A stretch of 63,916 nt of DNA, counting the filler, from Stramenopiles sp. TOSAG23-6 (taxonomy: Eukaryota), in NCBI GenBank assembly GCA_900128565.1. It is 3 parts of 3 records of this genome, joined end to end, with 100 filler letters (N's around TTAATTAATTAA, not from the genome) between each part and the next. Parts side by side here need not be neighbours in the genome. Positions count along the whole stretch, not along the records: positions 21,596 to 42,888 come from LT636029.1; positions 42,989 to 63,916 come from LT636032.1; 1 more part is not named here. One strand, given 5' to 3'. This document shows, one piece after another, positions 1 through 63,916 of this stretch. Each line of letters begins with the position of its first letter. The stretch's first letter is position 1. The position numbers and the translations under genes are program-made. The notes under the pieces were generated by a model. The model was not told the DNA's origin and did not search any database. It worked only from the letters and a program-made list of their open reading frames with translations.

Positions 1-225
1 AAACAGATTGTTAAAGTAGCAGAAACACCAGGTGCTCGTTGTAAAGGCCGAGTTATCTCCGTTCTAGAAGGCGGATATGACGTATCCCATTCTGACGCCC
101 TTGCTCTTTCTATACTAGCTCATGTTCAAGGTCTTCGCTATAATTCTGAAAATTCAATACGTAGAGATGATGTAAGTCATTCAATTTCTAATGAGTTGGT
201 TGGGGCTACCTCTGTGGAGAAGTGA
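1..225 (+). CDS. C-terminal end of a class II-type histone deacetylase domain (5' partial)
   Basis: Frame +1 reads ...CKGRVISVLEGGYDV...LAHVQGL, the HDAC 'VLEGGY' motif; TGA at 223-225. May continue into the next ORF through a frameshift. Confidence 0.75.
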   Translation, partial: KQIVKVAETPGARCKGRVISVLEGGYDVSHSDALALSILAHVQGLRYNSENSIRRDDVSHSISNELVGATSVEK

Positions 226-3200
226 AACAAAAAGATGAAATCGTTCAACCAAAGAGCTCTACAACTTCGCCAGTATCTACGAAAGCCGAAGAAACTTCTC
301 CTGAAATCAGTGTCTCGGGTAAAAAAACAAATATATTACCTCTTCCACTTGATGAACTGACACCCAACTTGACCGCAATAAAAGATGAAAAAGAGCACAA
401 TACAATACAACACATCAAAGAACATATTCAAGAAACAGAAAAAGATATCGTCCAAAGTGCGAAAAATATCAAAACGCGTATTCAAGTAACAGAAAAAGCC
501 ATCGTCAAAAGTGGAAAAAAGGTTGCTACATTTCTTACTCACCACGGTACAAATCACACCGCAAACTCAGAGGATTCTCGTACTGTTGGCTTATACTCTG
601 GTGGAAATTCTTTGCCATCTTCACCGTATCTTTATCTTCCGGAAGAAAACTTTGATTCCAAAGATATGTTCATCTCTCTGTTAAATGCATGCATGAAAGA
701 CTATGAAAGACTTTCTGTAGGTGCAGCAAATCAACCATGTAGGCGAGAACTTGAACTCATGTATAAAATAACTCCTGGTGTTAGTCTTATTCAAGCTGCA
801 AGTGGTATAAAATCGTTATCTGAGGGAGGAAATCAATGGAAATGCATCCGATGTGGTCTTTCTTTACCCCTTTCAATAAGCCCAAGTGGTATGCTTTGCG
901 ATATATGTACGTTTTCAAAATTTTATTTAAATTTTGATTTTTTTTTTTGTACTACATTTTGTAACTAACAAATTTCTAATTTGAAATATTATTTCACAAT
1001 ACATGCTCTGCTACTATAAATGCCTCAGATGCAATTTCTCATGTACACAAACCCCATTTGCTCGATAATTTGAAACGGCAAGCTTCTAGAATGTTCACTA
1101 ATACACAAGAAAAGTCTAAACAAAACAAACAATGGAAAGAAAATGAAAGAGAATTTGTTCGTTTTCATCACTACTTTCAAATTTTCTTTTTTTCATAGAA
1201 AATTCCGTACCTAATGAATTTCGAATTTGACATATTTTTTCACAGTACATGCATTGCGCGAACAAATTTTGAATGATGAGAAAGTATATAGAAAACTTTT
1301 GGCGGAACCTGTCAATGAATTAGATAAATCTTTCAATAATACAAATGATGCTGGGGATCTAACTAATCAACAGTTCACACCCCGAACACAGAAATTTTAT
1401 GATGCTTTAAATTATAGACAACTTAGAATGGAAAAAAAATCAAATAGATTGAAATACTATTATGGTGGAAATGTTGAAATGTTGAAGACGTTTGATGATA
1501 GTTATGTTGAACAAGATAGTAAAGAAACTGGAGAGATGGATATAGTTTGTTCAGATTTAACTAAGCGACTACAAGGTCTTCATCACCGAAAATTCCAAAA
1601 AGGCAAACGAAAGAAAATTGATGTATTAGTAAAAGATAAAGCACCATCTGGGATAGTTCTTAGGCATACTGGAATGACTGGAGCTGTTGTAAAGAATATA
1701 TTGAATAATAGTGCTATTGCAAAAGATGGGCGGATCAAAGAAGGTATGCGGTTAATTTCAATTGATGGTCATGAAGTTGAAACCGCACTCTTTGATGAAA
1801 TACTTAGCATGTTAAAATCACGACAAATGCAAGAGCGAACGTTAACATTTGTCTCAGATACACAGTATAGAGGTTGGGGTGTCAGAGGTCCGTGGCCATC
1901 TTTTCGAGAAAGTGAGTCCTCGTGTACAAAGATTCAATCTTTATGGCGTGGTAGAATGACAAGGATAGCAACGGTTAATGCATTGGCCAATATTGAAAGT
2001 ATGGTTGTATCAACAATAAGAGATGATCTTTTACATTTACTGCCTTCGCTCGAATCCGAAAATGAAAACAGTGCAATTATTATTGATGCTAAAGGAAAAG
2101 GACTCTCCACACATTTTGGCGATGCTTCGATTGATGCTGAATTTGGTACAAAATTGTTAAAACCATTCACATATACTCACGTTATTCGTAAAGATAATAC
2201 AATAAAAATGTTACCACGGTCCAATGCTGCTAAAAGAATAGTAGGAAGTTACCTACGTATGGTAAATGATTTAGATACAACGACGTTGTCACACGAAAAA
2301 ACAATGCTACACATTCAACGAATTGAGAGTAAACGTAAACACTGTAGGTTAGTTTTCCATAGGCACTTACCAAAAGCATCAAAACTGTCTCATATAGGTA
2401 TTAAACTTGAACGAGAGTCAAAATTTGTTCATCGCTTACGTAGTGATTTATTGCAAGCTCATGAGAATAAGCACACAGGTTTCTTTCACCATGGTTGGTT
2501 TGATTCCATCAAAGAAAAAGCTACTAATTTAGAGCATACTATTGAGCACAGCGCAGCCAATTTAGAGCATAATATAGAGCGTGGCGCAGTCAATTTAGAG
2601 CATACTATAGAGCACAGCGCCGCTACAATACTTCACCATAATCAATTACCAAAACCTATTGTATTACATTTAAAGCCAGGACCTCTTGGTATTGATATCG
2701 TGCAATGTAATTCAAATGGAGGTGCAATAATTACAAAGTTCGTACCATTAAAATCTAAAACATCTAATAGAATCGTGTATAGTACTATTGCATTAGATGG
2801 ACGAATCCGACCTGGAATGATACTATCAGCAATTAATGGTGTTGATTGCACCCAAGAAAGTTTTCATTCTTTGCAGGAATCACTTTCGCAGTCCCTGACA
2901 AGTGAGCAAGTTTTGAGTTTTCGCGCTTTATCAAAAGAGGAATTAAAGCAATTGAGTATTTTCAAAATGCATGAAATGCATCCGATAAATCGCGCAGCTA
3001 TCAAAACACAGAGAGCTTATCGTGCAATATGTCACCGACGATTACAACGTAATGGTACATGGAAAATTGAGTTTGAACCAAATAAACTTTTGAACCCAGG
3101 TAAACTTAGTAGCTTGGGTATAGTATTTGATATTCCAAAATTAGGTTTTGGGGCAAAAATAGTTCAATTTAAAACGGTGAAAAAGATGGAGAAAAATAAA

Positions 3201-3614
3201 AACGAAGTAGAACACATTCCGCAAACTAATGATGTCGAAAAAAAGAAAAAAAAGAAACACACAAAACGTGAAAAGGGTGTAAAAGATGAAAAAGAAGAAA
3301 AATATGGAAGTCAAAAAGGTATTGTTGAAAAAGGTGGCGTGCTTCCAGGAGCGTTTTTGATCAAAATCAACAAACGTGATGTTTCCTTTTTAAAATTTAC
3401 CCAAATTCTTGTGTTACTTTGGATGTTCAAACGAAAAGAAAAATTGACTCTTGAATTTGCAATGCAGACAACAGAGACGGCTAAAACTTTTGCAGCTGCA
3501 GAAGCAATGAGAAAGACTCTCGCTTTTGGAACAAATCGTATTGATAAAATTCGAGAGTCGTACACCAGAGCAGGTTTGTTGTACCAGAAAACTAATTTCT
3601 ATAATAGAGTGTAA
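222..3614 (+). CDS. Multi-PDZ / IQ-motif protein with CxxC-CxxC zinc finger (3 exons; 5' end uncertain)
   Basis: Removing introns 907-1004 and 1157-1250 joins the ORFs in frame and completes CIRC...CDIC. Three PDZ-like segments (GPLGI, GRIRPGMILSAING) and IQ-like IQSLWRG. Confidence 0.7.
907..1004 (+). other. Non-canonical intron GT-AT (98 nt)
   Basis: at|gtacgt...actaac...aaatattatttcacaatacat|gc; restores frame. Confidence 0.85.
1157..1250 (+). other. Non-canonical intron GT-AT (94 nt)
   Basis: tt|gttcgt...gtacctaat...cacagtacat|g; the CAG 5 nt upstream would frameshift. Confidence 0.8.
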
Positions 3615-3708
3615 CAAATAGAAATAAGTGCAGAGGAGTGGCAGAGGAGTAGGCCTTAGAAGTAAACTTCGTAATATGATAAATAATCACTATGTATTTT
3701 TTTCCTTT

Positions 3709-3846
3709 TAATGTAAAATGTAATACAAAATAAATGTAATGTAAAATGTAATGTTAATGTAAAATTTAATGTAATGTAAAATGTAATGAAAATGTAAAAT
3801 GTAATGCAATGTAAAATGTAATACAAAATGTAAAATGTAATGTAAA
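3709..3846. repeat. Degenerate (AATGT/AAAATGT)n simple repeat
   Basis: Tandem taatg/taaaatg units in the intergenic region. Confidence 0.8.
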
Positions 3847-4049
3847 AAAATACAAGACGGCGCGGGTTAGGGTTGTTGCTGACTCGATGATATTTTTTAA
3901 TCGATATATATGTATTACTATATAGTTATAGTCTCTCATTATTACTCTATCAATGACCCAAATCCAGCTGTAAACTTTTGAACCGGATAACTTTATAATG
4001 CACTATTATTTATTGTAAAATTACAAGTCAAAAGTTCATTTCCTCTACT

Positions 4050-5456
4050 ATGACTCTTGGTGTATTAAAACATATTTGCAAATCATTAACACCAAAGGTC
4101 TATACGAATCTGCAACGACAAGGCTATGCTGTAGTTGATAATTGTATTGATATAAATCATGTAAACATTTTAAGAAAGGAAATCAATCAGTTAAAACAAA
4201 GAAACGCACTTCATTTAAACTCAACGCGCATGGTGACGCAATGTGGCGAAAATAATCATCTTCAGAAAGATAAAATATGGGAGCTTGATCTTTTTAACGA
4301 CGAATTGCTTGATTGTGAAAATCTAGCTGCTCTTAACTCCGAAACTTGTTTAATAGAACACTTGAGCCAGAATCTCTTTACTTCTCACAATAAAATACAA
4401 ACCACACAAAGACTTAATCTACAAACAGCAAAAGTTCAGTTCAATGAAGGGGCAGGTGGTTGTTTTCCTTGGCATTTTGATACAGACCCGTTGATAGACT
4501 CGCGACGTATTACAGCAATACTTTACCTTAATCATGAGTGGGATGTGAAACATGGAGGTCAGCTATGCTTGTCTCCTTGGCCAGAGCCAACAATTAAAAT
4601 AGACCCCGTAGGTGGTCGCATTGTTCTATTTAGTTCCGCAGATATTGTGCATCGAGTCTTACCCTCTAGTGTATCTCGTTATTGTTTAACTCTTTGGTTT
4701 TGGGCGAATGACAAAAGTTCCGTAAAGCATCAAGCAACTTTCAAAGAAAATAGAGAAAATCAGGGACAAATCTCAATGTACAAACAGTGGAGAGGTGCAA
4801 ATGTTTGTACACAAACGTTAGATATGCTACAGGAAAGTATTAAAAGTCATACCGCTGAAGAAGCGGATGAAGTTTTGCGTAGAAAATGTCCAAACAAGTT
4901 AGGTTTAGATAGCGAAAAATACAAAATAGACAAGAATGATTTGTTTGCTGCACTACAAATTCTTCTTCAACCTCAGTATCGTCGACATTTGATCCGATGG
5001 GCTATTGGAGAAGAATGGGCTCAGTCCATCATTGAAAGTCATGGAAAAGGAATAGCTACTGATAAAGCTGTACAACAAATGTACGTTTTAAATGAATTTC
5101 TAATTTAATTTTTTTTCATACGAAATTTTGTACCTAACGAGTTTTTTTGAAATATTTTTTCACAATACATGTACACAGAACTTGATATCATTGAAAATAT
5201 TCTTGTTAAACTAATACAAAACTCTACGGTAATCAAAGGTTACACTTCTTCAACACCATCCAGGTTGTCATCAAAAAATGATGAAATACAGAATTCTAAT
5301 TATGCGAAAAATTTACTTCAATCATTAAGGAAATCACAGGAGTTGGAAGACTTACTACTACCTTATTATAAACGAATGAATACATTGTTGACTGATGATG
5401 ATGATGTCCAAACAAATTTACCTTTGATAGATTGGTTTGAGAAATATAATGTTTGA
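4050..5456 (+). CDS. 2OG-Fe(II) oxygenase, EGLN/prolyl-hydroxylase-like (2 exons)
   Basis: WHFD...RRITAILYLN...GGQL...HRVLP...RY motifs; intron 5081-5170. Confidence 0.85.
5081..5170 (+). other. Non-canonical intron GT-AT (90 nt)
   Basis: at|gtacgt...aaattttgtacctaac...cacaatacat|g. Confidence 0.85.
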
Positions 5457-5522
5457 GAAAATAAAAAATATTTGTCGACTACTAGCAGTAGTTATTAACT
5501 GATTTTGGTTCCAACATTTTGT

Positions 5523-8500
5523 TTATTTATTCGGAGAAATAATTTTTTTCTTACTTTTTATATTGTGAAGTCTATTTGTATCTTTTTGATCACTGTCTAT
5601 TACTAATCGATGTCTCAAATTCATGCTTCTTCCTATGCCCGGAACTTCTCTATGGCTTATTACATTTTGATTTGCAGTTCTTATTTTAGTTTTATCATTT
5701 TTAGAAACAAGTTGAATATATGATGAGATTTCTGATTTGTCGCGGTTTGAAGGTATCTTCAATCGCAACTGTGAGGTCGGTTTACTCCTTCCTTCTTTAT
5801 TGGGATTCCAAGACGCAGACTTTCCATAAACTGGTGGTGTTGCTTTTGCATTTAGATATGATAAAACTGGCTCTGAAATTAATTCCCTTTTGTTTACATC
5901 TTTTATATCATTTGCAATTGATTCAGCAATTTGTTTGGATGACATATTTTGAATATTTGTGATATATCTGTCCAATATTGATGTATCTTGTATATCTCGA
6001 AATACATACTTCTTTTTCGTTGTATCATTCATCAAAGAGTTATTAACGTTGACTATCGGCTCATTTTCAATGATATTCATCGATGAGAAAGATGTTGACA
6101 AGTTACCTCTTAATTTGGTTTCATTTGATTTGGTTTCACTTAATTTCGTCTCCGTGCCCTTTTCCAGTATTCTCTGTTTTGTCTTGATTAAACGCTTTTG
6201 TTTTCGTACTTTTCTAGATCCATGTTTAGGAAGAGCCCTCCACTTTGGCATTTTCCATTGCCAGCCTGGAAATTGACGCCACCATCCAGGAGAAACGCAT
6301 GGTGCTCCGCTTGCAACTCCTGGTCTAAGTGCAAACCAAACATGAACAATTCCACCATCTGATGTACTACACTTACGTTTACTCTTCCTTGTCGCAATGT
6401 TAGAAGAACAAGATGAAAGTGTGCGGATTCCTTGAAACATACGCGAAAAAACACGCGTATCCTGAATGACATCAAATTGTCCCTTTACACCACCATCATC
6501 TTGAAAGACTGTCTTTGTTAGTGACGGTGGCTTGTCCCCTGGTTCATACTTGAGTGATGGTTTCCTCGTACTATAGAATGATTCCATCGGTTTTGAAGGC
6601 CATGATAATACATCAAAGGGATCGAGCCATTTATGTTGTGATTTTGGAAGTAAACGAAGTAGTGTTTCTTTTTTTCCATTTGTTTCTTTTGATGTATTTT
6701 TGCTGCGGTTGATATACACCAAAGCATTTAGAATACTCAGTATTGGTGGTTGTTGTAATACCCAATGCCAACCTGACTCATCGACAGATATAGATGTCAT
6801 GACTGCTGCACATCCGCGTAATTTGGCAATCATTTGAATAGAGCGGAATAAAGCACTTCGTAAAATACTTTTAACACGAACAGCTTCAGATTTTAGCTGT
6901 AACATTACTTGTTTACATTTTTCGTTTGAGAGATATTTTTCGGATGATAAATCAGACGAAAAACATTCACCTACACTTGCTATTTCCCATATGGTGCCTC
7001 CATTACTACAGTGTTCGCGAATAACTAATGCAGCAGTAGCAATTCCATCATAACAATTGTTACCTTTTTCATTCGTTTTTCTTTTATCGTAAACTTTGTC
7101 TATTGCATCGTTTGTTTTGCACTTCAAAGTCAGGGTAAATATGGCAGATGGCAACGAAGAAGTTTGGCCTTTTGATGTCAAACCGTCGCGAAGTATTTTT
7201 TCAAGCGTTTTTTCTTGGAATTTTCTTTGAATTCTATTTGTTTTTTCGAGTTTATCTATTTCTATCGAGGGTGTCGATGAGGATTTGGAAGATTCTGAAG
7301 ATGCATTTCCTAAAATACCAAAACAACGAAGCATTTCGCGCACATGGTCAGGTGAGGTATGATCACTTTTGTCTAATGTCGGTGCTCCAATGATCAATTC
7401 TAGATGACAGTCACTGAATAATCTTTTCTCTCTACTCGGAATTTCAACGGAAGCAATTCTCGTTTTTCTTGATCTCTTTTTCATGTATTTTGGTAAATTC
7501 ATAACAACTGGATTCGGATTCATGATTTGAGATGTAGCACCCATCAACATAAATTTCATTGCCTCTTTAGTAAAATTTAGTGTTTTATTTTCTTCCGTAA
7601 TTGCATTTATTTTATCGGTATCATGTATTGTTTTGCAAAGGACCACATTATCATGTCGCTCTAGAACTAGGTTCTTCATACAGTTGTGTTGTCCTCGCAC
7701 ACTGCTGACAATCATCTGCATATCTCTTCGGAATTTTATCAAGTCTTTTTTTCTCTTCCTTTCTATTGTGACTTTTTTCCAAAATGTACCTATTGCCTTG
7801 GCTGTCTGAATAGTTTTTTCTCCGTATACGAGAGCTTTGGAACGTTTATTATCAGAATCATTTGATAATGAATTCGAACTATCATCATCATACACATGAA
7901 ATAGTTTAAGTGCATTAACTTCGTTTCTTGCTTCATATGAAGCATGCGTATTTTTCACTTTTGTTACAAAAGATGAAAAACCTTTTGATAATGTTCCAAC
8001 TTTTCTACCAGCAGCAAGTGCACCCCGAAGCATGCGGGATGCACGAGGGCCATTGCTATTACCACTAACGCATTTTGTTCTACTTGATTTTTTTCTGATG
8101 TTTCTGTGATTAATGAAACCGTGACTTATTATTTTTTTCTTCTCACTTAATTTGTTAAGGCTGCGTTCTTCGTGTATTATAGGTTTGGTTTTATGCTCAT
8201 TATTAGACGTATTCAAAACTGTTGTTTTACTATTCATGGTATTATCATTATCCTTGATTCCATTTTTTGCTTCCTTAACATCCATGATTTGGTTTTTGAA
8301 TTCACCCTTTTCTAATATATCACTGGCGGTAGTACATATCATAGAATTAGGTACAATAATCTTCTCTACACAACGCGATGTTTTCTCCGATGTCTTTACT
8401 TTATGCTTATTTTGTATTAAATGCCTGTAGTTCAAACCTATATCACCAATTCTTTCTACTGCTGGTCGTCGTAATGCTGCAGCTTGTAATATTTGTTTCA

Positions 8501-9533
8501 AAACATCAAATTCAATGGTACCCCCTCGTACAGAATGACAAAATATTTGCGATGTTCCGTTTAGTTCTATAATGCAACCTCGCATTGGTGATCTGTCTAA
8601 ATGACCACCCCATTTACTATCAAGCTCATTAGGCGGTCGAACTGGTTGTCGGATATCTCCAATAAAATCTGCGCCAATACAACGATGTCTTGGAAATAAC
8701 GATCCAATCCTACGAAACATTGCCAGGTTGTCAGGATGGATGCTACTTACTAAAATTTTTACAGCCAAGCCTCCAAGAGAAACATTTGCTTTATTCTGAA
8801 CAAATCTTCGAAAATTTTTAATTGGTACATCATAAAAAGGGCCCAATGCTTTATCTAATTTGATTATTGGCATTCGACAGCTTCGTCTTTTTCTGTTTGC
8901 TATTTCAACTAACTGTCTTGTTGTGCGACGCCCGTCGCCAAAAACACTTGCAGGAATTCGCCGAGCAACATCAATAACTTCTCCATCAAGAATTAAAACT
9001 CGATAATCTTTACCAGGGACAAATTCTTGAATTTGAACGTGTTGTAGTTTTGGTATTTTTTTTGTTCCTATGAAGTCAACAGGCCTGACCATTGAGTTTA
9101 CAATTTTTATGACCTTATCTTCATTTGGTACAAGCAATGTTACACCATCCCCTTTTGTTCCACATATTGGTTTAACTACAACTGGATATCTAAGTGCTGT
9201 ACTATGAGCACGAAACTCCTCTCCTTTTCGAATGAAGACGGAGCGAGGTACTGGAATAGAGTACTTCATTAAAAAGTTATTCGTTCGTCGTTTATCTCGC
9301 ATCCGTCGTATTGACAGCGAATGATAAAGAACTTTACAGTTATGTTTCCGTATTTCAAATGGCTCCACCCCTGGCGGATGAACTAGTATACGGCTCTCTG
9401 CTTTTGATAAAATGGTGACCTGCCAGCCGAGGTACGATGCAGCTGTTGCATAGAGATCAGTGTAAGGGCTACGACATTGACGAGGTACAGATTCCCAAGC
9501 ACGCATCATATTTTCTTCTGCCCAGCAAGCCAT
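5523..9533 (-). CDS. N-terminal ATP-grasp ligase domain (cyanophycin synthetase/GshAB-like) plus long uncharacterised C-terminus
   Basis: DKRRT..L....IPVP, YPVVVKP..GTKGDGV, QEFVPGKDYRVL, RRIPASVFGDG..T..QLV, ANVSLGG, IIELN; intronless 1336 aa ORF. Confidence 0.75.
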   Translation of the reverse strand: MACWAEENMMRAWESVPRQCRSPYTDLYATAASYLGWQVTILSKAESRILVHPPGVEPFEIRKHNCKVLYHSLSIRRMRDKRRTNNFLMKYSIPVPRSVFIRKGEEFRAHSTALRYPVVVKPICGTKGDGVTLLVPNEDKVIKIVNSMVRPVDFIGTKKIPKLQHVQIQEFVPGKDYRVLILDGEVIDVARRIPASVFGDGRRTTRQLVEIANRKRRSCRMPIIKLDKALGPFYDVPIKNFRRFVQNKANVSLGGLAVKILVSSIHPDNLAMFRRIGSLFPRHRCIGADFIGDIRQPVRPPNELDSKWGGHLDRSPMRGCIIELNGTSQIFCHSVRGGTIEFDVLKQILQAAALRRPAVERIGDIGLNYRHLIQNKHKVKTSEKTSRCVEKIIVPNSMICTTASDILEKGEFKNQIMDVKEAKNGIKDNDNTMNSKTTVLNTSNNEHKTKPIIHEERSLNKLSEKKKIISHGFINHRNIRKKSSRTKCVSGNSNGPRASRMLRGALAAGRKVGTLSKGFSSFVTKVKNTHASYEARNEVNALKLFHVYDDDSSNSLSNDSDNKRSKALVYGEKTIQTAKAIGTFWKKVTIERKRKKDLIKFRRDMQMIVSSVRGQHNCMKNLVLERHDNVVLCKTIHDTDKINAITEENKTLNFTKEAMKFMLMGATSQIMNPNPVVMNLPKYMKKRSRKTRIASVEIPSREKRLFSDCHLELIIGAPTLDKSDHTSPDHVREMLRCFGILGNASSESSKSSSTPSIEIDKLEKTNRIQRKFQEKTLEKILRDGLTSKGQTSSLPSAIFTLTLKCKTNDAIDKVYDKRKTNEKGNNCYDGIATAALVIREHCSNGGTIWEIASVGECFSSDLSSEKYLSNEKCKQVMLQLKSEAVRVKSILRSALFRSIQMIAKLRGCAAVMTSISVDESGWHWVLQQPPILSILNALVYINRSKNTSKETNGKKETLLRLLPKSQHKWLDPFDVLSWPSKPMESFYSTRKPSLKYEPGDKPPSLTKTVFQDDGGVKGQFDVIQDTRVFSRMFQGIRTLSSCSSNIATRKSKRKCSTSDGGIVHVWFALRPGVASGAPCVSPGWWRQFPGWQWKMPKWRALPKHGSRKVRKQKRLIKTKQRILEKGTETKLSETKSNETKLRGNLSTSFSSMNIIENEPIVNVNNSLMNDTTKKKYVFRDIQDTSILDRYITNIQNMSSKQIAESIANDIKDVNKRELISEPVLSYLNAKATPPVYGKSASWNPNKEGRSKPTSQLRLKIPSNRDKSEISSYIQLVSKNDKTKIRTANQNVISHREVPGIGRSMNLRHRLVIDSDQKDTNRLHNIKSKKKIISPNK

Positions 9534-9780
9534 GGTATTTGTTCTTTAGAAATCTAATTGCTATTCCACAGCATACTTCATTCAATTAGTATATTATGTC
9601 TTGGAAAACGAACTTTTTGCGTATACATAAGCAAAAGAGTAATAAAGCAAAGCTTCGTTATTTTCCTACAGTTACACAAGAAAAAGTGATTTTTGAGTCA
9701 GCGCGAAAAGATATTTGGCCCAATTTGGACGTCGACCGATTTTATACCATTAGGCTACCCATACTTTATGCTTAGTATTA

Positions 9781-10935
9781 GTGTTTGGCATGGTAAAGTT
9801 CAATCACCCATCGATATCTATATCAGTATGTCTGACGTGTTTTATATTTCATAGTCTTCTTGATATTTCAGTTGCTGGCCGAAGAAGAATCTCAGCTGTT
9901 CCTCGGATAGAACCTCGTCAAGAATCGACGACAAAACTGCATTCTCTACATTTGACACGGTTGGATGATCAGTTGGAGGATGGTTTCTTAGTAATCCCAT
10001 CATCTTCTAGAAAGAAAATAAAGAAATATCCTTGTATAGCAGCGTTTTGTGACGCTTTATTGACTGACTCGTTGTGCCGCGTCATACCATGTTGCGTTGG
10101 TATCTTCATGACTTTTTTTCTTCCGGCAGTGTTAGGGTCAGCATCAATCGTAGAGGATGCAGTAGAGGATGCAACCATAGAGGATGAAAACGAAAAGATT
10201 AGGATGAAAACATTTACTATTCTTCTTTCAATGATTGCATCATCATGTGGATGCTCATTTTTGCGGATGTTGTCGTCATTGTTATTTCGTTTTTCATGTG
10301 ATTCAGTGTTTTGCGAAAACGTTGGGTCAAGAGACATCAGGTACAGCGACCAAGTACACAGGTATTTTGGGGACTATAGTTGCATTTATTTAGAAGTCTG
10401 TGAATGCAGAGGCTGCAACGATCCATTTGTATCGCTTAGACCTTTCGTGTACTCCGCTCCTAAAAGTAGAGAGAGAAGTTCGCGTGATGTGCATGCGTTT
10501 ATTTGTGATCAGTTGGAGTTACAGTTGGCTCAAGGTAGGCTAGCCATGGCATGGGTATTAGAAGAAGCTTTTAAATTGCTTGGTCGAGATGTGGCTCAAA
10601 CTATAGAAAGATTATTACAGAATTCAGGAGTTCATAAAAGGCAATTTCTGCAACTGAAGTTTCGACTGCATTTTCTAATGGAACACTATGACCTTTACCG
10701 TGGAATTCCTGCGGAAGATGTTAAGCGCTATAATGAACAAAACGCAAGAAGAAAAGACAATATATTTTTGGAAAATAATAATGATCTTGAAATTGTATCT
10801 ACATACCAAAAAAATAAAAGGATGGCAGAATCTAAAGAAAATCAGAAGCTGAGGCTTTCTAAATTGAAAGTTTTGGAACCAGAGTATAGTGATTATCATG
10901 ATTTCTACCCGGGAACCCCAGCCTTAACTCCATGA
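9781..10935 (+). CDS. Hypothetical membrane protein
   Basis: 384 aa ORF with hydrophobic segments; no family recognised. Confidence 0.55.
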   Translation: MFGMVKFNHPSISISVCLTCFIFHSLLDISVAGRRRISAVPRIEPRQESTTKLHSLHLTRLDDQLEDGFLVIPSSSRKKIKKYPCIAAFCDALLTDSLCRVIPCCVGIFMTFFLPAVLGSASIVEDAVEDATIEDENEKIRMKTFTILLSMIASSCGCSFLRMLSSLLFRFSCDSVFCENVGSRDIRYSDQVHRYFGDYSCIYLEVCECRGCNDPFVSLRPFVYSAPKSRERSSRDVHAFICDQLELQLAQGRLAMAWVLEEAFKLLGRDVAQTIERLLQNSGVHKRQFLQLKFRLHFLMEHYDLYRGIPAEDVKRYNEQNARRKDNIFLENNNDLEIVSTYQKNKRMAESKENQKLRLSKLKVLEPEYSDYHDFYPGTPALTP

Positions 10936-11143
10936 TGTAAAGCCAATAATAATGATCACAGTCAGTCTTTTCTTTCAAAGCAAGGATTCCATTAACTTTT
11001 CCCCCTTTAGAATAAGTGAATTTTCAGAAAAGATTCTCAATTTATAAAGAAAGTGTATCACAATAATTTATTGTACAATAACTCATATCATAACTCAATC
11101 TATACAAGACCTAAAAGAATTCAATAAGACTACTTTTTGTTTT

Positions 11144-14100
11144 TCAGTCATCAGAGTCGGATTCAAAATCACTATCACCAGAAGTATTTAGTGAATCAAT
11201 TGCATTGGAACTATTTGCCACATTTTTCACAACATCCGAATCTTCAAAATCAGAATCGTCATCAAAGTCATCACTAGATCCATCTTCATTTAACGATGCC
11301 TCAATTGTACTTTGTATTGCTTCTTTTTGCTGAAGCTGGTTTTCTTCTTCCTTTTGAGCAATTCTTTCAGCTTCTAGAGCACGCTGATTTTCTATCTTTA
11401 TCTCAAGCTGTCTTTGCTGTTTTGTTGATTCGTGTTGTTGGTGGTGTTGTTGGCGATGTTGTTGTTGGTGATGCTGTTGGTGATGTTGTTGGCGATGTTG
11501 TTGGCGATGTTGTTGGTGTTGGTGTTGTTGGTGTTGGTGTTGTTGGTGATGTTGTTGGTGATGTCGTTTGTGATGCCGGTGATGTTGCTTTTCTATTTCT
11601 TCTTTTCGCCGGCGTTGGCGTTCTTCTTCCTCCTCCTGACGTTTTGCATTTGGTTCTTCTTCTTGCGCATCTCTTTCAGTTTCTATAGTACGTTGTGTTT
11701 GTCTCTCAACCTCTCGCCGTCGTTTTTGTTCTGCTGATTGTTGTTGTATTTTTTTCGTCGCTGCTTCTTCATCTTTTATCGCAACTTCCGAATCTTCAAA
11801 ATCTGAATCGCCATCAAAGTCATCACTAAATTTATCTGCGTCTAATGATGCAGATATATTTTCAGTTAGTTTTTTCTTTTTCTCTATCTCATTTGAGGTG
11901 GAATTTGATGAAGTTGAAGATGAAGAGGAATCAGAAGAGGAATCAGAAGACGAAGAGGAATCTGAAGTTGAAGTTGATGAAGAATCCGAGGACAAAGTTG
12001 AAGATATGGATGACTTAATTTGGTTACCTTGATTTGAAGTTTGTTTTGCCCTCTCCACTGATGATTGCTGATGCTTTGCTTTTGCTTCTGCTTCGGTCTT
12101 TCTTTTTGCCTCTCCTGCCTTTGCTTTTGCTTTCGCCTCGGCTTCCGCCTTTGCTTTTGCATCTGTTTTGGCTTTTGCATCTGCTTCTGCTTTAGCCTTT
12201 GCTTTTGCTTTTGCTTCTGATTCAGCCTTTGCTTTTGCTTTAGCATTTGCTTTTGCTTCTGCTTTAGCCTTTGCTTTAGCCTTTGCTTTTGCTTCTGCTT
12301 CAGCCTTTGCTTTTGCTTCTGCTTTAGCCTTTGCTTTTGCTTCTGCTTTAGCCTTTGCTTTTGCTCTTGCTTCCGCCTTTGCTTTTGCTTCAGCTTTTCT
12401 TTTTACATCTGTTTTAGCCTTTGCTTTTGCTTCTGCTTCAGTCTTTGCTTTTGCCTCGGCTTCCGCCCTTGCTCTTGCTTCTGCTTCAGTCTTTGCTTTT
12501 GCTTTAGCCGCTTCCCGTTGTTGATTTGAAAGCTTTTGTCTTCGTCTTGCTTCTTCCTTCTTCATCGCTTCGTTCTGTTTTGCGATTCTTTCTTTTTCTT
12601 GAATCGCTGCGTCTTCATCATTTAATTTTTCAGTAAAATATTTTTTTTCATTTTCTGCTTTATTCTTTTTTTTCATACTTTGATTTGCTTTAATTTCCAT
12701 ATTCCATTTCTTGATCTCATCTGCAGTAGGAAGTAGACTATGTTGGAGATATTGAAGTTGTAGAGCTTTTTCCTTATTAATATCTAAAATCTTGAAAACA
12801 ATTCGGGCATTTTTTTCATGTAAATGTAAACTCACAGCTGGATGTGAAAGACCCACGAGAAATTCCCGAAATGTTATGGAGCTACGACGACCGTCAACAC
12901 AAAACCCAAAAAATGATTCTGATGACACGTGCCGTCTCCAAAGTCTCCGTTTTACTTTCAAAAGTAATGACTCTTCTTTAAGCTTTCTATCTTGTCTTTG
13001 TTTTTCTCTTGTGACTTTGACGTCATCATTCGTCGCCTTGTCACTCGATTTAAGGTGTAATCCAAGTTCACGTCGCCTTTTATTTATATCCAATCTATGC
13101 TGAATCGATCTTCGTCTATCATGTTTTTTTCTTTTTCTTTTCATCAAATCTTCTAATGTTTGAACTTTAGATTTTACTTTCAATTCATTCTTACGAAGAT
13201 TCCGGAGTTTTTGTTTCGCAGACTTTGCCTCCGCCTTTTTTGCTACTTTCATTTCTCGTTTCACTCTTTTCGCAAGTTCTTTACGTTTGAGGTATAGTTT
13301 TCTTTGAATTTGTTTCTTCTTTTTTGTACTAATCAATTGTTTTTCTGTTCGATGTTGAAGCCTAGTTCTTTCAACCTTTGTTACCTTTAACTTATGTGCT
13401 AATTCTCGACTTATCCTTTCTTTTATCATCAGTTCTTCTTCTAATTGTTCAATTTTCGACTTTTGTACTTGAACATTGCGATCCAAAATTTGATTCCCAA
13501 TTCCACCTCCCCAAGGTTTTTTATATTGTAATTTATATTCTATTGTGCTACTATTCAAGTCAGTGTTTTTTTTGGTTTCATGGATCTTGTTCTTTTTCAA
13601 TGAAGGTAATAAAGCAGGACTAGTTTTATAACCTACCAATTTACCTCTTCGATTACGACGACTCTCTGTTAGGGCAAACATGCCTGATTCTGATCTAAAT
13701 GCAGAAATACCATTTGGATACTTTTTGGAGCCACCGTAGATAACGCCAGCAGTTCGAAGATCTCGAGCATCTTTTCGTGTACCGTCTTTGCTACTAATTC
13801 CGACTCCTTTACTAGGAACATCTTTTCGTGTACCGTCTTTGCTACTTATATCTATAATTCGTTTTTGAGTTTTATTTGTCTTGTTTAATTTACTTATATG
13901 TGATTTCCATTCATTATTAAGAGGAATTTGAGGGTATTTTGGTATACTATTCAGAGACTTTTTTCTCTCTTTCTTAATTTTTGCTGGAAAAAATAGAGTC
14001 TTTTCTATTAAATTACTTTCTATTTCAGTTCTCTCTGCTTCAAGTTTCAACTTCTGGCGACGATCAATTGTTTCTAGATAATTCTTGTATGGTATTTGTT

Positions 14101-14446
14101 GTTGTTCAATTTGTATGTATTTTTTTTCATTCTTTTTTAGCTTTGCCCTCCTAAATTTGTGAAACAAAGCGGTAGCAGTCATTAGAACTTCTGTCTTACT
14201 AAAGTCTAAATTGAGTTCTTTTATGATGCTTTCGAATTCTGTATATTTGACAAAACCGCTGGAACTAGAGTCATAACTAATAAAGGCACGGAGAATATTA
14301 TCAATACATACGTTATCATTTTCCATTTTGCTCAATATAGCACTTTCAAAACGCGATAATACGGCGGCGTGAATTACTTCATGCCCTGGAAGTTTCCTTC
14401 GTTTACGTCGCTTGTGGCGTCTACCAGCCTGTACCTGAGACCTCAT
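11144..14446 (-). CDS. Low-complexity coiled-coil protein with EF-hand-like motifs
   Basis: 1100 aa ORF; FISYDSSSSGFVKYTEF EF-hand-like; AKAKAE, poly-S and Q/H tracts. Confidence 0.7.
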   Translation of the reverse strand: MRSQVQAGRRHKRRKRRKLPGHEVIHAAVLSRFESAILSKMENDNVCIDNILRAFISYDSSSSGFVKYTEFESIIKELNLDFSKTEVLMTATALFHKFRRAKLKKNEKKYIQIEQQQIPYKNYLETIDRRQKLKLEAERTEIESNLIEKTLFFPAKIKKERKKSLNSIPKYPQIPLNNEWKSHISKLNKTNKTQKRIIDISSKDGTRKDVPSKGVGISSKDGTRKDARDLRTAGVIYGGSKKYPNGISAFRSESGMFALTESRRNRRGKLVGYKTSPALLPSLKKNKIHETKKNTDLNSSTIEYKLQYKKPWGGGIGNQILDRNVQVQKSKIEQLEEELMIKERISRELAHKLKVTKVERTRLQHRTEKQLISTKKKKQIQRKLYLKRKELAKRVKREMKVAKKAEAKSAKQKLRNLRKNELKVKSKVQTLEDLMKRKRKKHDRRRSIQHRLDINKRRRELGLHLKSSDKATNDDVKVTREKQRQDRKLKEESLLLKVKRRLWRRHVSSESFFGFCVDGRRSSITFREFLVGLSHPAVSLHLHEKNARIVFKILDINKEKALQLQYLQHSLLPTADEIKKWNMEIKANQSMKKKNKAENEKKYFTEKLNDEDAAIQEKERIAKQNEAMKKEEARRRQKLSNQQREAAKAKAKTEAEARARAEAEAKAKTEAEAKAKAKTDVKRKAEAKAKAEARAKAKAKAEAKAKAKAEAKAKAEAEAKAKAKAKAKAEAKANAKAKAKAESEAKAKAKAKAEADAKAKTDAKAKAEAEAKAKAKAGEAKRKTEAEAKAKHQQSSVERAKQTSNQGNQIKSSISSTLSSDSSSTSTSDSSSSSDSSSDSSSSSTSSNSTSNEIEKKKKLTENISASLDADKFSDDFDGDSDFEDSEVAIKDEEAATKKIQQQSAEQKRRREVERQTQRTIETERDAQEEEPNAKRQEEEEERQRRRKEEIEKQHHRHHKRHHQQHHQQHQHQQHQHQQHRQQHRQQHHQQHHQQQHRQQHHQQHESTKQQRQLEIKIENQRALEAERIAQKEEENQLQQKEAIQSTIEASLNEDGSSDDFDDDSDFEDSDVVKNVANSSNAIDSLNTSGDSDFESDSDD
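12075..12510. repeat. Coding (A/K/E)n repeat
   Basis: Degenerate gcttttgcttct units encoding AKAKAE on the minus strand. Confidence 0.8.
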
Positions 14447-14770
14447 TAGTTCAATTAGAATTTCTATACACTATATATATACCACATCATCTTCTAAAGA
14501 TTTCTAATATATTGAAAATGGTTCTCTTTTCAATCTAAATCTAACATCCTGCTCAAAGTATCAAAGTTTACAGTGCCACTCCAAAAAAACTCCTGTAACG
14601 TACGTCTAACGGTTAATAATTGATTGGTTGTACTACACCCACCCACAAAAATGGGTCTCACTGACTACACCTACTATTAATCTACAGTACCTACAGTAGC
14701 TAGTACTAGCTGCGATGTATTTTATGTAAACGACTCACCCTAGGTCCAGAGCAATATCACCAAGAGCATA

Positions 14771-15244
14771 ATGACGCGTCCTACTCCCTCCACCCTTATG
14801 GAAATCCTGAAACTAATCCTCAAAGTCTGTGCTGCGCTTGTCGTCCTCCGATTGCTTGGGGGTTGGCCTCTTCTCATTCTTGTGGTGTCCTTCATTCTCT
14901 TCATCATCATGGGCGTGCTCGACTTGCCTGTAGGCCCATCGGCTGCGCAATCCAAATATCAAAGATACAAATATCCGTTTACCATCGCCGTCGCGTATAG
15001 CGTGCTGCCGTCGGAATACGAATGGTTGAAGCCGTGGTGGGCAGTAGTCATTGCGAGTGTAGTACTCGGAATTATCTTGTTCCATAGCTACTCTTACTTG
15101 CAAATGGAGCTTGGTACAGCTATGATCAACTACTCTTCACAGCGCGAAATCGAAAGGAGGAAGAGACTTGGGAAACCTTTGACAGTCCCATTATTTGGTG
15201 GAAACAGCCAGGGATGTGGCTACAAGGAAAAAGGGAAGATGTGA
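14771..15244 (+). CDS. Small hypothetical membrane protein
   Basis: 157 aa, several hydrophobic helices, GC-richer than flanks. Confidence 0.55.
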   Translation: MTRPTPSTLMEILKLILKVCAALVVLRLLGGWPLLILVVSFILFIIMGVLDLPVGPSAAQSKYQRYKYPFTIAVAYSVLPSEYEWLKPWWAVVIASVVLGIILFHSYSYLQMELGTAMINYSSQREIERRKRLGKPLTVPLFGGNSQGCGYKEKGKM

Positions 15245-15433
15245 AAATCACTTTGTTCTGTTAGGGTTAGGTTTTGTTTAATATCAACTAATTGATCAGC
15301 GACAAAAGCAAAACAATGTTTAAACAAAAAATTTATAGAAGTGAAAGTAGTAATTTTTGTAGTAATAAAAGGAATATTTCCATTTCATGTAGAACTACCG
15401 GTACTACGAAATATATTCTATACTTCCTTTAAG

Positions 15434-15980
15434 CTAATTCCGCTTCTTTCTAACTTCGGATCCGGAAGAGCTATAAGAGAGGTAGCTAGTGAAGAGAAAA
15501 AAAACGTGTGCACATAATGGAACTACTCTATATTGTGAAGAAATATGTTTTACAGTTTAAAATTTGTTATTTTCGTGACACTACAAATATTGATTCTCAT
15601 AGATATACATTTAAAAAAAAATGAAATTAAATAATGAAAACGTATGCCCAACTTCCATCCCTTACAGCACTTTCAGGACGCCAAGGCTTTCCAAGATATG
15701 TTGAACCAAGAGAAAGTGCCCAAACCAAATTGTATAGTGTCGCAAAAGCATTCATACGTTTATCATCTTTAAGGCACGCAAGCAGCAAACCATAAAAAAT
15801 AATTACACTACCAAACCATTCAAAGGCTAACGTTTCGTACCCAGAGGACGGTGTGTAGCCATTTAGTAGACCAGCAGGGTTTAAAATAAAGGTCACTCCT
15901 GCAAAAATCTCAAAAGCACTCGAACCATAAGTGGCATATGTCAATAAAGTCATGCTAACAATAATTAAGACTTTCAACAA
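15434..15980 (-). CDS. Small multi-TM hypothetical protein (2 exons; start uncertain)
   Basis: Splicing 15528-15645 continues ...GSWAVVPLCAHVFFLF...RKKRN*. Confidence 0.6.
15528..15645 (-). other. Variant family intron, AT-AG (or GC-AT if slid 2 nt)
   Basis: gc|atacgttttca...catatttcttcacaatatag|a; restores frame. Confidence 0.6.
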
Positions 15981-16264
15981 TAAAAAAACAGAATGAGGAG
16001 AAAGAAGATGTTCTTCATCAACTTTGTCTTTGAGTGGCTAAAATAATGACAGCAGAGTACTAGCAAAACGAACGAAAAGATGGCCGACGACGACGACGAG
16101 GGTTCGGTCAGTCATCAGATTCTGGATAAGAATATAACTACTACGTAGAGTATGAATGATAATAAATTATTCCGAAGGAACACTGTTAATTTACAGGAAT
16201 AACCCTGATTTAAGTTATATCTAGTTTACTCTCAAGTATATCTCTGGTCTGTTCATATTGAACA

Positions 16265-18374
16265 ATGATGCAAATTTCTCGCGTTTTCTCAAGAGTTACT
16301 GTGGCATCTTTGACACAAACGCGTCTTCTTCGTGAACGTAATGTTACTTTTTTTTCATCACTGTCGGATGGTCCACTTGTAAGGTATAATAAAATGGTTT
16401 CCACAAAAAGATTGACTCATGATGATGCACAAGCGGCTGCTCTAGTTCCTCTACAGAGGCTTCATGAAGAACTTGAAGGATACGAGGCATCCGAAGTTGT
16501 AATACCTGAAGAAATGGACGATACGAGTGCGTTGAGTGGGATGTTTTCCACCGTCACAAATTTCTTTGCTTCGGCTGTAGATGCTCGTAACTCAAAACAG
16601 CGATACGACCCAGCAACACGTACGTGGTCCCATGTAAATACTGAGAAAGACACAGAAAGAACGAAAAAACGGTCTGAAGCTATAAGTGATGCCATTGAAG
16701 AAGCACGGAAAGACATGCCTCTTGGTGTGTATCTTCATGGTGGTGTTGGCTGTGGCAAGACAATGTTAATGGATATGTTCTTCGAAGGAGCCTCTCCAAA
16801 ACTGAAACGCCGAGTCCATTTCCATGCGTTTATGCTTGAAGTTCATGAAAGAATGCATACCTTGCGTAAAAATGGGCTTGAAGGCGACCCAATCCCAACG
16901 GTCGTAAAGGATATTAGTCAAAATTGTTCTTTACTTTGCTTCGATGAGTTTCAGGTAACTGATGTTGCTGATGCCCTAGTTATGCGTCGGTTATTTTCAC
17001 TATTAATAGATTATCATGGAGTCATTGTTGTAGCAACATCAAATCGCCCACCAGATGATTTATATCACAATGGAATTCAAAGGGATTTATTTCTTCCTTT
17101 CATTAAAAGATTAAAGAAATGCACACATGTTCATGATATGGAATCACCAACAGATTTTAGATTATTAGGCACAGACGCTAGATCAATGTATTTACTTCCT
17201 TGCGATTCTCGAGAAAAGCAAATCGAATCACTTTTCCAAAAATTGACAAAAGGAACAGAAACGAAATCTGCAACTTTAACATCCCAAGGACGTCAAGTCC
17301 ATGTATGTTTTATTTTTTTTTTAAACAAAAAAATCGATTTTTTTTCGTACGAAATTTTGTACGTAACGATTTTTTTTTTGAAATATTTTTCCAAAATACA
17401 TGCCCCATGTGTAAGTGAGAATAATGTAGCTAAGTTTACTTTTGCACAACTGTGTCGCGAACCACGTGGTGCAGCAGATTATATCACACTTTCAAAGGCT
17501 TTTCATACATTTTTCTTATTGGATGTTCCTGTTCTAGGTCCAGATGATATTAATCCAACTAGACGATTCATCACACTGATTGATGCATTATACGAAGCTA
17601 GAGTGAAGCTTGTCGTTTCTGCTGCTGAAGTTCCCGAAAAATTGTTACGAGAAGAACATTCGAGTCAGTCAAGTGGAGGACCTAGAGGAGATTTAATAGG
17701 AACTGATGACTATGTATGTTTTATTTTTTTTCAAATTTGATTTTTTTTTTATAGTAAATTTTGTACCTAACGATTTCTTTTTGAAATATTTTTCCAAAAT
17801 ACATGTTCCTTTCCAAAAAGATGAAGCATTTGCTTTTGATCGAACGATATCTCGATTGATTGAAATGCAAACTATTCAATACATAACAGCAGCTCACCGA
17901 CGAGATGGTGGTGAGAGTCAAGTAGAAGTATTAAAAACAGTTTTGTTTAAACGCTCCAAGAGTGGTTCTTCTTATAATCTATCCAAATCATCTAATATTA
18001 ATCAACAACAATTGAGAGAACTATTTGATACATATGATGTTGACTCGGATTTGGTGTTGTCAAGAATAGAAATGCAGCAATTGTTAGAAGATTTTTCTTT
18101 TATACGACATGTACGTTTTCATCTTGAATTTATTTTTTTTTCGAATTCATTTTTTTTCGTAGTGAATTTTGTACCTAACAAATTATACAAAAAATAAATT
18201 TTCACTATACATGGACACAGATCTGTTGATCTTGATTTAGTAGATAAATTATTTGATATAATAGATATAAATATGAATGGTTCGTTGGATTTTGAGGAGT
18301 TTAGTACATTTTCTGAAAAATTTGGACTTGCTTCTTTGACAAAATGGCTACCAACAACAAGTGTAAAAAAATAA
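16265..18374 (+). CDS. AFG1: AFG1/LACE1 (ZapE-like) ATPase with C-terminal EF-hand pair (4 exons)
   Basis: GVYLHGGVGCGKTMLMD, LLCFDEFQVTDVADA, TSNRPP, RRFITLID, FAFDRTISRL; last exon DINMNGSLDFEE; introns 17303-17401, 17714-17804, 18111-18212. Confidence 0.9.
17303..17401 (+). other. Non-canonical intron GT-AT (99 nt, 3n, stop-free)
   Basis: cat|gtatgt...gtacgaaattttgtacgtaac...ccaaaatacat|g. Confidence 0.85.
17714..17804 (+). other. Non-canonical intron GT-AT (91 nt)
   Basis: tat|gtatgt...gtacctaac...ccaaaatacat|g. Confidence 0.85.
18111..18212 (+). other. Non-canonical intron GT-AT (102 nt)
   Basis: cat|gtacgt...gtacctaac...cactatacat|g; brings the second EF-hand into frame. Confidence 0.85.
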
Positions 18375-18577
18375 AAATATATGAAAAATACACAAATTTG
18401 AATTTTTTTACAATTGTCATTGAAATAAAAATGTCGGCAGAGTACCGGGAAACCGGGTAAAGAAAAATTTTAAAAATTCTTTGAAAAATAACGCTCGAAA
18501 AATGTTTTCAAAAAATATATCTAGTTGTCTAGCAGTGTATAATCTAATGTGTGTATCTTACAAAGCGAGATGAATAA

Positions 18578-20749
18578 ATGAGGTCAATGATAGAATCAAA
18601 GACAAGTAAACGACCGCGGTTTATCCTAGATGGTAACTCTCGTCTTGAACAGAAGATGCGCTCAGCTCGAGAGCGACAGTTGGAGGAGAAACGTACAGGT
18701 ACATTGGATGACGGACAAGTTAACTCTAACAGAGTTGGAAAAGAAACAACTGCAGATCATTCTCAAATGAGGGAAGATATTTTAAAAGTATCGCCTACAT
18801 TAGGTAGCAAACATGCAAAACGTGTCGACGAAGTCAGACAGTCTCGGGGCACTCTGAAAAAAAATTCCTTATTAAACTATCTAGATGAACTTGAAGATGA
18901 AGACAGAAATGCCGGTGAGATAAAGATAACTAACTCAATTACACCTCGAAGTCGTGCTGCTGCTAGTCGTGCCGCCTTGCGTCATCAAAAGAAAGAGGAA
19001 ACAACTTTGAAAAAAGGCGAGAAGAAGAATTTTAGAGACAAAACTTTACATCAGAAAAATACGTCAAGAAACTCTCCAAGAATGAAAACTGTGTATAATT
19101 CTCCTGAAGCACTTTCTCGAGAAACTGATCGCGGTATGAATAATTCATTCAATGGAGTAAAGCAAAAACTTGTGGCTTTAAAACAAAAAGTAGAATCAGG
19201 AAAAAGAAAGAACAACCAACTTACGGAAGCTTTAGAATCAGCAGAAAATGAGTGTAAAAAAATACGAAAAAACTCTGAAAAAAAATTACAAGTTCAAAAA
19301 GAGGAAGCTGAAAACACCATCAGAGAACATTTAAACTTTATCGACCAGTTACTCACAGATAAGCAATCTCTTTCTAAACAATGTGAAAAACTGACAACGA
19401 AAGTTTCAGGTTTGGAAACTAAATATTCTGAAAAAATCGAAAGTGTCAGAAATCAATTTGAAGCACTCATTGCCAAGAACCGAAAAGATTGGTTTGCAGG
19501 GGAGAAGCGGCGCCGAGAAAAATGGAGGATTAAAAAGATGGAAGAAATCAAAGCAAATACAATAAAAGGTTTAGAGCCTCAGATTCAATCACTTTTAGAT
19601 AAACATAAAGATCAAAGAAGGAATGCCGCCGAAGCACACCAAGTAGAATTGCGATCACTGAAAGAGGATATTGAGAATCGCCACTCTACCGAACTTCGGA
19701 AGTTGAAAAGGATGATGCGGGAAGACGCCGATGCTCAAATTTCTGAAGAAGTGAAGAAAGAAAGATCAAGATGGTCTACACTAAAAGATGGACATGATGA
19801 TGAGGTCTTGGCAGTTCGTGAGCGATGGAGGAAACAGTTGAATGATGAAAGAGACCGGAATGATGATGAAAGACGCCAGCTAATGGAGAGACATGCAAAG
19901 GAAATTGAAATAATGAAACAAAATGAAGAATCTCGAATGCTCGAACAAGAGCGCAAATTTGAAGAACAAACTGCTGCTATTTTTCGTAGACATAAAACAG
20001 AGACTGAACAAGAAGCTAAGCGTGCACAAATTGAGCGTGAAGAATGGCAAACTCGTATATTAGCGAAATCTGAATCTAAGAATGCAGAGGTACTCGAAAG
20101 ACAACGAATGATTTTAACTGCACAACAGGAAAAGGATATGGCCATGGTTGTTGAAAGATTACATATAGACAATGATGAGACATTAGATGAACACAAACGA
20201 AAGATTGAAAAAAGGGCACGACGTGCTCAAAACGAAGCTGAGCAAGAGGCGAATAGAGCTCGAGCAGCTGAAGAAGAATGGAGTAAAAAGTATCTTCGAC
20301 TTATGGATATTCATTCTCGCACAGAAGAAAAAGCATCTTCTGCAGAACAAAAATTAGCTGGTGTGGAAAAGAGATTTGAAGCCGTTGTTGCAGAGAAAGA
20401 TGCAGCACAGAGTTCGTTGAACCGCGTGACTGCCCGATGGAATGAATATGATTCACAATTAATTCAAAAGCATGAAGCAGAAATTGCTGGGTTACGAAAA
20501 CGACAAAAGACAGAAATTAAAAGACTTGCTCAAGATAGAGAAAACGAAAAAGAATATTATAGAGAGATAGAAGCAAAGTGGACCAAAGACAGAGCTTCAT
20601 TAAAAAGGCAGCATGCCGATGAACTTGAAGCAATTAATTCGAGGGTTCGTCAAACTATGGCAAAACGTAATGCTACAACTTTGAAACTTCAGGAGCAACT
20701 ACAAACTGCAGAAATGAAAATTTCTGAACTAGAAAGACTTCTACAATAA
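18578..20749 (+). CDS. CEP131: Centrosomal protein CEP131/AZI1-like coiled-coil protein
   Basis: HLNFIDQLLTDKQSLSKQCEKL and TIKGLEPQIQSLL resemble conserved CEP131 blocks (from memory). Confidence 0.7.
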   Translation: MRSMIESKTSKRPRFILDGNSRLEQKMRSARERQLEEKRTGTLDDGQVNSNRVGKETTADHSQMREDILKVSPTLGSKHAKRVDEVRQSRGTLKKNSLLNYLDELEDEDRNAGEIKITNSITPRSRAAASRAALRHQKKEETTLKKGEKKNFRDKTLHQKNTSRNSPRMKTVYNSPEALSRETDRGMNNSFNGVKQKLVALKQKVESGKRKNNQLTEALESAENECKKIRKNSEKKLQVQKEEAENTIREHLNFIDQLLTDKQSLSKQCEKLTTKVSGLETKYSEKIESVRNQFEALIAKNRKDWFAGEKRRREKWRIKKMEEIKANTIKGLEPQIQSLLDKHKDQRRNAAEAHQVELRSLKEDIENRHSTELRKLKRMMREDADAQISEEVKKERSRWSTLKDGHDDEVLAVRERWRKQLNDERDRNDDERRQLMERHAKEIEIMKQNEESRMLEQERKFEEQTAAIFRRHKTETEQEAKRAQIEREEWQTRILAKSESKNAEVLERQRMILTAQQEKDMAMVVERLHIDNDETLDEHKRKIEKRARRAQNEAEQEANRARAAEEEWSKKYLRLMDIHSRTEEKASSAEQKLAGVEKRFEAVVAEKDAAQSSLNRVTARWNEYDSQLIQKHEAEIAGLRKRQKTEIKRLAQDRENEKEYYREIEAKWTKDRASLKRQHADELEAINSRVRQTMAKRNATTLKLQEQLQTAEMKISELERLLQ

Positions 20750-20770
20750 AATTAAACACTAAAACTTTCT

Positions 20771-21435
20771 TTATAGAGGAGATGAAATAAATCTAAAAAA
20801 ATCAATAATGTCATTACATTCTTCATTAGAGATCATATTACATTTGTTTACATCATTAGCTACTGGAGAATTTGGAGATGGCTCTCTACTACTGCTATTT
20901 CCTTCACTCCCGCTTGTTAATTCAGATGCCCGAGTACTACACATTTTATTAGGGTTAAGATTTCCTTTCAAANAGGNTTTTTTTNCNAGGTCTCGTTTTT
21001 TGCTCATTTCTGATAAATGCAATTCGCTGAAGTTTGCTACCATTCCAATATGGATTTTCCATGTCATTTGGATGAGGGGAAATCAGCATATTATGACGAT
21101 GCTGTTTTTTTAATGACATTATAGAAGATGATTGTCGTATGGGTCGCCCGCCAGGACTTCTTCGTGTCTGTTGTGACATACGTTGAGCAGCTGGTAAGCG
21201 ACGAATTGGATTAGGCCTCTTGGCAGAGCCAAAAAAATTTGGTGAATCGTTTGCTGTTGTATGGGGTGTTGGTAACTTTGGTTTACCGCTATTTATAAGT
21301 CGTTCTGTTCTATTTCGAGGAATCGTAAATATTGGATATTTCGTGGAAAAATATTTACGATCAAAACATTCGTTAGGTATGCGGTTTTCATAGTAAAAAA
21401 AAGTAGATAAAAATTCAATTCTGAAAACATACACC
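20771..21435 (-). CDS. 3' part of an unknown gene (ambiguous bases, probable homopolymer frameshift; runs into gap)
   Basis: Overlapping ORFs 20955-21434 and 20771-21067; family introns on the same strand. Confidence 0.4.
21336..21432 (-). other. Non-canonical intron GT-AT (97 nt)
   Basis: gt|gtatgttttc...catacctaac...ccacgaaatat|cca. Confidence 0.7.
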
Positions 21436-21495
21436 GTGTATTTTGGAAAAATATTTCAAAAAAAAATTCGTTAGGTACAAAATTTCGTACGAAAA
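21436..21495 (-). other. 3' half of a family intron (ends AC; 5' part in gap)
   Basis: gtacgaaattttgtacctaac...ccaaaatacac. Confidence 0.65.
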
Positions 21496-21595
21496 NNNNN
21501 NNNNNNNNNNNNNNNNNNNNNNNNNNNNNNNNNNNNNNNTTAATTAATTAANNNNNNNNNNNNNNNNNNNNNNNNNNNNNNNNNNNNNNNNNNNN
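21496..21595. other. Assembly gap / contig linker
   Basis: N-run containing TTAATTAATTAA. Confidence 0.95.
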
Positions 21596-21952
21596 ATGCT
21601 TCAAAATGACAAAAATAATTAATTTTATGACAAAAGCCCACGACAAAAGTTTTGAAATAGTGTCAAGTTCATTATTATCTTGCTTAGCACCCAATGAGAT
21701 AATTTGTCTAGTAGCCCCATTAAAATCACCTCTGAAATCAGCAAATTCCAGAAAAATGGAGTCACACAAGATCATTTTAATGGGGCTACTAGAAAAATTA
21801 TCTCATTGGTACCTAAGCATGGTAATAATGAACTTGACACTATTTCAAAACTTTTGTCGTGGGCTTTTGTCATAAAATTAATTATTTTTGTCATTTTGAA
21901 GCATCTATTGTCTCAGAAGTGACCGAAATCACGAAAAACGTACCCGACTACC
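21596..21952 (+). mobile_element. Terminus of a second copy of the TTAA DNA transposon
   Basis: Near-identical reverse complement of 37727-38083; ends ...cgactacc|ttaa. Confidence 0.85.
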
Positions 21953-22080
21953 TTAAATCAGCTGCCGCCGCGTGGTACAGCAAATTAGCTTTGTAATTAC
22001 TAATTGTAACATTGTTTACTCTTCAGTGATACCCTTTTTATTTGTTCCCTTCGAAACGCAACTACCATTTTTACAATACA

Positions 22081-23184
22081 ATGACGAGATTACTTGTACC
22101 ATTGATGGTATTTATTACTTATTGCACTACAGGTAGAGCAGTACCTGAAGATCAAATCGAAGCTTTAGAAGCGTTGTATGATGCAACTGATGGAGCCAAT
22201 TGGTGGAATAAACAAAAAAAATGGAAGGATACGGACGATTTTTGCAAATGGTATGGTGTAACTTGTGATAAAGGCGGCTCTGTTGTGAAGTTAGAATTGC
22301 ACCGGAACAATCTATCTGGTTCAATTCCAAGAGAAATTGGTCAGCTAACAAGTCTTGAATATTTGAACTTGCTAGACAACAAACTATCTGGTATTAATGA
22401 AATTGGTCGACTAAAAAAGCTCGAAAGTTTGGTCTTGGGAGACAACAAACTATCTGGCTCAATTCCAAAGGAAATTGGTCGACTAAGAAATCTAAATTTT
22501 TTGCAATTGAATAACAACTCCCTATCTGGTTCAATTCCAACTGAAATTGGTCAACTAACAAAGCTCGAAAGTTTAGTGTTGCAAAGCAACCAACTATCTG
22601 GCTCAATTCCAAAAGAAATAATTGGTCAACTAACAAATCTAATATCTTTGAACTTACAAGACAACGAACTATCTGGTTCAATTCCAAAGGAAATTGGTCA
22701 ACTAACAAAGCTCAAATATTTGTACTTGCACGACAACAAACTATCTGGTGAAATACCAAAAGAAATTGGTCGACTAACAAGTCTTTATAATTTGAGCTTG
22801 TCTGATAACAAACTATCTGGTGCAATTCCAAAGGAAATTGGTCAACTAACAAATCTCGAAAAATTGGACTTGTATAACAACCAACTATCTGGTCCAATGC
22901 CAAAGGAAATTGGTCAACTAAAGAATCTTCGACGTTTATGCTTACAAGCCAACAAACTATCTGGTCCAATACCAAAAGAATTTGGTCAACTAACAAATCT
23001 TAAAGAATTGGGCTTGGAAAACAACAAACTATCTGGTGAAATTCCTGGCACAGTTACCAAAGATGATGCTGTATTCGGCATTTGTACTAAAACAGTTCAT
23101 ACCTGGGTACCCTCAACGACATCAACAGCTACCCCAATATTATTATTGGGTGTATTTGGGTTAGTATTTGTTTCGACGGTATGA
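22081..23184 (+). CDS. Secreted/surface leucine-rich repeat protein (plant-type LRRs)
   Basis: Signal peptide, LRRNT cap (ALEALYDATDG..W...CKWYGVTC), about 11 LxLxxNxLSGxIPxEIGxL repeats, hydrophobic C-terminus. Confidence 0.9.
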   Translation: MTRLLVPLMVFITYCTTGRAVPEDQIEALEALYDATDGANWWNKQKKWKDTDDFCKWYGVTCDKGGSVVKLELHRNNLSGSIPREIGQLTSLEYLNLLDNKLSGINEIGRLKKLESLVLGDNKLSGSIPKEIGRLRNLNFLQLNNNSLSGSIPTEIGQLTKLESLVLQSNQLSGSIPKEIIGQLTNLISLNLQDNELSGSIPKEIGQLTKLKYLYLHDNKLSGEIPKEIGRLTSLYNLSLSDNKLSGAIPKEIGQLTNLEKLDLYNNQLSGPMPKEIGQLKNLRRLCLQANKLSGPIPKEFGQLTNLKELGLENNKLSGEIPGTVTKDDAVFGICTKTVHTWVPSTTSTATPILLLGVFGLVFVSTV

Positions 23185-23426
23185 CTTTCAGAAAATTATT
23201 TATTGCATTTCTAAAATTGATATTTTCTCTGTGAATTTATTAATTTAACAACAATGCATTCGGAGATTGAAGTAAATTTTTACTTATTTATACCACAAGA
23301 ACTATCCAAATTGAACTTTGTAATTAAAAAGTCTTTATTCGTTTATTCAGTAAAAATGTGTTGCAATGATTATTGCAAGTGTAGTATGAGTAATTCGAAA
23401 TTTGTTTTTATAATTTTTTTTTTAAA

Positions 23427-24287
23427 TTACTTCACTTCCAGGGAAAACACTGCACAATCAAGCATATAAAATGCCTCGTTACTAACCCCACTACCTCCAG
23501 GATTTTCGCACAAATATGGAACTCTACCAATGGATTGAATACTGAATAATTCATCAGAGAGAAAATCTCTACAGAATCTATTTACAAAACCTTCAAAAGT
23601 TTCATCACTTGGAGATTTTTCAGATAATAAATTTTCTTCTGGAATTTTCGTTTTACCCGGGGCTACCTCTACAAATGGGTTAGAAGGATAAACTAATGCC
23701 ACCAAAAGTCTACCACTCGGTTTCACTAAATGAGCAGCTTGTTGAAGTAATGTTTTAGGTCGAGGACATCGATCTAGAACGTTTAAACATGAGACAAGAT
23801 CAAAAGACTTCGTTTTTGAAGGACAAATTTTCTCTAGTTCATAATCCAATACCTCAAAGCCCCGCATGCGCAAACGCAAAGAACAAATTTTAGAAATATC
23901 AGTAGCTGCTACACCCCTATTGAATATTGTAGTAGAAGAAAGTAGTGAAGATATTTCTGCTGTTGTGGAACCACTACCAGCTCCTATATCTAAATATGTC
24001 TGAATACTACCTAACGACAAGAGAGTTTTTGCAGCATCGGCATCAAGAACAAACATTTCATGAGTTCCTAATAGAGCCGCCGCATCTGTGTTTGTTAATA
24101 AGCGACATGTTGTTAAAATCCGATAAAGACAACCTGCTAGTTTTGAACGACCCCAAAATCTTCGACGTTCGACGAAGTTTTTCGTACCGTTTCCAGGACT
24201 CAAAGTCTTAAATTTTCCACGTAAATGCGGGTCAAGTCGTGAGAGCTGAATAGAGTATAACGACTTTGGAAGCCACCGTAAAGCCAT
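23427..24287 (-). CDS. METTL9: DREV/METTL9-like methyltransferase
   Basis: MFVL, LDIGAGSG, FDLVSCLNVLDRC.RP, VPYLCE motifs. Confidence 0.8.
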   Translation of the reverse strand: MALRWLPKSLYSIQLSRLDPHLRGKFKTLSPGNGTKNFVERRRFWGRSKLAGCLYRILTTCRLLTNTDAAALLGTHEMFVLDADAAKTLLSLGSIQTYLDIGAGSGSTTAEISSLLSSTTIFNRGVAATDISKICSLRLRMRGFEVLDYELEKICPSKTKSFDLVSCLNVLDRCPRPKTLLQQAAHLVKPSGRLLVALVYPSNPFVEVAPGKTKIPEENLLSEKSPSDETFEGFVNRFCRDFLSDELFSIQSIGRVPYLCENPGGSGVSNEAFYMLDCAVFSLEVK

Positions 24288-24561
24288 AGAATACAATCAT
24301 ATAGTTTTGCAGAATTTTAATGTACCAACCGCAGTGTGTAGACAGACACTAACGGGTAGGTAGCTCTCTGAGTCTGACCCGATTTTTGAGATACGTGACA
24401 CGTGGTACCAGTAAATACCTTTAAATTCGAAATTCAGACTAAGGGCTAGGGCTAGAGCAAGCGCAAGTTCAAAATCATCTTCCAAGAATATTATTTATGA
24501 CATCACTTGATCCTTTTCAATTCATTATTTCACAACAAATCAAAAGTAAAAACACTACAAC

Positions 24562-25386
24562 ATGTCAAACTTTTCGTTCACTACGCTATTTGGAGATAAA
24601 CTGATCGGTAAGGACGGAGAAGTCAACACGGAGGATGTAACAACTGGCAAAGTTGTCGGCGTGTATTTCAGTGCGCACTGGTGCCCACCTTGTCGTGGTT
24701 TTACTCCGGTCCTTGGCGAAAAATATTCGAAATTAAAGGCAGCTGGCAAAGAAGTTGAAATTGTGTTTGCGTCGAGTGATCAAGATGAAAAGACATTCAA
24801 ATCATATCATGACACAATGCCATTTCTCGCCTTGCCTTTTGGTAAACGTGATCTCAAGAATAAACTTTCTAAAAAGTTTTCTGTTTCGGGCATTCCAACC
24901 TTGGTTTTCTTGGATGCAGATGGGAAAACAATAACAACTGAAGGTAGAGGAAATATATCTTCGGATTCGTTCATTGATGACTTTCCATATCACCCTAAAC
25001 CTCTAAATGATATCAAGGATTGTGTATCAGGGTTGAATGATAAACGAAGCCTGGTTGTAATCATGGATAAGGCAAGTGAAAGCGTGCAGAAAAAGATCTC
25101 TGAAGCTTTGTTGACAGTTGCCACATCTGAGTTGGAAGTTGATGAAAATGAGAGGAAGTCAGCACAATACTTTTTTACCGCAAAAGGTGGTGGTTGCTTA
25201 CCACAATTACGATCTCGTACAGGCTTGCCTGAACAAGAGAATCCAATTATGATTCTCCTTGATCTCGACGATGATGGTAGTTTTTATACATTTGAGGGTG
25301 AAGGTGGAGTAAACCTTGAGACAATAAAGGCTTTCATGAATGATTTCAAAGAGAAGAAATTGAAGAAACAACAATTCAAAAGATAA
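24562..25386 (+). CDS. Nucleoredoxin/tryparedoxin-like thioredoxin
   Basis: YFSAHWCPPCRGFTP, EIVFASSD, GIPTLV. Confidence 0.9.
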   Translation: MSNFSFTTLFGDKLIGKDGEVNTEDVTTGKVVGVYFSAHWCPPCRGFTPVLGEKYSKLKAAGKEVEIVFASSDQDEKTFKSYHDTMPFLALPFGKRDLKNKLSKKFSVSGIPTLVFLDADGKTITTEGRGNISSDSFIDDFPYHPKPLNDIKDCVSGLNDKRSLVVIMDKASESVQKKISEALLTVATSELEVDENERKSAQYFFTAKGGGCLPQLRSRTGLPEQENPIMILLDLDDDGSFYTFEGEGGVNLETIKAFMNDFKEKKLKKQQFKR

Positions 25387-25645
25387 TTATATTTTATATT
25401 TGATTGATTGTATGTAGAATACTAGAGAACTGGTGTATTGCTCTGATTTCTTATGTTAAAANAAGCGGTAATAAAAAGATATAATTATTATTAGAATTAA
25501 TTTGTTTTGACGTTTTCAACTCTTCACGTTTTATAGTACAATCATAGTAGACAAAATAACTATATACAAAAACAAGCCTCAAATATGGAATAATTATTAC
25601 ACACCCTACAATATATATATATTTACTATCAAATTCTGTACCAAA

Positions 25646-25715
25646 CAGAAAATATTACCAATTATTAAGGTCAGTATCGACAGAAAATATTACCAATTAT
25701 TAAGGTCAGTATCGA
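25646..25715. repeat. 35-bp tandem duplication spanning the queH stop codon
   Basis: cagaaaatattaccaattattaaggtcagtatcga x2. Confidence 0.85.
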
Positions 25716-26959
25716 CCACATGTTTTTTTCTACGTGAATACAATTTCTTCAACCGGTCATCATCAAATTGTCTTTTTGCATCTCGAAAGAAATGATCTAC
25801 GACTTCTTGACTCTCTTCTGCTGCATCCTTTTGAGGATCCTCAAAATAACGTGTACCAAGTCCAGCCGTTTCACCACCAATTTTTACTGGAGGAATTCCC
25901 TGCGATTTTCTCCAGAGATTTGAATCGCGAAGAGAATACGAACATCCACAAGTATTGTAAAAAAATATTTCAAAAAATTGTAACTTGTTAGGTACTTACG
26001 TCCTGTACCTAGGAAATTTTCTATCAAAAAAACAGAAGATAAAATTAAAATTTGAAATTAAAGTGGATAACATACAATACTCTTGCTTATAAAAACTTTG
26101 TTTTGCCGAAATTTCGTATTTTCGGAGAGTCATTTATTTCGTGTCAATATGTCAAAAAAAAAAAATCTGTTAGGTACAAAATTTCGTATTAAAAAAAAAA
26201 AAATGTATGAAAAAAAAACATACATTTCATCTGTTTGCTAATTGTAGATCCAATACTGAATGTTTGGATATCGTGCAGCTGCACGAAGACCACTATCATT
26301 TACTTGGCGCACATCTTTCCAACGAGATGTTGCGTTTGTTGTAGTAAAACACGGAAAATCATGTATTGTGAGAAGAAAAAAAAACAATTGTTAGGTACGA
26401 AATTTTCTATGAAAAAAAAATATTTGAAATCATCATGAAAACATACATGAGCTTTGGCATATGCTGCTGTGACCTCCATTCTCATATCAAAGCAAGCAGT
26501 ACAACGAACCCCTCGCTCAGGATCATATTCTAACCCTTTCATTCGTTTAAACCAGGATTTGGCATCATAGTCTGCGTCCACAAAATCCACACCGTGCTGC
26601 TTCGCATATCGTTTGTTTTCCTCTTTTCGAATTTCATATTCTTTTCTCGGATGGATATTTGGATTATAAAAGAAGATTGTAACATCAAGACCCTTTTCTA
26701 ACATTTCTTCAAACATTGCACCAGAACAAGGTGCACAACATGAATGTAAAAGTACCCTTTTCGCGCCATTTGGTGGCATTGCATTCATCTGTGGAGTACA
26801 ATCAATAGAGTATGGTGCGGATTCTGCTGGGTTATTTCGACAGCCCTTGTGACTGCAACTGGGAGCAGCAGACGCTCCATTATCGTAGCACAGAGCAATT
26901 GGGGCGCGTGCCAAGTGCCTATCAGATGGCATGTCGGCTGCAACATGTTTCAGATCCAT
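25690..26959 (-). CDS. queH: Epoxyqueuosine reductase QueH (DUF208), 4 exons, one in-frame TAG
   Basis: [29 protein letters not shown], and after splicing FYKQEYCGC; TAG at 26238-26240. Confidence 0.85.
25950..26075 (-). other. Non-canonical intron GT-TT (126 nt)
   Basis: tt|gtatgt...gtacctaac...acaatactt|g; restores QEYCGC. Confidence 0.85.
26132..26223 (-). other. Non-canonical intron GT-AT (92 nt)
   Basis: at|gtatgt...gtacctaac...cacgaaataaat|g. Confidence 0.8.
26361..26446 (-). other. Non-canonical intron GT-AT (86 nt)
   Basis: cat|gtatgt...gtacctaac...cacaatacat|g. Confidence 0.85.
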
Positions 26960-27192
26960 TCAGTGATTGATATTCATTGTTGCGAAAAAAAAACTACCTA
27001 TATAATCTACTAGACTATACGAAAGATTAGTATAATCGCAAAATCGCGCGTGATTGATAAGTATTTTTTTTTGCAGCAGCTGACTCGATGTTTTATGATG
27101 CTGTCATAAAATGCTACTCTACGCACACGCCCGTTCGAGTTAGCACCCACAGTGGAACACACAGTTAGTTCATAATTCTATTACTGACTAAA

Positions 27193-28383
27193 ATGTCTGG
27201 AGGCGCTACATTCACACCTCGCATATACCCGCGACCAACTCCTCTTTCTTCTTTTAAGGTCTACTCGAGGGCAACGTTGAGACATATTCGCGGTCCTTTA
27301 TTAGCTGTTGGCGTGACGTTTGCAACTAGGCCTTTATACAATCAACTTTCTAACTGTTTTCATTCGGATCGTTTGTTTTTTTCATTTTCAACCACGCTAG
27401 TCCATTTTTTTGTCTACTTGACGGTCAATACTTTTTTCTATTTGTTAGACCGCAATTGTTGGTTACTGCATTACAAGTTAGATCGCAAGAGGGCTCAGTT
27501 ACCCTCAACAGCCTTGATGAGAAGTACCTTAATTGAGGCTATAGTAAGTCAACTAGTCCTTGGACCACTACTTTTATATTGTATATTCCCTGTATTCAAA
27601 TATTTTGGACAACCTGGAAGAGATCAACCTCTTCCAAGCATTATGGAACTAATGCGAATGTATGTTCTCTGTGTATTTTCCAATGACTGGGGTTTTTACT
27701 GGAGTCATAGAACTTTCCACTGTAAAGCTATTTATAAGTTTTTTCATAAAACGCACCATAAGTATCTTGGTACTGTAAGTTTTGCCGCTGAATATGCACA
27801 TCCATTGGAACAATTGTTTGCAAATCATTTACCTACTGCAATGGCTTGTTTGTGTTTTGGGTTTCCAATTCATGTACGTTTTCATCAATCATTTCAAATT
27901 TGTTTTTTTTCGTAAAAAAATTCTTGTACAACAAATTTCATGTATCAATTTTGTTTTTCAATTTTATTTTTGGACCAAATTCTGTACCTAACGAATTTCG
28001 AATTGGACACTTCCCTCAAAAATACATGTGTGGTTAGTATGGCTTGCATGGAGGCTTGAAGAAACGTATGAAGCACATTCAGGATATGTATGTTTTATTT
28101 TTTTTTTTACAAAAAATTCGAATTTATTTTTCGTACGAAATTTTGTACCTAACAATTTTTAGTTTTTTTTTTGAAATATTTTTACAAAATACATGCTTTT
28201 CATGGCTCTATATTGCATCGATTAGGTTTGACAAATAGTGAGGCTGCAATTCACCACGACTATCATCACACTGCGAATAGAGGAAACTTTGGAGCTTTGT
28301 ATCTTGATCATTATTTTGGAACTATGGATGGTTTTTTATCTCTTGGAGGAGAAGAAGAATATATCAAGAAAAAGAGTACATAA
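27193..28383 (+). CDS. Sterol desaturase / C-4 methylsterol oxidase (fatty acid hydroxylase family), 3 exons
   Basis: His boxes HRTFH, HKTHH, AAEYAHPLE, EAHSGY, HHDYHH line up after splicing 27874-28027 and 28088-28194. Confidence 0.9.
27874..28027 (+). other. Non-canonical intron GT-AT (154 nt)
   Basis: cat|gtacgt...gtacctaac...caaaaatacat|g. Confidence 0.85.
28088..28194 (+). other. Non-canonical intron GT-AT (107 nt)
   Basis: tat|gtatgt...gtacctaac...caaaatacat|g. Confidence 0.85.
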
Positions 28384-28590
28384 AAAAAATAAAATTGAAA
28401 TGAAATTGACAATTGTACTATTTTTTTTATCAAACACGAAATATCGGTCAGATATTCAGCGAAGAAGTCTTTTTTTTACCTATCTATCTATGGAAATTCT
28501 AAATAGAATCCTATTATACTACGTACTGTCTATACTCTCTCAACTCTTGATCACGTTACGGTACGCCGTAAACCAATCGAATACTCTACA

Positions 28591-30071
28591 ATGTCATGCT
28601 CAAAGACTTCAAAGTTGCTTACTGAAGCCTATCGCAAAGTTGGTGCTTTTATGCCTACAACCTTAAGGCAAGTTCCTTTAGTAAAAACGTGGTCAAGTCA
28701 ACTTTGTTTTGAGTCTCTCAAATCAATCTTGGGTGAAGACAAAACACTTACAATAAAAAGTTCTGAAAATCGAGAGTTTATGTATAGCGAACGCGGCACG
28801 TCTGATAGACTTCTTGATAGTGGTGTTGGTAGCTCTACTGAAATAGTTGACATGCAAGTAGCAGACTTTTTTTCAGCTTTACGAGGTCAAGATGGAGAAA
28901 CTCCGAAGTTCCATTACTTTACTTCAATGCTTGATGACTTGGCTCCAAGGTTAAGTGAGACACACACTCCTGGATGGGAAAATTTTGTAGTTGACCATGA
29001 CCCGTTAATTAAATTGCACCCAATGAGTGCACCATCATACCCAAGTATTTGGATGGGTGGTAATGGGTCAACTACCCAAGCTCACTATGATGTATCAAAC
29101 AATATATTAACTCAAATATTTGGCAAGAAACGATTTCGACTTTGGGGACCTGATGCTCACCTTTCACTTCGAGTATTTCCTGATGCTCATCCTCGAGCAA
29201 GAAAAGCTCAGCGTATTATACCAAATAAATATGATGGGTATAGGAGCAGACGTAACTCTTCTGAAAGGTATGAACTTCCTTTACCGCCACCTGTGTTGGA
29301 TGTTGTACTTGAACCTGGTGACTGCATTCTCATACCCGCATTTTGGTTTCATCATGTAGAAGCTTTAGAAGAATCGATATCTGTCAATATTTTTTCGGAA
29401 AGTAAGATGAAGTTAGCTGCCTTGGAAATATTATCAAAGTCTCTACCTTCTCCTCTGCTTCGATGTGTCGAAGACAAATCAAATATAAATGAAATATCGA
29501 ATGTATTTTCACTGTTAGCTAATGATCTAGCATCTGCCATAACATTAAATAATAAGATATATAAACGGGAGAAATGTAGTTTCTTGGATTGTATGGTACA
29601 TTCTAGATATGATTTTGCGTCGGAAAGATTTGTAATGAATACAATGACTACAAGTAATGTAGTGAATAATCCAAATATAATAGCAAATGTCAAAGAAAAC
29701 ACGAAACAATTTCTGCCTCTATTTAATGATTTAGTAAAATCAGTTGAAAAAATATACACCAGCAATGCTATTGATCCTACAGGATCGAATGAAAATGTTT
29801 TATTAGATGGTAAAATTGTCGATGAAAAGTATCTTTTATTTTTTTTCAATTTTGAATTTATTTTTCGTACGAAATTTTGTACCTAACAAAATTTTTTAGA
29901 TTTTTTTTGAAATATTTTCCAAAATACAAGTATCCTTTAGGATTGAAAGAAATTATATTTGGTCATTTACTAGAGATGTGGGCTGTTCGCTGTAGTCATC
30001 TTTCAAAGAATAAAACGTTTACCACAAGTTCTCTTCTGCAAATGGCTGCTGAAGTAAGTAGAACACCATAA
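28591..30071 (+). CDS. JmjC/cupin-like 2OG oxygenase (start uncertain)
   Basis: IWMG..GSTTQAHYD, GKKRFRLW, LEPGDCILIPAFWFHHVE; intron 29829-29929. Confidence 0.85.
29829..29929 (+). other. Family intron, GT-AA (alternatively GT-AG to 29930 with early stop)
   Basis: aa|gtatct...gtacctaac...ccaaaatacaa|g; the AA end joins to ORF 29877-30071. Confidence 0.65.
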
Positions 30072-30367
30072 CTTTACAAGATATATAAAACCTTTACAAT
30101 TGAGACATATTTTTAATTTAGTTTTGGAATGAATGCTATTTTTATTCTAATATACCGACTCGTTTCTGTTTTGTATTTTTAATTTCGCATTGCCACCATT
30201 TGTATGACGATATACCACATGTTGTATAATCAAAAATTTGAAATTTCATCACGCGTGTCACGAAATCCGTAAAACTTTTGAAAAGAGAAACGTTCATATC
30301 AAGGGCATAAGCCATAAGGTACGTAATCTCGCAAAGTGGTACAAAGTATTACCAGTAAGCTACCAGT

Positions 30368-33300
30368 ATGACATGGAAACTGTCGTTCGCCAATGCTCCG
30401 GAGATTACACCAAAGCGTAAAGAAGATTTGCCTCACTCAATATCGGATGAGTGGTGCGCAAATTGGTTTAGTCGGGTATTTTTCTACTGGGTTACGCCAC
30501 TGGTTCACTTAGGAGCACACAGAGCACTTCGTGATGGTGATTTGGGTGAACTTGCACCAGGTTATCGTGTGTTCCGACGCTTAGACGACTTGAAAAAAAA
30601 TCTTTGTGTGTACGACGCAGATGTTGTTCGCGCTACTTTACAAACATATCGTCGACAAATGCTTTATGGTGGTATTTGTAAACTCTTCGGTGACGCTTTA
30701 CAGTTTGTTACACCTTTAGCACTAAAGATTGTTCTACAATATGCTCAGCAGCACCGTAATGAACCAAATGTTCCAGAAGAAGAATGGTTTGGGCTTCCAA
30801 AGGAGTTTTTTGCCTCAATTGCACTGTTCATTGCACCAGCTTTGACTGGGCTTCTCTATCATTGGTATTATCAATGGGTTATGTACGATATCAAAATTGA
30901 ATTTCAAATTTATTGTTTTGTAGAAAATTTTGTACTCAAACGATTTAAAAAAATATATATTTTTTTCACAACACATGTGGGCTGGACTGTATGTTCGAAC
31001 AAGTTTACAGGCATTAGTATATCGGAAGTTACTGTCTATTCCATATAGCGCAATTGGTAGTACTAATTCAAAACAAAAAAACGATAAGAAAAATTCTGAA
31101 AAAGCAAAAAATAAAGAAACGAAAGAAAAGAACACTGATGATTCTAAAAAGTCTGAAAAAGCAAAACCAAAATCCGTCCTAGCTGGACATATTGCGAATC
31201 TTCAAAGTCAGGACACTGTTGCTGTTGAGGGGGCATTATGGATGATTCATTATTTATGTATGTTTCGTGATGATTTTTCCTATTTTTCTTGGTAGACATT
31301 TTTGTACCCTAACAAAAAAAATCGAATTTTTGAAATATTTTTTCATCATCTATGGGCCGCTCCTCTATCAGTTGTTGTTTGTCTTGTTTTGTTGTATATA
31401 GAACTTGGTCTTGCAATGATTGCAGGAGTTAGTATTTTAGTTATATTAATACCTATTCAAAAAATAATTGCAGGATATATTGCTACTATAGCAAAAACAA
31501 CTTTAAAATGTTCTGATGAGAGACTTGAAACAGTTACTGAATGTTTGTTTTCAATTTCAAAATTTGATTTTTTTTTTCGTACGTAATTTTGTACCTAACG
31601 ATTTTTTTAAACTTTAAAAAAAAATCACAATACATGCATTCGGGGTGTGAGAATAGTTAAAACATTTTGTCTGGAGGAAATAATGCGTAATCGTGTGAAA
31701 AAAGCAAGAAAGAAAGAATTGCGTAGTTTATGGTACGCAGGACTATTAAGAGAGGGCAATGTTGCATTAATGCTTTCAGGTCCTTTACTATGTGCTTTGT
31801 CAAGTTTTGCATTATTTGTTTTGATTTCAGATGACGAGCTCACTGCCTCTAAAGCTTTTGTATCACTTGTATTATTTAACATGTTGAGAATGCCTTTAAT
31901 TCTAATACCAATGTCAGTTGGTATGGTCGTTCGAGGTTATGTGTCTGCAAAACGAATTACTGAATTTCTCCGACTTGATAATATTCAAGGATACATACAA
32001 AAAAATAATCATGGAGTTAATGCAGTTGTTGTAAATAATGCAACATTTTCATTCAGTGAAATGAATGATAAAAAAAGCGATACTCGTATCGATCCAAAAG
32101 CACACACGACGAGGCGTACTAATGACGATGAACAAGAATATTCTCCAGTAGTTGATAATATTGATAGCATGATCGAAATGAACGATGTTAATACTAAAAA
32201 CACTAACCCTAATGAAGGTTTCTATTTGAGAGATGTAAATATAAGTATTCAAAAAGGAAATTTGTGTTTTGTTGTAGGAAAATTTGGGTCAGGTAAGACT
32301 GCATTTCTTCACTCGTTACTTGGAGAAATGCATCTTGTTCATGGTTCCGTTTCTGTTGGTGGAACAACAGCTTTTGTGGGACAAAGTCCCTGGATATATA
32401 ATGCTACTGTAAAAGAAAATATAATTTTTGGGACTCATAAAAGTTTGTCTGATCATTCAATGCAACATCAAGACAATATTGGATTGGATAAAGAGAGATA
32501 CTCTGAATGTTTACAATGCTGTTGTCTACTTCACGATTTAGAAACCCTTCCAAATGGTGATGAAACCGAGATAGGCGAACGAGGTGTAAACATTAGTGGA
32601 GGTCAAAGAGCTAGAGTGGCTCTTGCACGAGCCATATATTCTAATCCGGATGTACTATTTCTTGATGATGTTCTTTCAGCAGTTGATGTTGATGTATGCC
32701 GACACTTAGTTGAAGAATGTATTGTTCCAATGATTAAACAAGGTAAAACTGTAGTAATAGCGACACATTCAATAAATTGGCTTAAGATTGCTGATCAAGT
32801 TATAGTTGTTAATGAGGGTGCAATTGAGTTCAATGGAAGCGCAGCTGATTGTATCAAAAGTAATGCGCTTATCAATATAAAATCTGAAAAAAATGAAATA
32901 TCTGAAACATCTAATACATTTGAAAACGATGATAGTGTACCAAACGAAAAAGTGAGCGTTACAAAAGTCAAACTTGACTCTGAAAAAGTTGAAGAAGAAA
33001 AGTCATCGAAGAGTCAGAAATCTCAAGATGGAAGATTGACCAAAACCGAGACAATGCAAGAAGGCTCAGTGAAGTCTCAAGTACTTCAAAAGTATATATC
33101 GTATGCTGGAGTATTCTTAACAATAGTTGTTTTATCTTCGGTAATTTTGCAGAATGCTTCAGCATTATTCTCAGATTGGGTACTCTCTCGCTGGGCAGAA
33201 GATCGAGGATCTAGATCTCCTACAACTAAAAAACCAGAACATTCTCATAATTATTGGTTGGGGATGTATGCCCTAACTGCCTTGGGTACACTGATATCAA

Positions 33301-35179
33301 TTTGTGTTTTTAGGGTTTGTGGTTTGTATGCGGGCCTTGGAGCAGCGAAGAAACTTCACAGTAATATGCTTCATGCATTATTAGGAGCACCATTGAGATA
33401 TTTTCATGTATATGACCCTTTTGTTACTTTCATTTTATTTTTACTATGAAAATTTTGTACCTAACGATTTTGGCTTTTAATTTTTTCACAATACATGTGA
33501 CTCCTGTAGGGCAAATGATAAATCGTTTTGGAAGCGATACTCGTAAAGTTGATAATGATATATTTACGTCGATAATGGGTATGTTGACAATACTTGTTAG
33601 TATAATATGTGTATTAGTACTTCAAATACTTTTATTATGGTGGTTGATTGCTTCGGTAATACCTCTGTTTTTTGTATACGCGTACTTTGCAAAAATATAT
33701 CGTAGTTGTTCACGTGAACTAAAGCGGCTTGAAAGTGTGGCTCTTTCACCTGTGTTTAATGCATTCGAGGAAGCACTTGCTTCGGGTGGTCTACAAACAA
33801 TTCGTTCATTTGGTGTACAGAGGAGATTTATGGATCAAATGGCCGACAGAATTGATAACCATTCACGTGCATGGACAAAAAATAACTTTGTGAATCGTTG
33901 GATGGGCACAAGACTTGATTGGATTGGGGCATTTCTTGTTGGAGGTGTTGCTTTTGGAAGTGTTATGTTTATATATCATGATTCAACTAATGGTGGTGTA
34001 GCAACTTTAGATACAGGAATGATTGGTCTATTAATAGTAGCAACGTCGCAAGTGAGTAGCTCTTTAAATTGGGGAGTGAGACGAGTTTCTGAGATGGAGT
34101 CGAATCTTGTTTCAGTTGAAAGAATTTTAGAAGTGTGTGAAGTAGATCAAGAAGTAATTACTCGATGTAGTGTAGACGATGTTTCAACAGATTCAAAGAT
34201 AGTAATACCATCGGCTATTGTAGGGTGTATTGAAATGAAGGACGTAAAGATGAGATACCGCGAAAACCTCCCTCTAGTTCTGAAAGGTATTAATTTTATA
34301 ATTCCAGCTGCTTCGTCAGTTGGTGTTGTTGGCAGAACAGGCAGTGGCAAATCTTCTTTAATTAATGTCCTTGTACGTCATGAATTTTAAATTTCTTCTT
34401 TTTTTTACTGTGAAAACTTTTTTATCTCATGAATTTTGTACCTTAAAAAGTTTTTCCACAGTACATCTTCGATTGGTTGAGCCCAGTGATGGAATTATAT
34501 CCATTGATGGTATTGATTGTAGTAAAATTGATCTTAATGTCTTGCGAACTATCATCACTGCTGTACCTCAAGAAGCTGTTATGTTCTCTGGATCTTTGAG
34601 AGAAAATGTACGTTTTAATTTTTTTTTTCGTATGAATTTTCCTACCTAAAAATTTTTTTTGGAATATTTTTTCATTATTGATTTGATGATTCATTTCAAT
34701 TTGTTTTTTAAATTTCATACCTAACGATTTTTTTTTGATATTTTTGCACAATACATATTGATCCAGGAAATGAATTTGACGATGCGCAATGTCTTGAGGC
34801 TTTAGCAGCTGTAGAATTACAAGATTTTGTTCAAACTCTCTCAGAAGGTCTTTCGACAAATGTTTCTGCATTAAGTGCTGGTCAACGCCAATTAATTTGT
34901 TTTGCTCGGGCTTTAGTTCGCAGACCTAAAGTTTTGTTGATGGACGAAGCGACGTCTCATATTGATCATAAAACTGATTCAAAGATTCAAAGTTGGATAA
35001 GTCAGAGAACTGGTTTGTTGAACAATACTACTATCTTTATTATAGCACATAGAATAAATACGGTAATGGATTGCGATCATATCATTGTAATGGATGATGG
35101 AAAAATTATTGAATTTGGAAATCCAAAAGAACTTTTATCAAATGGTGGAGCTTTTAAAACTCTCCTTTATAATTCATAA
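30368..35179 (+). CDS. ABCC/MRP-type ABC transporter, 7 exons
   Basis: Two TMD-NBD halves; GKFGSGKT, ISGGQRAR, GRTGSGKSS, LSAGQRQL, DEATS; continuous after removing six family introns. Confidence 0.92.
30883..30976 (+). other. Non-canonical intron GT-AT (94 nt)
   Basis: at|gtacga...cacaacacat|g. Confidence 0.8.
31258..31353 (+). other. Non-canonical intron GT-AT (96 nt)
   Basis: at|gtatgt...gtaccctaac...catcatctat|gg; gives HYLWAAP. Confidence 0.85.
31543..31635 (+). other. Non-canonical intron GT-AT (93 nt)
   Basis: at|gtttgt...gtacctaac...cacaatacat|gc; gives TECIRGVRIVK. Confidence 0.85.
33408..33496 (+). other. Non-canonical intron GT-AT (89 nt)
   Basis: cat|gtatat...gtacctaac...cacaatacat|g; gives YFHVTPVG. 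Confidence 0.85.
34373..34466 (+). other. Non-canonical intron GT-AT (94 nt)
   Basis: ctt|gtacgt...cacagtacat|ctt; gives GKSSLINVLLRLVE. Confidence 0.85.
34608..34756 (+). other. Non-canonical intron GT-AT (149 nt, duplicated 3' module)
   Basis: aat|gtacgt...catacctaac...cacaatacat|att; gives SLRENIDP. Confidence 0.85.
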
Positions 35180-35219
35180 TAAATTGTAAAATTTTATTTG
35201 TTTTTTAATTTTTTACATT

Positions 35220-37568
35220 TCAAGTTCTATGTTGTGCGTATCTACCTCTACGATCTTGGCGATCTTTTGCCAAAGCCCTTTCATTGAAAGATTCTTTTCT
35301 GCTTAGTAAAAGTTGAGGTGAAAGGGAGGATCTATGACGTTCTCGTTCAATTCTATTGTGGATTTTCTCCTGAGCATCTTTTTCTTCTTCATGAGAACCA
35401 AAAATTGGTGGAGGAGTATCACGTTCTCGAAACATTGTAGCTCGTGATACATTTTGATGATTTTTTTTTTTTTTTTTATTATCATCTTTGCCAACTTCTT
35501 TTTGTAAAGTTGGTTTTATACCAGATTTTGAAGCTTCTTTTAAAACTTTAGTACCAGAGAGTTCAAAACGTGGAAACTTTAATTTTCCTCGCTTCTTAGC
35601 TTTATAGCTGGTGTGTCCCATGGTTTTACTCAGTAAGCTCATATGTGTATTGTGTGGGTATCTCCCACTACGATTCCGTGCAGAGTGGCGTGTTTTCTTG
35701 CAACCATTTGAAGATCTTATTTCAGTTGTATTTTGTAATGTATACTGTGTTTTTCCAGATTTTCGTATATTTGTGAAATCATGACTGTCTGGATTTACCT
35801 CACGCACACCTGAGTTAATACTGTCCGATGAAGTAAATGTACAGTCATCTCTGAAATCACTATTAATACTAACAGATGAAGTAGATGTATCATCATGTTT
35901 AGTCTCAAGACTAGCACTATCACTAGTTGTATTTAACTCACTTGAGTGATCGAAATTAATACTAATTATTTTTTGTCTTTGTTGAGAAGCTTGTTTATGG
36001 AGCATTTCCTGTTTTTCGATACTCTTTTTATAGTGTTTACTATAGCAAGTTGTCACTTGGAGTGTAGGTGGGGAAATTTTGAATGTAGTGGGATGTTTTA
36101 TTTTTGGCTTTTGCATCTGTTGCGAATCTACATTTTTAGGAGAAGACAACTCTACATTTTTAGGAGAAGACAACTCTACATTTTTAGGAGAAGACAGCTC
36201 TACACGAGTACCCATTACAGGACTAACTCCTACCATTCTCAGACTTGGATCTTTTCTAGTTTTTTTTTGTTTTTCTAAATATTTAGTTCGGCCTCTTGCA
36301 GTTCCGCTCCACTTCTCAGTCCACTGGCCTGTGTCTAATTTTTGGGATGATCTTATTGGCGTTGGACTAATGTGTAATTGTGTGTTCTTATGTGCCTGCT
36401 TAACTGGAAAAGAAGTCACTTTTGAATGTTTTGGTGCACTTACTATTGGATTGAACGTATATTGTTCTTTTGGAGTTTTCCGAATGGGATGATTATGATT
36501 AACAATGACTTTTGCTTCGCCTTCAAATCGATGGACAACTGGAGCCACATACTCTTGTGACTCACCAGTAATAGAATCTTTAGTTGTTTTATGCTTACTG
36601 TGATTTTCCTCGTGATGAATTTTCTGAATACTATTTTTCTCTTTATGATATTTATGACTCTTTTTACATGGAAAATTATTTGAGCCATTGTGAGTTGATA
36701 ATTTAGACGATTTCCCAGATTTTTTTCTATCAATCGCTGAAGCTCTATCTACTGGGCTTGGCAATCCTCCCCTAACTATTAAAATATCATCTTTATTTAT
36801 TTGGTTCTGTGATGAAATTACATGGTTTTTCTCCGTTGCTAAAATAGGAAATTTGTTAGTTTCACAAGGACTCCAGGCGCTTCCACAAAAAGGACAGCCA
36901 GCACCTAACGATGAACCTAAAACAATTGAATTGTTAATATGTTCAGTATTCGTTTTTAATTCCTTTTGAAGAGCAATTTTGGCATTGAAATATTCGACAG
37001 TGGTTTCCATACATAGGCGATGCACACACTGTAAGCAATTTGAACAAGCTAATAAGGATGTTTCAGATTGACCATGACTATTTTTAGAATATTTTTGTAA
37101 AATATCTCTACATATTGGACAAAATTTGGTTCGCCTGAAAGAAAAAGACAAATTTTCATGTGATAAGTTCTTTAACTGCTGGCATTTACCGGCTGCAAAA
37201 ATTCCTGCAGATTCGTCTATTTCTAGACCCCGTTTAAGGAGACTGACAACTTCTGTTTCTAGAAAAGACGTCTGCCAAGCTAGAGGAGAATCTCTGGGAA
37301 GTCCTAGAAGTTTGCATGTAACAAAAATAATGTGTTCACATATATCAATATTGCCACATGAACACTTATTTATCGCACCAATATGTACCCTAGCCATGAC
37401 TTGTTTAGTTGAATATCCTTTACTATTTCTTTTGCGAGCGTTCTGAACAATAAATGTAGTTGGCCCAACTCGTTCTAGAAGGAGGCAAGGTGGTGGCTTC
37501 CGTAATAGTTGGAGTACCTGGGAGGAAGGGTATTCCCTAAATGGTACAAGTCTTCTAGAAGACGCCAT
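35220..37568 (-). CDS. SWIM zinc finger + RING-like protein (ZSWIM2/MEX-like N-terminus)
   Basis: GPTTF...CSC....CEHIIFV, then CPIC...C..C..CVH..C...CPFC; disordered C-terminus. Confidence 0.75.
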   Translation of the reverse strand: MASSRRLVPFREYPSSQVLQLLRKPPPCLLLERVGPTTFIVQNARKRNSKGYSTKQVMARVHIGAINKCSCGNIDICEHIIFVTCKLLGLPRDSPLAWQTSFLETEVVSLLKRGLEIDESAGIFAAGKCQQLKNLSHENLSFSFRRTKFCPICRDILQKYSKNSHGQSETSLLACSNCLQCVHRLCMETTVEYFNAKIALQKELKTNTEHINNSIVLGSSLGAGCPFCGSAWSPCETNKFPILATEKNHVISSQNQINKDDILIVRGGLPSPVDRASAIDRKKSGKSSKLSTHNGSNNFPCKKSHKYHKEKNSIQKIHHEENHSKHKTTKDSITGESQEYVAPVVHRFEGEAKVIVNHNHPIRKTPKEQYTFNPIVSAPKHSKVTSFPVKQAHKNTQLHISPTPIRSSQKLDTGQWTEKWSGTARGRTKYLEKQKKTRKDPSLRMVGVSPVMGTRVELSSPKNVELSSPKNVELSSPKNVDSQQMQKPKIKHPTTFKISPPTLQVTTCYSKHYKKSIEKQEMLHKQASQQRQKIISINFDHSSELNTTSDSASLETKHDDTSTSSVSINSDFRDDCTFTSSDSINSGVREVNPDSHDFTNIRKSGKTQYTLQNTTEIRSSNGCKKTRHSARNRSGRYPHNTHMSLLSKTMGHTSYKAKKRGKLKFPRFELSGTKVLKEASKSGIKPTLQKEVGKDDNKKKKKNHQNVSRATMFRERDTPPPIFGSHEEEKDAQEKIHNRIERERHRSSLSPQLLLSRKESFNERALAKDRQDRRGRYAQHRT

Positions 37569-38328
37569 ATAACTTGTTCTATTTGTTTAATAAAAGTCTA
37601 TGGCATATTTGCAGTATAGTATCCTTCTTTCCTTCAGAGATGACATGTATGTGTACTAATGAGTGTACCTCTCCCTCTTTTGTGCTTGCAGTTACATTTT
37701 GATTCGAATTGAATTGAATGAATTAAGGTAGTCGGGTACGTTTTTCGTGATTTCGGTCATTTCTGAGACAATAGATGCTTCAAAATGACAAAAATAATTA
37801 ATTTTATGACAAAAGCCCACGACAAAAGTTTTGAAATAGTGTCAAGTTCATTATTACCATGCTTAGGTACCAATGAGATAATTTTTCTAGTAGCCCCATT
37901 AAAATGATCTTGTGTGACTCCATTTTTCTGGAATTTGCTGATTTCAGAGGTGATTTTAATGGGGCTACTAGACAAATTATCTCATTGGGTGCTAAGCAAG
38001 ATAATAATGAACTTGACACTATTTCAAAACTTTTGTCGTGGGCTTTTGTCATAAAATTAATTATTTTTGTCATTTTGAAGCATTTTTTTTGTGTGATTTC
38101 TGTCGTTGATTATTTTCCAATTTACTACAAAAGTTCAATAAAATGAGTTTATAACAAACATATAACAATGACTACAGATACGACTATAGTTAAAACGTTT
38201 TATTGAAGCTATATGCAGCCATAATCAAAGGCACATTCATTGAAGCTTTCTCATATTATATAAATCTTCACTCTGAAATTGCTCATTGGAACTATGAAAT
38301 TGCTCATTGGAACTACAAAATGCTCTCT

Positions 38329-38706
38329 ACAACACCTATAAATCATCCATTTCCATCAAAACTGCAAAGTCATCTGTATATCTTTCTTCTAATGCTGCAT
38401 CACATGTTGACTCTTGTTCTGTAGAAGCCACACTGCTATAGACATCTAGCCATTGGAAAAAAAAATGTCATTATTTCATTAATGAAATAATGTACATTTT
38501 GAACTTACACGACAGCAATTGGCGCAATTGGCGATACTATTCAATGAGGACGATCTAGATCTGGTGAAGGTGTTTTCAAAATTGATCGAGCTGATGGTTT
38601 TACGTTACAACACCTGTAAATCATCCATTTCCATCAAAACTGCAAAGTCATCTGTATATTTTTCTTCTAATGCTGCATCACATGTTGACTCTTGTTCTGT
38701 AGAAGC
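38329..38706. repeat. 100-bp imperfect direct repeat (38329-38428 / 38607-38706)
   Basis: Duplicates the 3' end of the exonuclease ORF. Confidence 0.85.
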
Positions 38707-39576
38707 AGCAGCCCGTAAATTATCACCAAGAGGGTCGTTTTCTGCAAATATTTCTTTCTTCATGTCTGCTTCCCAAATATGACGGTCAGTCAACCATTTA
38801 CGGTGCGTTATCCATTCCTCCAACGTCATGACAAAACGATGATTCTTCTCCTTGATTGCTACAATACCCACCTTGGATTTGAGGATTTCAAATACTGCTC
38901 TTACATCTCCTTCGGCTCTATGGGGTGTTACACCAAAAGCTTCCATCGTCTTGTTCATTGTTTTCTGGAAAATAGCCCCCAGTTTCTTTGACTTTGATCC
39001 AAATACATTGTGCAACCGCATCACATCGATTGTACCAGATATACCCCATTCAGCTATTTTTCTGCTCCAAAGGACACCACGACACTTTCGCCGGCACGTG
39101 TTCTCCATCATATTCATATCAAACGTATCACTATTTGATCCTGCGAGATAAATCTTTTCCTTGTTTGCTGTGACACAAAACTTATTTATAATATCACCAA
39201 CCTCAGTAAGCATTGTTTCAAATGATTTACCATCTCGTTTGATCATTGCTTCTGATATTTTATGAATATCCTCAGCACCATATTTAGTATCATTTATCAA
39301 AGCTGAATATGTTGTTATTTCAATAAGAGAGAATTTGCGTTCTGTCTCGCGTTTGAGTTGACTAATGTGAAGAGATATTTCCACTGGCTCTTCTTTACTT
39401 GAATTCAGTCCGGATGCCTCTAAATCCCAACAAATAATGAAGTCACCTACCTCAATAAAATCAGTAATCTCAGATCTACGTGATGCTGGTGGACCTTTCC
39501 TATTATAATGACCATCAACAATACAACTTGGAGCACGGTGACCTATACGTAAACAATTACCACAGCGCGTTTTCAC
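38605..39576 (-). CDS. CCHC zinc knuckle + DEDDh 3'-5' exonuclease (transposon-borne)
   Basis: CGNCLRIGHRAPSC; WDLEASGL (Exo I), N..TFD (Exo II), HRAEGDV (Exo III). Confidence 0.8.
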   Translation of the reverse strand: MKTRCGNCLRIGHRAPSCIVDGHYNRKGPPASRRSEITDFIEVGDFIICWDLEASGLNSSKEEPVEISLHISQLKRETERKFSLIEITTYSALINDTKYGAEDIHKISEAMIKRDGKSFETMLTEVGDIINKFCVTANKEKIYLAGSNSDTFDMNMMENTCRRKCRGVLWSRKIAEWGISGTIDVMRLHNVFGSKSKKLGAIFQKTMNKTMEAFGVTPHRAEGDVRAVFEILKSKVGIVAIKEKNHRFVMTLEEWITHRKWLTDRHIWEADMKKEIFAENDPLGDNLRAAASTEQESTCDAALEEKYTDDFAVLMEMDDLQVL

Positions 39577-39606
39577 TTCTTTTGGTTTTGATTTTTTTTT
39601 TTTTTT

Positions 39607-42602
39607 TTATTTTTTTTTTTTTTTTTTTTTCTCTCTATTTTGCTTATTATTACTGGGAACACGCAACACCACATCATCATCAATGACAATAGTATTATCA
39701 TTATCATCCGCATCAGCAAAACCACCTGGCAAGTATTGTGTGTGCTCTGTAGCCATCTGTTCAAAACTTTTCAACTGGCGTCTTACTCGGTTCTTCTTGC
39801 GTTCTACTTTAACTTTTGTTTTTTTATTGTATTTCTTCCGGCTTTCATTTATGATTTCTATTGCTTCCGCATGTTTCCATTGATCGTTGGTAATTTGTAC
39901 CCCAGCTTGCTGTAGGCCATGCAATAATGATGAAAACCCACCAGCATTGCGCGAAACAGTCATTGCATTACGTAATGCATATACCAATGTACCACAATAT
40001 ATCGAACGGTGTTTTGGTGTTTCATTGCTTACGGATGAGAAATTCAACGCTTCGTTCATTTGTGTATTAAACGGATGACAAGACATTTCAAGCTGCTTAA
40101 TTGTTGAATTATCATCCCACGATTTATTGCCAACAGGCCAATCAGTCCACTTAATCGGTTTGTCATCTGCATCATATGTACCACCCTTTGCTTCAGCTGC
40201 AAGACCAAGACATCGACCTTCCATGAATTCAGCACAAGTTGAGTGATCACCCGCCAAATGACGTTTACCATTGTTGCATCGCCTCTGTATCTGCTGAACA
40301 GTATCACCATTTGAACCTCCAACACGCAAGCTCCAAACAAAATTCTTTCCAATACGGTGAATTACACGGCTACCTCCTGGAGGTGGCTTTGCCCACATTG
40401 GATTTACCACTACCTTCTTCCGGTGCCCTGGATCGGCATTAAATCGCGGCACAGGCTTGTAATTTTCCATGTCACCCTTCTTTTCTTCACGGCGCAAACG
40501 TTTACGGGTAGCAGAATCATCATCTGTAGTTACACTCTTCCAATATGTATATACTTCATTTCCATCCGGGAGAGTAATTGGTTGTCTCATTGCTAGATTG
40601 TGTAGACGAGGTGCAGCTAAAGACTCCATGCCTTTTGCAGATGAATTTTCCATGTTCATGCGGCAGTCATGAGCACTAACTGGAATTCCACTTTTACATG
40701 ATAAACAATCTCTCTGTGTACATAAGTATCCAACAATATCCTTAGTGTTGCCATCAATAACACTTGTAAATCCTCCACGACTAGAATATGACTTCCCTGA
40801 GCCACGCTTTGTCCACCCTGTGTCAATTGTCACATTAATTCCAACCATGTAGTGTGTGTTTTCAGTATCAGCCCATGGAAAGTCTTCATCACATTCTAGA
40901 TTGCTATCTAAAGAATCAAATCTTTTCGTCTCATTGGAATGAATATCCTGCACATGTTTTAGCTTTGCCTCTAGATCATTGCATAAATTGAAAGCATTAC
41001 GCAGTTGTTTTCTTTCTTTTTTGTCAGAACTTTGAACAAACATTTGAGACGCAAGAGTAATCACAGCAATTTTCAATTGTGTTTTTGCTTTGCCTAATGC
41101 ATGCTTAACACAAATAACATCTGTTTTTGCAATTTCTTTTCGTGCACTATTATTCATTGGGATTTTTTTTTCACCTCTCTCTAGCGCTGCAATTACTGAA
41201 TTTCGACGTCCCTCATAGGTAAGCTTCAATGCAATAGTCTCTTGGTTGCGTCCATAATGTATGAAATGATTCCGCATTGTCTGTCTATAATTTACTGATA
41301 ACGGAATACCAAGAAGTGTTGCAACCCTAAAAAATAAAAATAACATTACAAAATTTATATAAATCAATAAATTAATGGTGAAAACAAAATAAATAAATTA
41401 ATGGTGAAAACAAAATAAATAAATTAATGGTGAAAACAAAACAATAAAACATACCTTGGAGCATCCGACCCACCTTTCCCAAGGTATAGGAGTGCAGCAG
41501 CCATATTAATATTTATTGAATACCTACTGTTCCCGCGCGGGTAAGCATCAGGCTTACCACACTGCTCAAATTGTTTTGGTAGCCTGTGAGGTCCAAACTG
41601 TACTAACTGAGATGTTGAGAGGACTAGTTTGTGGGGTTTTGTCTCAACGGATGGTGAATTTCGTGTTGAATATTGCTTTGAGGAACAAACTCCACTACAT
41701 TGATACATTATGTTCGACGCAAACCCCATACGTGATTCTGAATGACCTCGTACCACCGGTATAGATGATTTTATTTCCTTTTTTTTTTTGGCATAATATT
41801 TTTTAGCCAACATAACAAAATCTCTTGTGTCATCTTGAATAGAACTTGCNAATCCCAATAAAAATTTTTCGACCACAGCACCGACGCAGCATCTACATGT
41901 TAGTCTTCCATAAATAAAACTATTAAGATTTTCCATGTTCATTAACCGGTTTCCATCTATTTTAGGCTGATGCTTTGCAGCATTAGTTGCTTCGGCATCA
42001 TGACGCAGTTTCTTTCTTCTATTTTTTATGTAAATTTTCTTTACTTTTTTTTTACTAATCTGAGGTTTAGCATACGAATGAATTTTGTCCAAATTCCACG
42101 ATAGGTCATTGGGACTTGCATTCACATGTGAAATGTGTTTGCCATTGCAACCACCTGTGCTGACTCGGCGTAGATAAAGAGGTGTTGAAGTATCTGATAA
42201 AGAACGTGAACGTGAAACAGCAGGTGTGTTACTACATCTACGGGTAAACTCCAAACGAACTTTTTGGATTGCAATTGGTAAATTGTCTGATTCTTCACTC
42301 ACTCTTTCTATTGTTCCTGGCGATGCAAAAGGAGCAGCTTTTTTCAAAATGCTCTTGTTCACAGAAATCGAATTTGAGCGCAAACATGGAGGTCCCACAT
42401 TAGATGTCAATGTATCTATATTATTTATTTGATCAGTTGTTGTCTTCAAGGGTTCACCGCGGGGACTTGAGTCTGCTTGGGTTTTCAAGCTTTTATTACT
42501 TGTTGAGGCACTCTCCTTGGTGGACTTCTTCCTCTTCCCTTTATTACTCCATGTTTCTCTGGGTGCTTGATTACCTTTATTGTACTTTTGGAACTTACCC
42601 AT
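39607..42602 (-). CDS. DDE transposase (Mutator-like/Kolobok-type), 2 exons
   Basis: IDTGWTKRG..YSSRGG, CxxC...HxC..N..SSAKGME, TDDDS, DPGH, TQMNEALN; ORFs joined by canonical intron 41327-41454. Confidence 0.8.
41327..41454 (-). other. Canonical GT-AG intron inside the transposase gene
   Basis: ag|gtatgt...tttttag|g restores frame; contains about 26-bp tandem repeats and lacks the family core. Confidence 0.8.
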
Positions 42603-42888
42603 TTCCTACTGTCACTGATCATGAGAGATTCGCCTTTCCTTGTTTGAGGAAATATGCGCAAGGGAAGGGAAGCGAATGTTCACTGGTTCGTCCCGATTAT
42701 GAACTGACTCTCTAAATCTTTGCGATTTCGTGTTCTACAATTCCCTCAGCAAAAAAAACATTTTTTTTTTTTTTTTTTTTGAGATCCTGTAAACCCAAAC
42801 TGTAAAACCGACAATTTGTCGGTTTTACAGTTTGCTTTTAGGTTTATTAGCAAAATGGTACAAATATTTTTTTTTGGTTTTTTGGTTT

Positions 42889-42988
42889 NNNNNNNNNNNN
42901 NNNNNNNNNNNNNNNNNNNNNNNNNNNNNNNNTTAATTAATTAANNNNNNNNNNNNNNNNNNNNNNNNNNNNNNNNNNNNNNNNNNNN
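42889..42988. other. Assembly gap / contig linker
   Basis: N-run containing TTAATTAATTAA. Confidence 0.95.
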
Positions 42989-43071
42989 TATTTCAAAAAA
43001 AAAACTTAAATTTGTTAGGTACGAAATTTCGTACGAAAAAAAAATAAATTAGAAATTCATATAAAACATAC

Positions 43072-44312
43072 ATGATTCTAAATTTTTGCATACTAATTCA
43101 ACACCAGCTAATGCAAATCCTTCACAGTATTCAATATCTTCTTTTGTCATATATTTTGGAAAAATATTGTTTTTTATTGTTTTGTTTTTTTTGGTTAGGT
43201 ACAAAATTTTCTATATATATATGTATTTTTTTTTTTGGAAATACATTTTTGTAGTAAAAATTTTGTTCTTCAAAAAAACAGTATTCAAAAATGATGATAA
43301 CGGACATTCCATCACGATTTAGCATTGTTTCATTAGGTACCATATATGCCTCAATTGAATGAGACAATGCATCCACGCCAGTTGCAAAAGTAAGTAATGC
43401 AGGCTTCTTGCAAGTAAATTGAGGAATCAGTGCCGCAGATTTAGGAAGGAGCGCAGGATGACCAAAAACAACTTTGATTTCATCCACATCTTTAATCACG
43501 CAACTCTTACCACCATCAGAACCCGTGCCAGCAGTTGTAGGAATTGCACCAAATTCAGGGACAGCTTGTACCCAAGCTTCATCTACTATATTGGGTAGAC
43601 CTCGACGACACGTTTCTGTAATAAAACGAGCAGTATCATATATCGTGGAAAATATTTTTTTTTTTTTGTAAAAAAATTCGTTAGGTACAAATTTTGGTAT
43701 AAAAAAAAATTCAATTTTGAAAACGTACATCTGCAGTATGAAACGAAGGATTGCTTCGTGCTTCGGCTACAACGGCCATACCTCCTTTTGCGGCATCTAT
43801 TGGTCCACCGCCACCTACACCGATACATGTATTGCAAAAAATATTTTGCTTTCAAACGTTTTGTTAGGTACAAATTTTCAAATTTTCATTGTAAAAAAAA
43901 CATATTTTACGTTCAATTTTGAAAACGTACATGAATCACATTTTCCTTCCTCAAAAGCAGCAGCAATGTGAGCAACGTCAGCGTGACTAGGGTCCGGTGT
44001 GCATTCGTCAAAGACAAAAGGTGTCATGCCAACATCACGCAACTGTGCTACAACTTCATCAACGATACCAAGAGCAGAAACTCCTGCATCAGCTACAATA
44101 AGAGGTCTAGAGCATGATTGTGCTTTTAAGCGGTCAACGAAGAGTGCAAGTGCTTCTGTTCCTGCAAAAATTGACTGGTCTGGAAAGTTCAAGATGTTTA
44201 GGTCTGTATTGAAACTCAATGTTGGTTGATGGAAAGTATTTGATAAAGTCGATAACAGACGAAGGCGTTTCGCAGCTGAACTCACTACGACCCGATGAGC
44301 ATATCCCATCAT
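43072..44312 (-). CDS. Iron-containing alcohol dehydrogenase (3' partial, at least 4 exons)
   Basis: Spliced CIGVGGGGPIDAAK, AIPTTAGTGSD, TGVDALSHSIEAY; introns 43827-43930, 43638-43728, 43149-43305 and one from 43071 into the gap. Confidence 0.88.
43149..43305 (-). other. Non-canonical intron GT-AT (157 nt)
   Basis: at|gtccgt...gtacctaac...ccaaaatatat|g. Confidence 0.8.
43638..43728 (-). other. Non-canonical intron GT-AT (91 nt)
   Basis: gat|gtacgt...gtacctaac...cacgatatat|g. Confidence 0.8.
43827..43930 (-). other. Non-canonical intron GT-AT (104 nt)
   Basis: at|gtacgt...gtacctaac...gcaatacat|gt; restores the GGG motif. Confidence 0.85.
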
Positions 44313-44725
44313 ATTTAGGAGATGCTAGTACGTAATTGCTTCAAGAAATATATTGATCGGGTGTATAAATTTTTATACCACGAAGTGTCGTAAAGGAGCA
44401 CTAGACTCCAATTGAACAATTCCACTGTAGAATTTGATTCGAAGGAGTCGAGTAAACTAGTAAAAGAATTTTACTCAATATAATAAGCAATAAAATTACG
44501 AAATTTTGACTGATTTTGACTGTCATTTGATTTTGACTTGACCGTTGATTCGCGATAATTAATAATTATGATAGGACATGTACATGTAGCTAGGTACAGT
44601 ACCCTACTAGGGGGTATAATATATTTACTATAAACACGCAAATTCTTTCTCTTTAAAAGAATTTATTTAATTTGAAACATTTTTTTGAAGCGAAAGTAAT
44701 GAAAAAAATATCTTTAAATGAAAAG

Positions 44726-45778
44726 TCATCTTTCCATGTTCATTGCCTTTCGACAAACATCAAGCGTTTCAGCTTGTAAGTTTGTATTTTCATAATATGA
44801 AGAATATTTATTTTGGTTTGTTAGTGGGCCGGAAGCGCCTAGCCAACAAGGGCAGCACTGTGAGGGTGACGCAACAACACTACCACTTGGAAATCTTTCT
44901 GTAAAACTAACATCTGTTAATGCATCAATATATCGTTTTGCACCTACTTCAGTGGAGTGGATTGCACGTACACAGCTGAATATGCAAGAACAATTGCTCA
45001 TTAGACAGCTTAATGGTTGAGGTAGTTTGTTATAAATAGGTGTCTTCACTCCACCAGGGCTCACAGTTGCAAAATAGTAGTTTTTTCTTTCTTTCGCTAG
45101 TGCAGAAAGATAGAGTCCACCGAGGAGCTTCGCATTTCCATAAGATGCCATCGATGCTCTTACAGGGATACAACTGGTAGGTGGATTTCTTGTATATTCT
45201 TCAATTTTTCCTTCTTTACACTTCACGAACGGTTGAAAGCCCGTAAAAAGCCAAACAGACCTTGTCAATTCAGTACCTGAAAATATAATTCTTGCCCCAT
45301 TAGCCAACTTGTTGTTCGATAACAAACCCTCAACCAACTCAAGATGCCCAAGAACAGTATTCTGGAACAATTTACCTACACCTCGCGAGCTTGGTTCCGT
45401 AGGAGATGCATTTGGACTTGACGCATTCAGAACAATTCCAGAAATGTTTTCTGGTAATTCATCAATACAATCCTGAATACTTTTTACATTATTTGTATCA
45501 AGTACCATAGGTTGAAAAACATCTTTTGGCTTGTTTGTCAAATTTTGCAACCCAGCAACAGCTTCTTTAGCTCTATCCATTGAGCGGGAGGTTAAGATGA
45601 TTCTTTCTGTACCAAGAAGTGCAAGCTGACGACAGCAATCATATCCAATTCCTGAGGTACCACCAGTAACGAGAACGCATTTTTGGGAGAGCATAGAGTA
45701 AGACTTTGCAGTACACGAAGAAAAATATGTAGGAATACCTACTGCACGAAGAAAAACCAGGCGATGAACGTCTTTCAA
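44726..45778 (-). CDS. Short-chain dehydrogenase/reductase
   Basis: VLVTGGTSGIG, YGNAK (YxxxK), VSPGGV; the true start is probably the internal Met. Confidence 0.88.
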   Translation of the reverse strand: MKDVHRLVFLRAVGIPTYFSSCTAKSYSMLSQKCVLVTGGTSGIGYDCCRQLALLGTERIILTSRSMDRAKEAVAGLQNLTNKPKDVFQPMVLDTNNVKSIQDCIDELPENISGIVLNASSPNASPTEPSSRGVGKLFQNTVLGHLELVEGLLSNNKLANGARIIFSGTELTRSVWLFTGFQPFVKCKEGKIEEYTRNPPTSCIPVRASMASYGNAKLLGGLYLSALAKERKNYYFATVSPGGVKTPIYNKLPQPLSCLMSNCSCIFSCVRAIHSTEVGAKRYIDALTDVSFTERFPSGSVVASPSQCCPCWLGASGPLTNQNKYSSYYENTNLQAETLDVCRKAMNMER

Positions 45779-46053
45779 GTAAAAAAATCTAACGTATTAT
45801 TTATTATTCGAACAAAAATAGCGATTTCGATTTGTCCGTTACGAGTTTTGTGATGTCCAAAATATCCCGGCGCTGGTGTAGGTAGTACTTATGTAAAAAA
45901 CAACCAACTGCACAGAGTTTGTTTACTTACATATTTCCAAGCATTAACTAGTACTGTAGTAACTAGGTGTATACTCACTGTATTGCCCTAGTATACTTTA
46001 TTAATTTTCAATTATACTATTTTGATGTTTTACAATAAACAGCTCTATACAAT

Positions 46054-47328
46054 ATGGAGATGAAACTAAACGGTAACTCATTAACCAAGCAGACAAAAGT
46101 TGCCGTAGCAGCTGCTTCAACTGCCGCTCTATTGGCGCGTAAGTCTTCCATTCGAGCCCTGGCTATTGCAGAAAACTCAATTGCACGTATCCAATGTAAA
46201 CCACAACAAACAGATCGTGAAGTAGAATTACGAATTATCCATAAGTTAGACTCAAAAAATATCCATTTTGAAACATTTCCTAGTTTCAAAATGTTTGAAA
46301 ACCAAGAAACAGGTAAAGTCCTCCACCGACATCCACAAGATGAAGGTACTAATTTCAGTGCTACTCATGATGGATCAACTTTAAATAAAGATGAAGATTT
46401 GAGGTATCAGTTACAGCTATATGATAGAGATCAAAATAGAAGAAATAGAAAATATATAGACACGAAATACAATGATCAAAATAGAATAAATAGAAGAAAA
46501 TATATCGACACAAAATACAAAACAAAGCAGACACCAAAGCAGAGACCGAATACTGCACCTCAGAAAAATGTATTTAGCAGAAGAAAACAAAGGATGCTTG
46601 CAATGGTTCCTGTAAAGACTAAGGACAGACCAACATCATCCAGTCCATTCAAACAACGAATTCGAAATGAAACACACGAAATACATGGAATAATTACAAA
46701 CTTTTGTTTTCAAAGACAAAAAAATAAGTGCAGAACACCAACAGATAGATTCTTCAAAAAAACAGCACGTGTATATAAAGCACGACTCCCTAGGAATACA
46801 GTCCACCAATTAAGACATAACCCTAACCCTAGTAGGACAAAACAAAAAAAGAAGAACAATCAAAAAAATCAGAAAATGGTAATAATGGAGGACGATCCAC
46901 TACTTGGTCGTTTTAAAAATAGTACTATAGTATCTACTGACATATCGAAATCTTCACTAATACAACGAAATCCTCGAACAAAATTATCTCCAAGTGATCT
47001 TTCCGATTTCAATTCTGTCCAATTTAACACTTTTGTGAAAAAAAAAAGTTTAAGGTTGAATGAAAAGAAAAAGAATGATGTACTAAAAAAATACAAAAAT
47101 TCATATCAAACGCTTCCAACTGAAAACAGGAAAATGGTAATTAAGGGGACAGTATGGTACTCCAGCAGAGAAAGGCACACAGGTAGAATATTTCATTATA
47201 ATAGACAAGGCTTGCGGAAATGGACATTACCTAACCCTAATGACCCTAACCCTAACCCTCATGACGATTCTGAAATGTATAGGCCCAAAGAACAACGAAA
47301 TATTTCCCATCTAGTTCGAATCATGTAG
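46054..47328 (+). CDS. Basic low-complexity protein with C-terminal WW-like domain
   Basis: WYSSRERHTGRIFHYN..GLRKWTLP. Confidence 0.6.
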   Translation: MEMKLNGNSLTKQTKVAVAAASTAALLARKSSIRALAIAENSIARIQCKPQQTDREVELRIIHKLDSKNIHFETFPSFKMFENQETGKVLHRHPQDEGTNFSATHDGSTLNKDEDLRYQLQLYDRDQNRRNRKYIDTKYNDQNRINRRKYIDTKYKTKQTPKQRPNTAPQKNVFSRRKQRMLAMVPVKTKDRPTSSSPFKQRIRNETHEIHGIITNFCFQRQKNKCRTPTDRFFKKTARVYKARLPRNTVHQLRHNPNPSRTKQKKKNNQKNQKMVIMEDDPLLGRFKNSTIVSTDISKSSLIQRNPRTKLSPSDLSDFNSVQFNTFVKKKSLRLNEKKKNDVLKKYKNSYQTLPTENRKMVIKGTVWYSSRERHTGRIFHYNRQGLRKWTLPNPNDPNPNPHDDSEMYRPKEQRNISHLVRIM

Positions 47329-47483
47329 GCTTTATATCTTGTTGAATATTGTAGGTAATTAATTTGGTATGAAAAAAAAATCGTTGCTTCTCTCTACATT
47401 TTTTTAAAAGCTATATAAATAAACAAAAATAAACAAAAACAATCATCTAACCCTAACCCTAACCGTCTAATTTTTCTAATAAC

Positions 47484-48880
47484 CTAACTGTCTAACTTTT
47501 CTAATAACCATGGATGAAGTTGTGCTTGCTCCCCATTATATCTACAATTCGGGTCTGGATGTAGAAGCCGACTAACTAAATCTTGGGCTTCTTTTGACAC
47601 CGTTTTCCAAATTGGATGATCAAATTTTACATGTTGTACATGTTTGGAAGTCTTTACATATTTGTTAGGGTTAGGGTTACCAAAAAGCCAATTTCCAATT
47701 TGTTGTAGAGGTGTCCACTGTAGGTCATAATATTTTTCAACGTTTTTCTTAATGGGAAATGGAGGATAACCACAAAGCATTATATATAGTAAGCAACCGA
47801 CGGAGAACCAATCAGCAGGAAAGCCATACTTCTGACCAATGTATATTGTGAAAAAATATTTCAAATTTTTGTAAAGTTTTTTGTTAGGTACAAAATTTCC
47901 TAAGAAAAAAATTCCAAGGAAAAAAAAAATGAATAATGAAAACGCATTTTCTTGACTTCTGGGGCTTGAAAGCCAAATGAACCACACACTGTATCCGTGA
48001 TTAAGCGAGGGTTATAGCTATTATTTGAGTGACTACTGCTGCTGATAAAGTCTTCTGTGACTTCATCTGACTCCATTTTTAAAGCTAAGCCGAAGTCACA
48101 AATTCGAATTTTGTATTTATTTTGGGTCATTGAAGGAGTGTTTAATAGCAATATATTTTCAGGTTTGAGATCTCGATGTAAAATACCGAGTGTGTGTAAT
48201 GTAAGAACTCCACTGATAATTTGACTGATAATATCCGCTGCTTCACTTTCACTCAAATGTCCTTTTTTTACGATAAGATCAAATAATTCGCCACCATCAG
48301 CTAACTCAGTAACAATAAATATTCGTGATGGTGTTTCAGAAATATCATACACACCAATAATCGGGGAACACATTTGACGAGGATAATTTCCTAACCCTCC
48401 AACTAATCCTGAACCTACACTTGAAAAATATGGCTTTCTAGATTGTAGTTGTAGGAGAGCAAGAAAGCGAAGAATATTAACTTCGTTTTCAATTTTAGCA
48501 CTAGCAGCAAGCTTGTGCCAGAACCCTTTGAAAACTATTTTGACAGCGCATGGTCTTGAACATTGATGAAGGTCTGCTGCAGCCCAAACGTCACTAGTCC
48601 CTCCTCGATTAAGAAAGTAAAGCAACTTATACCGTCCTTTTTTTCCAACTAAGTTGCCTGCGGAATACGAAAAGTATTGCCGTAGAAAACGTTTTACAGA
48701 GCTGCTACTATAAAAAAAACTACAACCTACAACAGCAATAGCTGCTATAGTGACATAACCTCCTTTAGGTGGATTAAATAGCATTTCACGGGTTGTTGCA
48801 ATAACAAAAGTATAAGTCAGATTCAATGTATATGAAAAATTATTTGGCCAAAAAAAAAAGATGATCGACACAAGCACCAA
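47484..48880 (-). CDS. CAMK-group Ser/Thr protein kinase (2 exons)
   Basis: AVK, ELADGGELFD, HRDLKPEN, DFG, APE, D.FS.G; intron 47839-47945. Confidence 0.9.
47839..47945 (-). other. Non-canonical intron GC-AT (107 nt)
   Basis: at|gcgttttca...gtacctaac...cacaatatacat|t; gives APEVKKIGQKYG. Confidence 0.75.
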
Positions 48881-49127
48881 AAAACGACAGACACCAAAAA
48901 ATCGAAATAAATCAATCGCAATAATCGCGTTTTTCGTTCACAGGAGCGGCTTCTTCGCTCTTTCGCTTTATAGAATCTAATCGCTCTTAACGCGGTTATA
49001 TTTTGAGATCGACACTACATTTCAATTTCGCGATTCTGAAGGTTCTTACATTCTATTAAATGCAAAATTTTTAGAATCATAAGATAAGTAAACAAAAAGG
49101 AAGTTATACTTTTCCTAGTTACAAGAT

Positions 49128-52107
49128 ATGATATTTGCAATAGTTCTATTTACGTTAACGCTTATTCCAAGTGTTTTATCTGTTGAGAAAGTTTTACCAA
49201 ATCCTTTTATATTCTTTGGTTGTTATCGCCACGATTCACAAGCTCAGGTATCTAAATGGGGGTCACAGATCGATGGATTTACTTGGGAAGAGTGTGCACA
49301 AACTGCAGCTGCAGCTGGTAGCCTGTGGTTTGCAATGGAATTTCCTCAAGGATTCAAAAAAGTCGGGACTGCCAACTGTGGTCATCGAGGCCATTTCTCA
49401 TTAGAAGGCAGAGTACCAAATTCCATGTGCGAGGCAGAAATGAATAAAGGAAAACGTCTCGGTGGTTCAAAATTGATGGCAGTTTATTTCAATCCTTCAG
49501 AATATAAGTTGAACTTTCAGTCACTTTTACATTCAGAGTTTTTATTAATTTGTAAACTTCAAGTACAAATTGACAATATATCACATGTAATATATTTTGA
49601 TGCTGAAGAAGATTTAATGCTAGTAGCACATACTTTTGCTATAGAACATGGTATTTATCCTATTACAACTACTGTAGATTCACTCTTTCCTTCTTGTACG
49701 TTGTCTACTTTTACTTTCATTTTTTTTTCGTACGAAATTTCGTACCTAATATTTTTTTTCCATATAAAATCCAAATCCTATAATTTTTTTTCTGTATTGT
49801 CCCTGACGAATTTTAAATTTTTGAAATATTTTTCAGCAATATTTGGGAAATTTATCAAAGAATAGATTTTCCTGTAAAGTCAAAACTATTAGCCGATGAT
49901 AAAAAAAGCCCTAACCCTAAGGCATTTTCTACGAATTCATCTCGTCCTTTACTAATTAATCATAATATGTATAGAAAAGCGAAACAAATAGCTCGGATAT
50001 CTTCGGATGTAGATCGCATGTACGTTTTCAAAATTAAATTTTAAAATGTTTTCATACGAAATTTTGTACCTAACGATTTTTTACAAAAAAAAATATTTTT
50101 CACAATACATTGGTCTTGGAGTCTCTCAAAATGGATTGCTCAATAGATTATTGATTCAAGGTGAAGGAATCATGTCTATAAATTCTCCAAATATACAAAT
50201 CCCTGATGCGTATTTATTGAATAAGGCATCCGTTATGATTGGCCTTCAAAATATTGATGAGTATCATCAAAACACGAAATATAAGTCTCCAACTAACTTG
50301 TTCGATGTACATGGTACTGCTCATAATAATGACAAAGATGATGATTATAACTTTGAACAACGAAAAAATGTCCAAACTAGATCATATATTGAAAAAAGCA
50401 AAGAATCTGGAGAAGCAGACATTTATTTTATTAGAAAAGGTGAAAGAAAAAATACTATAAAAAATAATAGTGATGATAGTAAAAGCTATGATAATAGTAT
50501 GATCAAACTGAAAGCCCCAGTTCAATATGTCTTCAAGGATAGATCAAGATATTGGTTAATTCAAGAGCAAATGATTCGAAACAAACCTGCTTCAATGATC
50601 ACTGTACTTGAGTCAATTGTACGTGAAGCTTACTTGGATGAGTTGGCAATGTTATTAGGCTTACAAAACTCATATGTTTCGTCTGCACCTGCATGTACGT
50701 TTTTATCATGAATTTCAAATTTATTATCGTTTTTAGTACAAAATTTTGCACCTAAACAAAAAAGATTTTTTTTTTTGAAATATTTTTCCACAATACATAC
50801 ATATGTTTAAAACGATCTTTTGATGGTCATAGATGTATTGTGAAAAAAATTGGCATTCTTCAAGATTTTGTGCAAAGTCCATTTAAAAAAAAATCACACA
50901 AGAAAAAAGATCAAAATGATAAAGATGAATTTTTGCCAGGAGATTGGCGATCACTTTTAAGAATGGATGAAGCTACGCCTGAAAGAGTGAAGGAAATTTC
51001 GCAACGTTCATTTCAGGATGTAGCCTTACTTTTTTTTGTACGTTTTCAACATCAATTTCATGTTTTTTTTTCCATAAAAAATTCAAACCTAAAGAAATTT
51101 AAATGTAAACATATTTTCTCACGATACATATCACAGCTCATCCTGATCTTCATGGGGGGAATCTTCTAGCTCATACTCAAAAACTACAAAAACAGAAAGA
51201 AACAAATGATGATAAATTTGGAAAAATTGAAATGAAACTAATTGATGCCGACATGACATTTAACCACTCTCCAGGCTGTCATGTTGGAACAATACGAATG
51301 CCTTGTATTTTTGGAGGAGCTGCGACGTGTACGTTATCCACATTTATTTCAATTTTTTTTTTTTTTGAGTTTAAAAAAAAACATTTTTCAATTTTTTTTT
51401 GAGTTTAAAAAAAAAACATTTCATACCTAACAATTTTATTTTTTTATTTTTTCACAATACATTCTTTTCAAGTCCATGTATATTTTCAAAAGGTTTCCAT
51501 AACAAGAATGGTTTGGATGCATGTCCGTCATTTCCGCATATACATCTTCCATTTGATGATCACTCAATTGAACTTATACGAAATTGGAATCCTGAAAAAA
51601 TTAGAGAAAAGTTTTTTCGTAATGAATCGATTATTGAAGACGCCTGTTGGCGTCTTGATATATCTCCTTTTGTTTGTCCCTCAATGAAAGACATTTTTCG
51701 TAATGGTACAGTAGAATTATTGATGTTACGAATTGAAACACTTAAAGAAATTCTTGGAATATATGTATATTTTCATCGTGAATTTTAAATTTATTTTTTC
51801 GTACGAAATTATGTACCTAACGATTTTTTATCCAAAAAAAAATATTTTTTTCACACTACATGATCAAACAAAACAGAATAATACAAACAATAGTGATATG
51901 AAACAGATGTATGACGAAAAAGATGAAATGGAAAATGTTTGTGTCGATGAAAACAAAAAATGTAGACAGTTTAGTGCAAAAAAAACAATTTTGGAGGTAT
52001 ATGAAGAATTTGCCCCTCTTTACATATATAAAATTCTGAGATCTGGTGATAAAGTATTTGCTCATTATAATAGAAATGAATTTGTTTTAGGTGGCGCGAT
52101 GCATTGA
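49128..52107 (+). CDS. Secreted protein with atypical kinase-like domain (PI4K-II/Fam20/HipA-like motifs), 7 exons
   Basis: Signal peptide; spliced product has YVFK, GILQDFV, DLHGGNLL, LIDAD; six family introns. Confidence 0.65.
49696..49844 (+). other. Non-canonical intron GT-TT (149 nt)
   Basis: tt|gtacgt...ccctgac...cagcaatattt|gg. Confidence 0.7.
50020..50110 (+). other. Non-canonical intron GT-AT (91 nt)
   Basis: at|gtacgt...gtacctaac...cacaatacat|t. Confidence 0.85.
50695..50798 (+). other. Non-canonical intron GT-AT (104 nt)
   Basis: at|gtacgt...cacaatacat|ac. Confidence 0.8.
51038..51129 (+). other. Non-canonical intron GT-AT (92 nt)
   Basis: tt|gtacgt...cacgatacat|atc. Confidence 0.8.
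51329..51462 (+). other. Non-canonical intron GT-AT (134 nt)
   Basis: gt|gtacgt...catacctaac...cacaatacat|tc. Confidence 0.8.
51765..51861 (+). other. Non-canonical intron GT-AT (97 nt)
   Basis: tat|gtatat...gtacctaac...cacactacat|g. Confidence 0.85.
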
Positions 52108-52353
52108 AATGATCATTGAAATGAATAAAATTTCTTTTAAAATAACTATTTTAAAATAAAAATTGTGAATCATTTTATTTTATGTTTGAAAAGATTCGAT
52201 GTTTGAACAAATAAAGTTCAAACATTATTTGAGGTATTTCCAAAATTTTCTCTAATATCACAAGGAAATGCAAAAGTGTCGGACTCAAAACTGATATTTT
52301 TTTGAGTTTTTTTTGGGTTTTTTTTTTTGAGTGTATTACATTAGGGTTGGGGT

Positions 52354-52654
52354 TTAATCGGAGAATATAGACAAAGAACGATCCTCTCCAACTTTTTCAG
52401 AAGAATCATTATTATCATTGTTATTATTATCATTTTCATCACCAATGTGCTTCCGAAGTTGCTCTTTCCATCGAGAATGCCAAGTACTGTGAAAAAATAT
52501 TTCAAAACATTTTTAATTTTGTTAGGGTTAGGTGTACCACAATTTTCTATGAAAAACTAAATAAATTTGAAATTGAAATGATAAAAAAACGTACAATCAT
52601 CAGCACTTGGCCCCGAATCACCAAAAACACTATTTTCTTCTCCCATTTCTTCTT
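52354..52654 (-). CDS. Displaced 3' end of the gene starting at 63364
   Basis: 52590-52654 is the reverse complement of 63852-63916; after splicing reads ...SADDWHSRWKEQL...SD*. Confidence 0.65.
52482..52594 (-). other. Non-canonical intron GT-TT (113 nt)
   Basis: tt|gtacgt...cctaaccctaac...cacagtactt|gg. Confidence 0.75.
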
Positions 52655-53122
52655 TGTAGATACGAAGCCACGTCGACCAGGGCGACGTCCTGCACATGCT
52701 TTATAAAGGTCATCGAATGAAACACCCTTTGAGTTGACAGATTTTTCCTCATCTGAGTCTGAACTATCCGAACTATCAGAACTATCAGAACTATCGCTAT
52801 TACATCCTGGAATGATGACCTTGAATTTTGAATTTGACGCATAGATATCCGCAAAATGACCAAGATCAAAGCTTTTACTTTCCTCTTCTATTTTCTCAGC
52901 TTTGTAGCCGAGACCGTCGTCTTCATCTTTTTTGACTGCTTTGATGTGCGTTGTAATTCCACTCTCAGTCTTTCCAAGACCTTTTCCTTTCCAGCCCATA
53001 CCTGCCAACATTCGCTTTGACCAATCATTTGGACCAGTTGCATTCTGCTCATTGACAGTGGAACACATCTTCGATAACGTTTTTCTCGATGCACATCGAA
53101 TTGTCTCTGCAATTGCCGTCAT
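52655..53122 (-). CDS. G-patch protein (PinX1/GPATCH4-like), 3' end lost at a junction
   Basis: KRMLAGMGWKGKGLGKTESGITTHIKAVKK...GLG. Confidence 0.8.
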
Positions 53123-53362
53123 TGTAATAATGGTAGGTACTTTTAGTAGTTCCGTCTTGAAGACTGGTAAAATTGAATTTTACAAAGTTGCACTGACTGT
53201 CGAAACCGAAAACAAAACGATGACGTCATCGAAAAAAGTGACTCTTTTGGATTGACTCTCTTCGTCTCGTCAAGTGACCCACTTTATTTTCACCTCGACT
53301 TCTTGAAGTTGAGAAAACCAATCAACTTGGAGCAATTCGACTCGCGAGCTAAATTTGAAATT

Positions 53363-54397
53363 ATGGTACTTCTTTGGTTTGATTGGTTTCAGATTATTCT
53401 GGTATTACTAATAGTTTTATGGATTTTGTATCCTTATTTTCTTTTCTGGAATCATTTATATTTTATGAATTATTATGCTACAGAACATACGTTTTATGAT
53501 CCATTTAAGAGCACCAAGGTTCCATTTCCTTCACTACACGAACGTGGTAGTGTAGAGCTTAGCGTAGTCATTCCTGCTTACAACGAGGAACATCGTATTA
53601 CAGCAATGTTAGATGAATGTATGTCGTACCTAGTCACGCGTGCACTTCGCGATAAGCATTTTTCTTATGAAGTTATTGTTGTTGACGACGGTAGTACCGA
53701 CCGTACAGCAAAAGTAGTTGCAGATAAGTATGTGCGTAAGTATGGAGCCGATTACATTCGGTTATGTAGGTTATGTTTTAACAGAGGGAAAGGTGGAGCG
53801 GTACGTCATGGAGTTTTTAGAGCTCGCGGTTTAAGTATCCTCATGGTTGACGCGGATGGAGCCACTAAATTCGAAGAAGTTGAGAAGTTAGAGGCGATAT
53901 TGCGTCAAACGCAGCGCAATGGATTCGGTATCGTAGTTGGCAGTCGTGTACATAATAGATCTCTGATTAGATCGAAATCTTCGATTGGAGTGAATGGGAC
54001 TCGTCGGAGTTTTGGTGAAAAGAGGCTTTCAACGCAGAAATCCGCGGGTGAATTACTGCGTCGTTTTTTTAATCTTTTTGTGTCCATTACTTGTGTATCT
54101 GGAGTACAAGACACCTTGTGTGGATTTAAACTATTTTCCCGTCGTGCCGCTCAAACTATATTCCCATCATTACATCTACAGAGCTGGGGATTTGATGTAG
54201 AATTGTTGTATATAGCCCGGCGTTTTTTTATACCTATTACTGAAGCGTCGGTGAATTATATCGATATTCCGGGATCAAAAGTTCAATTTAGTAATTTTGT
54301 AGAAATGTTTAGGGATATATTGCTTCTTCGTTTTTCTTATGCGACGTTTCTTTGGCATTTAGAGACTGAAGGTACGGATTTAAATAGTATTCGTTGA
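53363..54397 (+). CDS. ALG5: Dolichyl-phosphate beta-glucosyltransferase (GT2)
   Basis: SVVIPAYNEE, VVDDGSTD, NRGKGGAV, MVDADGAT, DTLCGFKLF, WGFDVELL. Confidence 0.9.
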   Translation: MVLLWFDWFQIILVLLIVLWILYPYFLFWNHLYFMNYYATEHTFYDPFKSTKVPFPSLHERGSVELSVVIPAYNEEHRITAMLDECMSYLVTRALRDKHFSYEVIVVDDGSTDRTAKVVADKYVRKYGADYIRLCRLCFNRGKGGAVRHGVFRARGLSILMVDADGATKFEEVEKLEAILRQTQRNGFGIVVGSRVHNRSLIRSKSSIGVNGTRRSFGEKRLSTQKSAGELLRRFFNLFVSITCVSGVQDTLCGFKLFSRRAAQTIFPSLHLQSWGFDVELLYIARRFFIPITEASVNYIDIPGSKVQFSNFVEMFRDILLLRFSYATFLWHLETEGTDLNSIR

Positions 54398-54491
54398 AAT
54401 TTTATTAAAATGTTATTAAAAAAAAACAATAAATGGTTNCGTAATATAAATAGTTAGACTTGAAATTTTATTAAATAAGACTGGTAAATGT

Positions 54492-56465
54492 CTAAATAAC
54501 ATTTGGAGAACGACCAACGATCACCATACTCTGACGAATTTGCTTACGATTCATATTTTCACCTTTAATCATATTTGTCCTTCTTTGCTCATGCATTGTC
54601 AAAAAAAAAAACAGACTCAAAATGTTTTTGTTAGGTACAAAATTTCGTATGAAAAAAAAAAACTAAATTTGAAATTCACAATGAAAACGTACATATTTTC
54701 GTTTATCCCAATGTCTTTTAAATCCTCCCGTCCAGGACGATTCGCCTATTTTGAGTCTCTGGAATTGCAAATGTTTTTCTTCATTGAAGTTTCTCCGTGT
54801 TGAACGTGAAGCAGCCGCACTTTGAGTTCGCTTATATTTAGATTTAGATGAAATACCAGTTTTATTCTTTGAATTCATTCCGCGATATTTTCGATCAGAG
54901 TGTCGTGTAAGTGGCGCTGAGGAAATTTGCCTTCCAGATCTATTTTGTTTTGTACCAAAATTTGTAATTTTTGTTCTATTTCTATCGTATTTTTCTGTAA
55001 CCAGAGATTCCGCACTCTTACCAAGATATTGCTCATATTGCTTCGTAGTCACATCTACGCTTTGTCTTGATTTTCTTGAAGCTGATGAACATAGTCTTTC
55101 ACTTCTGGTTGCTGGTGGTCTTCTATGGCCTGCATCTGTCGAGCCAGGGCGTTGTGTAGATCTCAAGGTACCCGCTGTGGTGGGTCGTGCAGTTTTTCTT
55201 TTCATACGTCTATTTGTACCAAATTCTGTACCTAACGAACGCCTTTCTTGTTTCGGACTTATTGGAGCCTTTACAGCGATAAGTCTAAAGTTCATATCAT
55301 TATCAATATGATTTGAACGATTTACTACGCGAAAAGCGGACTGAGCTGTTTCGTTAGACAACGGACCACTTTCAGTATTATTCCAGGCAATTTTTTGGTT
55401 GTAATGCTTGTTCTGTATTGTGGCTGAACGTTTTTGGTTATGATGCTTGTTCTGGTGTGTGACTGAAGGAATGACGTTGTCCTTAAGTATTGTGAAAAAA
55501 TATTTCAAAAAATCTAAAAAAAATTGTTAGGTACAAAATTGCCTATGAAAAAATACATTCGAAATTGAAAAATAATGAAAACGTACAATATCATTAGAAT
55601 TCGTCAAATTACTTTGAAAACTATTACTTGAACTACATCTTGAACCACGATCTCGAGTACTACTTGTAACACTTTGTTCATGAGCAGCAATTTCAATTCG
55701 GTACGCATTTGCTAAAGCTGTACCGATACTACTATTATCTGAATTTTGGACTAATGGCGGCGTTGGAATGAATGCCGATCTACTTTCGAAATCAAAATTA
55801 TCAAAGGTATTACTATGAGTTGGCTTTACAGTACGTTGTTGTGTGTTCTTTTCAATAGACTCTTGCTCTTTGTGTACAATACTTTCCTTATTTTCTCCTA
55901 GAATGGTTTTGTTAATACTATCTTCACCGACGTTGGTTTCACCGAAAAGATCAACTATTGATAAATATTCTTCGTCACTACTGGTACAATATTGTGTAGT
56001 TGAATTTGACAAAAATCGTTTTGGCTTATGCATATTTCGTTTATACTTATTTCCTCCGTATACTAGTATTTTTTTCCTATTTTGAAGCATCGTTTTCTTT
56101 CTTGGTACGAACTTTTTAACACTTTTAGAAGTGACTACATCAGGGGAGAATATTCCAGAAATTGCATTATCAAAGCTGCCCCTTGGATCTACACTTCGCT
56201 TATGTTTTTTATAGCTATTACATTCATTGTTGTAGACTCGCCGAGCATTCACGAGTTTCTTATCAAATACTCGTACTGATTTCTTTCCTACTGGAGATAC
56301 CAATACACTTTTCTTGTGTAACGTGTGCGACGTTTTGTTTACCTTTTTCTTCTTCGGTGAATAGGACATAAGCACCTTGCGCTTTCCCGAATTAGCAAGT
56401 TTAGACTCCTTAAACCTTCTGTCCATATTAATGATTTGGTTTGTTACAAGATAATCATTGGTCAA
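54492..56465 (-). CDS. Hypothetical basic/disordered protein (3 exons)
   Basis: ORFs join in frame after removing 55485-55586 and 54591-54692. Confidence 0.65.
54591..54692 (-). other. Non-canonical intron GT-AT (102 nt)
   Basis: tat|gtacgt...gtacctaac...gacaatgcat|g. Confidence 0.8.
55485..55586 (-). other. Non-canonical intron GT-TT (102 nt)
   Basis: att|gtacgt...gtacctaac...cacaatactt|aag. Confidence 0.8.
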
Positions 56466-56727
56466 TATTCATTCTATAACGCATGTAGATCTTACCGTGT
56501 GAGAAAGATACTCTACAACTATTATAATTATTTTGAAACCCGTATAGTACGTACGTTTTCAAAATTCGGTTTTTTTAACCGATAGATTTTTTGAAAGCCC
56601 ACGAAATCAAATCGGAGTGGCGTGAAACGTTTAAAATTTTGAAATTTTTTTTAAACCTCGCGCAAGTGTCGGAAAAGCTGTCGAAAATGTCTCAAAAATC
56701 GTTCCTCTAAAGCAAAACAATAAAACA

Positions 56728-58128
56728 ATGANAAAAAACAGAAGAAATAAACCACGCAAGGATAAGAAAAAAACTAATAATAGATACTTTAAACAGGAAA
56801 AATACCAAAATCGTAAACATCGAACGAATCAGAAAAGTTCTCAAACTCGGAGTCAACATTTTCAGTCAGGAAAATGTTCGAGTCAAACGACAGAGCCTAG
56901 CGACATAGCAGTTTCAATAGCGGCGCTTATTTCCTCAAAACCAATCGGGAATGCAAAAAATACTAGTAATATACAACGTACAATGCACGAGAGCAAACAT
57001 GAAGCGATAGAAAAATTTTCTTTATTGGAACTGGTTGATAATAACCCTTGCTGGATTGATACTTTACCAAGGGTACTCTTGCTGGAATGCTTTTCATTTC
57101 TAGGAACAGATTCTCTTCATAAAGTTATATGTATAAGATGGCAAGAATGTTTACGTTCTAAAGCTGCTTCATATTGTATATGGCATCGTATATATTTTCA
57201 TACATTTCCAACATTACCAGATTTCTTCCATCTTTATCAACATTCAAATGAAATTTCTGAATGCGATTCCTGGTTAACAGCTTGTTCTCGAAGGTGGGAG
57301 CAAGATAATCAATGGCTCAATGAATCCTCATCATGGAAAGAGTTAAAACTCTCATGGTATTCGCGTGAAGAATTGCATGTTGGTCCAGATCAGGAGTTTA
57401 AGGATATTCGTAGCGCGTTAGATTATGTATTGTTTCATCATTAAATACAAATTTATTTTTTTTACTATGAAAATTCTGTACCTAACGAAAAATTCAAATG
57501 TAAAACATATTTTTTCAGAATATATGGTGGACCTTTTGACAGAATTGTTGTACATCCTGGTCAATACAGACCTTTATTAATTACTATAGTTAAACCTGTT
57601 GAAATAATTGGTCTTACCAAAAATAATCCAAAAATGCTAGAAAATAATTTCAGAGACAACGTTTCAAACTCTAATCCAAACCCTCAAAAAGTTGAAAAAG
57701 ACAAATTTCTCTTACTTCAGGACACACCCATAAAACTCGATATTCACATTGAAGTTAAACTAAAGTCACATCAAACAGCCAGAATGGCAAATTTTCATAT
57801 TTGTTCTTCAAGCAATGCTGATTTTCCCGTTGATTCGTTATCTGGTGTAGAGAGTGTAAGTGGATGCCTGCAACTTGATGATTGCATAGTAGAACGTGCG
57901 AATGTTTCCTTGTTAAAAAAGCATCCTTCACCTTTGGCCGGTCGTCGAGATGGTTTAGGTAATGGTATCATTGTACCTTCACGCTGTATTTTCAAAAAGT
58001 GTGTATTTTATGACACAATCTGCCCAGCCACACTTGACAATTTAAGGTATTCAAAAACAATTAATTGTGTTTCAAATGAGGATGAAGTTCCATGGCCTAA
58101 TGGAGAAGACTTAGTACTACCAATTTAA
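56728..58128 (+). CDS. F-box protein with beta-helix-like C-terminus (FBXO10/11-like architecture)
   Basis: LPRVLLLECFSFL...VICIRW F-box; spliced ALDYGGPFDRIVVHPGQY. Confidence 0.7.
57427..57525 (+). other. Non-canonical intron GT-AT (99 nt)
   Basis: tat|gtattg...gtacctaac...cagaatatat|g. Confidence 0.8.
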
Positions 58129-58606
58129 AAAGTCAATGCTAAACAAATTGAATTATGTAGAGATGAAAAAATATTAGATAGTACTAAATTGTACTAAATT
58201 GTCTGGAGAAATATATTATATATAAAAAGAAAATTTGTTGTAGTACTTTTTACATTTTTTTTTGGTACAAAATTTTAAATTTTGGTATTAATACGTGGAA
58301 TAAGAATTTATCAGTTTTAGACTTTGGAAAATACTTTCGGAAAGACTTTCCGGAAAGTACTCTTTGGTACAAAATTTTGTAATTAAAATAAAAATTCATC
58401 AAGTTTCCTATCTTCGTCAAAAAAATTCCGGAAAGTCTTTTTTTTGGTACAAAATTTTGTACTTAACGTTCAAACGTCGATTTTTTTAAAATTTTCTACA
58501 GGAGCGCGCGGCAATCTGCCCCTTTTACCATTTTTTATTTAAAAATTAGATTAGATTAGATTGGAAGTTGGAACGAGTCGAAACTTTGCGTTTGAAATTT
58601 TGGAGG

Positions 58607-61485
58607 ATGCACCGTTGCTCCATTGTCATTCTTTTCTCATTAATCAGTACAGTCTTGGGCGTCCCCGCTAGCAATCTCGGCTCCAACACGTATAGTCTTG
58701 GCGATGGTGCCGGCAACGACAGAGGGTTTCACGTGCGTGTACCTGCGGGAACGGGCCCATTCCCCGTGGCCATATTGCTGCACGGCAAGGGCGGAAGCGG
58801 TACCGGAATGCTCTCTGACTTTGTCGATAATGTAGCATTAAACCCCTTGTCCAACTCACACATCCTCGTTGCACCCGATGGTAAGGACAACTCATGGAAC
58901 ATTGTGGCTGAGCCGTCAGAGCTGGACGACGTCAAATTTGTAGGCACAACTCTGGTTAACCATTTGGTGTCCTTTGCAAACGTTGAGGCAAAGTTCACGT
59001 TGATCGGGCATTCTAATGGAGCAGGTTTCACGAACCGCATCCTCATTGAGAACGACGACGTTCGCATCGTTGCTGCTGTCACCGACGTCTCGCAGCTAAA
59101 TGAGCGTCAGTACCGCAACTCCAATTTCTATATTGGAGGGACTAACAACGACTACACCACCGTCAAGAATACACTCACGGCCCGCAAGCTGCTTCAGATC
59201 ACAGGCGCACAAGATACCACCATTCCTGCCAATGGCGGGGAATCCCCTATTCCGGGTGCGCGGAATAACCCTGAGACCAAGCTTAGTTTTGTGGATTGGA
59301 AGGTTTCCATCTATGCATACGCGGTTGCATACGGGTTTAAAGCACCAGCGAATGTAACAAAGGACGACAACGAACTCACACAAATGAGCTTTCTAAATGG
59401 CAATGTTCAAGCATACAACTTCAAAACTGGAGGTCATGGAATGTTTCCTGGTGATGGTGACGCAAACTCAAAGAAAGCAACGGCTGTTGTCCTTGCTTTC
59501 CTCGGACTCACAACAACAACACCAATACCTACACAAGTTTCAAAAACCATAAAAATTGATTGGTTATCTGGATTCGGAGATGCATCAAAAAGAAAAAGCA
59601 CAGCAAATCCGGGTGATAGTGTAGAATTCTCATGGATTGGACAACATAATGTGTTAGAGCTGCCAACAGAGACAGCCTTTGATGATTGCGATCTGGGCTC
59701 TTATACCGTCGTTGGGGGTGAATCAATAACATCAAGTACGGATGCAATTACCTCTCCAGTTACTTTCACGATTCCATCAAATGCTGCAGGACAGACTATA
59801 TATTTTGCATGTGGTAAGACAGGGCACTGCACTGGCGGACAGAAGCTGGCTGTTGTTGTGGAAAGTCCTGCAACTCCAGCCCCAACACCAGCAACTCCAG
59901 CACCGACGCCAGCAACTCCAGCACCGACGCCACCACTTCCAGCATGTCCTCTTCTCAGAATCAATGTATTGACCGCAGATTGCTCTTGCAACGGAGTCAC
60001 ATGTTACAAAGGTCTGTTTTGTTACGATAATAAATGTGAAAAGGTAGCCCAGGCGGCACCAACTCCAGCACCGACGCCACAACTTCCAGAATGTATGGAT
60101 GATCCTTCAAATGCATCGATCGCAGATTGCTCTTGCAACGGAGTCACATGCTACAAAGGTCTGTTTTGTTACGGTAATAAATGTGAAAAGGTAGCCCAGG
60201 CGGCACCAACTCCAGCACCGACGCCACATCTTCCAGAATGTCGTGAGGATCCTTCAAATGCATTGAACGCAGATTGCTCTTGCAACGGAGTCACATGCTA
60301 CAAAGGTCTGTTTTGTTACGGTAATAAATGTGAAAAGGTAGCCCAGGCGGCACCAACTCCAGCACCGACGCCACATCTTCCAGAATGTCGTGAGGATCCT
60401 TCAAATGCATTGAACGCAGATTGCTCTTGCAACGGAGTCACATGCTACAAAGGTCTGTTTTGTTACGGTAATAAATGTGAAAAGGTAGCCCAGGCGGCAC
60501 CAACTCCAGCACCGACGCCACATCTTCCAGAATGTCGTGAGGAGAGGATCCTTCAAATGCATTGAGCGCAGATTGCTCTTGCGACGGAGTCACATGTTAC
60601 AAAGGTCAGTTTTTTTATGATAATAAATGTGAAAAGGCAGCCAAGGCGACACCAACTCCAGCACCGACGCCACAACTTCCAGCATGTCTTGAGGATCCTT
60701 CAAATGCATTGAGCGCAGATTGCTCTTGCGACGGAGTCACATGTTACAAAGGTCAGTTTTTTTATGATAATAAATGTGAAAAGGCAGCCAAGGCGACACC
60801 AACTCCAGCACCGACGCCACAACTTCCAGCATGTCTTCAGGATCCTTCAAATACATTGACCGTAGCTGATTGCTCTTGTAACACAGCCACATGCTACAAA
60901 GGTCAGTTTTGTTACGATAATAAATGTGAAAAGGAAGCAAAGGTGACACCAGCACCAACACCTGATGCTTCGTCAAGTCCAAACTTTACTCCTTCAGATG
61001 ATGTAACACCAGCACCAACTCCTTCCAAAGAACAGACCATAACTCCAAATCAAGATACCAAATTCCAATCTGATGTTTTGATAATCTTTCAGCAGCAATT
61101 TGATCCTTCAGCAAATTACTCCGCACTCGCGAAAGAAATTTGCGATGCAGTTCAAACAAAGACAGCTAATAAAGGAGCAACAATGACAATAATTGGGGCA
61201 AATTGTGAAAACAGTATCAAATTCCGTAGTGGTTCACTTGTAGCTGAATTCAAAGTCACTTTAGAGGCACCAGCAAAGAGTTCAGCGGCATCAATAAATA
61301 ACACTGTGCAGCTACAAGTTCTTGACCTCTTACAACAAAAGAAAGTCAATAATGGTGCCACACCAACAGTCAAGGTGAACACTTCAACAGTACAAGATGT
61401 CACAATTGTCGGGTCGTTTGCGTCACAGGCGAGTTTATCAAGTATAGTGATGACTTTGATTATTGTAGAAATTCTTATGAGTTAG
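58607..61485 (+). CDS. Secreted alpha/beta-hydrolase (esterase) + cupredoxin-like domain + Cys-rich repeats + hydrophobic C-terminus; one frameshift near 60541
   Basis: Signal peptide, LLHG.GG, GHSNGAG; HNV...YFACG..GHC..GQK; the repeat array continues in ORF 60562-61485. Confidence 0.8.
59975..60960 (+). repeat. Coding tandem repeat, 147-bp (49 aa) unit x7
   Basis: ADCSCNGVTCYKGLFCY.NKCEK..PTPAPTP.LP.C units starting at 59975, 60122, 60269, 60416, 60568, 60715 and about 60865. Confidence 0.9.
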
Positions 61486-61903
61486 TTTTGGATTATATAC
61501 ATCAAAAAAAACATACAATAAAAATACTTTTACAAAAAAAAATCTTTTATTTAATAAAGCGATAGAATAGTGGATCAGATCTCACTCGTGTATTTTCTTT
61601 CTACCTATGCGCCTGGTTGCAATTGAGTCCTGAAGCAATTCGTGATACACCATTTGCCGTACCACCAAACTCACCAAATGGTGCAAAAATTCGTTTCCAT
61701 CTAGATCTCAGATCAGTCGAGAAAATACAGTTTTCGAATTTTTACATGTTTCACAATTGAATGCTACCTGAAGTATTTTTAAATGAAATGAAATGAAATC
61801 TGTACTGAAGAAAGTATCGTCAAGTATCGTGCCGAAAAAAACTCAATTGAAAACGTTTTAGTAAAATATAAAAGAAAAATTCGTTTTTAATATACAAAAA
61901 TTC

Positions 61904-63036
61904 TTATAGGTGAGTGTCTCTTCTCCCTGAGCTAAGAATTCTCCGACGTTCTTGAAGGTACCTGAGAATAATCCGAGTCAATATTTCTTCTTCTCGTGAT
62001 TGAAATCTAGTTTGAAATCTACTATTACAAAGGTATAATTTGTAGAGTAAGAAAATTACATACAATAATCTAATAATTATTCTTAGGATTATGTATAGTG
62101 AAAAATATTTTTTTTTTTTGGTTTAAAAAAATCGTTAGGTACAAAATTTGGTACAAAAAAAAACATTTGAAATGATGAAACGTACATGAGCCCTTGTAGG
62201 AAAATAAAAAGGAATACATGCTGCCACGAAATACGAAAAAATGTAGAGGAAAGTTCATTTGCTTCAATTTGAAATAGTTGCCACTCTACTATATCGCGAC
62301 TAGTATATGGTTTACCTTGTATATTATTCAAGAATGAAGCTTTGATAATTTTGAAAAATAAATGAAAAATATTTGACATTTTTCTCGAAGCTGTTCGTCT
62401 TTTTATAGAATTTCGCAAGCTCTTCATCACATCTTTACTATCTTGGAAGAAAAGATCCACCTTATCCTCCTTTTGTGTTTGATTAAAATCGTTTCTATAG
62501 GTTAATAGGCCACTTTGAAGTTCGGTGAGAAGCTTTGGATGTCTGTATAAATATTTGCCACTATCAACTTCCCAATTATAAAGTTTTGAATCTACTTCAA
62601 TTCTATCATATTGTTGATCACTACACCCAGCGTTATCTAAACTTACAAGTGACATAAAATAATTACCCTCGCGTATTGCTTTTGAAACTTTGGGGCAAAT
62701 TCGAGCTTTGTCACGCACAGTAGAATTTATTAATACATTATTTGTAGTAATCAAATAGGTAGCCAAACAGAAGAGAGAAACCCAGAAAAAAAGCCAAAGC
62801 GATAAAGATTGGTAAAAAACCTTCTGTTCACGTCGATTGTCATATGCACGTAGGCGATAAAAATGTATACCTAAGTCAGAGTTTGTATTACTTTCTAAAG
62901 GTCTAAATAACCAGTGTTCTCGTGGGCGGAGTAGCTGCCGATATCTTCCGTATCTCATTTGTCCTTCATCATCAGTCAAAGTAGTTACTCCAAATACTCC
63001 ATCATGTGGCCTTTCATGGACACCAAATGATCTCAT
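61904..63036 (-). CDS. Hypothetical membrane protein (2 exons)
   Basis: Splicing 62091-62185 extends a TM segment and reaches TAA at 61904. Confidence 0.6.
62091..62185 (-). other. Non-canonical intron GT-AT (95 nt)
   Basis: at|gtacgt...gtacctaac...cactatacat|a. Confidence 0.8.
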
Positions 63037-63363
63037 CTCTTTTGTGAAAATTAATGTACTTGATGTATATAATGTTTAGCTTGAACAAAAGAATTTACAT
63101 CTCATAAGAATGATCAAATCCCAAGAAGCCCAAGAACCGGTAAATAATTTTAAACGTGTACTTGTGTTGACAGACAAAGAGTCTTATACACAGGTCAAAT
63201 TTTTTGTTTAGGTACTGGTACCCGGGTAACTATTAATTCTAAATATCCGTTACAAATTGTGCGTTACTTTTTCTCTCTTTCTTGTTTGTGTTTCTTTCGG
63301 TTTCTTTCGGTTCTTTTTGGTCTTTTGGATATACAAATAATTAGCGAAACAGTGAGAAAGAAA

Positions 63364-63911
63364 ATGAAACACTGTAGGTGGTATAGTCAAGCTATATTTT
63401 TATGTTTCATCATTATCACGGAAGCTCAAACACAGACAGAAATCAAGTACAGCGAACAAGGTTTTTTTTCAGTATACTATTCTCTGCGGAATATCAAATA
63501 CTGTCTTTACTCTCTTTATGACTCTTTGGACTATTGCACTAATTGTCGGTATTGTTATGAATGCAATGACTGTGCTCAAGTATAGAAAAGCATTCGGAAA
63601 TGATGGTACTATCTCACAGAAGGTTGCTGTTGTGGAGCTAACAAATACGGATGCTGCTACCAAAAACAGCTTATCAAAGCAGAAGGGCAATAATATGAAC
63701 GGCGACACCGATATTGGTCATATGGAAGGTGAACAAGGGCACAGAGTAGCCAATACATACGACGAAGACGGTAACCCTAATAACCCTAAACCTTACAATC
63801 AAGATTACGAGGATCCTCCATGGACAGATGATGATGAAATGGATCCAGGGGAAGAAGAAACGGGAGAAGAAAATAGTGTTTTTGGTGATTCGGGGCCAAG
63901 TGCTGATGATT
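63364..63911 (+). CDS. Single-pass membrane protein, 3' partial (probable homopolymer frameshift near 63465)
   Basis: Signal-like N-terminus; second frame is open to the window end (TM, then acidic tail) and ends at a gtacg donor. Confidence 0.55.
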
Positions 63912-63916
63912 GTACG

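Follow-up and report, generated by a model that had tools for sequence, protein, structure and literature searches.

Introners that bring their own 5′ splice site and recruit the 3′ site from a target-site duplication are described in the available parts of a preprint (Gozashti et al.) and of a review (PMC11282704), with a 4-bp duplication for an introner family of Chrysochromulina sp. and, for IE1 of Micromonas pusilla, a duplication of 3 nt from which the AG comes. Introners are considered a main source of new introns; most families described are GY-AG, carrying or co-opting an AG. Non-canonical introns of AG-AC and AG-AT classes are described for the tunicate Fritillaria borealis in the available parts of two sources (PMC11282704; PMC13326754); they are transposon-derived, an exonic repeat (TAC) ahead of the intron forms their 3′ end, and they are removed by adapted U2-type splicing. 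Repeated introns with direct border repeats and non-GT-AG ends are also known as introner elements in Amoebophrya and as nonconventional introns in euglenids and diplonemids; their 5′ ends vary, and they have either inverted repeats of 8–20 nt or ends that pair extensively (PMC11282704 among the sources, as far as the available text extends).

A family of short inserts in genes of Stramenopiles sp. TOSAG23-6 (GCA_900128565.1) resembles and departs from each of these systems as they appear in the accessible portions of the sources. Like known introners, it is a short, high-copy element in unrelated genes, with its own donor, target-derived last bases, and predicted exact restoration of the mRNA. 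Unlike those introners, which co-opt an AG and form canonical introns, it has a 2-bp duplication of AT, TT, or AA and yields an intron without AG. Compared with them, its inverted termini are barely present, and antisense or intergenic copies were unseen in the window, that is, the whole stretch of 63,916 nt that was analyzed, in which three records are joined with filler. With the introns of Fritillaria borealis it shares a transposon origin, an exonic repeat that recurs at the 3′ end, and non-AG ends; those introns also lack the 5′ GT, whereas a textbook GTAYGT donor and a yeast-like CTAAC branch are found here, in a different kind of host, a protist with a compact genome. In contrast to the Amoebophrya, euglenid, and diplonemid introns, no conserved pairing is predicted and the 5′ border is GT in 33/34 inserts.

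Two further classes of sequence invite comparison. U12-type introns tolerate non-AG 3′ ends and have a conserved branch motif ending in AAC, and both features recur in the present inserts. Ciliate internal eliminated sequences are short AT-rich coding inserts flanked by a 2-bp repeat that is left behind in a single copy; the inserts described here differ in their strict sense orientation, their splice-like internal motifs, and their presence in metagenome DNA contigs.

Census of the Insert Family

The inserts were mapped with an nhmmer profile made from 15 seed copies and rebuilt from 28 copies, together with reading of the matches. This gave 34 complete inserts of 86–157 nt, spanning positions 907 to 62185 of the window, two more that are cut by N-runs, and one degenerate copy with the termini AT..AG. 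All of the inserts form a single homologous family, as judged from the nhmmer matches and an alignment of 28 copies. The mean pairwise identity among copies is 68%, and GTAYGTTTT, TACCTAAC, and TTTTCACAATACAT are nonetheless conserved; GTAYGTTTT occurs 25 times in the window, against 2.05 expected and a shuffle maximum of 5. The depth of the insert bins is very high in the metagenome runs X3, X6, and X10, so the family is high-copy. The features are listed below, with the exon end given before the slash and the insert ends after it.

907–1004, +, insert of 98 nt, AT/GT..AT; frame restored (237/63 codons)
1157–1250, +, insert of 94 nt, TT/GTTCGT..AT, the repeat not matching; end preceded by a CAG at 5 nt
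5081–5170, +, insert of 90 nt, AT/GT..AT, 2OG-Fe(II) oxygenase gene
15528–15645, −, degenerate copy of 118 nt, AT..AG; nhmmer E=1.3; frame-compatible join to a 31-codon ORF
17303–17401, +, insert of 99 nt, AT/GT..AT, AFG1 ATPase junction 1; profile 251 then 256 at aa 5
17714–17804, +, insert of 91 nt, AT/GT..AT, AFG1
18111–18212, +, insert of 102 nt, AT/GT..AT, between EF-hand halves
21336–21432, −, insert of 97 nt, GT/GT..AT; last nt alone repeats
21437–21495, −, insert truncated by an N-run, 3′ part present
25950–26075, −, insert of 126 nt, TT/GT..TT; QueH YCGC motif split
26132–26223, −, insert of 92 nt, AT/GT..AT, QueH
26361–26446, −, insert of 86 nt, AT/GT..AT, QueH
27874–28027, +, composite insert of 154 nt (two tandem copies), AT/GT..AT, fatty-acid hydroxylase gene
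28088–28194, +, insert of 107 nt, AT/GT..AT
29829–29929, +, insert of 101 nt, AA/GTATCT..AA; in-frame internal AG at −30 also possible
30883–30976, +, insert of 94 nt, AT/GT..AT, ABCC gene
31258–31353, +, insert of 96 nt, AT/GT..AT, ABCC
31543–31635, +, insert of 93 nt, AT/GTTTGT..AT, ABCC; ABC_membrane profile continuous
33408–33496, +, insert of 89 nt, AT/GT..AT, ABCC
34373–34466, +, insert of 94 nt, TT/GT..AT; upstream CAG (5 nt) skipped; colinear with MRP1 residues 1135/1136
34608–34756, +, composite insert of 149 nt, AT/GT..AT, ABCC
42989–43071, −, insert truncated by an N-run, 5′ part present, Fe-ADH gene
43149–43305, −, composite insert of 157 nt, AT/GTCCGT..AT, Fe-ADH
43638–43728, −, insert of 91 nt, AT/GT..AT, Fe-ADH
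43827–43930, −, insert of 104 nt, AT/GT..AT, Fe-ADH; profile continuous (82, split codon, 85)
47839–47945, −, insert of 107 nt, AT/GCGTTT..AT, protein kinase
49696–49844, +, composite insert of 149 nt, TT/GT..TT
50020–50110, +, insert of 91 nt, AT/GT..AT
50695–50798, +, insert of 104 nt, AT/GT..AT
51038–51129, +, insert of 92 nt, TT/GT..AT
51329–51462, +, insert of 134 nt, GT/GT..AT; X10 polyA contig leaves the genome at 51327
51765–51861, +, insert of 97 nt, AT/GTATAT..AT
52482–52594, −, insert of 113 nt, TT/GT..TT; CAG 5 nt upstream; X10 polyA contig match stops at 52483; X6 contig retains the insert
54591–54692, −, insert of 102 nt, AT/GT..AT; in-frame AG 3 nt downstream
55485–55586, −, insert of 102 nt, TT/GT..TT; in-frame AG 3 nt downstream
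57427–57525, +, insert of 99 nt, AT/GTATTG..AT
62091–62185, −, insert of 95 nt, AT/GT..AT

Relative to the interrupted ORF, the orientation is sense in 34/34 inserts (33/33 in the set used for the orientation test, two-sided p=2e-10). Outside ORFs and inserts, in a remainder that makes up 16% of the window, no complete copy was found, an absence that would be odd for a DNA transposon and fits better with RNA-mediated spread. The four tandem or composite copies, which start at 27874, 34608, 43149, and 49696, fit DNA insertion. Neither an autonomous partner element nor an empty site was found, and the inserts have no relationship to the window's Mutator-like gene. In the host genes of the window, no intron type other than the insert family was seen. 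AG ends do occur in this stretch, in the GT-AG intron of the Mutator-like transposase gene (~41326–41454) and in the degenerate copy.

Splice-Like Signals and the Flanking Repeat

Insert starts are GT in 33/34 cases and GC in 1/34, and the ends are AT in 29, TT in four, and AA in one, with AG in 0/34. A GTACGT or GTATGT donor is present in 25/33 inserts and a CTAA-type branch motif in about 30–31 of 33, the distance from branch to 3′ end being 30–45 nt in 28 copies and 25, 29, and 95 nt in the remaining ones. In the family alignment, a T-run precedes CAC near the 3′ end, and the most conserved end positions are the A at −2 and the T at −1. The extended-consensus donor and the branch with its pyrimidine tract are thus those expected of U2-type introns, the terminal AG being the one U2-type feature that is absent; the donor and branch motifs are U2-like. 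Terminal inverted repeats reach at most 4–6 nt (GTAY..RTAC), RNAalifold predicted 0 conserved pairs on 28 copies, and an Rfam search of the window returned no match.

The last two nucleotides of the insert repeat the two that precede its GT in 29/34 inserts (28/33 in a smaller set), and the last nucleotide does so in 33/33; the preliminary description discussed below had missed this repeat. The match is locus-specific: the exon before each TT end (4/4) itself finishes in TT, and that before the lone AA end in AA (Fisher p=0.00075). In the five inserts without a full repeat, the intron end is still AT and the differing copy is that of the exon. Many similar copies in unrelated genes and a locus-specific duplication of the target are found together: the flanking repeat has the form of a 2-bp target-site duplication, and the inserts are probably introners. 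Because the last two nucleotides copy the target in 29/34 inserts, including all TT and AA cases, the AT, TT, and AA ends are whatever the target was and not a fixed acceptor signal.

The alternative writing AT..AC is equally possible for 29/34 inserts; at 34373–34466, the GT..AT register keeps a Leu codon facing MRP1 L1135, and AT..AC gives His. Among the observations that run against the introner reading are inverted termini of at most 4–6 nt and the fact that all five mismatching repeats differ on the exon side.

Reading Frames and Protein Colinearity

Removal of 33 inserts yields 16 continuous ORFs with 1–6 junctions each, examples being 1401 aa and 773 aa, both with six junctions. At 29/33 junctions, the longest frames on the two sides are brought into register (p=1e-10 versus one third), and the other four flank short exons. 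Pfam profiles are colinear to within ≤1 residue at six junctions (AFG1, Fe-ADH, ABC_membrane, ABC_tran, QueH, and Pkinase). The junction at 34373–34466 is colinear with the MRP1 chain 8f4b_A, passing from residue 1135 to 1136, and the QueH junctions (3/3) are colinear with homologues, including the TT junction that splits YCGC; this was read in 8 YCGC-carrying homologues among 40 aligned. Nine junctions are fixed within one residue by the Pfam profiles, the MRP1 structure, and the QueH homologues. Exact removal up to the non-AG end is required by the reading frames and homology.

A preliminary description of this DNA had already claimed that removal of the inserts restores conserved motifs, that they always lie in sense orientation, and that GTAYGT and CTAAC are spliceosomal donor and branch signals, all of which agrees with the results above; its tally of insert ends was identical on remapping of the 34 inserts.

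RNA and DNA Read Evidence

Three sequencing runs bear on the junctions: X10, a polyA run; X6, an RNA library that was not polyA-selected; and X3, an independent DNA metagenome run. For the predicted splice junctions the RNA evidence is thin and divided. Two X10 polyA contigs break at predicted borders: one matches 52348–52483 and then has 19 unmatched letters, the break coinciding with the TT boundary and not with the CAG, and the other matches 51222–51327 and then runs on for 45 letters without entering the insert. On the other side, X6 contigs retain inserts at 43696–43946 and 52333–52654, with no or 2 mismatches. These are the RNA-library contigs seen to span whole inserts (2/2 retain them), both from X6, which may contain DNA or pre-mRNA. 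No spliced read or contig on both sides of one junction and no DNA joint at insert borders was found among 15 of 285 joints listed. The assembly contains the inserts, and X3 contigs include those at 43827–43930 and 47839–47945. We infer that splicing is independent of AG.

Proposed Mechanism

With a probability of roughly 0.6, the inserts represent an introner family that survives only in sense orientation, whose intron end is set by the target copy, and whose RNA is removed by the major spliceosome. They would be short, non-autonomous, transposon-like elements that enter genes with a 2-bp target-site duplication, usually AT. Each copy would come with a strong donor of U2 type (GTAYGT), with TACCTAAC as its branch site, and with a T-tract; because it brings these signals it would survive in coding exons only when sense. 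The element proper would terminate in CACAATAC, and the mRNA would be restored once the element is taken out together with one of the two target copies, so that an intron counted from GT ends in target bases, AT and sometimes TT or AA. Removal would take place at the RNA level, presumably by the major spliceosome. Its first step would be conventional, whereas in the second the 3′ site would be chosen by where it lies with respect to the 3′ motif of the element, and not by AG.

Known second-step chemistry reads AG, and AG-free selection would therefore need changed machinery. A more far-reaching version, to which we give somewhat less than an even chance, is that the spliceosome here no longer reads the last two intron bases and that the T-tract and CACAATAC place the 3′ cut 2 nt further on. 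A mobile element could thereby give rise to perfectly removable introns whatever the target dinucleotide, and the main intron class of the genome would be the GT-AT introns of this single family.

Alternative Explanations

Canonical GT-AG or GC-AG splicing at nearby AGs, with the non-AG ends being an artefact of the family-alignment boundary, is scarcely credible. Some in-frame AG does lie within 60 nt in about 20/33 inserts, but this is the chance expectation, and use of the first AG downstream of the branch would keep the frame in 7–9/31, likewise at chance level; AG use is statistically rejected by the frame counts. The preliminary description, which had limited an adjacent AG alternative to the AA case, was too narrow on this point: three more inserts have a same-donor in-frame AG within 9 nt (55485–55586, +3; 54591–54692, +3; 62091–62185, +9), and the AA case has an in-frame internal AG at −30 too, all of which would suit splicing at nearby AGs. 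However, five inserts have CAG sites 5–8 nt upstream of their end whose use would break the frame, the CAG 5 nt upstream at 34373–34466 must be skipped for MRP1 colinearity at this ABCC junction, and nine junctions are residue-fixed by Pfam, PDB, or homologues. The reading offered earlier, in which the acceptor changed from AG to AT across the lineage and a modified major or diverged minor spliceosome recognizes AT, TT, and AA in otherwise ordinary introns, is unlikely. It draws on the predominance of AT (29/34), the conservation of A at −2 and T at −1, the AT ends of the five inserts without a full repeat, and the uniformity of the host-gene introns in the window. Against this, TT and AA ends occur only after TT and AA exon ends (p=0.00075), which points to a copied target and not a read signal, the introns are all one homologous family, and a GT-AG intron exists at ~41326–41454. 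As to the spliceosome itself, the U2-like signals and the need for non-AG removal uphold part of the earlier claim, whereas its minor option finds no support in the donor or the branch distance, minor-type signals being absent. U12-type introns have an RTATCCTT donor and an TCCTTAAC branch 10–15 nt from the end; U12-type identity is not supported by the motifs, the donor here being GTAYGTTTT and the branch lying 30–45 nt from the end in 28/31.

The remaining possibilities replace spliceosomal removal of the RNA altogether or in part. If the RNA were processed without the spliceosome, or with only part of it, in the way suggested for nonconventional introns in euglenids, diplonemids, and Amoebophrya, the transposon ends would define both cuts. 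The non-AG ends and target-site-like border repeats are also known in those systems, within the available part of the literature on them, and on direct reading exon AT + GTAY and RTAC + AT are reverse complements of 5–6 nt; but RNAalifold found no pairs, the outer two pairs are lost in the TT and AA cases, and the conserved GTAYGT and TACCTAAC, together with the strict sense orientation, fit recognition by U1/U6 and U2. Such a pathway is distinctly unlikely. Precise excision from DNA with one copy of the 2-bp repeat left, as in ciliate internal eliminated sequences, would account for short AT-rich coding inserts that are flanked by a 2-bp repeat, have short inverted termini, and must be removed precisely, yet it does not require the sense orientation seen in 34/34 inserts or a branch-like motif at a roughly constant distance from the end. 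Moreover, both the assembly and X3 DNA contigs contain inserts, the joints listed (15 of 285) include no DNA joint at their borders, and the genetic code is standard, which makes DNA excision very improbable.

Implications

In this family, donor and branch site are textbook, but the bases co-opted from the target differ from AG. Gene prediction restricted to GT-AG introns will break up most of the host's multi-exon genes, and possibly those of related uncultured marine protists, and introner surveys based on annotated introns, to judge from the available account of them, will miss such families. If transcripts confirm the proposed splicing, the two steps of splice-site choice would be separated in nature, with a conventional first step and an AG-free second one. 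The family would then provide a natural system for studying what besides AG positions the 3′ splice site, and would show the co-evolution of the machinery with a mobile element.

Insert family

The window is compact, AT-rich eukaryotic DNA with a G+C content of 36%, of which about 82% is covered by open reading frames (ORFs) of at least 120 codons. Near-identical DNA is carried by seawater metagenomes, which points to a marine protist as the source. Among its genes are those for an AFG1 ATPase, an ABCC transporter, an Fe-ADH, QueH, a fatty-acid hydroxylase, a JmjC/cupin protein, a protein kinase and a G-patch protein.

Host genes are interrupted by one family of inserts, whose 5′ motif GTAYGTTTT occurs 25 times in the window versus 2.05 times expected. 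A profile seeded with 15 clear copies and rebuilt with 28, together with direct reading of the matches, yielded 34 complete inserts of 86–157 nt, two inserts truncated by N runs and one degenerate copy with the termini AT..AG. The complete inserts start with GT (33 of 34; GC in the remaining one) and end with AT (29), TT (4) or AA (1), the same length range and the same tally of ends as in the preliminary description. Its statement that they always lie in the sense orientation also holds, as all 33 inserts tested match the orientation of the host ORF (p = 2e-10), and so does the 34th. Copies share a mean identity of 68% (range 47–88%) and, despite this divergence, preserve GTAYGTTTT, AAATTTTGTACCTAAC and TTTTCACAATAC; the predicted 3′ cut lies two bases past CACAATAC. 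Four inserts are tandem or composite, and inverted termini are minimal. In three seawater runs, the depth in insert bins rises to hundreds of times that of unique sequence, so the family is very abundant.

The 16% of the window covered by neither ORFs nor inserts contains no complete copy. The intergenic spacer 58250–58470 contains the palindromic core GGTACAAAATTTTGTAC of the family three times, with neither donor nor 3′ motif; it may be a remnant, may have served as a source sequence or may represent a regulatory motif. At 55213–55240 (plus strand), 28 nt match the family's branch-site core (E = 4e-4), antisense to the minus-strand gene whose coding exon contains them.

Restoration of the host genes

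Deletion of 33 inserts gave 16 ORFs, each running through one to six junctions; the ABCC ORF (1401 aa) and that of an unknown protein (773 aa) each run through six. The longest upstream frame joins the longest downstream frame at 29 of 33 junctions (p = 1e-10 versus one third), and the four exceptions flank exons of 4–37 codons. Pfam profiles of AFG1, Fe-ADH, ABC_membrane, ABC_tran, QueH and Pkinase continue across the junctions without interruption, to within one residue. At junction 34373–34466 of the ABCC gene, the upstream exon ends opposite residue 1135 of MRP1 chain 8f4b_A, and the exon after the insert begins opposite residue 1136. The spliced QueH product was aligned with 40 proteins (the first 40 of 61 of 170–260 aa, nearly all from 150 representatives) and is colinear with its homologues at all three junctions. 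One of its inserts, ending in TT, splits the YCGC motif, which is present in 8 homologues among the 40 aligned proteins. ORFs, Pfam profiles, MRP1 and QueH agree with the earlier observation that removal of the inserts restores conserved motifs. Searching the PDB with the final exon of QueH yielded nothing informative.

Two of the restored genes show further peculiarities. QueH carries an in-frame TAG at 26238–26240 (minus strand) where homologues have a conserved Trp, probably a change from TGG to TAG, which may be a sequencing or amplification error, an allele or a recent pseudogene. For the G-patch exon, one EukProt protein at 65% identity (P0001) and two distant ones were retrieved, which gave no junction evidence. 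Judging by the 65% homologue and by the hydrophilic character of the alternative frame, exon 1 may contain a frameshift in an A-rich run close to its end (52595–52660, minus strand); in this gene, both frames traverse the insert without a stop.

Searches for close relatives and for an autonomous partner were negative. The 66-aa exon flanked by two informative junctions matched no protein, and a 194-aa exon had no match among longer proteins. The 590-aa ABCC exon retrieved two distant metagenomic loci (30–37% identity), and neither a close relative nor an empty site turned up. Among viral contigs, 28 loci contained a 16-mer, none of them fitted the family profile, and a stricter pattern gave no match; in contigs of prokaryote genomes, one pattern gave no match and another gave three, all in bacterial records. 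Neither an autonomous element for the inserts nor an empty site was found in these metagenome, viral and prokaryote scans.

A target-site repeat at the insert borders

The base before GT is identical to the last intron base in all 33 inserts compared, and the identity extends to two bases in 28 of these 33 (29 of 34 when the 34th is counted). The five inserts without a full repeat are those at 1157, 21336, 34373, 51038 and 51329. The match depends on the locus: all four inserts with TT at the end sit behind an exon with the same ending, and the one with AA sits behind AA (Fisher p = 0.00075). Judged from the sequence, the repeat, which had gone unnoticed in the preliminary description, reads as a 2-bp copy of the target site. 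Two other geometries were weighed and dismissed. Had a Helitron-like element inserted between A and T without duplicating the target, all five TT/AA cases would need coincident end mutations, and a duplication extending further leftward than 2 nt is contradicted by position −3, which matches in none of these five.

Because a locus-specific flanking repeat accompanies a homologous and abundant family, the inserts qualify on sequence grounds as introners, that is, as a transposon-derived intron family. A duplication signature of this kind is used to identify introner families in the preprint by Gozashti et al. The element would bring its own donor, branch site and T-tract, and the duplicated target would provide the final two bases of the intron. 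With target-derived last bases, the borders can be written as either GT..AT or AT..AC in 29 of 34 inserts. The one informative homology site, junction 34373, favours the GT..AT register, which places Leu opposite MRP1 L1135, while the other register gives His.

Position of the 3′ end

Reading frames and homology argue against AG as the acceptor. At least 10 inserts contain AG dinucleotides past the branch and before their 3′ end. The first AG at least 8–20 nt past the branch adenine would be in frame in 7–9 of 31 inserts, the two with no recognisable branch motif being left out, and this is the chance rate. A CAG located 5–8 nt before the end in five inserts is out of frame in all of them, and at 34373–34466 an upstream CAG is skipped if colinearity with MRP1 is preserved. 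The AA-ending insert had been described as the only one with an adjacent AG alternative. It has an in-frame AG at −30, and three more inserts have in-frame alternatives with the same donor close by, at +3, +3 and +9. These four inserts are individually ambiguous; as nearby in-frame AGs are fewer than chance predicts, they provide no argument for AG use. Selection of the end by a fixed distance from the branch was rejected, since the distances, from 25 to 45 nt, are too variable.

Removal from RNA or DNA

We infer that the inserts are removed by RNA splicing, given their strictly sense orientation, their conserved donor and branch motifs, and their presence in the assembly as well as in DNA contigs of the independent seawater metagenome X3 (43827–43930 and 47839–47945). 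The same orientation bias and DNA contigs make ciliate-type excision at the DNA level unlikely. In the polyA RNA run X10, one contig covers 52348–52483 and continues with 19 unmatched letters, its end at 52483 fitting the TT border with the 2-nt repeat and not the CAG 5 nt upstream; another covers 51222–51327 and then, instead of entering the insert, continues with 45 other letters. Both thus leave the window at predicted borders. Against splicing, two contigs of the RNA library X6, prepared without polyA selection, span whole inserts and retain them, and among the 15 of 285 joints listed no contig aligned on both sides of a junction. It is for these two reasons that splicing is put forward at the strength of an inference. 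The option of a diverged minor spliceosome, raised in the preliminary description, is not borne out, as minor-spliceosome signals are absent from the inserts. The window itself gave no Rfam match, to snRNAs or otherwise.

Other features of the window

The window also carries a transposase gene with an intron of the usual GT-AG type, whose 5′ end and branch region look like those of the insert family:

38605–42605, minus strand: Mutator-like transposase gene (Pfam PF20700)
about 41326–41454, minus strand: GT-AG intron in the Mutator-like gene, with a three-copy tandem repeat inside

In the Mutator-like region, two neighbouring ORFs share a frame, with a stop at 39606/39607 between them. Two copies of a 365-nt element, inverted relative to each other and 99% identical, lie at 21596–21960 and 37719–38083, and each forms a foldback with arms of 136–141 nt; one adjoins the Mutator-like gene, the other an N run. 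The scaffolding joins at 21496–21595 and 42889–42988 consist of two 44-nt N runs around a 12-nt all-frame stop linker, and an insert of the family is truncated at each. Telomere-like CCCTAA/TTAGGG runs form loose ends of RNA contigs at 47243–47259 and also occur as short stretches inside the window (52340–52350; 3860–3875). A non-coding minisatellite lies at 3700–3850, and coding tandem-repeat arrays (12038–12571, 22297–23054 and 59804–60990) have periods of 12–18 nt, 72 nt (leucine-rich-repeat-like) and 147 nt.

Comparison with known introns

According to a review (PMC11282704) and the preprint by Gozashti et al., there are introners that bring their own 5′ site and recruit the 3′ site from the duplicated target, the recruited bases being AG, whereas the inserts of the window would recruit non-AG bases. 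In the same review, the introns of Fritillaria have a 3′ end that comes from an exonic repeat and lacks AG, but they also lack the GT donor. The non-canonical introns of Amoebophrya, euglenids and diplonemids differ, since RNAalifold predicted no conserved RNA structure in the inserts. In the parts of the introner literature consulted, no GT-AT introner is described, though supplementary family tables could hold one. Within those sources, we found no prior description of a family combining a canonical donor and branch site with a non-AG, target-derived 3′ end. If transcripts confirm splicing, such a family would be of high interest.

What the first reader, a model, noticed from the sequence alone, without database searches (positions are those of the whole stretch)
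25950..55586. Acceptor dinucleotide copies the exon end: TSD-like signature of introner insertion
Seen: most junctions read AT|GT...AT|G. All four TT-ending introns (25950, 49696, 52482, 55485) have TT before the GT, and the AA-ending one (29829) has AA before it. This gives a 2-3 nt direct repeat (ATG/TTG/AAG) around a GTA...TAC inverted terminus. Five junctions do not match (1157, 21432, 34373, 51038, 51329). Inference: the introns arose as short mobile elements (introners) whose target-site duplication supplies the 3' end, with a preference for NAT|G sites, an 'AT|G' analogue of the AG|G protosplice site.
Basis: partly seen in the sequence, partly recalled or inferred. Interest (0 to 1): 0.82.

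Follow-up and report, generated by a model that had tools for sequence, protein, structure and literature searches.

The report
Introner-type introns ending in AT, not AG
Every intron found in this stretch of a marine protist genome is a copy of one ~95-base element flanked by a 2-base duplication of the exon end and spliced at a non-AG 3' end, which points to a mobile element that spread as introns.

Summary
I listed 34 complete introns and 2 cut by contig joins. All belong to one homologous family: 5' GTAYGTTTT, a central near-palindrome running into GTACCTAAC, then a T-rich tract and a 3' box CACAATAC plus 2 bases. None of the 34 ends in AG (AT 29, TT 4, AA 1). The last two intron bases equal the last two exon bases in 29 of 34, and the last base in 34 of 34. 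All five non-AT introns match their exon (permutation p about 1e-5).

The boundaries hold up independently. Nine of nine junctions in two conserved genes align to homologues without any indel. RNA contigs from two studies skip exactly the predicted 154 bases at one intron.

Descent from common copies is supported by whole-length similarity, a subfamily whose 5' and 3' variants are linked (4 of 4 against 1 of 30), local identities up to 97% between introns of unrelated genes, and relatives that lack two of the three QueH introns.

My best reading is an introner with a 2-bp target-site duplication that supplies an AG-independent 3' splice site (confidence 0.68). Not shown: inverted termini beyond 3-4 bases, an autonomous partner, or a genome-wide sample. 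I rate it a new variant of a known kind.

The parts
907..1004 (+). family intron, AT|GT..AT|G, 98 nt
   Evidence: nhmmer E 4e-14; joins open frames of 199 and 64 codons
1157..1250 (+). family intron, TT|GT..AT|G (mismatch at -2), 94 nt
5081..5170 (+). family intron, AT/AT, 90 nt
17303..17401 (+). family intron, AT/AT, subfamily GTATGTTTTAT..CAAAATAC; in the AFG1-like ATPase gene
17714..17804 (+). family intron, AT/AT, same subfamily
18111..18212 (+). family intron, AT/AT
21336..21432 (-). family intron, GT/AT; 3' end uncertain; lies 3-5 nt after another copy
   Evidence: upstream frame cannot be checked because of the contig join
21437..21499 (-). 3' part of a family intron cut by a contig join; 97% identical over 59 nt to 17342-17400
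   Evidence: I7
25950..26075 (-). family intron, TT|GT..TT|G, in QueH
   Evidence: YKQEY|CGCSYS aligns to 9 homologues with no indel
26132..26223 (-). family intron, AT/AT, degenerate 3' box, in QueH
   Evidence: [12 protein letters not shown] aligns with no indel
26361..26446 (-). family intron, AT/AT, in QueH
   Evidence: absent at this position in relatives P0121, P0126, P0129
27874..28027 (+). family intron, AT/AT, 154 nt (extra partial copy inside), in the fatty-acid hydroxylase gene
   Evidence: RNA contigs of runs X3 and X6 skip exactly 154 nt (27870->28025, 5 letters fit both sides)
28088..28194 (+). family intron, AT/AT, subfamily
   Evidence: a contig's match resumes at 28193
29829..29929 (+). 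family intron, AA|GT..AA|G, in a JmjC/cupin gene
30883..30976 (+). family intron, AT/AT, ABCC gene
   Evidence: a contig starts at 30977
31258..31353 (+). family intron, AT/AT, ABCC gene
31543..31635 (+). family intron, AT/AT, ABCC gene
33408..33496 (+). family intron, AT/AT, ABCC gene
34373..34466 (+). family intron, TT|GT..AT|C (mismatch), ABCC gene
   Evidence: INVL|LRLVEP against xxxL|FRxxE; an RNA contig matches up to 34372 and then leaves
34608..34756 (+). family intron, AT/AT, 149 nt, ABCC gene
42990..43071 (-). 5' part of a family intron cut by a contig join
   Evidence: I5, I10
43149..43244 (-). family intron, AT/AT, iron-type alcohol dehydrogenase gene
43638..43728 (-). family intron, AT/AT
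43827..43930 (-). family intron, AT/AT
47839..47945 (-). family intron, AT/AT, starts GC (two bases missing from the 5' motif), protein kinase gene
49696..49844 (+). family intron, TT|GT..TT|G, 149 nt
50020..50110 (+). family intron, AT/AT
50695..50798 (+). family intron, AT/AT
51038..51129 (+). family intron, TT/AT (mismatch)
51329..51462 (+). family intron, GT/AT (mismatch)
51765..51861 (+). family intron, AT/AT
52482..52594 (-). family intron, TT|GT..TT|G, G-patch gene
54591..54692 (-). family intron, AT/AT
55485..55586 (-). family intron, TT|GT..TT|A
   Evidence: joins open frames of at least 200 codons on each side
57427..57525 (+). family intron, AT/AT
62091..62185 (-). family intron, AT/AT

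Best explanation
The introns are copies of one short non-autonomous mobile element, an introner. The element carries its own 5' splice site (GTAYGT), a branch-site-like box (GTACCTAAC), a T-rich tract and a 3' box (CACAATAC). It most likely inserted with a 2-bp target-site duplication, usually AT, less often TT or AA, with G preferred as the next base.

The splicing machinery cuts before the element's first G and two bases after its last C. That removes the element plus one copy of the duplication and restores the original reading frame exactly. The 3' end of the intron is therefore whatever dinucleotide the target site supplied, and AG is not needed.

Shown: the family relationship, the locus-specific 2-nt identity, exact restoration of conserved proteins, and RNA-level removal of one copy. 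Inferred: insertion by a staggered 2-bp cut, and splicing by a U2-type spliceosome that has given up the AG requirement. The five mismatches all have AT on the intron side; I read this as later drift or selection of the intron end towards AT while the exon copy stays fixed by coding. That reading is also inference.
For: Family: the motif GTACCTAACA (at most 1 mismatch) occurs 29 times against 2.6 expected. A profile built from 10 copies recovers all the others. Twenty-seven copies of typical length align end to end.

Descent rather than shared signals alone: a subfamily links the 5' variant GTAT[GC]TTTTAT with the 3' variant CAAAATAC in 4 of 4 introns, against 1 of 30 others (p = 1e-4). Introns of unrelated genes share 97% over 59 nt, 93% over 57 nt and 89% over 66 nt (I7, I10, I5). 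Both contig joins fall inside copies.

Duplication: 29 of 34 match at both bases and 34 of 34 at the last base. All 5 non-AT introns match their exon.

Boundaries: all 34 join long open frames in the sense orientation. After removing its 6 introns, the ABCC gene gives a 1398-codon open frame. Nine of nine junctions in QueH and ABCC align to homologues with no gap. RNA contigs from runs of two studies skip exactly the predicted 154 nt. At the mismatch junction 34373, an RNA contig matches through both exon T's and then leaves, and the conserved Leu is kept only if the cut is before GT or one base upstream.

AG independence: 0 of 34 introns end in AG. Fourteen of 32 contain an AG between the branch box and the 3' end that is passed over. 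The distance from branch box to 3' end is 30-46 nt in 31 of 32, so the site follows the 3' box and not a fixed distance.

Gain or loss among relatives: P0121, P0126 and P0129 run uninterrupted across QueH intron 1, and P0126 also across intron 2.
Against: The sample is small: 34 introns, of which only 5 carry locus-specific information. No genome-wide test was possible.

The terminal inverted repeat is 0-4 nt per copy. Subterminal inverted matches barely exceed shuffles (6.6 against 5.5 nt).

The window holds no autonomous element and no full-length intergenic or antisense copy, only fragments. The one transposase present is Mutator-like; by recall, that superfamily makes longer duplications.

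The last base never mismatches (0 of 34) while the base before it does (5 of 34). This hints at a functional constraint on that position rather than pure history.

The copies are diverged (median pairwise identity 68%, maximum 88%), so activity is not recent throughout.

A relative (P0126) leaves the QueH reading frame at the TT-intron position, within about one base by my back-translation. That could mean an older shared intron.

All copies are genic and sense, which RNA-mediated spread would also give.
Confidence: 0.68

Rival explanations
1. Signal model. These are ordinary (possibly old) introns of a lineage whose splicing machinery demands long signals. On this view the exon end and the intron end look alike because the same factor reads both, as with AG|G...AG in other eukaryotes, and not because of a duplication at insertion.
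For: All 34 introns in the window share the signals and no GT-AG intron was seen. The best-conserved blocks are the ones expected to matter for splicing: the 5' end, the branch box and the 3' box. The last base is identical in 34 of 34. One QueH intron position is shared within about a base with a relative.
Against: A fixed reader cannot explain the locus-specific TT/TT (4 of 4) and AA/AA (1 of 1) pairs. Similarity extends over stretches between the signal blocks. Subfamily linkage and 89-97% local identities between unrelated genes indicate copying. Relatives lack introns 1 and 2 of QueH.
Confidence: 0.14
2. RNA-mediated spread. Spliced-out introns re-enter other transcripts by reverse splicing and are copied back into the genome, as has been proposed for fungal introner-like elements. 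The 2-nt identity would then come from site choice or splicing constraints.
For: Copies are only genic and only sense. There is no real inverted repeat. No transposase partner was found. Pieces of the family are very abundant in poly(A) metatranscriptome contigs: 1363 and 1136 contigs were laid in two runs, most of them on intron pieces.
Against: By the established chemistry, reverse splicing inserts a fixed intron sequence and makes no duplication. An intron end that changes with the target (5 of 5 non-AT cases) is therefore not expected. In a genome this gene-dense, selection alone would also leave only sense copies.
Confidence: 0.12
3. Register artefact. The true introns are AT-AC (or another register), or canonical GT-AG, and the apparent copying of the exon end results from where the boundaries were drawn.
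For: In the 29 matching introns the cut can slide by 2 to 7 bases without changing the mRNA, so the register cannot be told there. The source's own gene models forced GT-AG.
Against: The repeat is in the DNA whichever register is chosen. With an AC end, the 5' end becomes the variable one (AT 24, TT 7, GT 2, AA 1). At 34373 the RNA contig and the conserved Leu exclude the shift by two. The forced GT-AG models put extra residues into conserved motifs, or read through introns, compared with homologues.
Confidence: 0.04
4. DNA-level excision of ciliate-like internal eliminated sequences bounded by a 2-nt repeat.
For: Short elements inside coding sequence, with a 2-nt direct repeat of which one copy is kept.
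Against: Family sequences are abundant in RNA libraries alongside a spliced form. The elements carry splice-site-like and branch-site-like boxes and a T-rich tract. By recall, no nuclear dualism is known in this group.
Confidence: 0.02

Closest known systems
Introners that carry the 5' splice site and take the 3' site from the target-site duplication (example given for Chrysochromulina sp.; also Micromonas IE1) - Gozashti et al. 2022 preprint, passages read; review PMC11282704, passages read
   Same: A short multi-copy intron family in unrelated genes. It shows a locus-specific match of the 5' flank and the 3' end. Splicing leaves the mRNA length unchanged. There is little or no inverted repeat.
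   Different: There the duplication is 3-4 bp and supplies a canonical AG. Here it is 2 bp, and the 3' end is AT, TT or AA in all 34 introns.
Non-canonical, MITE-derived introns of Fritillaria borealis (Henriet et al. 2019; seen only as described in the review PMC11282704)
   Same: A transposon-derived intron set that dominates the genome. The exon-end sequence is repeated as the 3' end of the intron. Non-canonical ends are tolerated by the host machinery.
   Different: Fritillaria introns are mostly AG-AC or AG-AT with TAC before the intron and clear inverted repeats. Here the 5' end is a normal GTAYGT, only the 3' end is unusual, and the inverted repeat is 3-4 nt.
Introner elements of Amoebophrya (PMC7789003, passages read)
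   Same: Repeated non-canonical introns with short direct repeats overlapping the exon/intron boundaries. They also made standard gene prediction unfit.
   Different: Amoebophrya elements have 8-20-nt inverted repeats that form hairpins, 3-5-nt repeats and no consistent dinucleotides. Here no conserved fold was found (0 pairs) and there is one dominant boundary type, GT-AT.
Euglenid nonconventional introns (as described in the review PMC11282704)
   Same: Non-canonical ends, and repeats at the junctions that resemble target-site duplications.
   Different: They lack a pyrimidine tract and rely on pairing of the intron ends. Here there is a T-rich tract and a branch-like box, and no conserved pairing.

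Membership tests
Introner (transposon-derived intron family) | Many introns in unrelated genes that are similar over their whole length | tested here: met
   34 complete and 2 cut copies in 64 kb. Flanking exons are unrelated apart from one paralogous pair (I4).
Introner (transposon-derived intron family) | Locus-specific match between the 5' flank and the 3' end (target-site duplication), the criterion described in the Gozashti 2022 methods | tested here: met
   29 of 34 match at both bases; 5 of 5 non-AT ends match; permutation p about 1e-5.
Introner (transposon-derived intron family) | Terminal inverted repeats (present in only some described families) | tested here: not met
   0-4 nt per copy; subterminal matches 6.6 against 5.5 nt in shuffles.
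Introner (transposon-derived intron family) | Removed from mRNA so that the coding sequence is restored | tested here: met
   9 of 9 junctions without indel; 154-nt skip in two runs.
Introner (transposon-derived intron family) | Lineage-specific presence or absence of copies | tested here: inconclusive
   three relatives lack QueH intron 1 and one also lacks intron 2. Whether each record is DNA or cDNA is not known for all of them, and only one gene was compared.
Introner (transposon-derived intron family) | Autonomous partner or non-genic copies | tested here: not met
   only fragments (56551-56620, 58240-58470, antisense 55190-55245). The Mutator-like ORF shows no link to the family.
Canonical U2-type GT-AG introns | 3' terminal AG | tested here: not met
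   0 of 34. Internal AGs are passed over in 14 of 32.
U12-type (minor) introns | 5' RTATCCTT and a branch box TCCTTRAC 10-20 nt from the 3' end (consensus recalled, not from a call) | tested here: not met
   The 5' end is GTAYGTTTT. The branch-like box lies 30-46 nt from the 3' end. No snRNA could be sought: there were no Rfam hits in the window and no genome is held.
Euglenid nonconventional introns | Stable pairing of the intron ends and no pyrimidine tract | tested here: not met
   RNAalifold on 26 copies gave 0 pairs. A T-rich tract is present.

The most novel reading that the evidence does not exclude
In this uncultured marine stramenopile lineage, essentially the whole intron complement is one introner family. 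Its spliceosome no longer needs a 3' AG. It cuts two bases past the element's CACAATAC box, so any 2-bp target duplication yields a scarless intron. That would make it a natural system in which the choice of 3' splice site is set by the mobile element.
Probability: 0.4. Interest if true: 0.8.

Novelty: new variant of a known kind. Interest (0 to 1): 0.62.

Why it matters
First, it would add a case in which the intron's last two bases are simply a copy of the target site and are not AG. That bears on how mobile elements become introns and on how far 3' splice-site recognition can drift.

Second, all introns seen here are of this type, so the lineage may have rebuilt its intron set from a single element.

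Third, there is a practical consequence. The two public gene models I compared for this sequence, P0001 and P0122, read through these introns or force GT-AG. Proteomes of this group that are used in ocean surveys are therefore likely to contain false insertions and truncations wherever such introns occur.

Tried and rejected
- **DNA collection scans.** Scanning metagenome contigs and viral contigs with a family pattern gave 0 loci each, so no larger DNA sample was obtained.
- **RNA families.** There were no Rfam families and no tRNAs in the window.
- **RNA fold.** RNAalifold on 26 copies predicted no pairs. The central near-palindrome is not kept by compensating changes; I judged this by eye on the alignment.
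- **Canonical intron at 30056 (GTAAGT).** Rejected: it is the end of a gene, followed by a stop codon.
- **Longer intron with a 5' site near 43342 in the alcohol dehydrogenase gene.** Rejected: the stretch in question aligns to solved iron-type alcohol dehydrogenases.
- **AG junction for intron 29829.** Disfavoured: it forces a 9-residue gap in all five homologues.
- **Tc1/mariner-like TA duplication inside GTA/TAC.** Rejected: it would leave 6 extra bases, and nine of nine junctions show no indel.
- **Serine-recombinase-like 'carried dinucleotide' model.** Set aside: the four TT introns do not resemble each other more than they resemble the rest (by eye).
- **Read laying.** Most exons had little or no cover, and 19 joints were not shown. 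Only one intron has a displayed spliced joint. Parts without cover are not used as evidence.
- **Literature.** Searches found no description of this intron type. Two papers on genomes of this protist group contain nothing on intron boundaries in the passages matched. Supplementary tables of the introner surveys were not seen, so a listing there cannot be excluded.


Full report
**What the window is.** It is an AT-rich (about 35% GC), gene-dense eukaryotic scaffold. It is made of at least three contigs joined by runs of N with a TTAATTAATTAA linker, at 21500-21595 and 42900-42990. Proteins identical to the window's are held under a source label that reads like a MAST-3 marine stramenopile assembly: P0122 is 100% identical over 131 residues, and P0001 is the neighbouring ABCC model. 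The genes are ordinary housekeeping genes. They include QueH, an ABCC transporter, an iron-type alcohol dehydrogenase, an AFG1-like ATPase, a fatty-acid hydroxylase, a JmjC/cupin protein, a protein kinase and a G-patch protein.

**The thing itself.** The motif GTACCTAACA (at most one mismatch) occurs 29 times against 2.6 expected. Printing its surroundings showed that it sits in short introns that are plainly homologous to each other. A profile built from 10 copies found the rest. After correcting coordinates I have 34 complete copies and 2 cut by the contig joins.

Each copy has four conserved parts:
- a 5' end GTAYGTTTT;
- a moderately conserved A/T-rich stretch;
- a near-palindrome, GTACGAAATTTTGTAC, running into CCTAAC;
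- a T-rich tract and a 3' box CACAATAC followed by two more bases.

All 34 lie between long open frames on the same strand. In every case, removing 'GT...NN' joins those frames. I found no canonical GT-AG intron in the window; the one candidate, at 30056, is a gene end.

**Check of the observation.** The last two intron bases are AT in 29 introns, TT in 4 and AA in 1. None is AG. They equal the last two exon bases in 29 of 34, and the last base is equal in 34 of 34. Every non-AT intron (4 TT, 1 AA) has the same dinucleotide before its GT.

Shuffling the ends among introns reached 29 matches in about 2 of 200,000 trials. Fisher's test for TT gives p = 7.5e-4. Neighbouring dinucleotides match in only 1-6 of 34. 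This is the kind of locus-specific match that the introner surveys use to call a target-site duplication (methods passage).

**Are the boundaries right?**
- *Protein level.* Splicing the six ABCC introns gives a 1398-codon frame. All six ABCC junctions and all three QueH junctions align to homologues with no gap at the junction. This set includes the TT/TT junction (YKQEY|CGCSYS) and the TT/AT mismatch junction (INVL|LRLVEP against xxxL|FRxxE).
- *Public gene models.* The models that force GT-AG or read through put extra residues into these motifs.
- *The AA junction.* It competes with an in-frame AG 30 nt upstream. Using that AG forces a 9-residue gap in all five homologues, so the AA junction is preferred.
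- *The alcohol dehydrogenase gene.* A longer alternative intron was rejected because the disputed stretch aligns to solved enzymes.
- *RNA level.* Poly(A) metatranscriptome contigs from runs of two studies (X3, X6) skip exactly 154 nt at 27870->28025, with five letters fitting both sides. That is the predicted intron 27874-28027.
- *The mismatch junction 34373.* A contig matches the exon through both T's, with no unexplained difference, and then leaves. Together with the conserved Leu, this excludes the AT-AC-like register there.
- *Limits.* Contigs cannot resolve the register where the repeat is intact. Most other junctions had no displayed joint.

**Copying or only shared signals?** Five observations favour descent from common copies.
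1. The similarity is not confined to the splice-signal blocks.
2. Four introns share a 5' variant (GTAT[GC]TTTTAT), and all four also share a 3' variant (CAAAATAC), which only 1 of the other 30 has (p = 1e-4). The changes are not complementary, so this is subfamily structure and not base pairing.
3. Introns of unrelated genes share 97% over 59 nt, 93% over 57 nt and 89% over 66 nt.
4. Both assembly breaks fall inside copies. Hundreds of RNA contigs pile on intron pieces (1363 and 1136 contigs were laid in X1 and X2), as expected of a high-copy family.
5. Environmental relatives of QueH differ in intron content. P0121, P0126 and P0129 run straight across intron 1. P0126 also runs across intron 2 but leaves the frame at intron 3. 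P0129 leaves it three codons before intron 2.

By my back-translation (inference), the P0126 intron starts one base upstream of the window's TT intron. That fits a separate insertion with an AT duplication, but a shared old intron cannot be excluded.

**How it most likely works.** The 5' end is a normal U2-type GTAYGT. The box CCTAAC with a downstream T-rich tract looks like a branch site. The 3' cut lies two bases after the CACAATAC box. The distance from the branch box varies from 30 to 46 nt (31 of 32 introns). AGs in between are passed over in 14 of 32. So the 3' site follows the element's terminal box, not an AG and not a fixed distance.

An element that inserts with a 2-bp duplication, and whose RNA is cut at its first base and two bases past its last, is removed without a scar. 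That is what the protein alignments show. No conserved RNA fold exists (0 pairs), and the terminal inverted repeat is only 0-4 nt. Unlike the Amoebophrya, Fritillaria and euglenid cases, end-pairing is therefore unlikely to define the splice sites.

All five mismatches have AT on the intron side. I read that as later change of the intron end towards the preferred AT (inference). The absence of any mismatch at the last base (0 of 34, against 5 of 34 at the base before it) suggests that this base is also under functional constraint.

**What remains open.** The transposition mechanism is unknown. The window has no autonomous partner and no full-length non-genic copy. Only fragments occur, at 56551-56620, 58240-58470 and antisense at 55190-55245. 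The Mutator-like ORF at 39607-41397 shows no link to the family. RNA-mediated spread would explain the purely genic, sense distribution, but not an intron end that changes with the target.

**Comparison and novelty.** Introners that carry the 5' site and take the 3' site from the duplication are known, as are transposon-derived non-canonical introns. This case differs in three ways: a 2-bp duplication, a normal 5' site combined with a non-AG 3' end in all copies, and near absence of inverted repeats. It also appears to be the only intron type in the region.

I found no description of it in six literature searches, nor in the matched passages of two genome papers on this group. I did not see the supplementary tables of the introner surveys. 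I rate it a new variant of a known kind, with interest 0.62.

Noticed in passing
21500-21595 and 42900-42990: The window is a chain of at least three contigs joined by N runs around a TTAATTAATTAA linker. Both breaks fall inside family introns.
   Followed up: partly
21596-21960 and 37719-38083: Two copies (99% complementary, 365 nt) of a foldback element. Each has internal inverted arms of 136-141 nt separated by 37 nt, so it looks like a MITE or foldback repeat unrelated to the intron family (I1-I3).
   Followed up: no
38605-42605 (-): A Mutator-like transposase domain lies in ORF 39607-41397. It is flanked by ORFs with no Pfam match. The 38605-39606 ORF follows in the same frame after a stop codon. 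I saw no link to the intron family.
   Followed up: partly
about 26239-26241 (-): QueH carries an in-frame TAG where all nine homologues have Trp. This could be a sequencing or amplification error, or a real nonsense allele.
   Followed up: partly
25690-26959 (-) and 30368-35179 (+): The source's gene models for these two genes (P0122, P0001) read through introns or force GT-AG. That gives false residues and a truncation.
   Followed up: yes
55190-55245 (+), inside a coding exon of the - strand gene: A fragment of about 50 nt of the family's central part lies antisense inside an open exon, which reads ...RSLGTEFGTNRRMKRK... (D10, 56). It may be an exonised piece or a chance match.
   Followed up: partly
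58240-58470 and 56551-56620: The intergenic stretch 58240-58470 holds three copies of the motif GGTACAAAATTTT; in two of them it runs on into the family's palindrome core (GTAC or GTAA). The last copy is followed by a family-like tail ending in CAG. A degenerate family-like piece starting GTACGTTTTCAAAATT lies upstream of a gene start. These may be UTR introns or dead copies.
   Followed up: no
47839-47945 (-): This family intron has lost two bases of its 5' motif, so it begins GC (GCGTTTT). By eye, the kinase motif spacing across the junction still fits.
   Followed up: partly
63852-63916 (+) and 52590-52654 (-): A 65-nt match at 98% covers an exon end plus the first bases of the intron. A paralogue at the window's end therefore carries the same intron, so this pair is not two independent insertions (I4).
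   Followed up: no
59804-60990; 11394-11624; 12038-12571; 22297-23054: There are tandem coding repeats: 147-nt units, 12-nt units and 72-nt leucine-rich repeats.
   Followed up: no
about 47235-47265 (+), and inside intron 52482-52594: Short telomere-like CCCTAA runs lie inside an ORF and inside one intron.
   Followed up: no

Follow-up and report, generated by a model that had tools for sequence, protein, structure and literature searches.

The 94-nt intron at positions 34373–34466 (plus strand) of the window, the 63,916-nt stretch of Stramenopiles sp. TOSAG23-6 DNA analysed here (filler included), begins with GT and ends with AT. It is a member of a family with no fewer than 33 near-identical copies in the window, and none of the 33 that we curated ends in AG. 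This intron is probably a copy of an approximately 100-nt, mobile, introner-like, non-autonomous element whose acceptor lies past its own terminal box. Our wider reading is more tentative: in a MAST-3-like free-living marine stramenopile, essentially all introns may have come from one introner family, the major spliceosome having shifted to a YAT/ acceptor (slash, splice junction) that is placed by the terminal box while nearby AGs are ignored. We regard this as a serious possibility rather than as a view towards which we lean.

Boundaries of the intron at 34373–34466

The intron lies in phase 0 inside an ABCC transporter gene and is flanked as ctt/GTACGT...CACAGTACAT/ctt, its 3′ end being ACAT; the sequence agrees with the flanks given in the original prediction. 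The donor box GTACGT occupies positions 34373–34378, with a second GT at 34377–34378, and the branch-point box TACCTTAAA at 34439–34447 is a variant of the TACCTAAC of the family. A CAG at 34459–34461, 5 nt before the end of the intron, is bypassed. The exonic TT immediately upstream of the donor (34371–34372) and the terminal AT of the intron (34465–34466) are the upstream and downstream copies of a 2-bp repeat, and because these two copies differ, the register of splicing can be read at this intron.

The RNA evidence consists, in all runs, of assembled contigs and not raw reads, and at this intron it comprises two metatranscriptome contigs from two studies. One of them (X6, record 22) aligns over positions 34130–34372 and then continues with 17 unaligned letters. 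The other (X12, record 8) aligns from 34591 back to 34466, followed by 40 unaligned letters; it ends short of 34462, the position after the bypassed CAG, so that the RNA does not place a junction at the CAG. A DNA contig (X3, record 14) aligns continuously across 34039–34736, with the intron included. From the ends of the RNA pieces we infer an exon–exon joint at 34372/34467, which is absent among the 15 joints listed (there are 239 more). Coverage gaps of the RNA runs elsewhere in 23000–42888 were left out of the evidence.

Removal of GT..AT yields NVLLRL across the junction and a shift to the xx..AC register yields NVHLRL, as had been predicted. NVLLRL is the reading of a 55%-identical orthologue, and the orthologue P0242 (SSIVNVLLRLVNP) aligns with the window (SSLINVLLRLVEP) at this junction without a gap. 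Among 120 homologues there are 103 Walker-A matches, in which the position at the junction is Leu in 95, Phe in 5, Ile in 2 and Thr in 1, and His in none. The GT..AT register claimed for this intron therefore holds in substance, on the strength of the RNA ends at 34372 and 34466, the orthologue and the conserved Leu; the cut is GT..AT or the same cut one base leftward, TG..CA, these two giving the same mRNA and being indistinguishable in it because there is a T on both sides.

The ABCC gene as a whole (30359–35179, plus strand) has seven exons and six family introns, the others being at 30883–30976, 31258–31353 (with the end CTAT), 31543–31635, 33408–33496 and 34608–34756. With GT..NN boundaries it forms a single spliced ORF of 4206 nt encoding 1401 amino acids, in which all six junctions are free of gaps against the orthologue; its homologues carry the Pfam domains PF00664 and PF00005. 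In an AFG1-like ATPase gene, which contains family introns at 17714–17804 and 18111–18212, three of three junctions are likewise gap-free. All nine junctions tested against orthologues are thus gap-free, the coding sequence being restored by removal of the element and one copy of the duplication. A 99-nt family intron at 17303–17401 is in frame, free of stops and hidden within an ORF, and is gap-free against P0122 and P0123.

A family of introns without AG ends

Every intron modelled in the window is a member of the family, and all 33 curated introns represent one repeat of about 100 bases. Thirty-two copies align end to end with a mean pairwise identity of 0.63. Searching with nhmmer recovered 31 of these 32 curated copies and produced eight further matches, one of which led to the 33rd curated intron. 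The copies are 86–107 nt long in 25 cases out of 32, and 17 of 32 open with the hexamer GTACGT. In-frame open frames flank all 32 introns checked (for two of them the frame on one side spans only 19–25 codons), and the 33rd intron was confirmed separately from this check. The depth of family words runs to thousands in seawater DNA runs, as against single digits for most exon bins. Fragments of the family are also present outside the modelled introns, at 55212–55239 and 58435–58468.

In addition to the introns in the ABCC and AFG1-like genes and that at 17303–17401, plus-strand copies are found at 907–1004 and 5081–5170 (both AT/GT..AT), 1157–1250 (TT/GT..AT), 27874–28027, 28088–28194, 29829–29929 (AA/GT..AA), 49696–49844 (TT/GT..TT), 50020–50110, 50695–50798, 51038–51129 (TT/GT..AT), 51329–51462 (GT/GT..AT, missed by nhmmer), 51765–51861 and 57427–57525. 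The minus-strand copies are at 62091–62185, 55485–55586 (TT/GT..TT), 54591–54692 (ending GCAT), 52482–52594 (TT/GT..TT), 47839–47945 (with a GC donor), 43827–43930, 43638–43728 and 43149–43305 (both ending ATAT), 26361–26446, 26132–26223 (ending AAAT, with short flanking frames) and 25950–26075 (TT/GT..TT).

The introns start with GT in 32 of 33 cases and with GC in one; they end in AT in 28, TT in four and AA in one. The absence of AG from all 33 ends is more than chance would produce. The last two nucleotides of the intron repeat the two exonic nucleotides before the donor in 29 of 33 copies (shuffled mean 21.2, P = 3e-5), and a TT flank accompanies each of the four introns that end in TT (Fisher P = 8.6e-4). 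In each of the four mismatched pairs (34373, 1157, 51038 and 51329), the intron copy is AT. The 2-bp repeat looks like a target-site duplication, an assignment drawn statistically from 33 copies of which 24 share the same AT flank. The last three bases of the intron are CAT in 23/33 and TAT in 4/33 (YAY in 27/33), and the three bases before the donor are CAT in 9/33 and TAT in 8/33 (YAY in 17/33). Read from the consensus, inverted repeats at the ends of the element extend to at most 3 bp (GTA..TAC), and RNAalifold applied to the 32-copy alignment found no conserved pairs linking the intron ends.

Branch boxes of the TACCTAAC type are present in the family, positions −14 to −11 are mostly T, and positions −10 to −1 are 70–97% constant across copies. 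In 26 of 32 copies there is a C at position −3, which places the junction 2 nt past the terminal-box AC. From the branch A to the end of the intron there are 30–46 nt in 30 of 32 copies; the two exceptions are 34373, with approximately 21 nt, and 49696, with 95 nt. The latter contains a second branch-like CTGAC nearer its 3′ end. Five introns have a CAG close to the 3′ end, at exactly the offsets first reported: 5 nt in 1157–1250, 34373–34466 and, on the minus strand, 52482–52594, 7 nt in 57427–57525 and 8 nt in 49696–49844. All five had been taken for GT..AT introns, which is correct for 1157, 34373 and 57427; 52482–52594 and 49696–49844 end in TT. Each of these CAGs represents the terminal CACAATAC box of the family with one base changed rather than an independent feature, and in the 28 other copies the last 20 nt before the junction are free of AG. 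More generally, nine introns as well as 34373 contain an AG that lies 10 nt or more past the branch A and yet before the junction used. In 28088–28194 an AG that precedes the end by 32 nt is passed over, RNA pieces beginning at 28193 and not after that AG. Together with the RNA end at 34466, these bypassed AGs support the original proposal that the 3′ site is not chosen by taking the first AG downstream of the branch point.

On the reading that we favour, each element would bring with it a GTAYGT donor, a strong branch box TACCTAAC, T-runs and a fixed terminal box ..TTTTTCACAATAC, and its insertion would produce a 2-bp target-site duplication, usually AT and sometimes TT or AA. The RNA removed would be the element with the downstream copy of the duplication, so that the original coding sequence would be restored exactly. 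Because it is the element plus this downstream copy that would be excised, the 3′ junction would fall two bases beyond the terminal ..CACAATAC or AC of the element, whichever bases these are, and never at AG. That the terminal motif sets the 3′ site had been suggested before and fits these data; that suggestion overlooked the repeat copies, and AT is terminal only by majority, 29 of 33 introns copying the exonic dinucleotide. Removal is most likely carried out by the major (U2-type) spliceosome, which would here accept YAT/ instead of YAG/ and ignore AGs nearer the branch point. Like canonical U2-type introns, the family combines a GT or GC donor that continues in a GTRNGT-like manner with a branch box and a pyrimidine tract, but the AG end is present in 0/33 copies. 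Introns whose first base is G and whose last is U are disfavoured in model spliceosomes. A screen for canonical GT-AG introns that join long frames gave 43 non-family candidates, of which 42 look like noise inside long ORFs. A canonical GT-AG intron at 41327–41454 is probable; if it is real, AG acceptors are also used, and the bypass becomes harder to explain. The window also contains a Mutator-like transposase ORF at 39610–41397, with no link to the intron family; target-site duplications in the Mutator-like group are much longer than 2 bp, which counts against the favoured reading.

Alternative readings of the splice sites

The resemblance among the introns could reflect a uniform intron grammar, in which rigid splicing signals, such as those of some small-genome algae and yeasts, have caused old introns to converge and the 2-base repeat is a requirement of splicing. 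All 33 modelled introns do fit the consensus, the donor, branch box, T-tract and 3′ end are its best-conserved blocks, and the four mismatched pairs read AT in the intron copy as if AT were selected. Convergence of this kind is nevertheless unlikely, since the similarity extends to TTTCAAATTT, CGTACGAAATTTTG and GAAATATTTTT, which are without known splicing role, the copy lengths are clustered, and TT pairs with TT and AA with AA across the intron; moreover, fragments of the family lie beyond the modelled introns, and its words are far deeper in seawater DNA than most exon bins. The 3′ site might alternatively be measured from the branch point in a U12-like manner, the terminal box being a passenger, and distance from the branch point was one of the two determinants originally proposed. 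The 17-nt band occupied by 30 of 32 copies speaks for a ruler of this sort, as does the second branch-like box in 49696. Set against it are the distances of about 21 and 95 nt in 34373 and 49696, the base-by-base variation among the rest and the near constancy of the last ten bases; in 26 of 32 copies the junction keeps its place relative to the terminal-box AC, and it varies together with the exon flank. Positioning by branch-point distance is therefore not supported, and we consider it very unlikely.

U12-type introns tolerate several dinucleotides at the 3′ end, whose position depends on the distance to the branch site. Their consensus comprises the donor [AG]TATCCTT and the branch box TCCTTAAC some 10–26 nt from the 3′ end, with no pyrimidine tract. 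The family is like them in pairing a GT start with a non-AG end and in its long, strongly conserved branch box; it differs in having TATCC in 0/33 donors (one copy starts GTATCT), 30–46 nt from branch to end in 30 of 32 copies, and T-runs. One listing of intron types includes GT-AT among its rare classes. A related possibility is that these are AT-AC introns, cut two bases before the GT and after the terminal AC and removed by the minor or the U2-type machinery. AT-AC is already an established class of intron, the mRNA would be the same under either register in 24 of 33 copies, and the branch box ACCTAAC is similar to that of the U12 class. At 34373, however, such a cut predicts ends at 34370 and 34465 and a His codon, and what is observed is 34372 and 34466, with Leu in the orthologue and no His among the 103 matches. 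It would also entail a variable 5′ dinucleotide (AT, TT, AA or GT) with a perfect GTAYGT ignored two bases away, and the donors, branch spacing and T-runs are at odds with U12-type removal; we judge it highly improbable. The least probable reading, in our estimation, is that canonical GT-AG splicing operates in the CAG-bearing copies. The donor box GTNCGT has a second GT at +5, and this inner GT with the CAG makes an in-frame canonical GT-AG intron. By arithmetic, the mRNA would retain 9 extra nt at 1157, 34373 and 52594 or 12 nt at 49696, in frame in all four; the earlier statement that use of any CAG would cause a frameshift is thus right for the outer GT donor and wrong for the inner one. 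The deposited CDS P0241 adopts this model at 34373 and reads INVL-VLH-LRL, just as it predicts. The RNA pieces would then have to reach 34376 and 34462, but they stop short of both, and the three-residue insertion is absent from the orthologue P0242. P0241 has gaps or read-through at four of the four ABCC junctions it covers, which suggests that the annotation pipeline was forced onto canonical sites, and the 28 other copies have no AG near the 3′ end with which an inner GT could pair. The deposited model at 34373 is apparently wrong; the inner GT and CAG may be used in a minor isoform.

Relationship to known introns and implications

No prior description of these introns was found in the literature text searched, MAST genome papers and introner surveys included. 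Rfam gave no matches in the window. A metagenome scan with a 15-mer from the branch region hit at least 119 loci, chance matches with no family member among those listed, and a scan of viral contigs with a 16-mer hit 28 loci, again with no family member. To our knowledge, a genome-wide departure from the AG acceptor rule occurs only in larvacean tunicates, and in a different form in Amoebophrya and euglenids.

The closest known systems are introners that co-opt a duplication as their acceptor and the Fritillaria introns ending in AT. Introner examples are IE1 of Micromonas pusilla and a Chrysochromulina family (PMC11282704; Gozashti 2022, PMC9860276). As described there, introners resemble the window family in being many near-identical short introns per genome, in marine protists, with the donor inside the element; the intron consists of the element and one duplication copy, and splicing restores the coding sequence. 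The co-opted bases of those introners make a canonical AG, whereas the duplication here is of 2 bp and mostly AT, with AG in 0/33; the window family further differs in its minimal inverted repeats and in a duplication deduced statistically. In Fritillaria, a genus of larvacean tunicates, AT is the commonest 3′ intron end (44% in F. pellucida and 34% in F. borealis), and introns close with a YAY triplet, which is often also present before the donor (Soo et al. 2026, PMC13326754). The YAY frequencies of the window family, 27/33 at the intron end and 17/33 before the donor, are similar in kind. Both systems keep a T-rich tract, a transposon origin is proposed for each, and removal is U2-type in Fritillaria and probably so in the window. 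The main Fritillaria classes start with AG (AG/AC and AG/AT), as opposed to GT in 32/33 here, and they are diverse introns in an animal host, with a mechanism tied to duplicated U2AF subunits, whereas the window holds one family in a stramenopile. The best protein matches of the window are to stramenopile (oomycete) and EukProt GSMAST32 records, and a tunicate source, suggested by the shared AT ends and YAY triplets, is rejected on that ground; a protein atlas gave no finer placement than Eukaryota.

Also comparable are the non-canonical introner elements of Amoebophrya (Farhat 2021, PMC7789003) and the nonconventional introns of euglenids (PMC11282704). They share with the window family repeated introns, direct repeats at the borders, non-GT-AG ends and marine protist hosts. 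Their ends are paired by inverted repeats of 8–20 nt, in contrast to the lack of conserved pairing found by RNAalifold here, and both of their borders are highly variable, unlike the constant GTAYGT donor of the window family. The GC content of Amoebophrya is approximately 54–58% (PMC7789003), compared with approximately 35% for the window, a difference on which an Amoebophrya source is rejected.

A single mobile family that makes GT..AT introns in a protist would, if confirmed, constitute a clean natural experiment. With a donor and a branch box of textbook form, the acceptor alone is unusual, which makes the positioning of the second step of splicing directly testable. An introner tolerated without landing on an AG would have a wider range of sites for intron gain. 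Should the YAT/ acceptor reading prove true, genome-wide non-AG splicing would have arisen a second time, independently of the larvacean tunicates, and public proteomes of these uncultured protists would carry systematic indels at nearly every intron. Phylogenomics and ocean gene catalogues draw on proteomes of this lineage, and these proteomes are probably damaged wherever a family intron lies, because both deposited proteins are faulty at every junction covered: the ABCC protein P0241 at four of four, and P0121, the deposited AFG1-like CDS, with gaps or read-through at two of two.

The splice junction at intron 34373–34466

The window is AT-rich, gene-dense eukaryotic DNA with a GC content of ~35%. 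Intron 34373–34466 (+) splits the second nucleotide-binding domain of an ABCC-type ABC transporter (30359–35179, +), immediately 3' of the Walker A motif. Its borders read ctt|GTACGT...CCACAGTACAT|ctt, and a CAG at 34459–34461 lies five bases upstream of its end. In the other four introns of the original prediction (1157, 52482–52594 (−), 57427 and 49696), the corresponding CAG is 5, 5, 7 and 8 bases from the end, as counting in each bore out. With its six family introns removed at GT..NN borders, the transporter gene becomes one 1401-aa ORF, and its alignment with the orthologue P0242 (EukProt g2520.t1, 55% identical) is gap-free at all six junctions.

Seawater metagenomes and polyA metatranscriptomes contain this stretch, and three RNA runs, from three studies, were aligned to 23000–42888 together with one DNA run. 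An RNA contig of 260 nt (run X6, record 22) matches 34130–34372 and continues with 17 letters that do not fit; another of 166 nt (run X12, record 8) matches from 34591 back to 34466, followed by 40 letters without fit. A DNA contig (run X3, record 14) spans 34039–34736, intron included. The observed RNA ends, 34372 and 34466, are exactly those expected of a GT..AT (or TG..CA) junction; an xx..AC junction would give 34370 and 34465, and one joining GT(34377) to CAG(34461) would give 34376 and 34462. The exon–exon joint is not among the 15 joints listed, with 239 more beyond that listing, and the junction was read from the ends of the aligned pieces, not from the unaligned letters. P0242 has GRTGSGKSSIVNVLLRLVNP opposite GRTGSGKSSLINVLLRLVEP of the window, without a gap across the junction, and the junction residue in 103 Walker A matches from 120 homologues is Leu in 95, Phe in 5, Ile in 2, Thr in 1 and His in none. 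These three lines of evidence agree on the same junction. The predicted GT..AT register is right to within one base, TG..CA being equivalent, and under it the residue encoded is Leu, not His.

A different junction is present in the deposited model P0241 (EukProt GSMAST32.ASY1.ANO1.1834.1), which matches the window exon translations letter for letter across long stretches and is evidently a model of the same gene. It reads INVL-VLH-LRL, as expected if splicing ran from the second GT in GTACGT to the CAG that is otherwise skipped, so that 9 bases stay in. Such a pairing is in frame at 1157, 34373 and 52594 (9 nt kept) and at 49696 (12 nt kept), so that the claim that any CAG would frameshift holds for the outer GT but fails for the inner one. 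At 34373, the RNA piece ends and P0242 count against it. The bypassed-CAG observation is real, and at 34373 it is well supported.

At each of the four ABCC junctions that it covers, P0241 shows a gap or read-through; P0121 (EukProt GSMAST32.ASY1.ANO1.2374.1), the model of an AFG1-like gene (16262–18400, +), does so at two, which is every family-intron junction that it covers. The deletions, insertions and intron read-through in these two deposited coding sequences suggest an annotation pipeline limited to canonical splice sites. Within P0241, VLH is superfluous, VRFNFFFR stands in place of IDPG, and four residues are missing at the 31543 junction. For two genes, the best matches are EukProt records that bear the name GSMAST32, which we take to denote a MAST-3 marine stramenopile, followed by oomycetes and other protists. 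The GSMAST32 records are annotations of the same genes, their apparent identity being lowered because introns were mis-modelled.

The intron family and placement of its 3' site

A scan for the branch-like box revealed dozens of look-alike introns in the window, of which 33 were curated by open frames on both sides and nhmmer. Their mean pairwise identity is 0.63 and their median length 99 nt (range 86–157), and end-to-end alignment gives the consensus AT|GTACGTTTTCAT..ATTT.AAATT..T-run..C.TA..AAATTTTGTACCTAAC..T/A-run..AAATATTTTTTCACAATACAT|G. GT begins 32 of them and GC one (47839–47945, −), which has lost two donor-box bases, starts GCGTTTTC and would thus use a GC donor; its flanking frames still fit. 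The 3' dinucleotides are AT (28), TT (4) and AA (1), and never AG. The AFG1-like gene, with three introns, is gap-free against its orthologues P0122 and P0123 at all three junctions. One of its introns, 17303–17401 (+), is exactly 99 nt, has no in-frame stop and reads through in a 492-aa ORF; the 33 residues that it encodes are missing from the orthologues. Stop-free in-frame copies of this kind escape ORF-based exon finding. At intron 28088–28194, RNA pieces begin at 28193 (AT|G end), not after an AG 32 nt upstream.

The distance from branch A to the junction is 30–46 nt in 30 introns, ~21 in 34373 and 95 in 49696, and nine introns as well as 34373 contain an AG, 10 nt or more beyond branch A, that is not used. 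First-AG scanning is therefore excluded, as had been predicted, and a fixed branch-to-junction distance, one of two rules proposed in its place, is unlikely. The other, a terminal motif, fares better. The last ten intron bases are 70–97% constant (n=32): −10 C 27, −9 A 29, −8 C 23, −7 A 26, −6 A 28, −5 T 31, −4 A 30, −3 C 26, −2 A 28 and −1 T 31. The junction tracks the terminal box plus two bases. The box might be read by a variant U2AF-like reader, or act via short GTA/TAC end complementarity; no conserved secondary structure was found across the family introns. Removal by the major spliceosome is what the donor, the branch box and the presence of T-runs point to. U12-type introns have a TATCC donor and a short branch-to-end distance; the family has no such donor and its branch-to-end distance is too long.

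The border repeat and the origin of the family

The dinucleotide preceding the donor equals the last dinucleotide of the intron in 29 of 33 copies (shuffled mean 21.2, P = 3e-5). Each of the four introns that end in TT is flanked by TT (Fisher P = 8.6e-4), and the sole AA-ending intron by AA. Position −3 does not co-vary across the borders (13/32), and the repeat is therefore 2 bp. The four mismatches are at 1157, 34373, 51038 (TT vs AT) and 51329 (GT vs AT), the intron side being AT in each. The repeat looks like what a target-site duplication of 2 bp would leave behind, in which case the segment spliced out would comprise the element and the downstream copy of the duplication. Since intron ends copy the exon's last dinucleotide, GT..AT describes the majority of copies (28/33) but is not a rule, introns 52482–52594 and 49696–49844 ending in TT; the general wording needs to be rewritten as GT..NN, where NN repeats the two bases that end the exon.

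Introners that have their own donor and take the acceptor from the target-site duplication have been described (PMC11282704; PMC9860276); the co-opted bases there form AG, whereas those of the window family do not. The family is most likely of introner type, its non-AG acceptor coming from the target-site duplication, and is of clear interest to those who study how introns are gained and how 3' splice sites are chosen. In Fritillaria genomes, according to Soo et al. 2026 (PMC13326754), 3' AT is the most frequent intron end, and introns finish with a YAY triplet, which often stands before the donor as well; in the window family, YAY is found in 27/33 and 17/33, respectively. In that animal, however, the main classes start with AG and are not one family. 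Non-canonical introns of Amoebophrya and euglenids depend on end-pairing repeats, which the window family lacks (PMC7789003; PMC11282704). In the main texts of the literature searched, general literature searches included, introns of this kind are not described for MAST genomes: that of the 2018 multi-MAST paper has nothing on splicing or canonical sites, those of the Incisomonas and MAST comparative papers do not mention introns, and those of the introner surveys (including PMC9860276) mention neither MAST nor stramenopiles.

Further observations in the window

In bins containing family introns (25652–31618), summed word depth reaches ~600–3600 in X6 and X7, the deeper two of the RNA runs, and 2600–12000 in the DNA run. 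The values for most exon bins are in single digits; the family is therefore hugely repeated in seawater DNA. Its abundance in the RNA libraries may reflect RNA that has not been spliced, stable introns or carry-over of DNA.

An intron of 128 nt at 41327–41454 (−) (GTATGT...TTTTTTAG|G) is probably of the canonical GT-AG kind. It has an internal tandem repeat of ~26 nt and adjoins, on the upstream side, a Mutator-like transposase ORF (39610–41397); the RNA runs aligned to 23000–42888 gave it no support. If real, it would mean that AG acceptors are also used in the TOSAG23-6 genome. At 21339–21496 (−), beside an N-filled gap, one family copy follows another head to tail, ~3 nt apart (..CCAAAATACAC ggt GTATGTTTTC..). 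This could reflect nested insertion, a micro-exon or a join made in assembly. Short pieces of the family's branch-box region at 55212–55239 (+) and 58435–58468 (+), outside the modelled introns and one of them on the opposite strand to the local gene, may be remnants of non-intronic insertions. Short internal runs of telomere-like CCCTAA / TTAGGG are found at 47228–47270 (+) and within intron 52482–52594 (−). The joins at 21496–21595 and 42889–42988 consist of 44 N, TTAATTAATTAA and 44 N, and one of them interrupts the family intron starting at 43071 (−).
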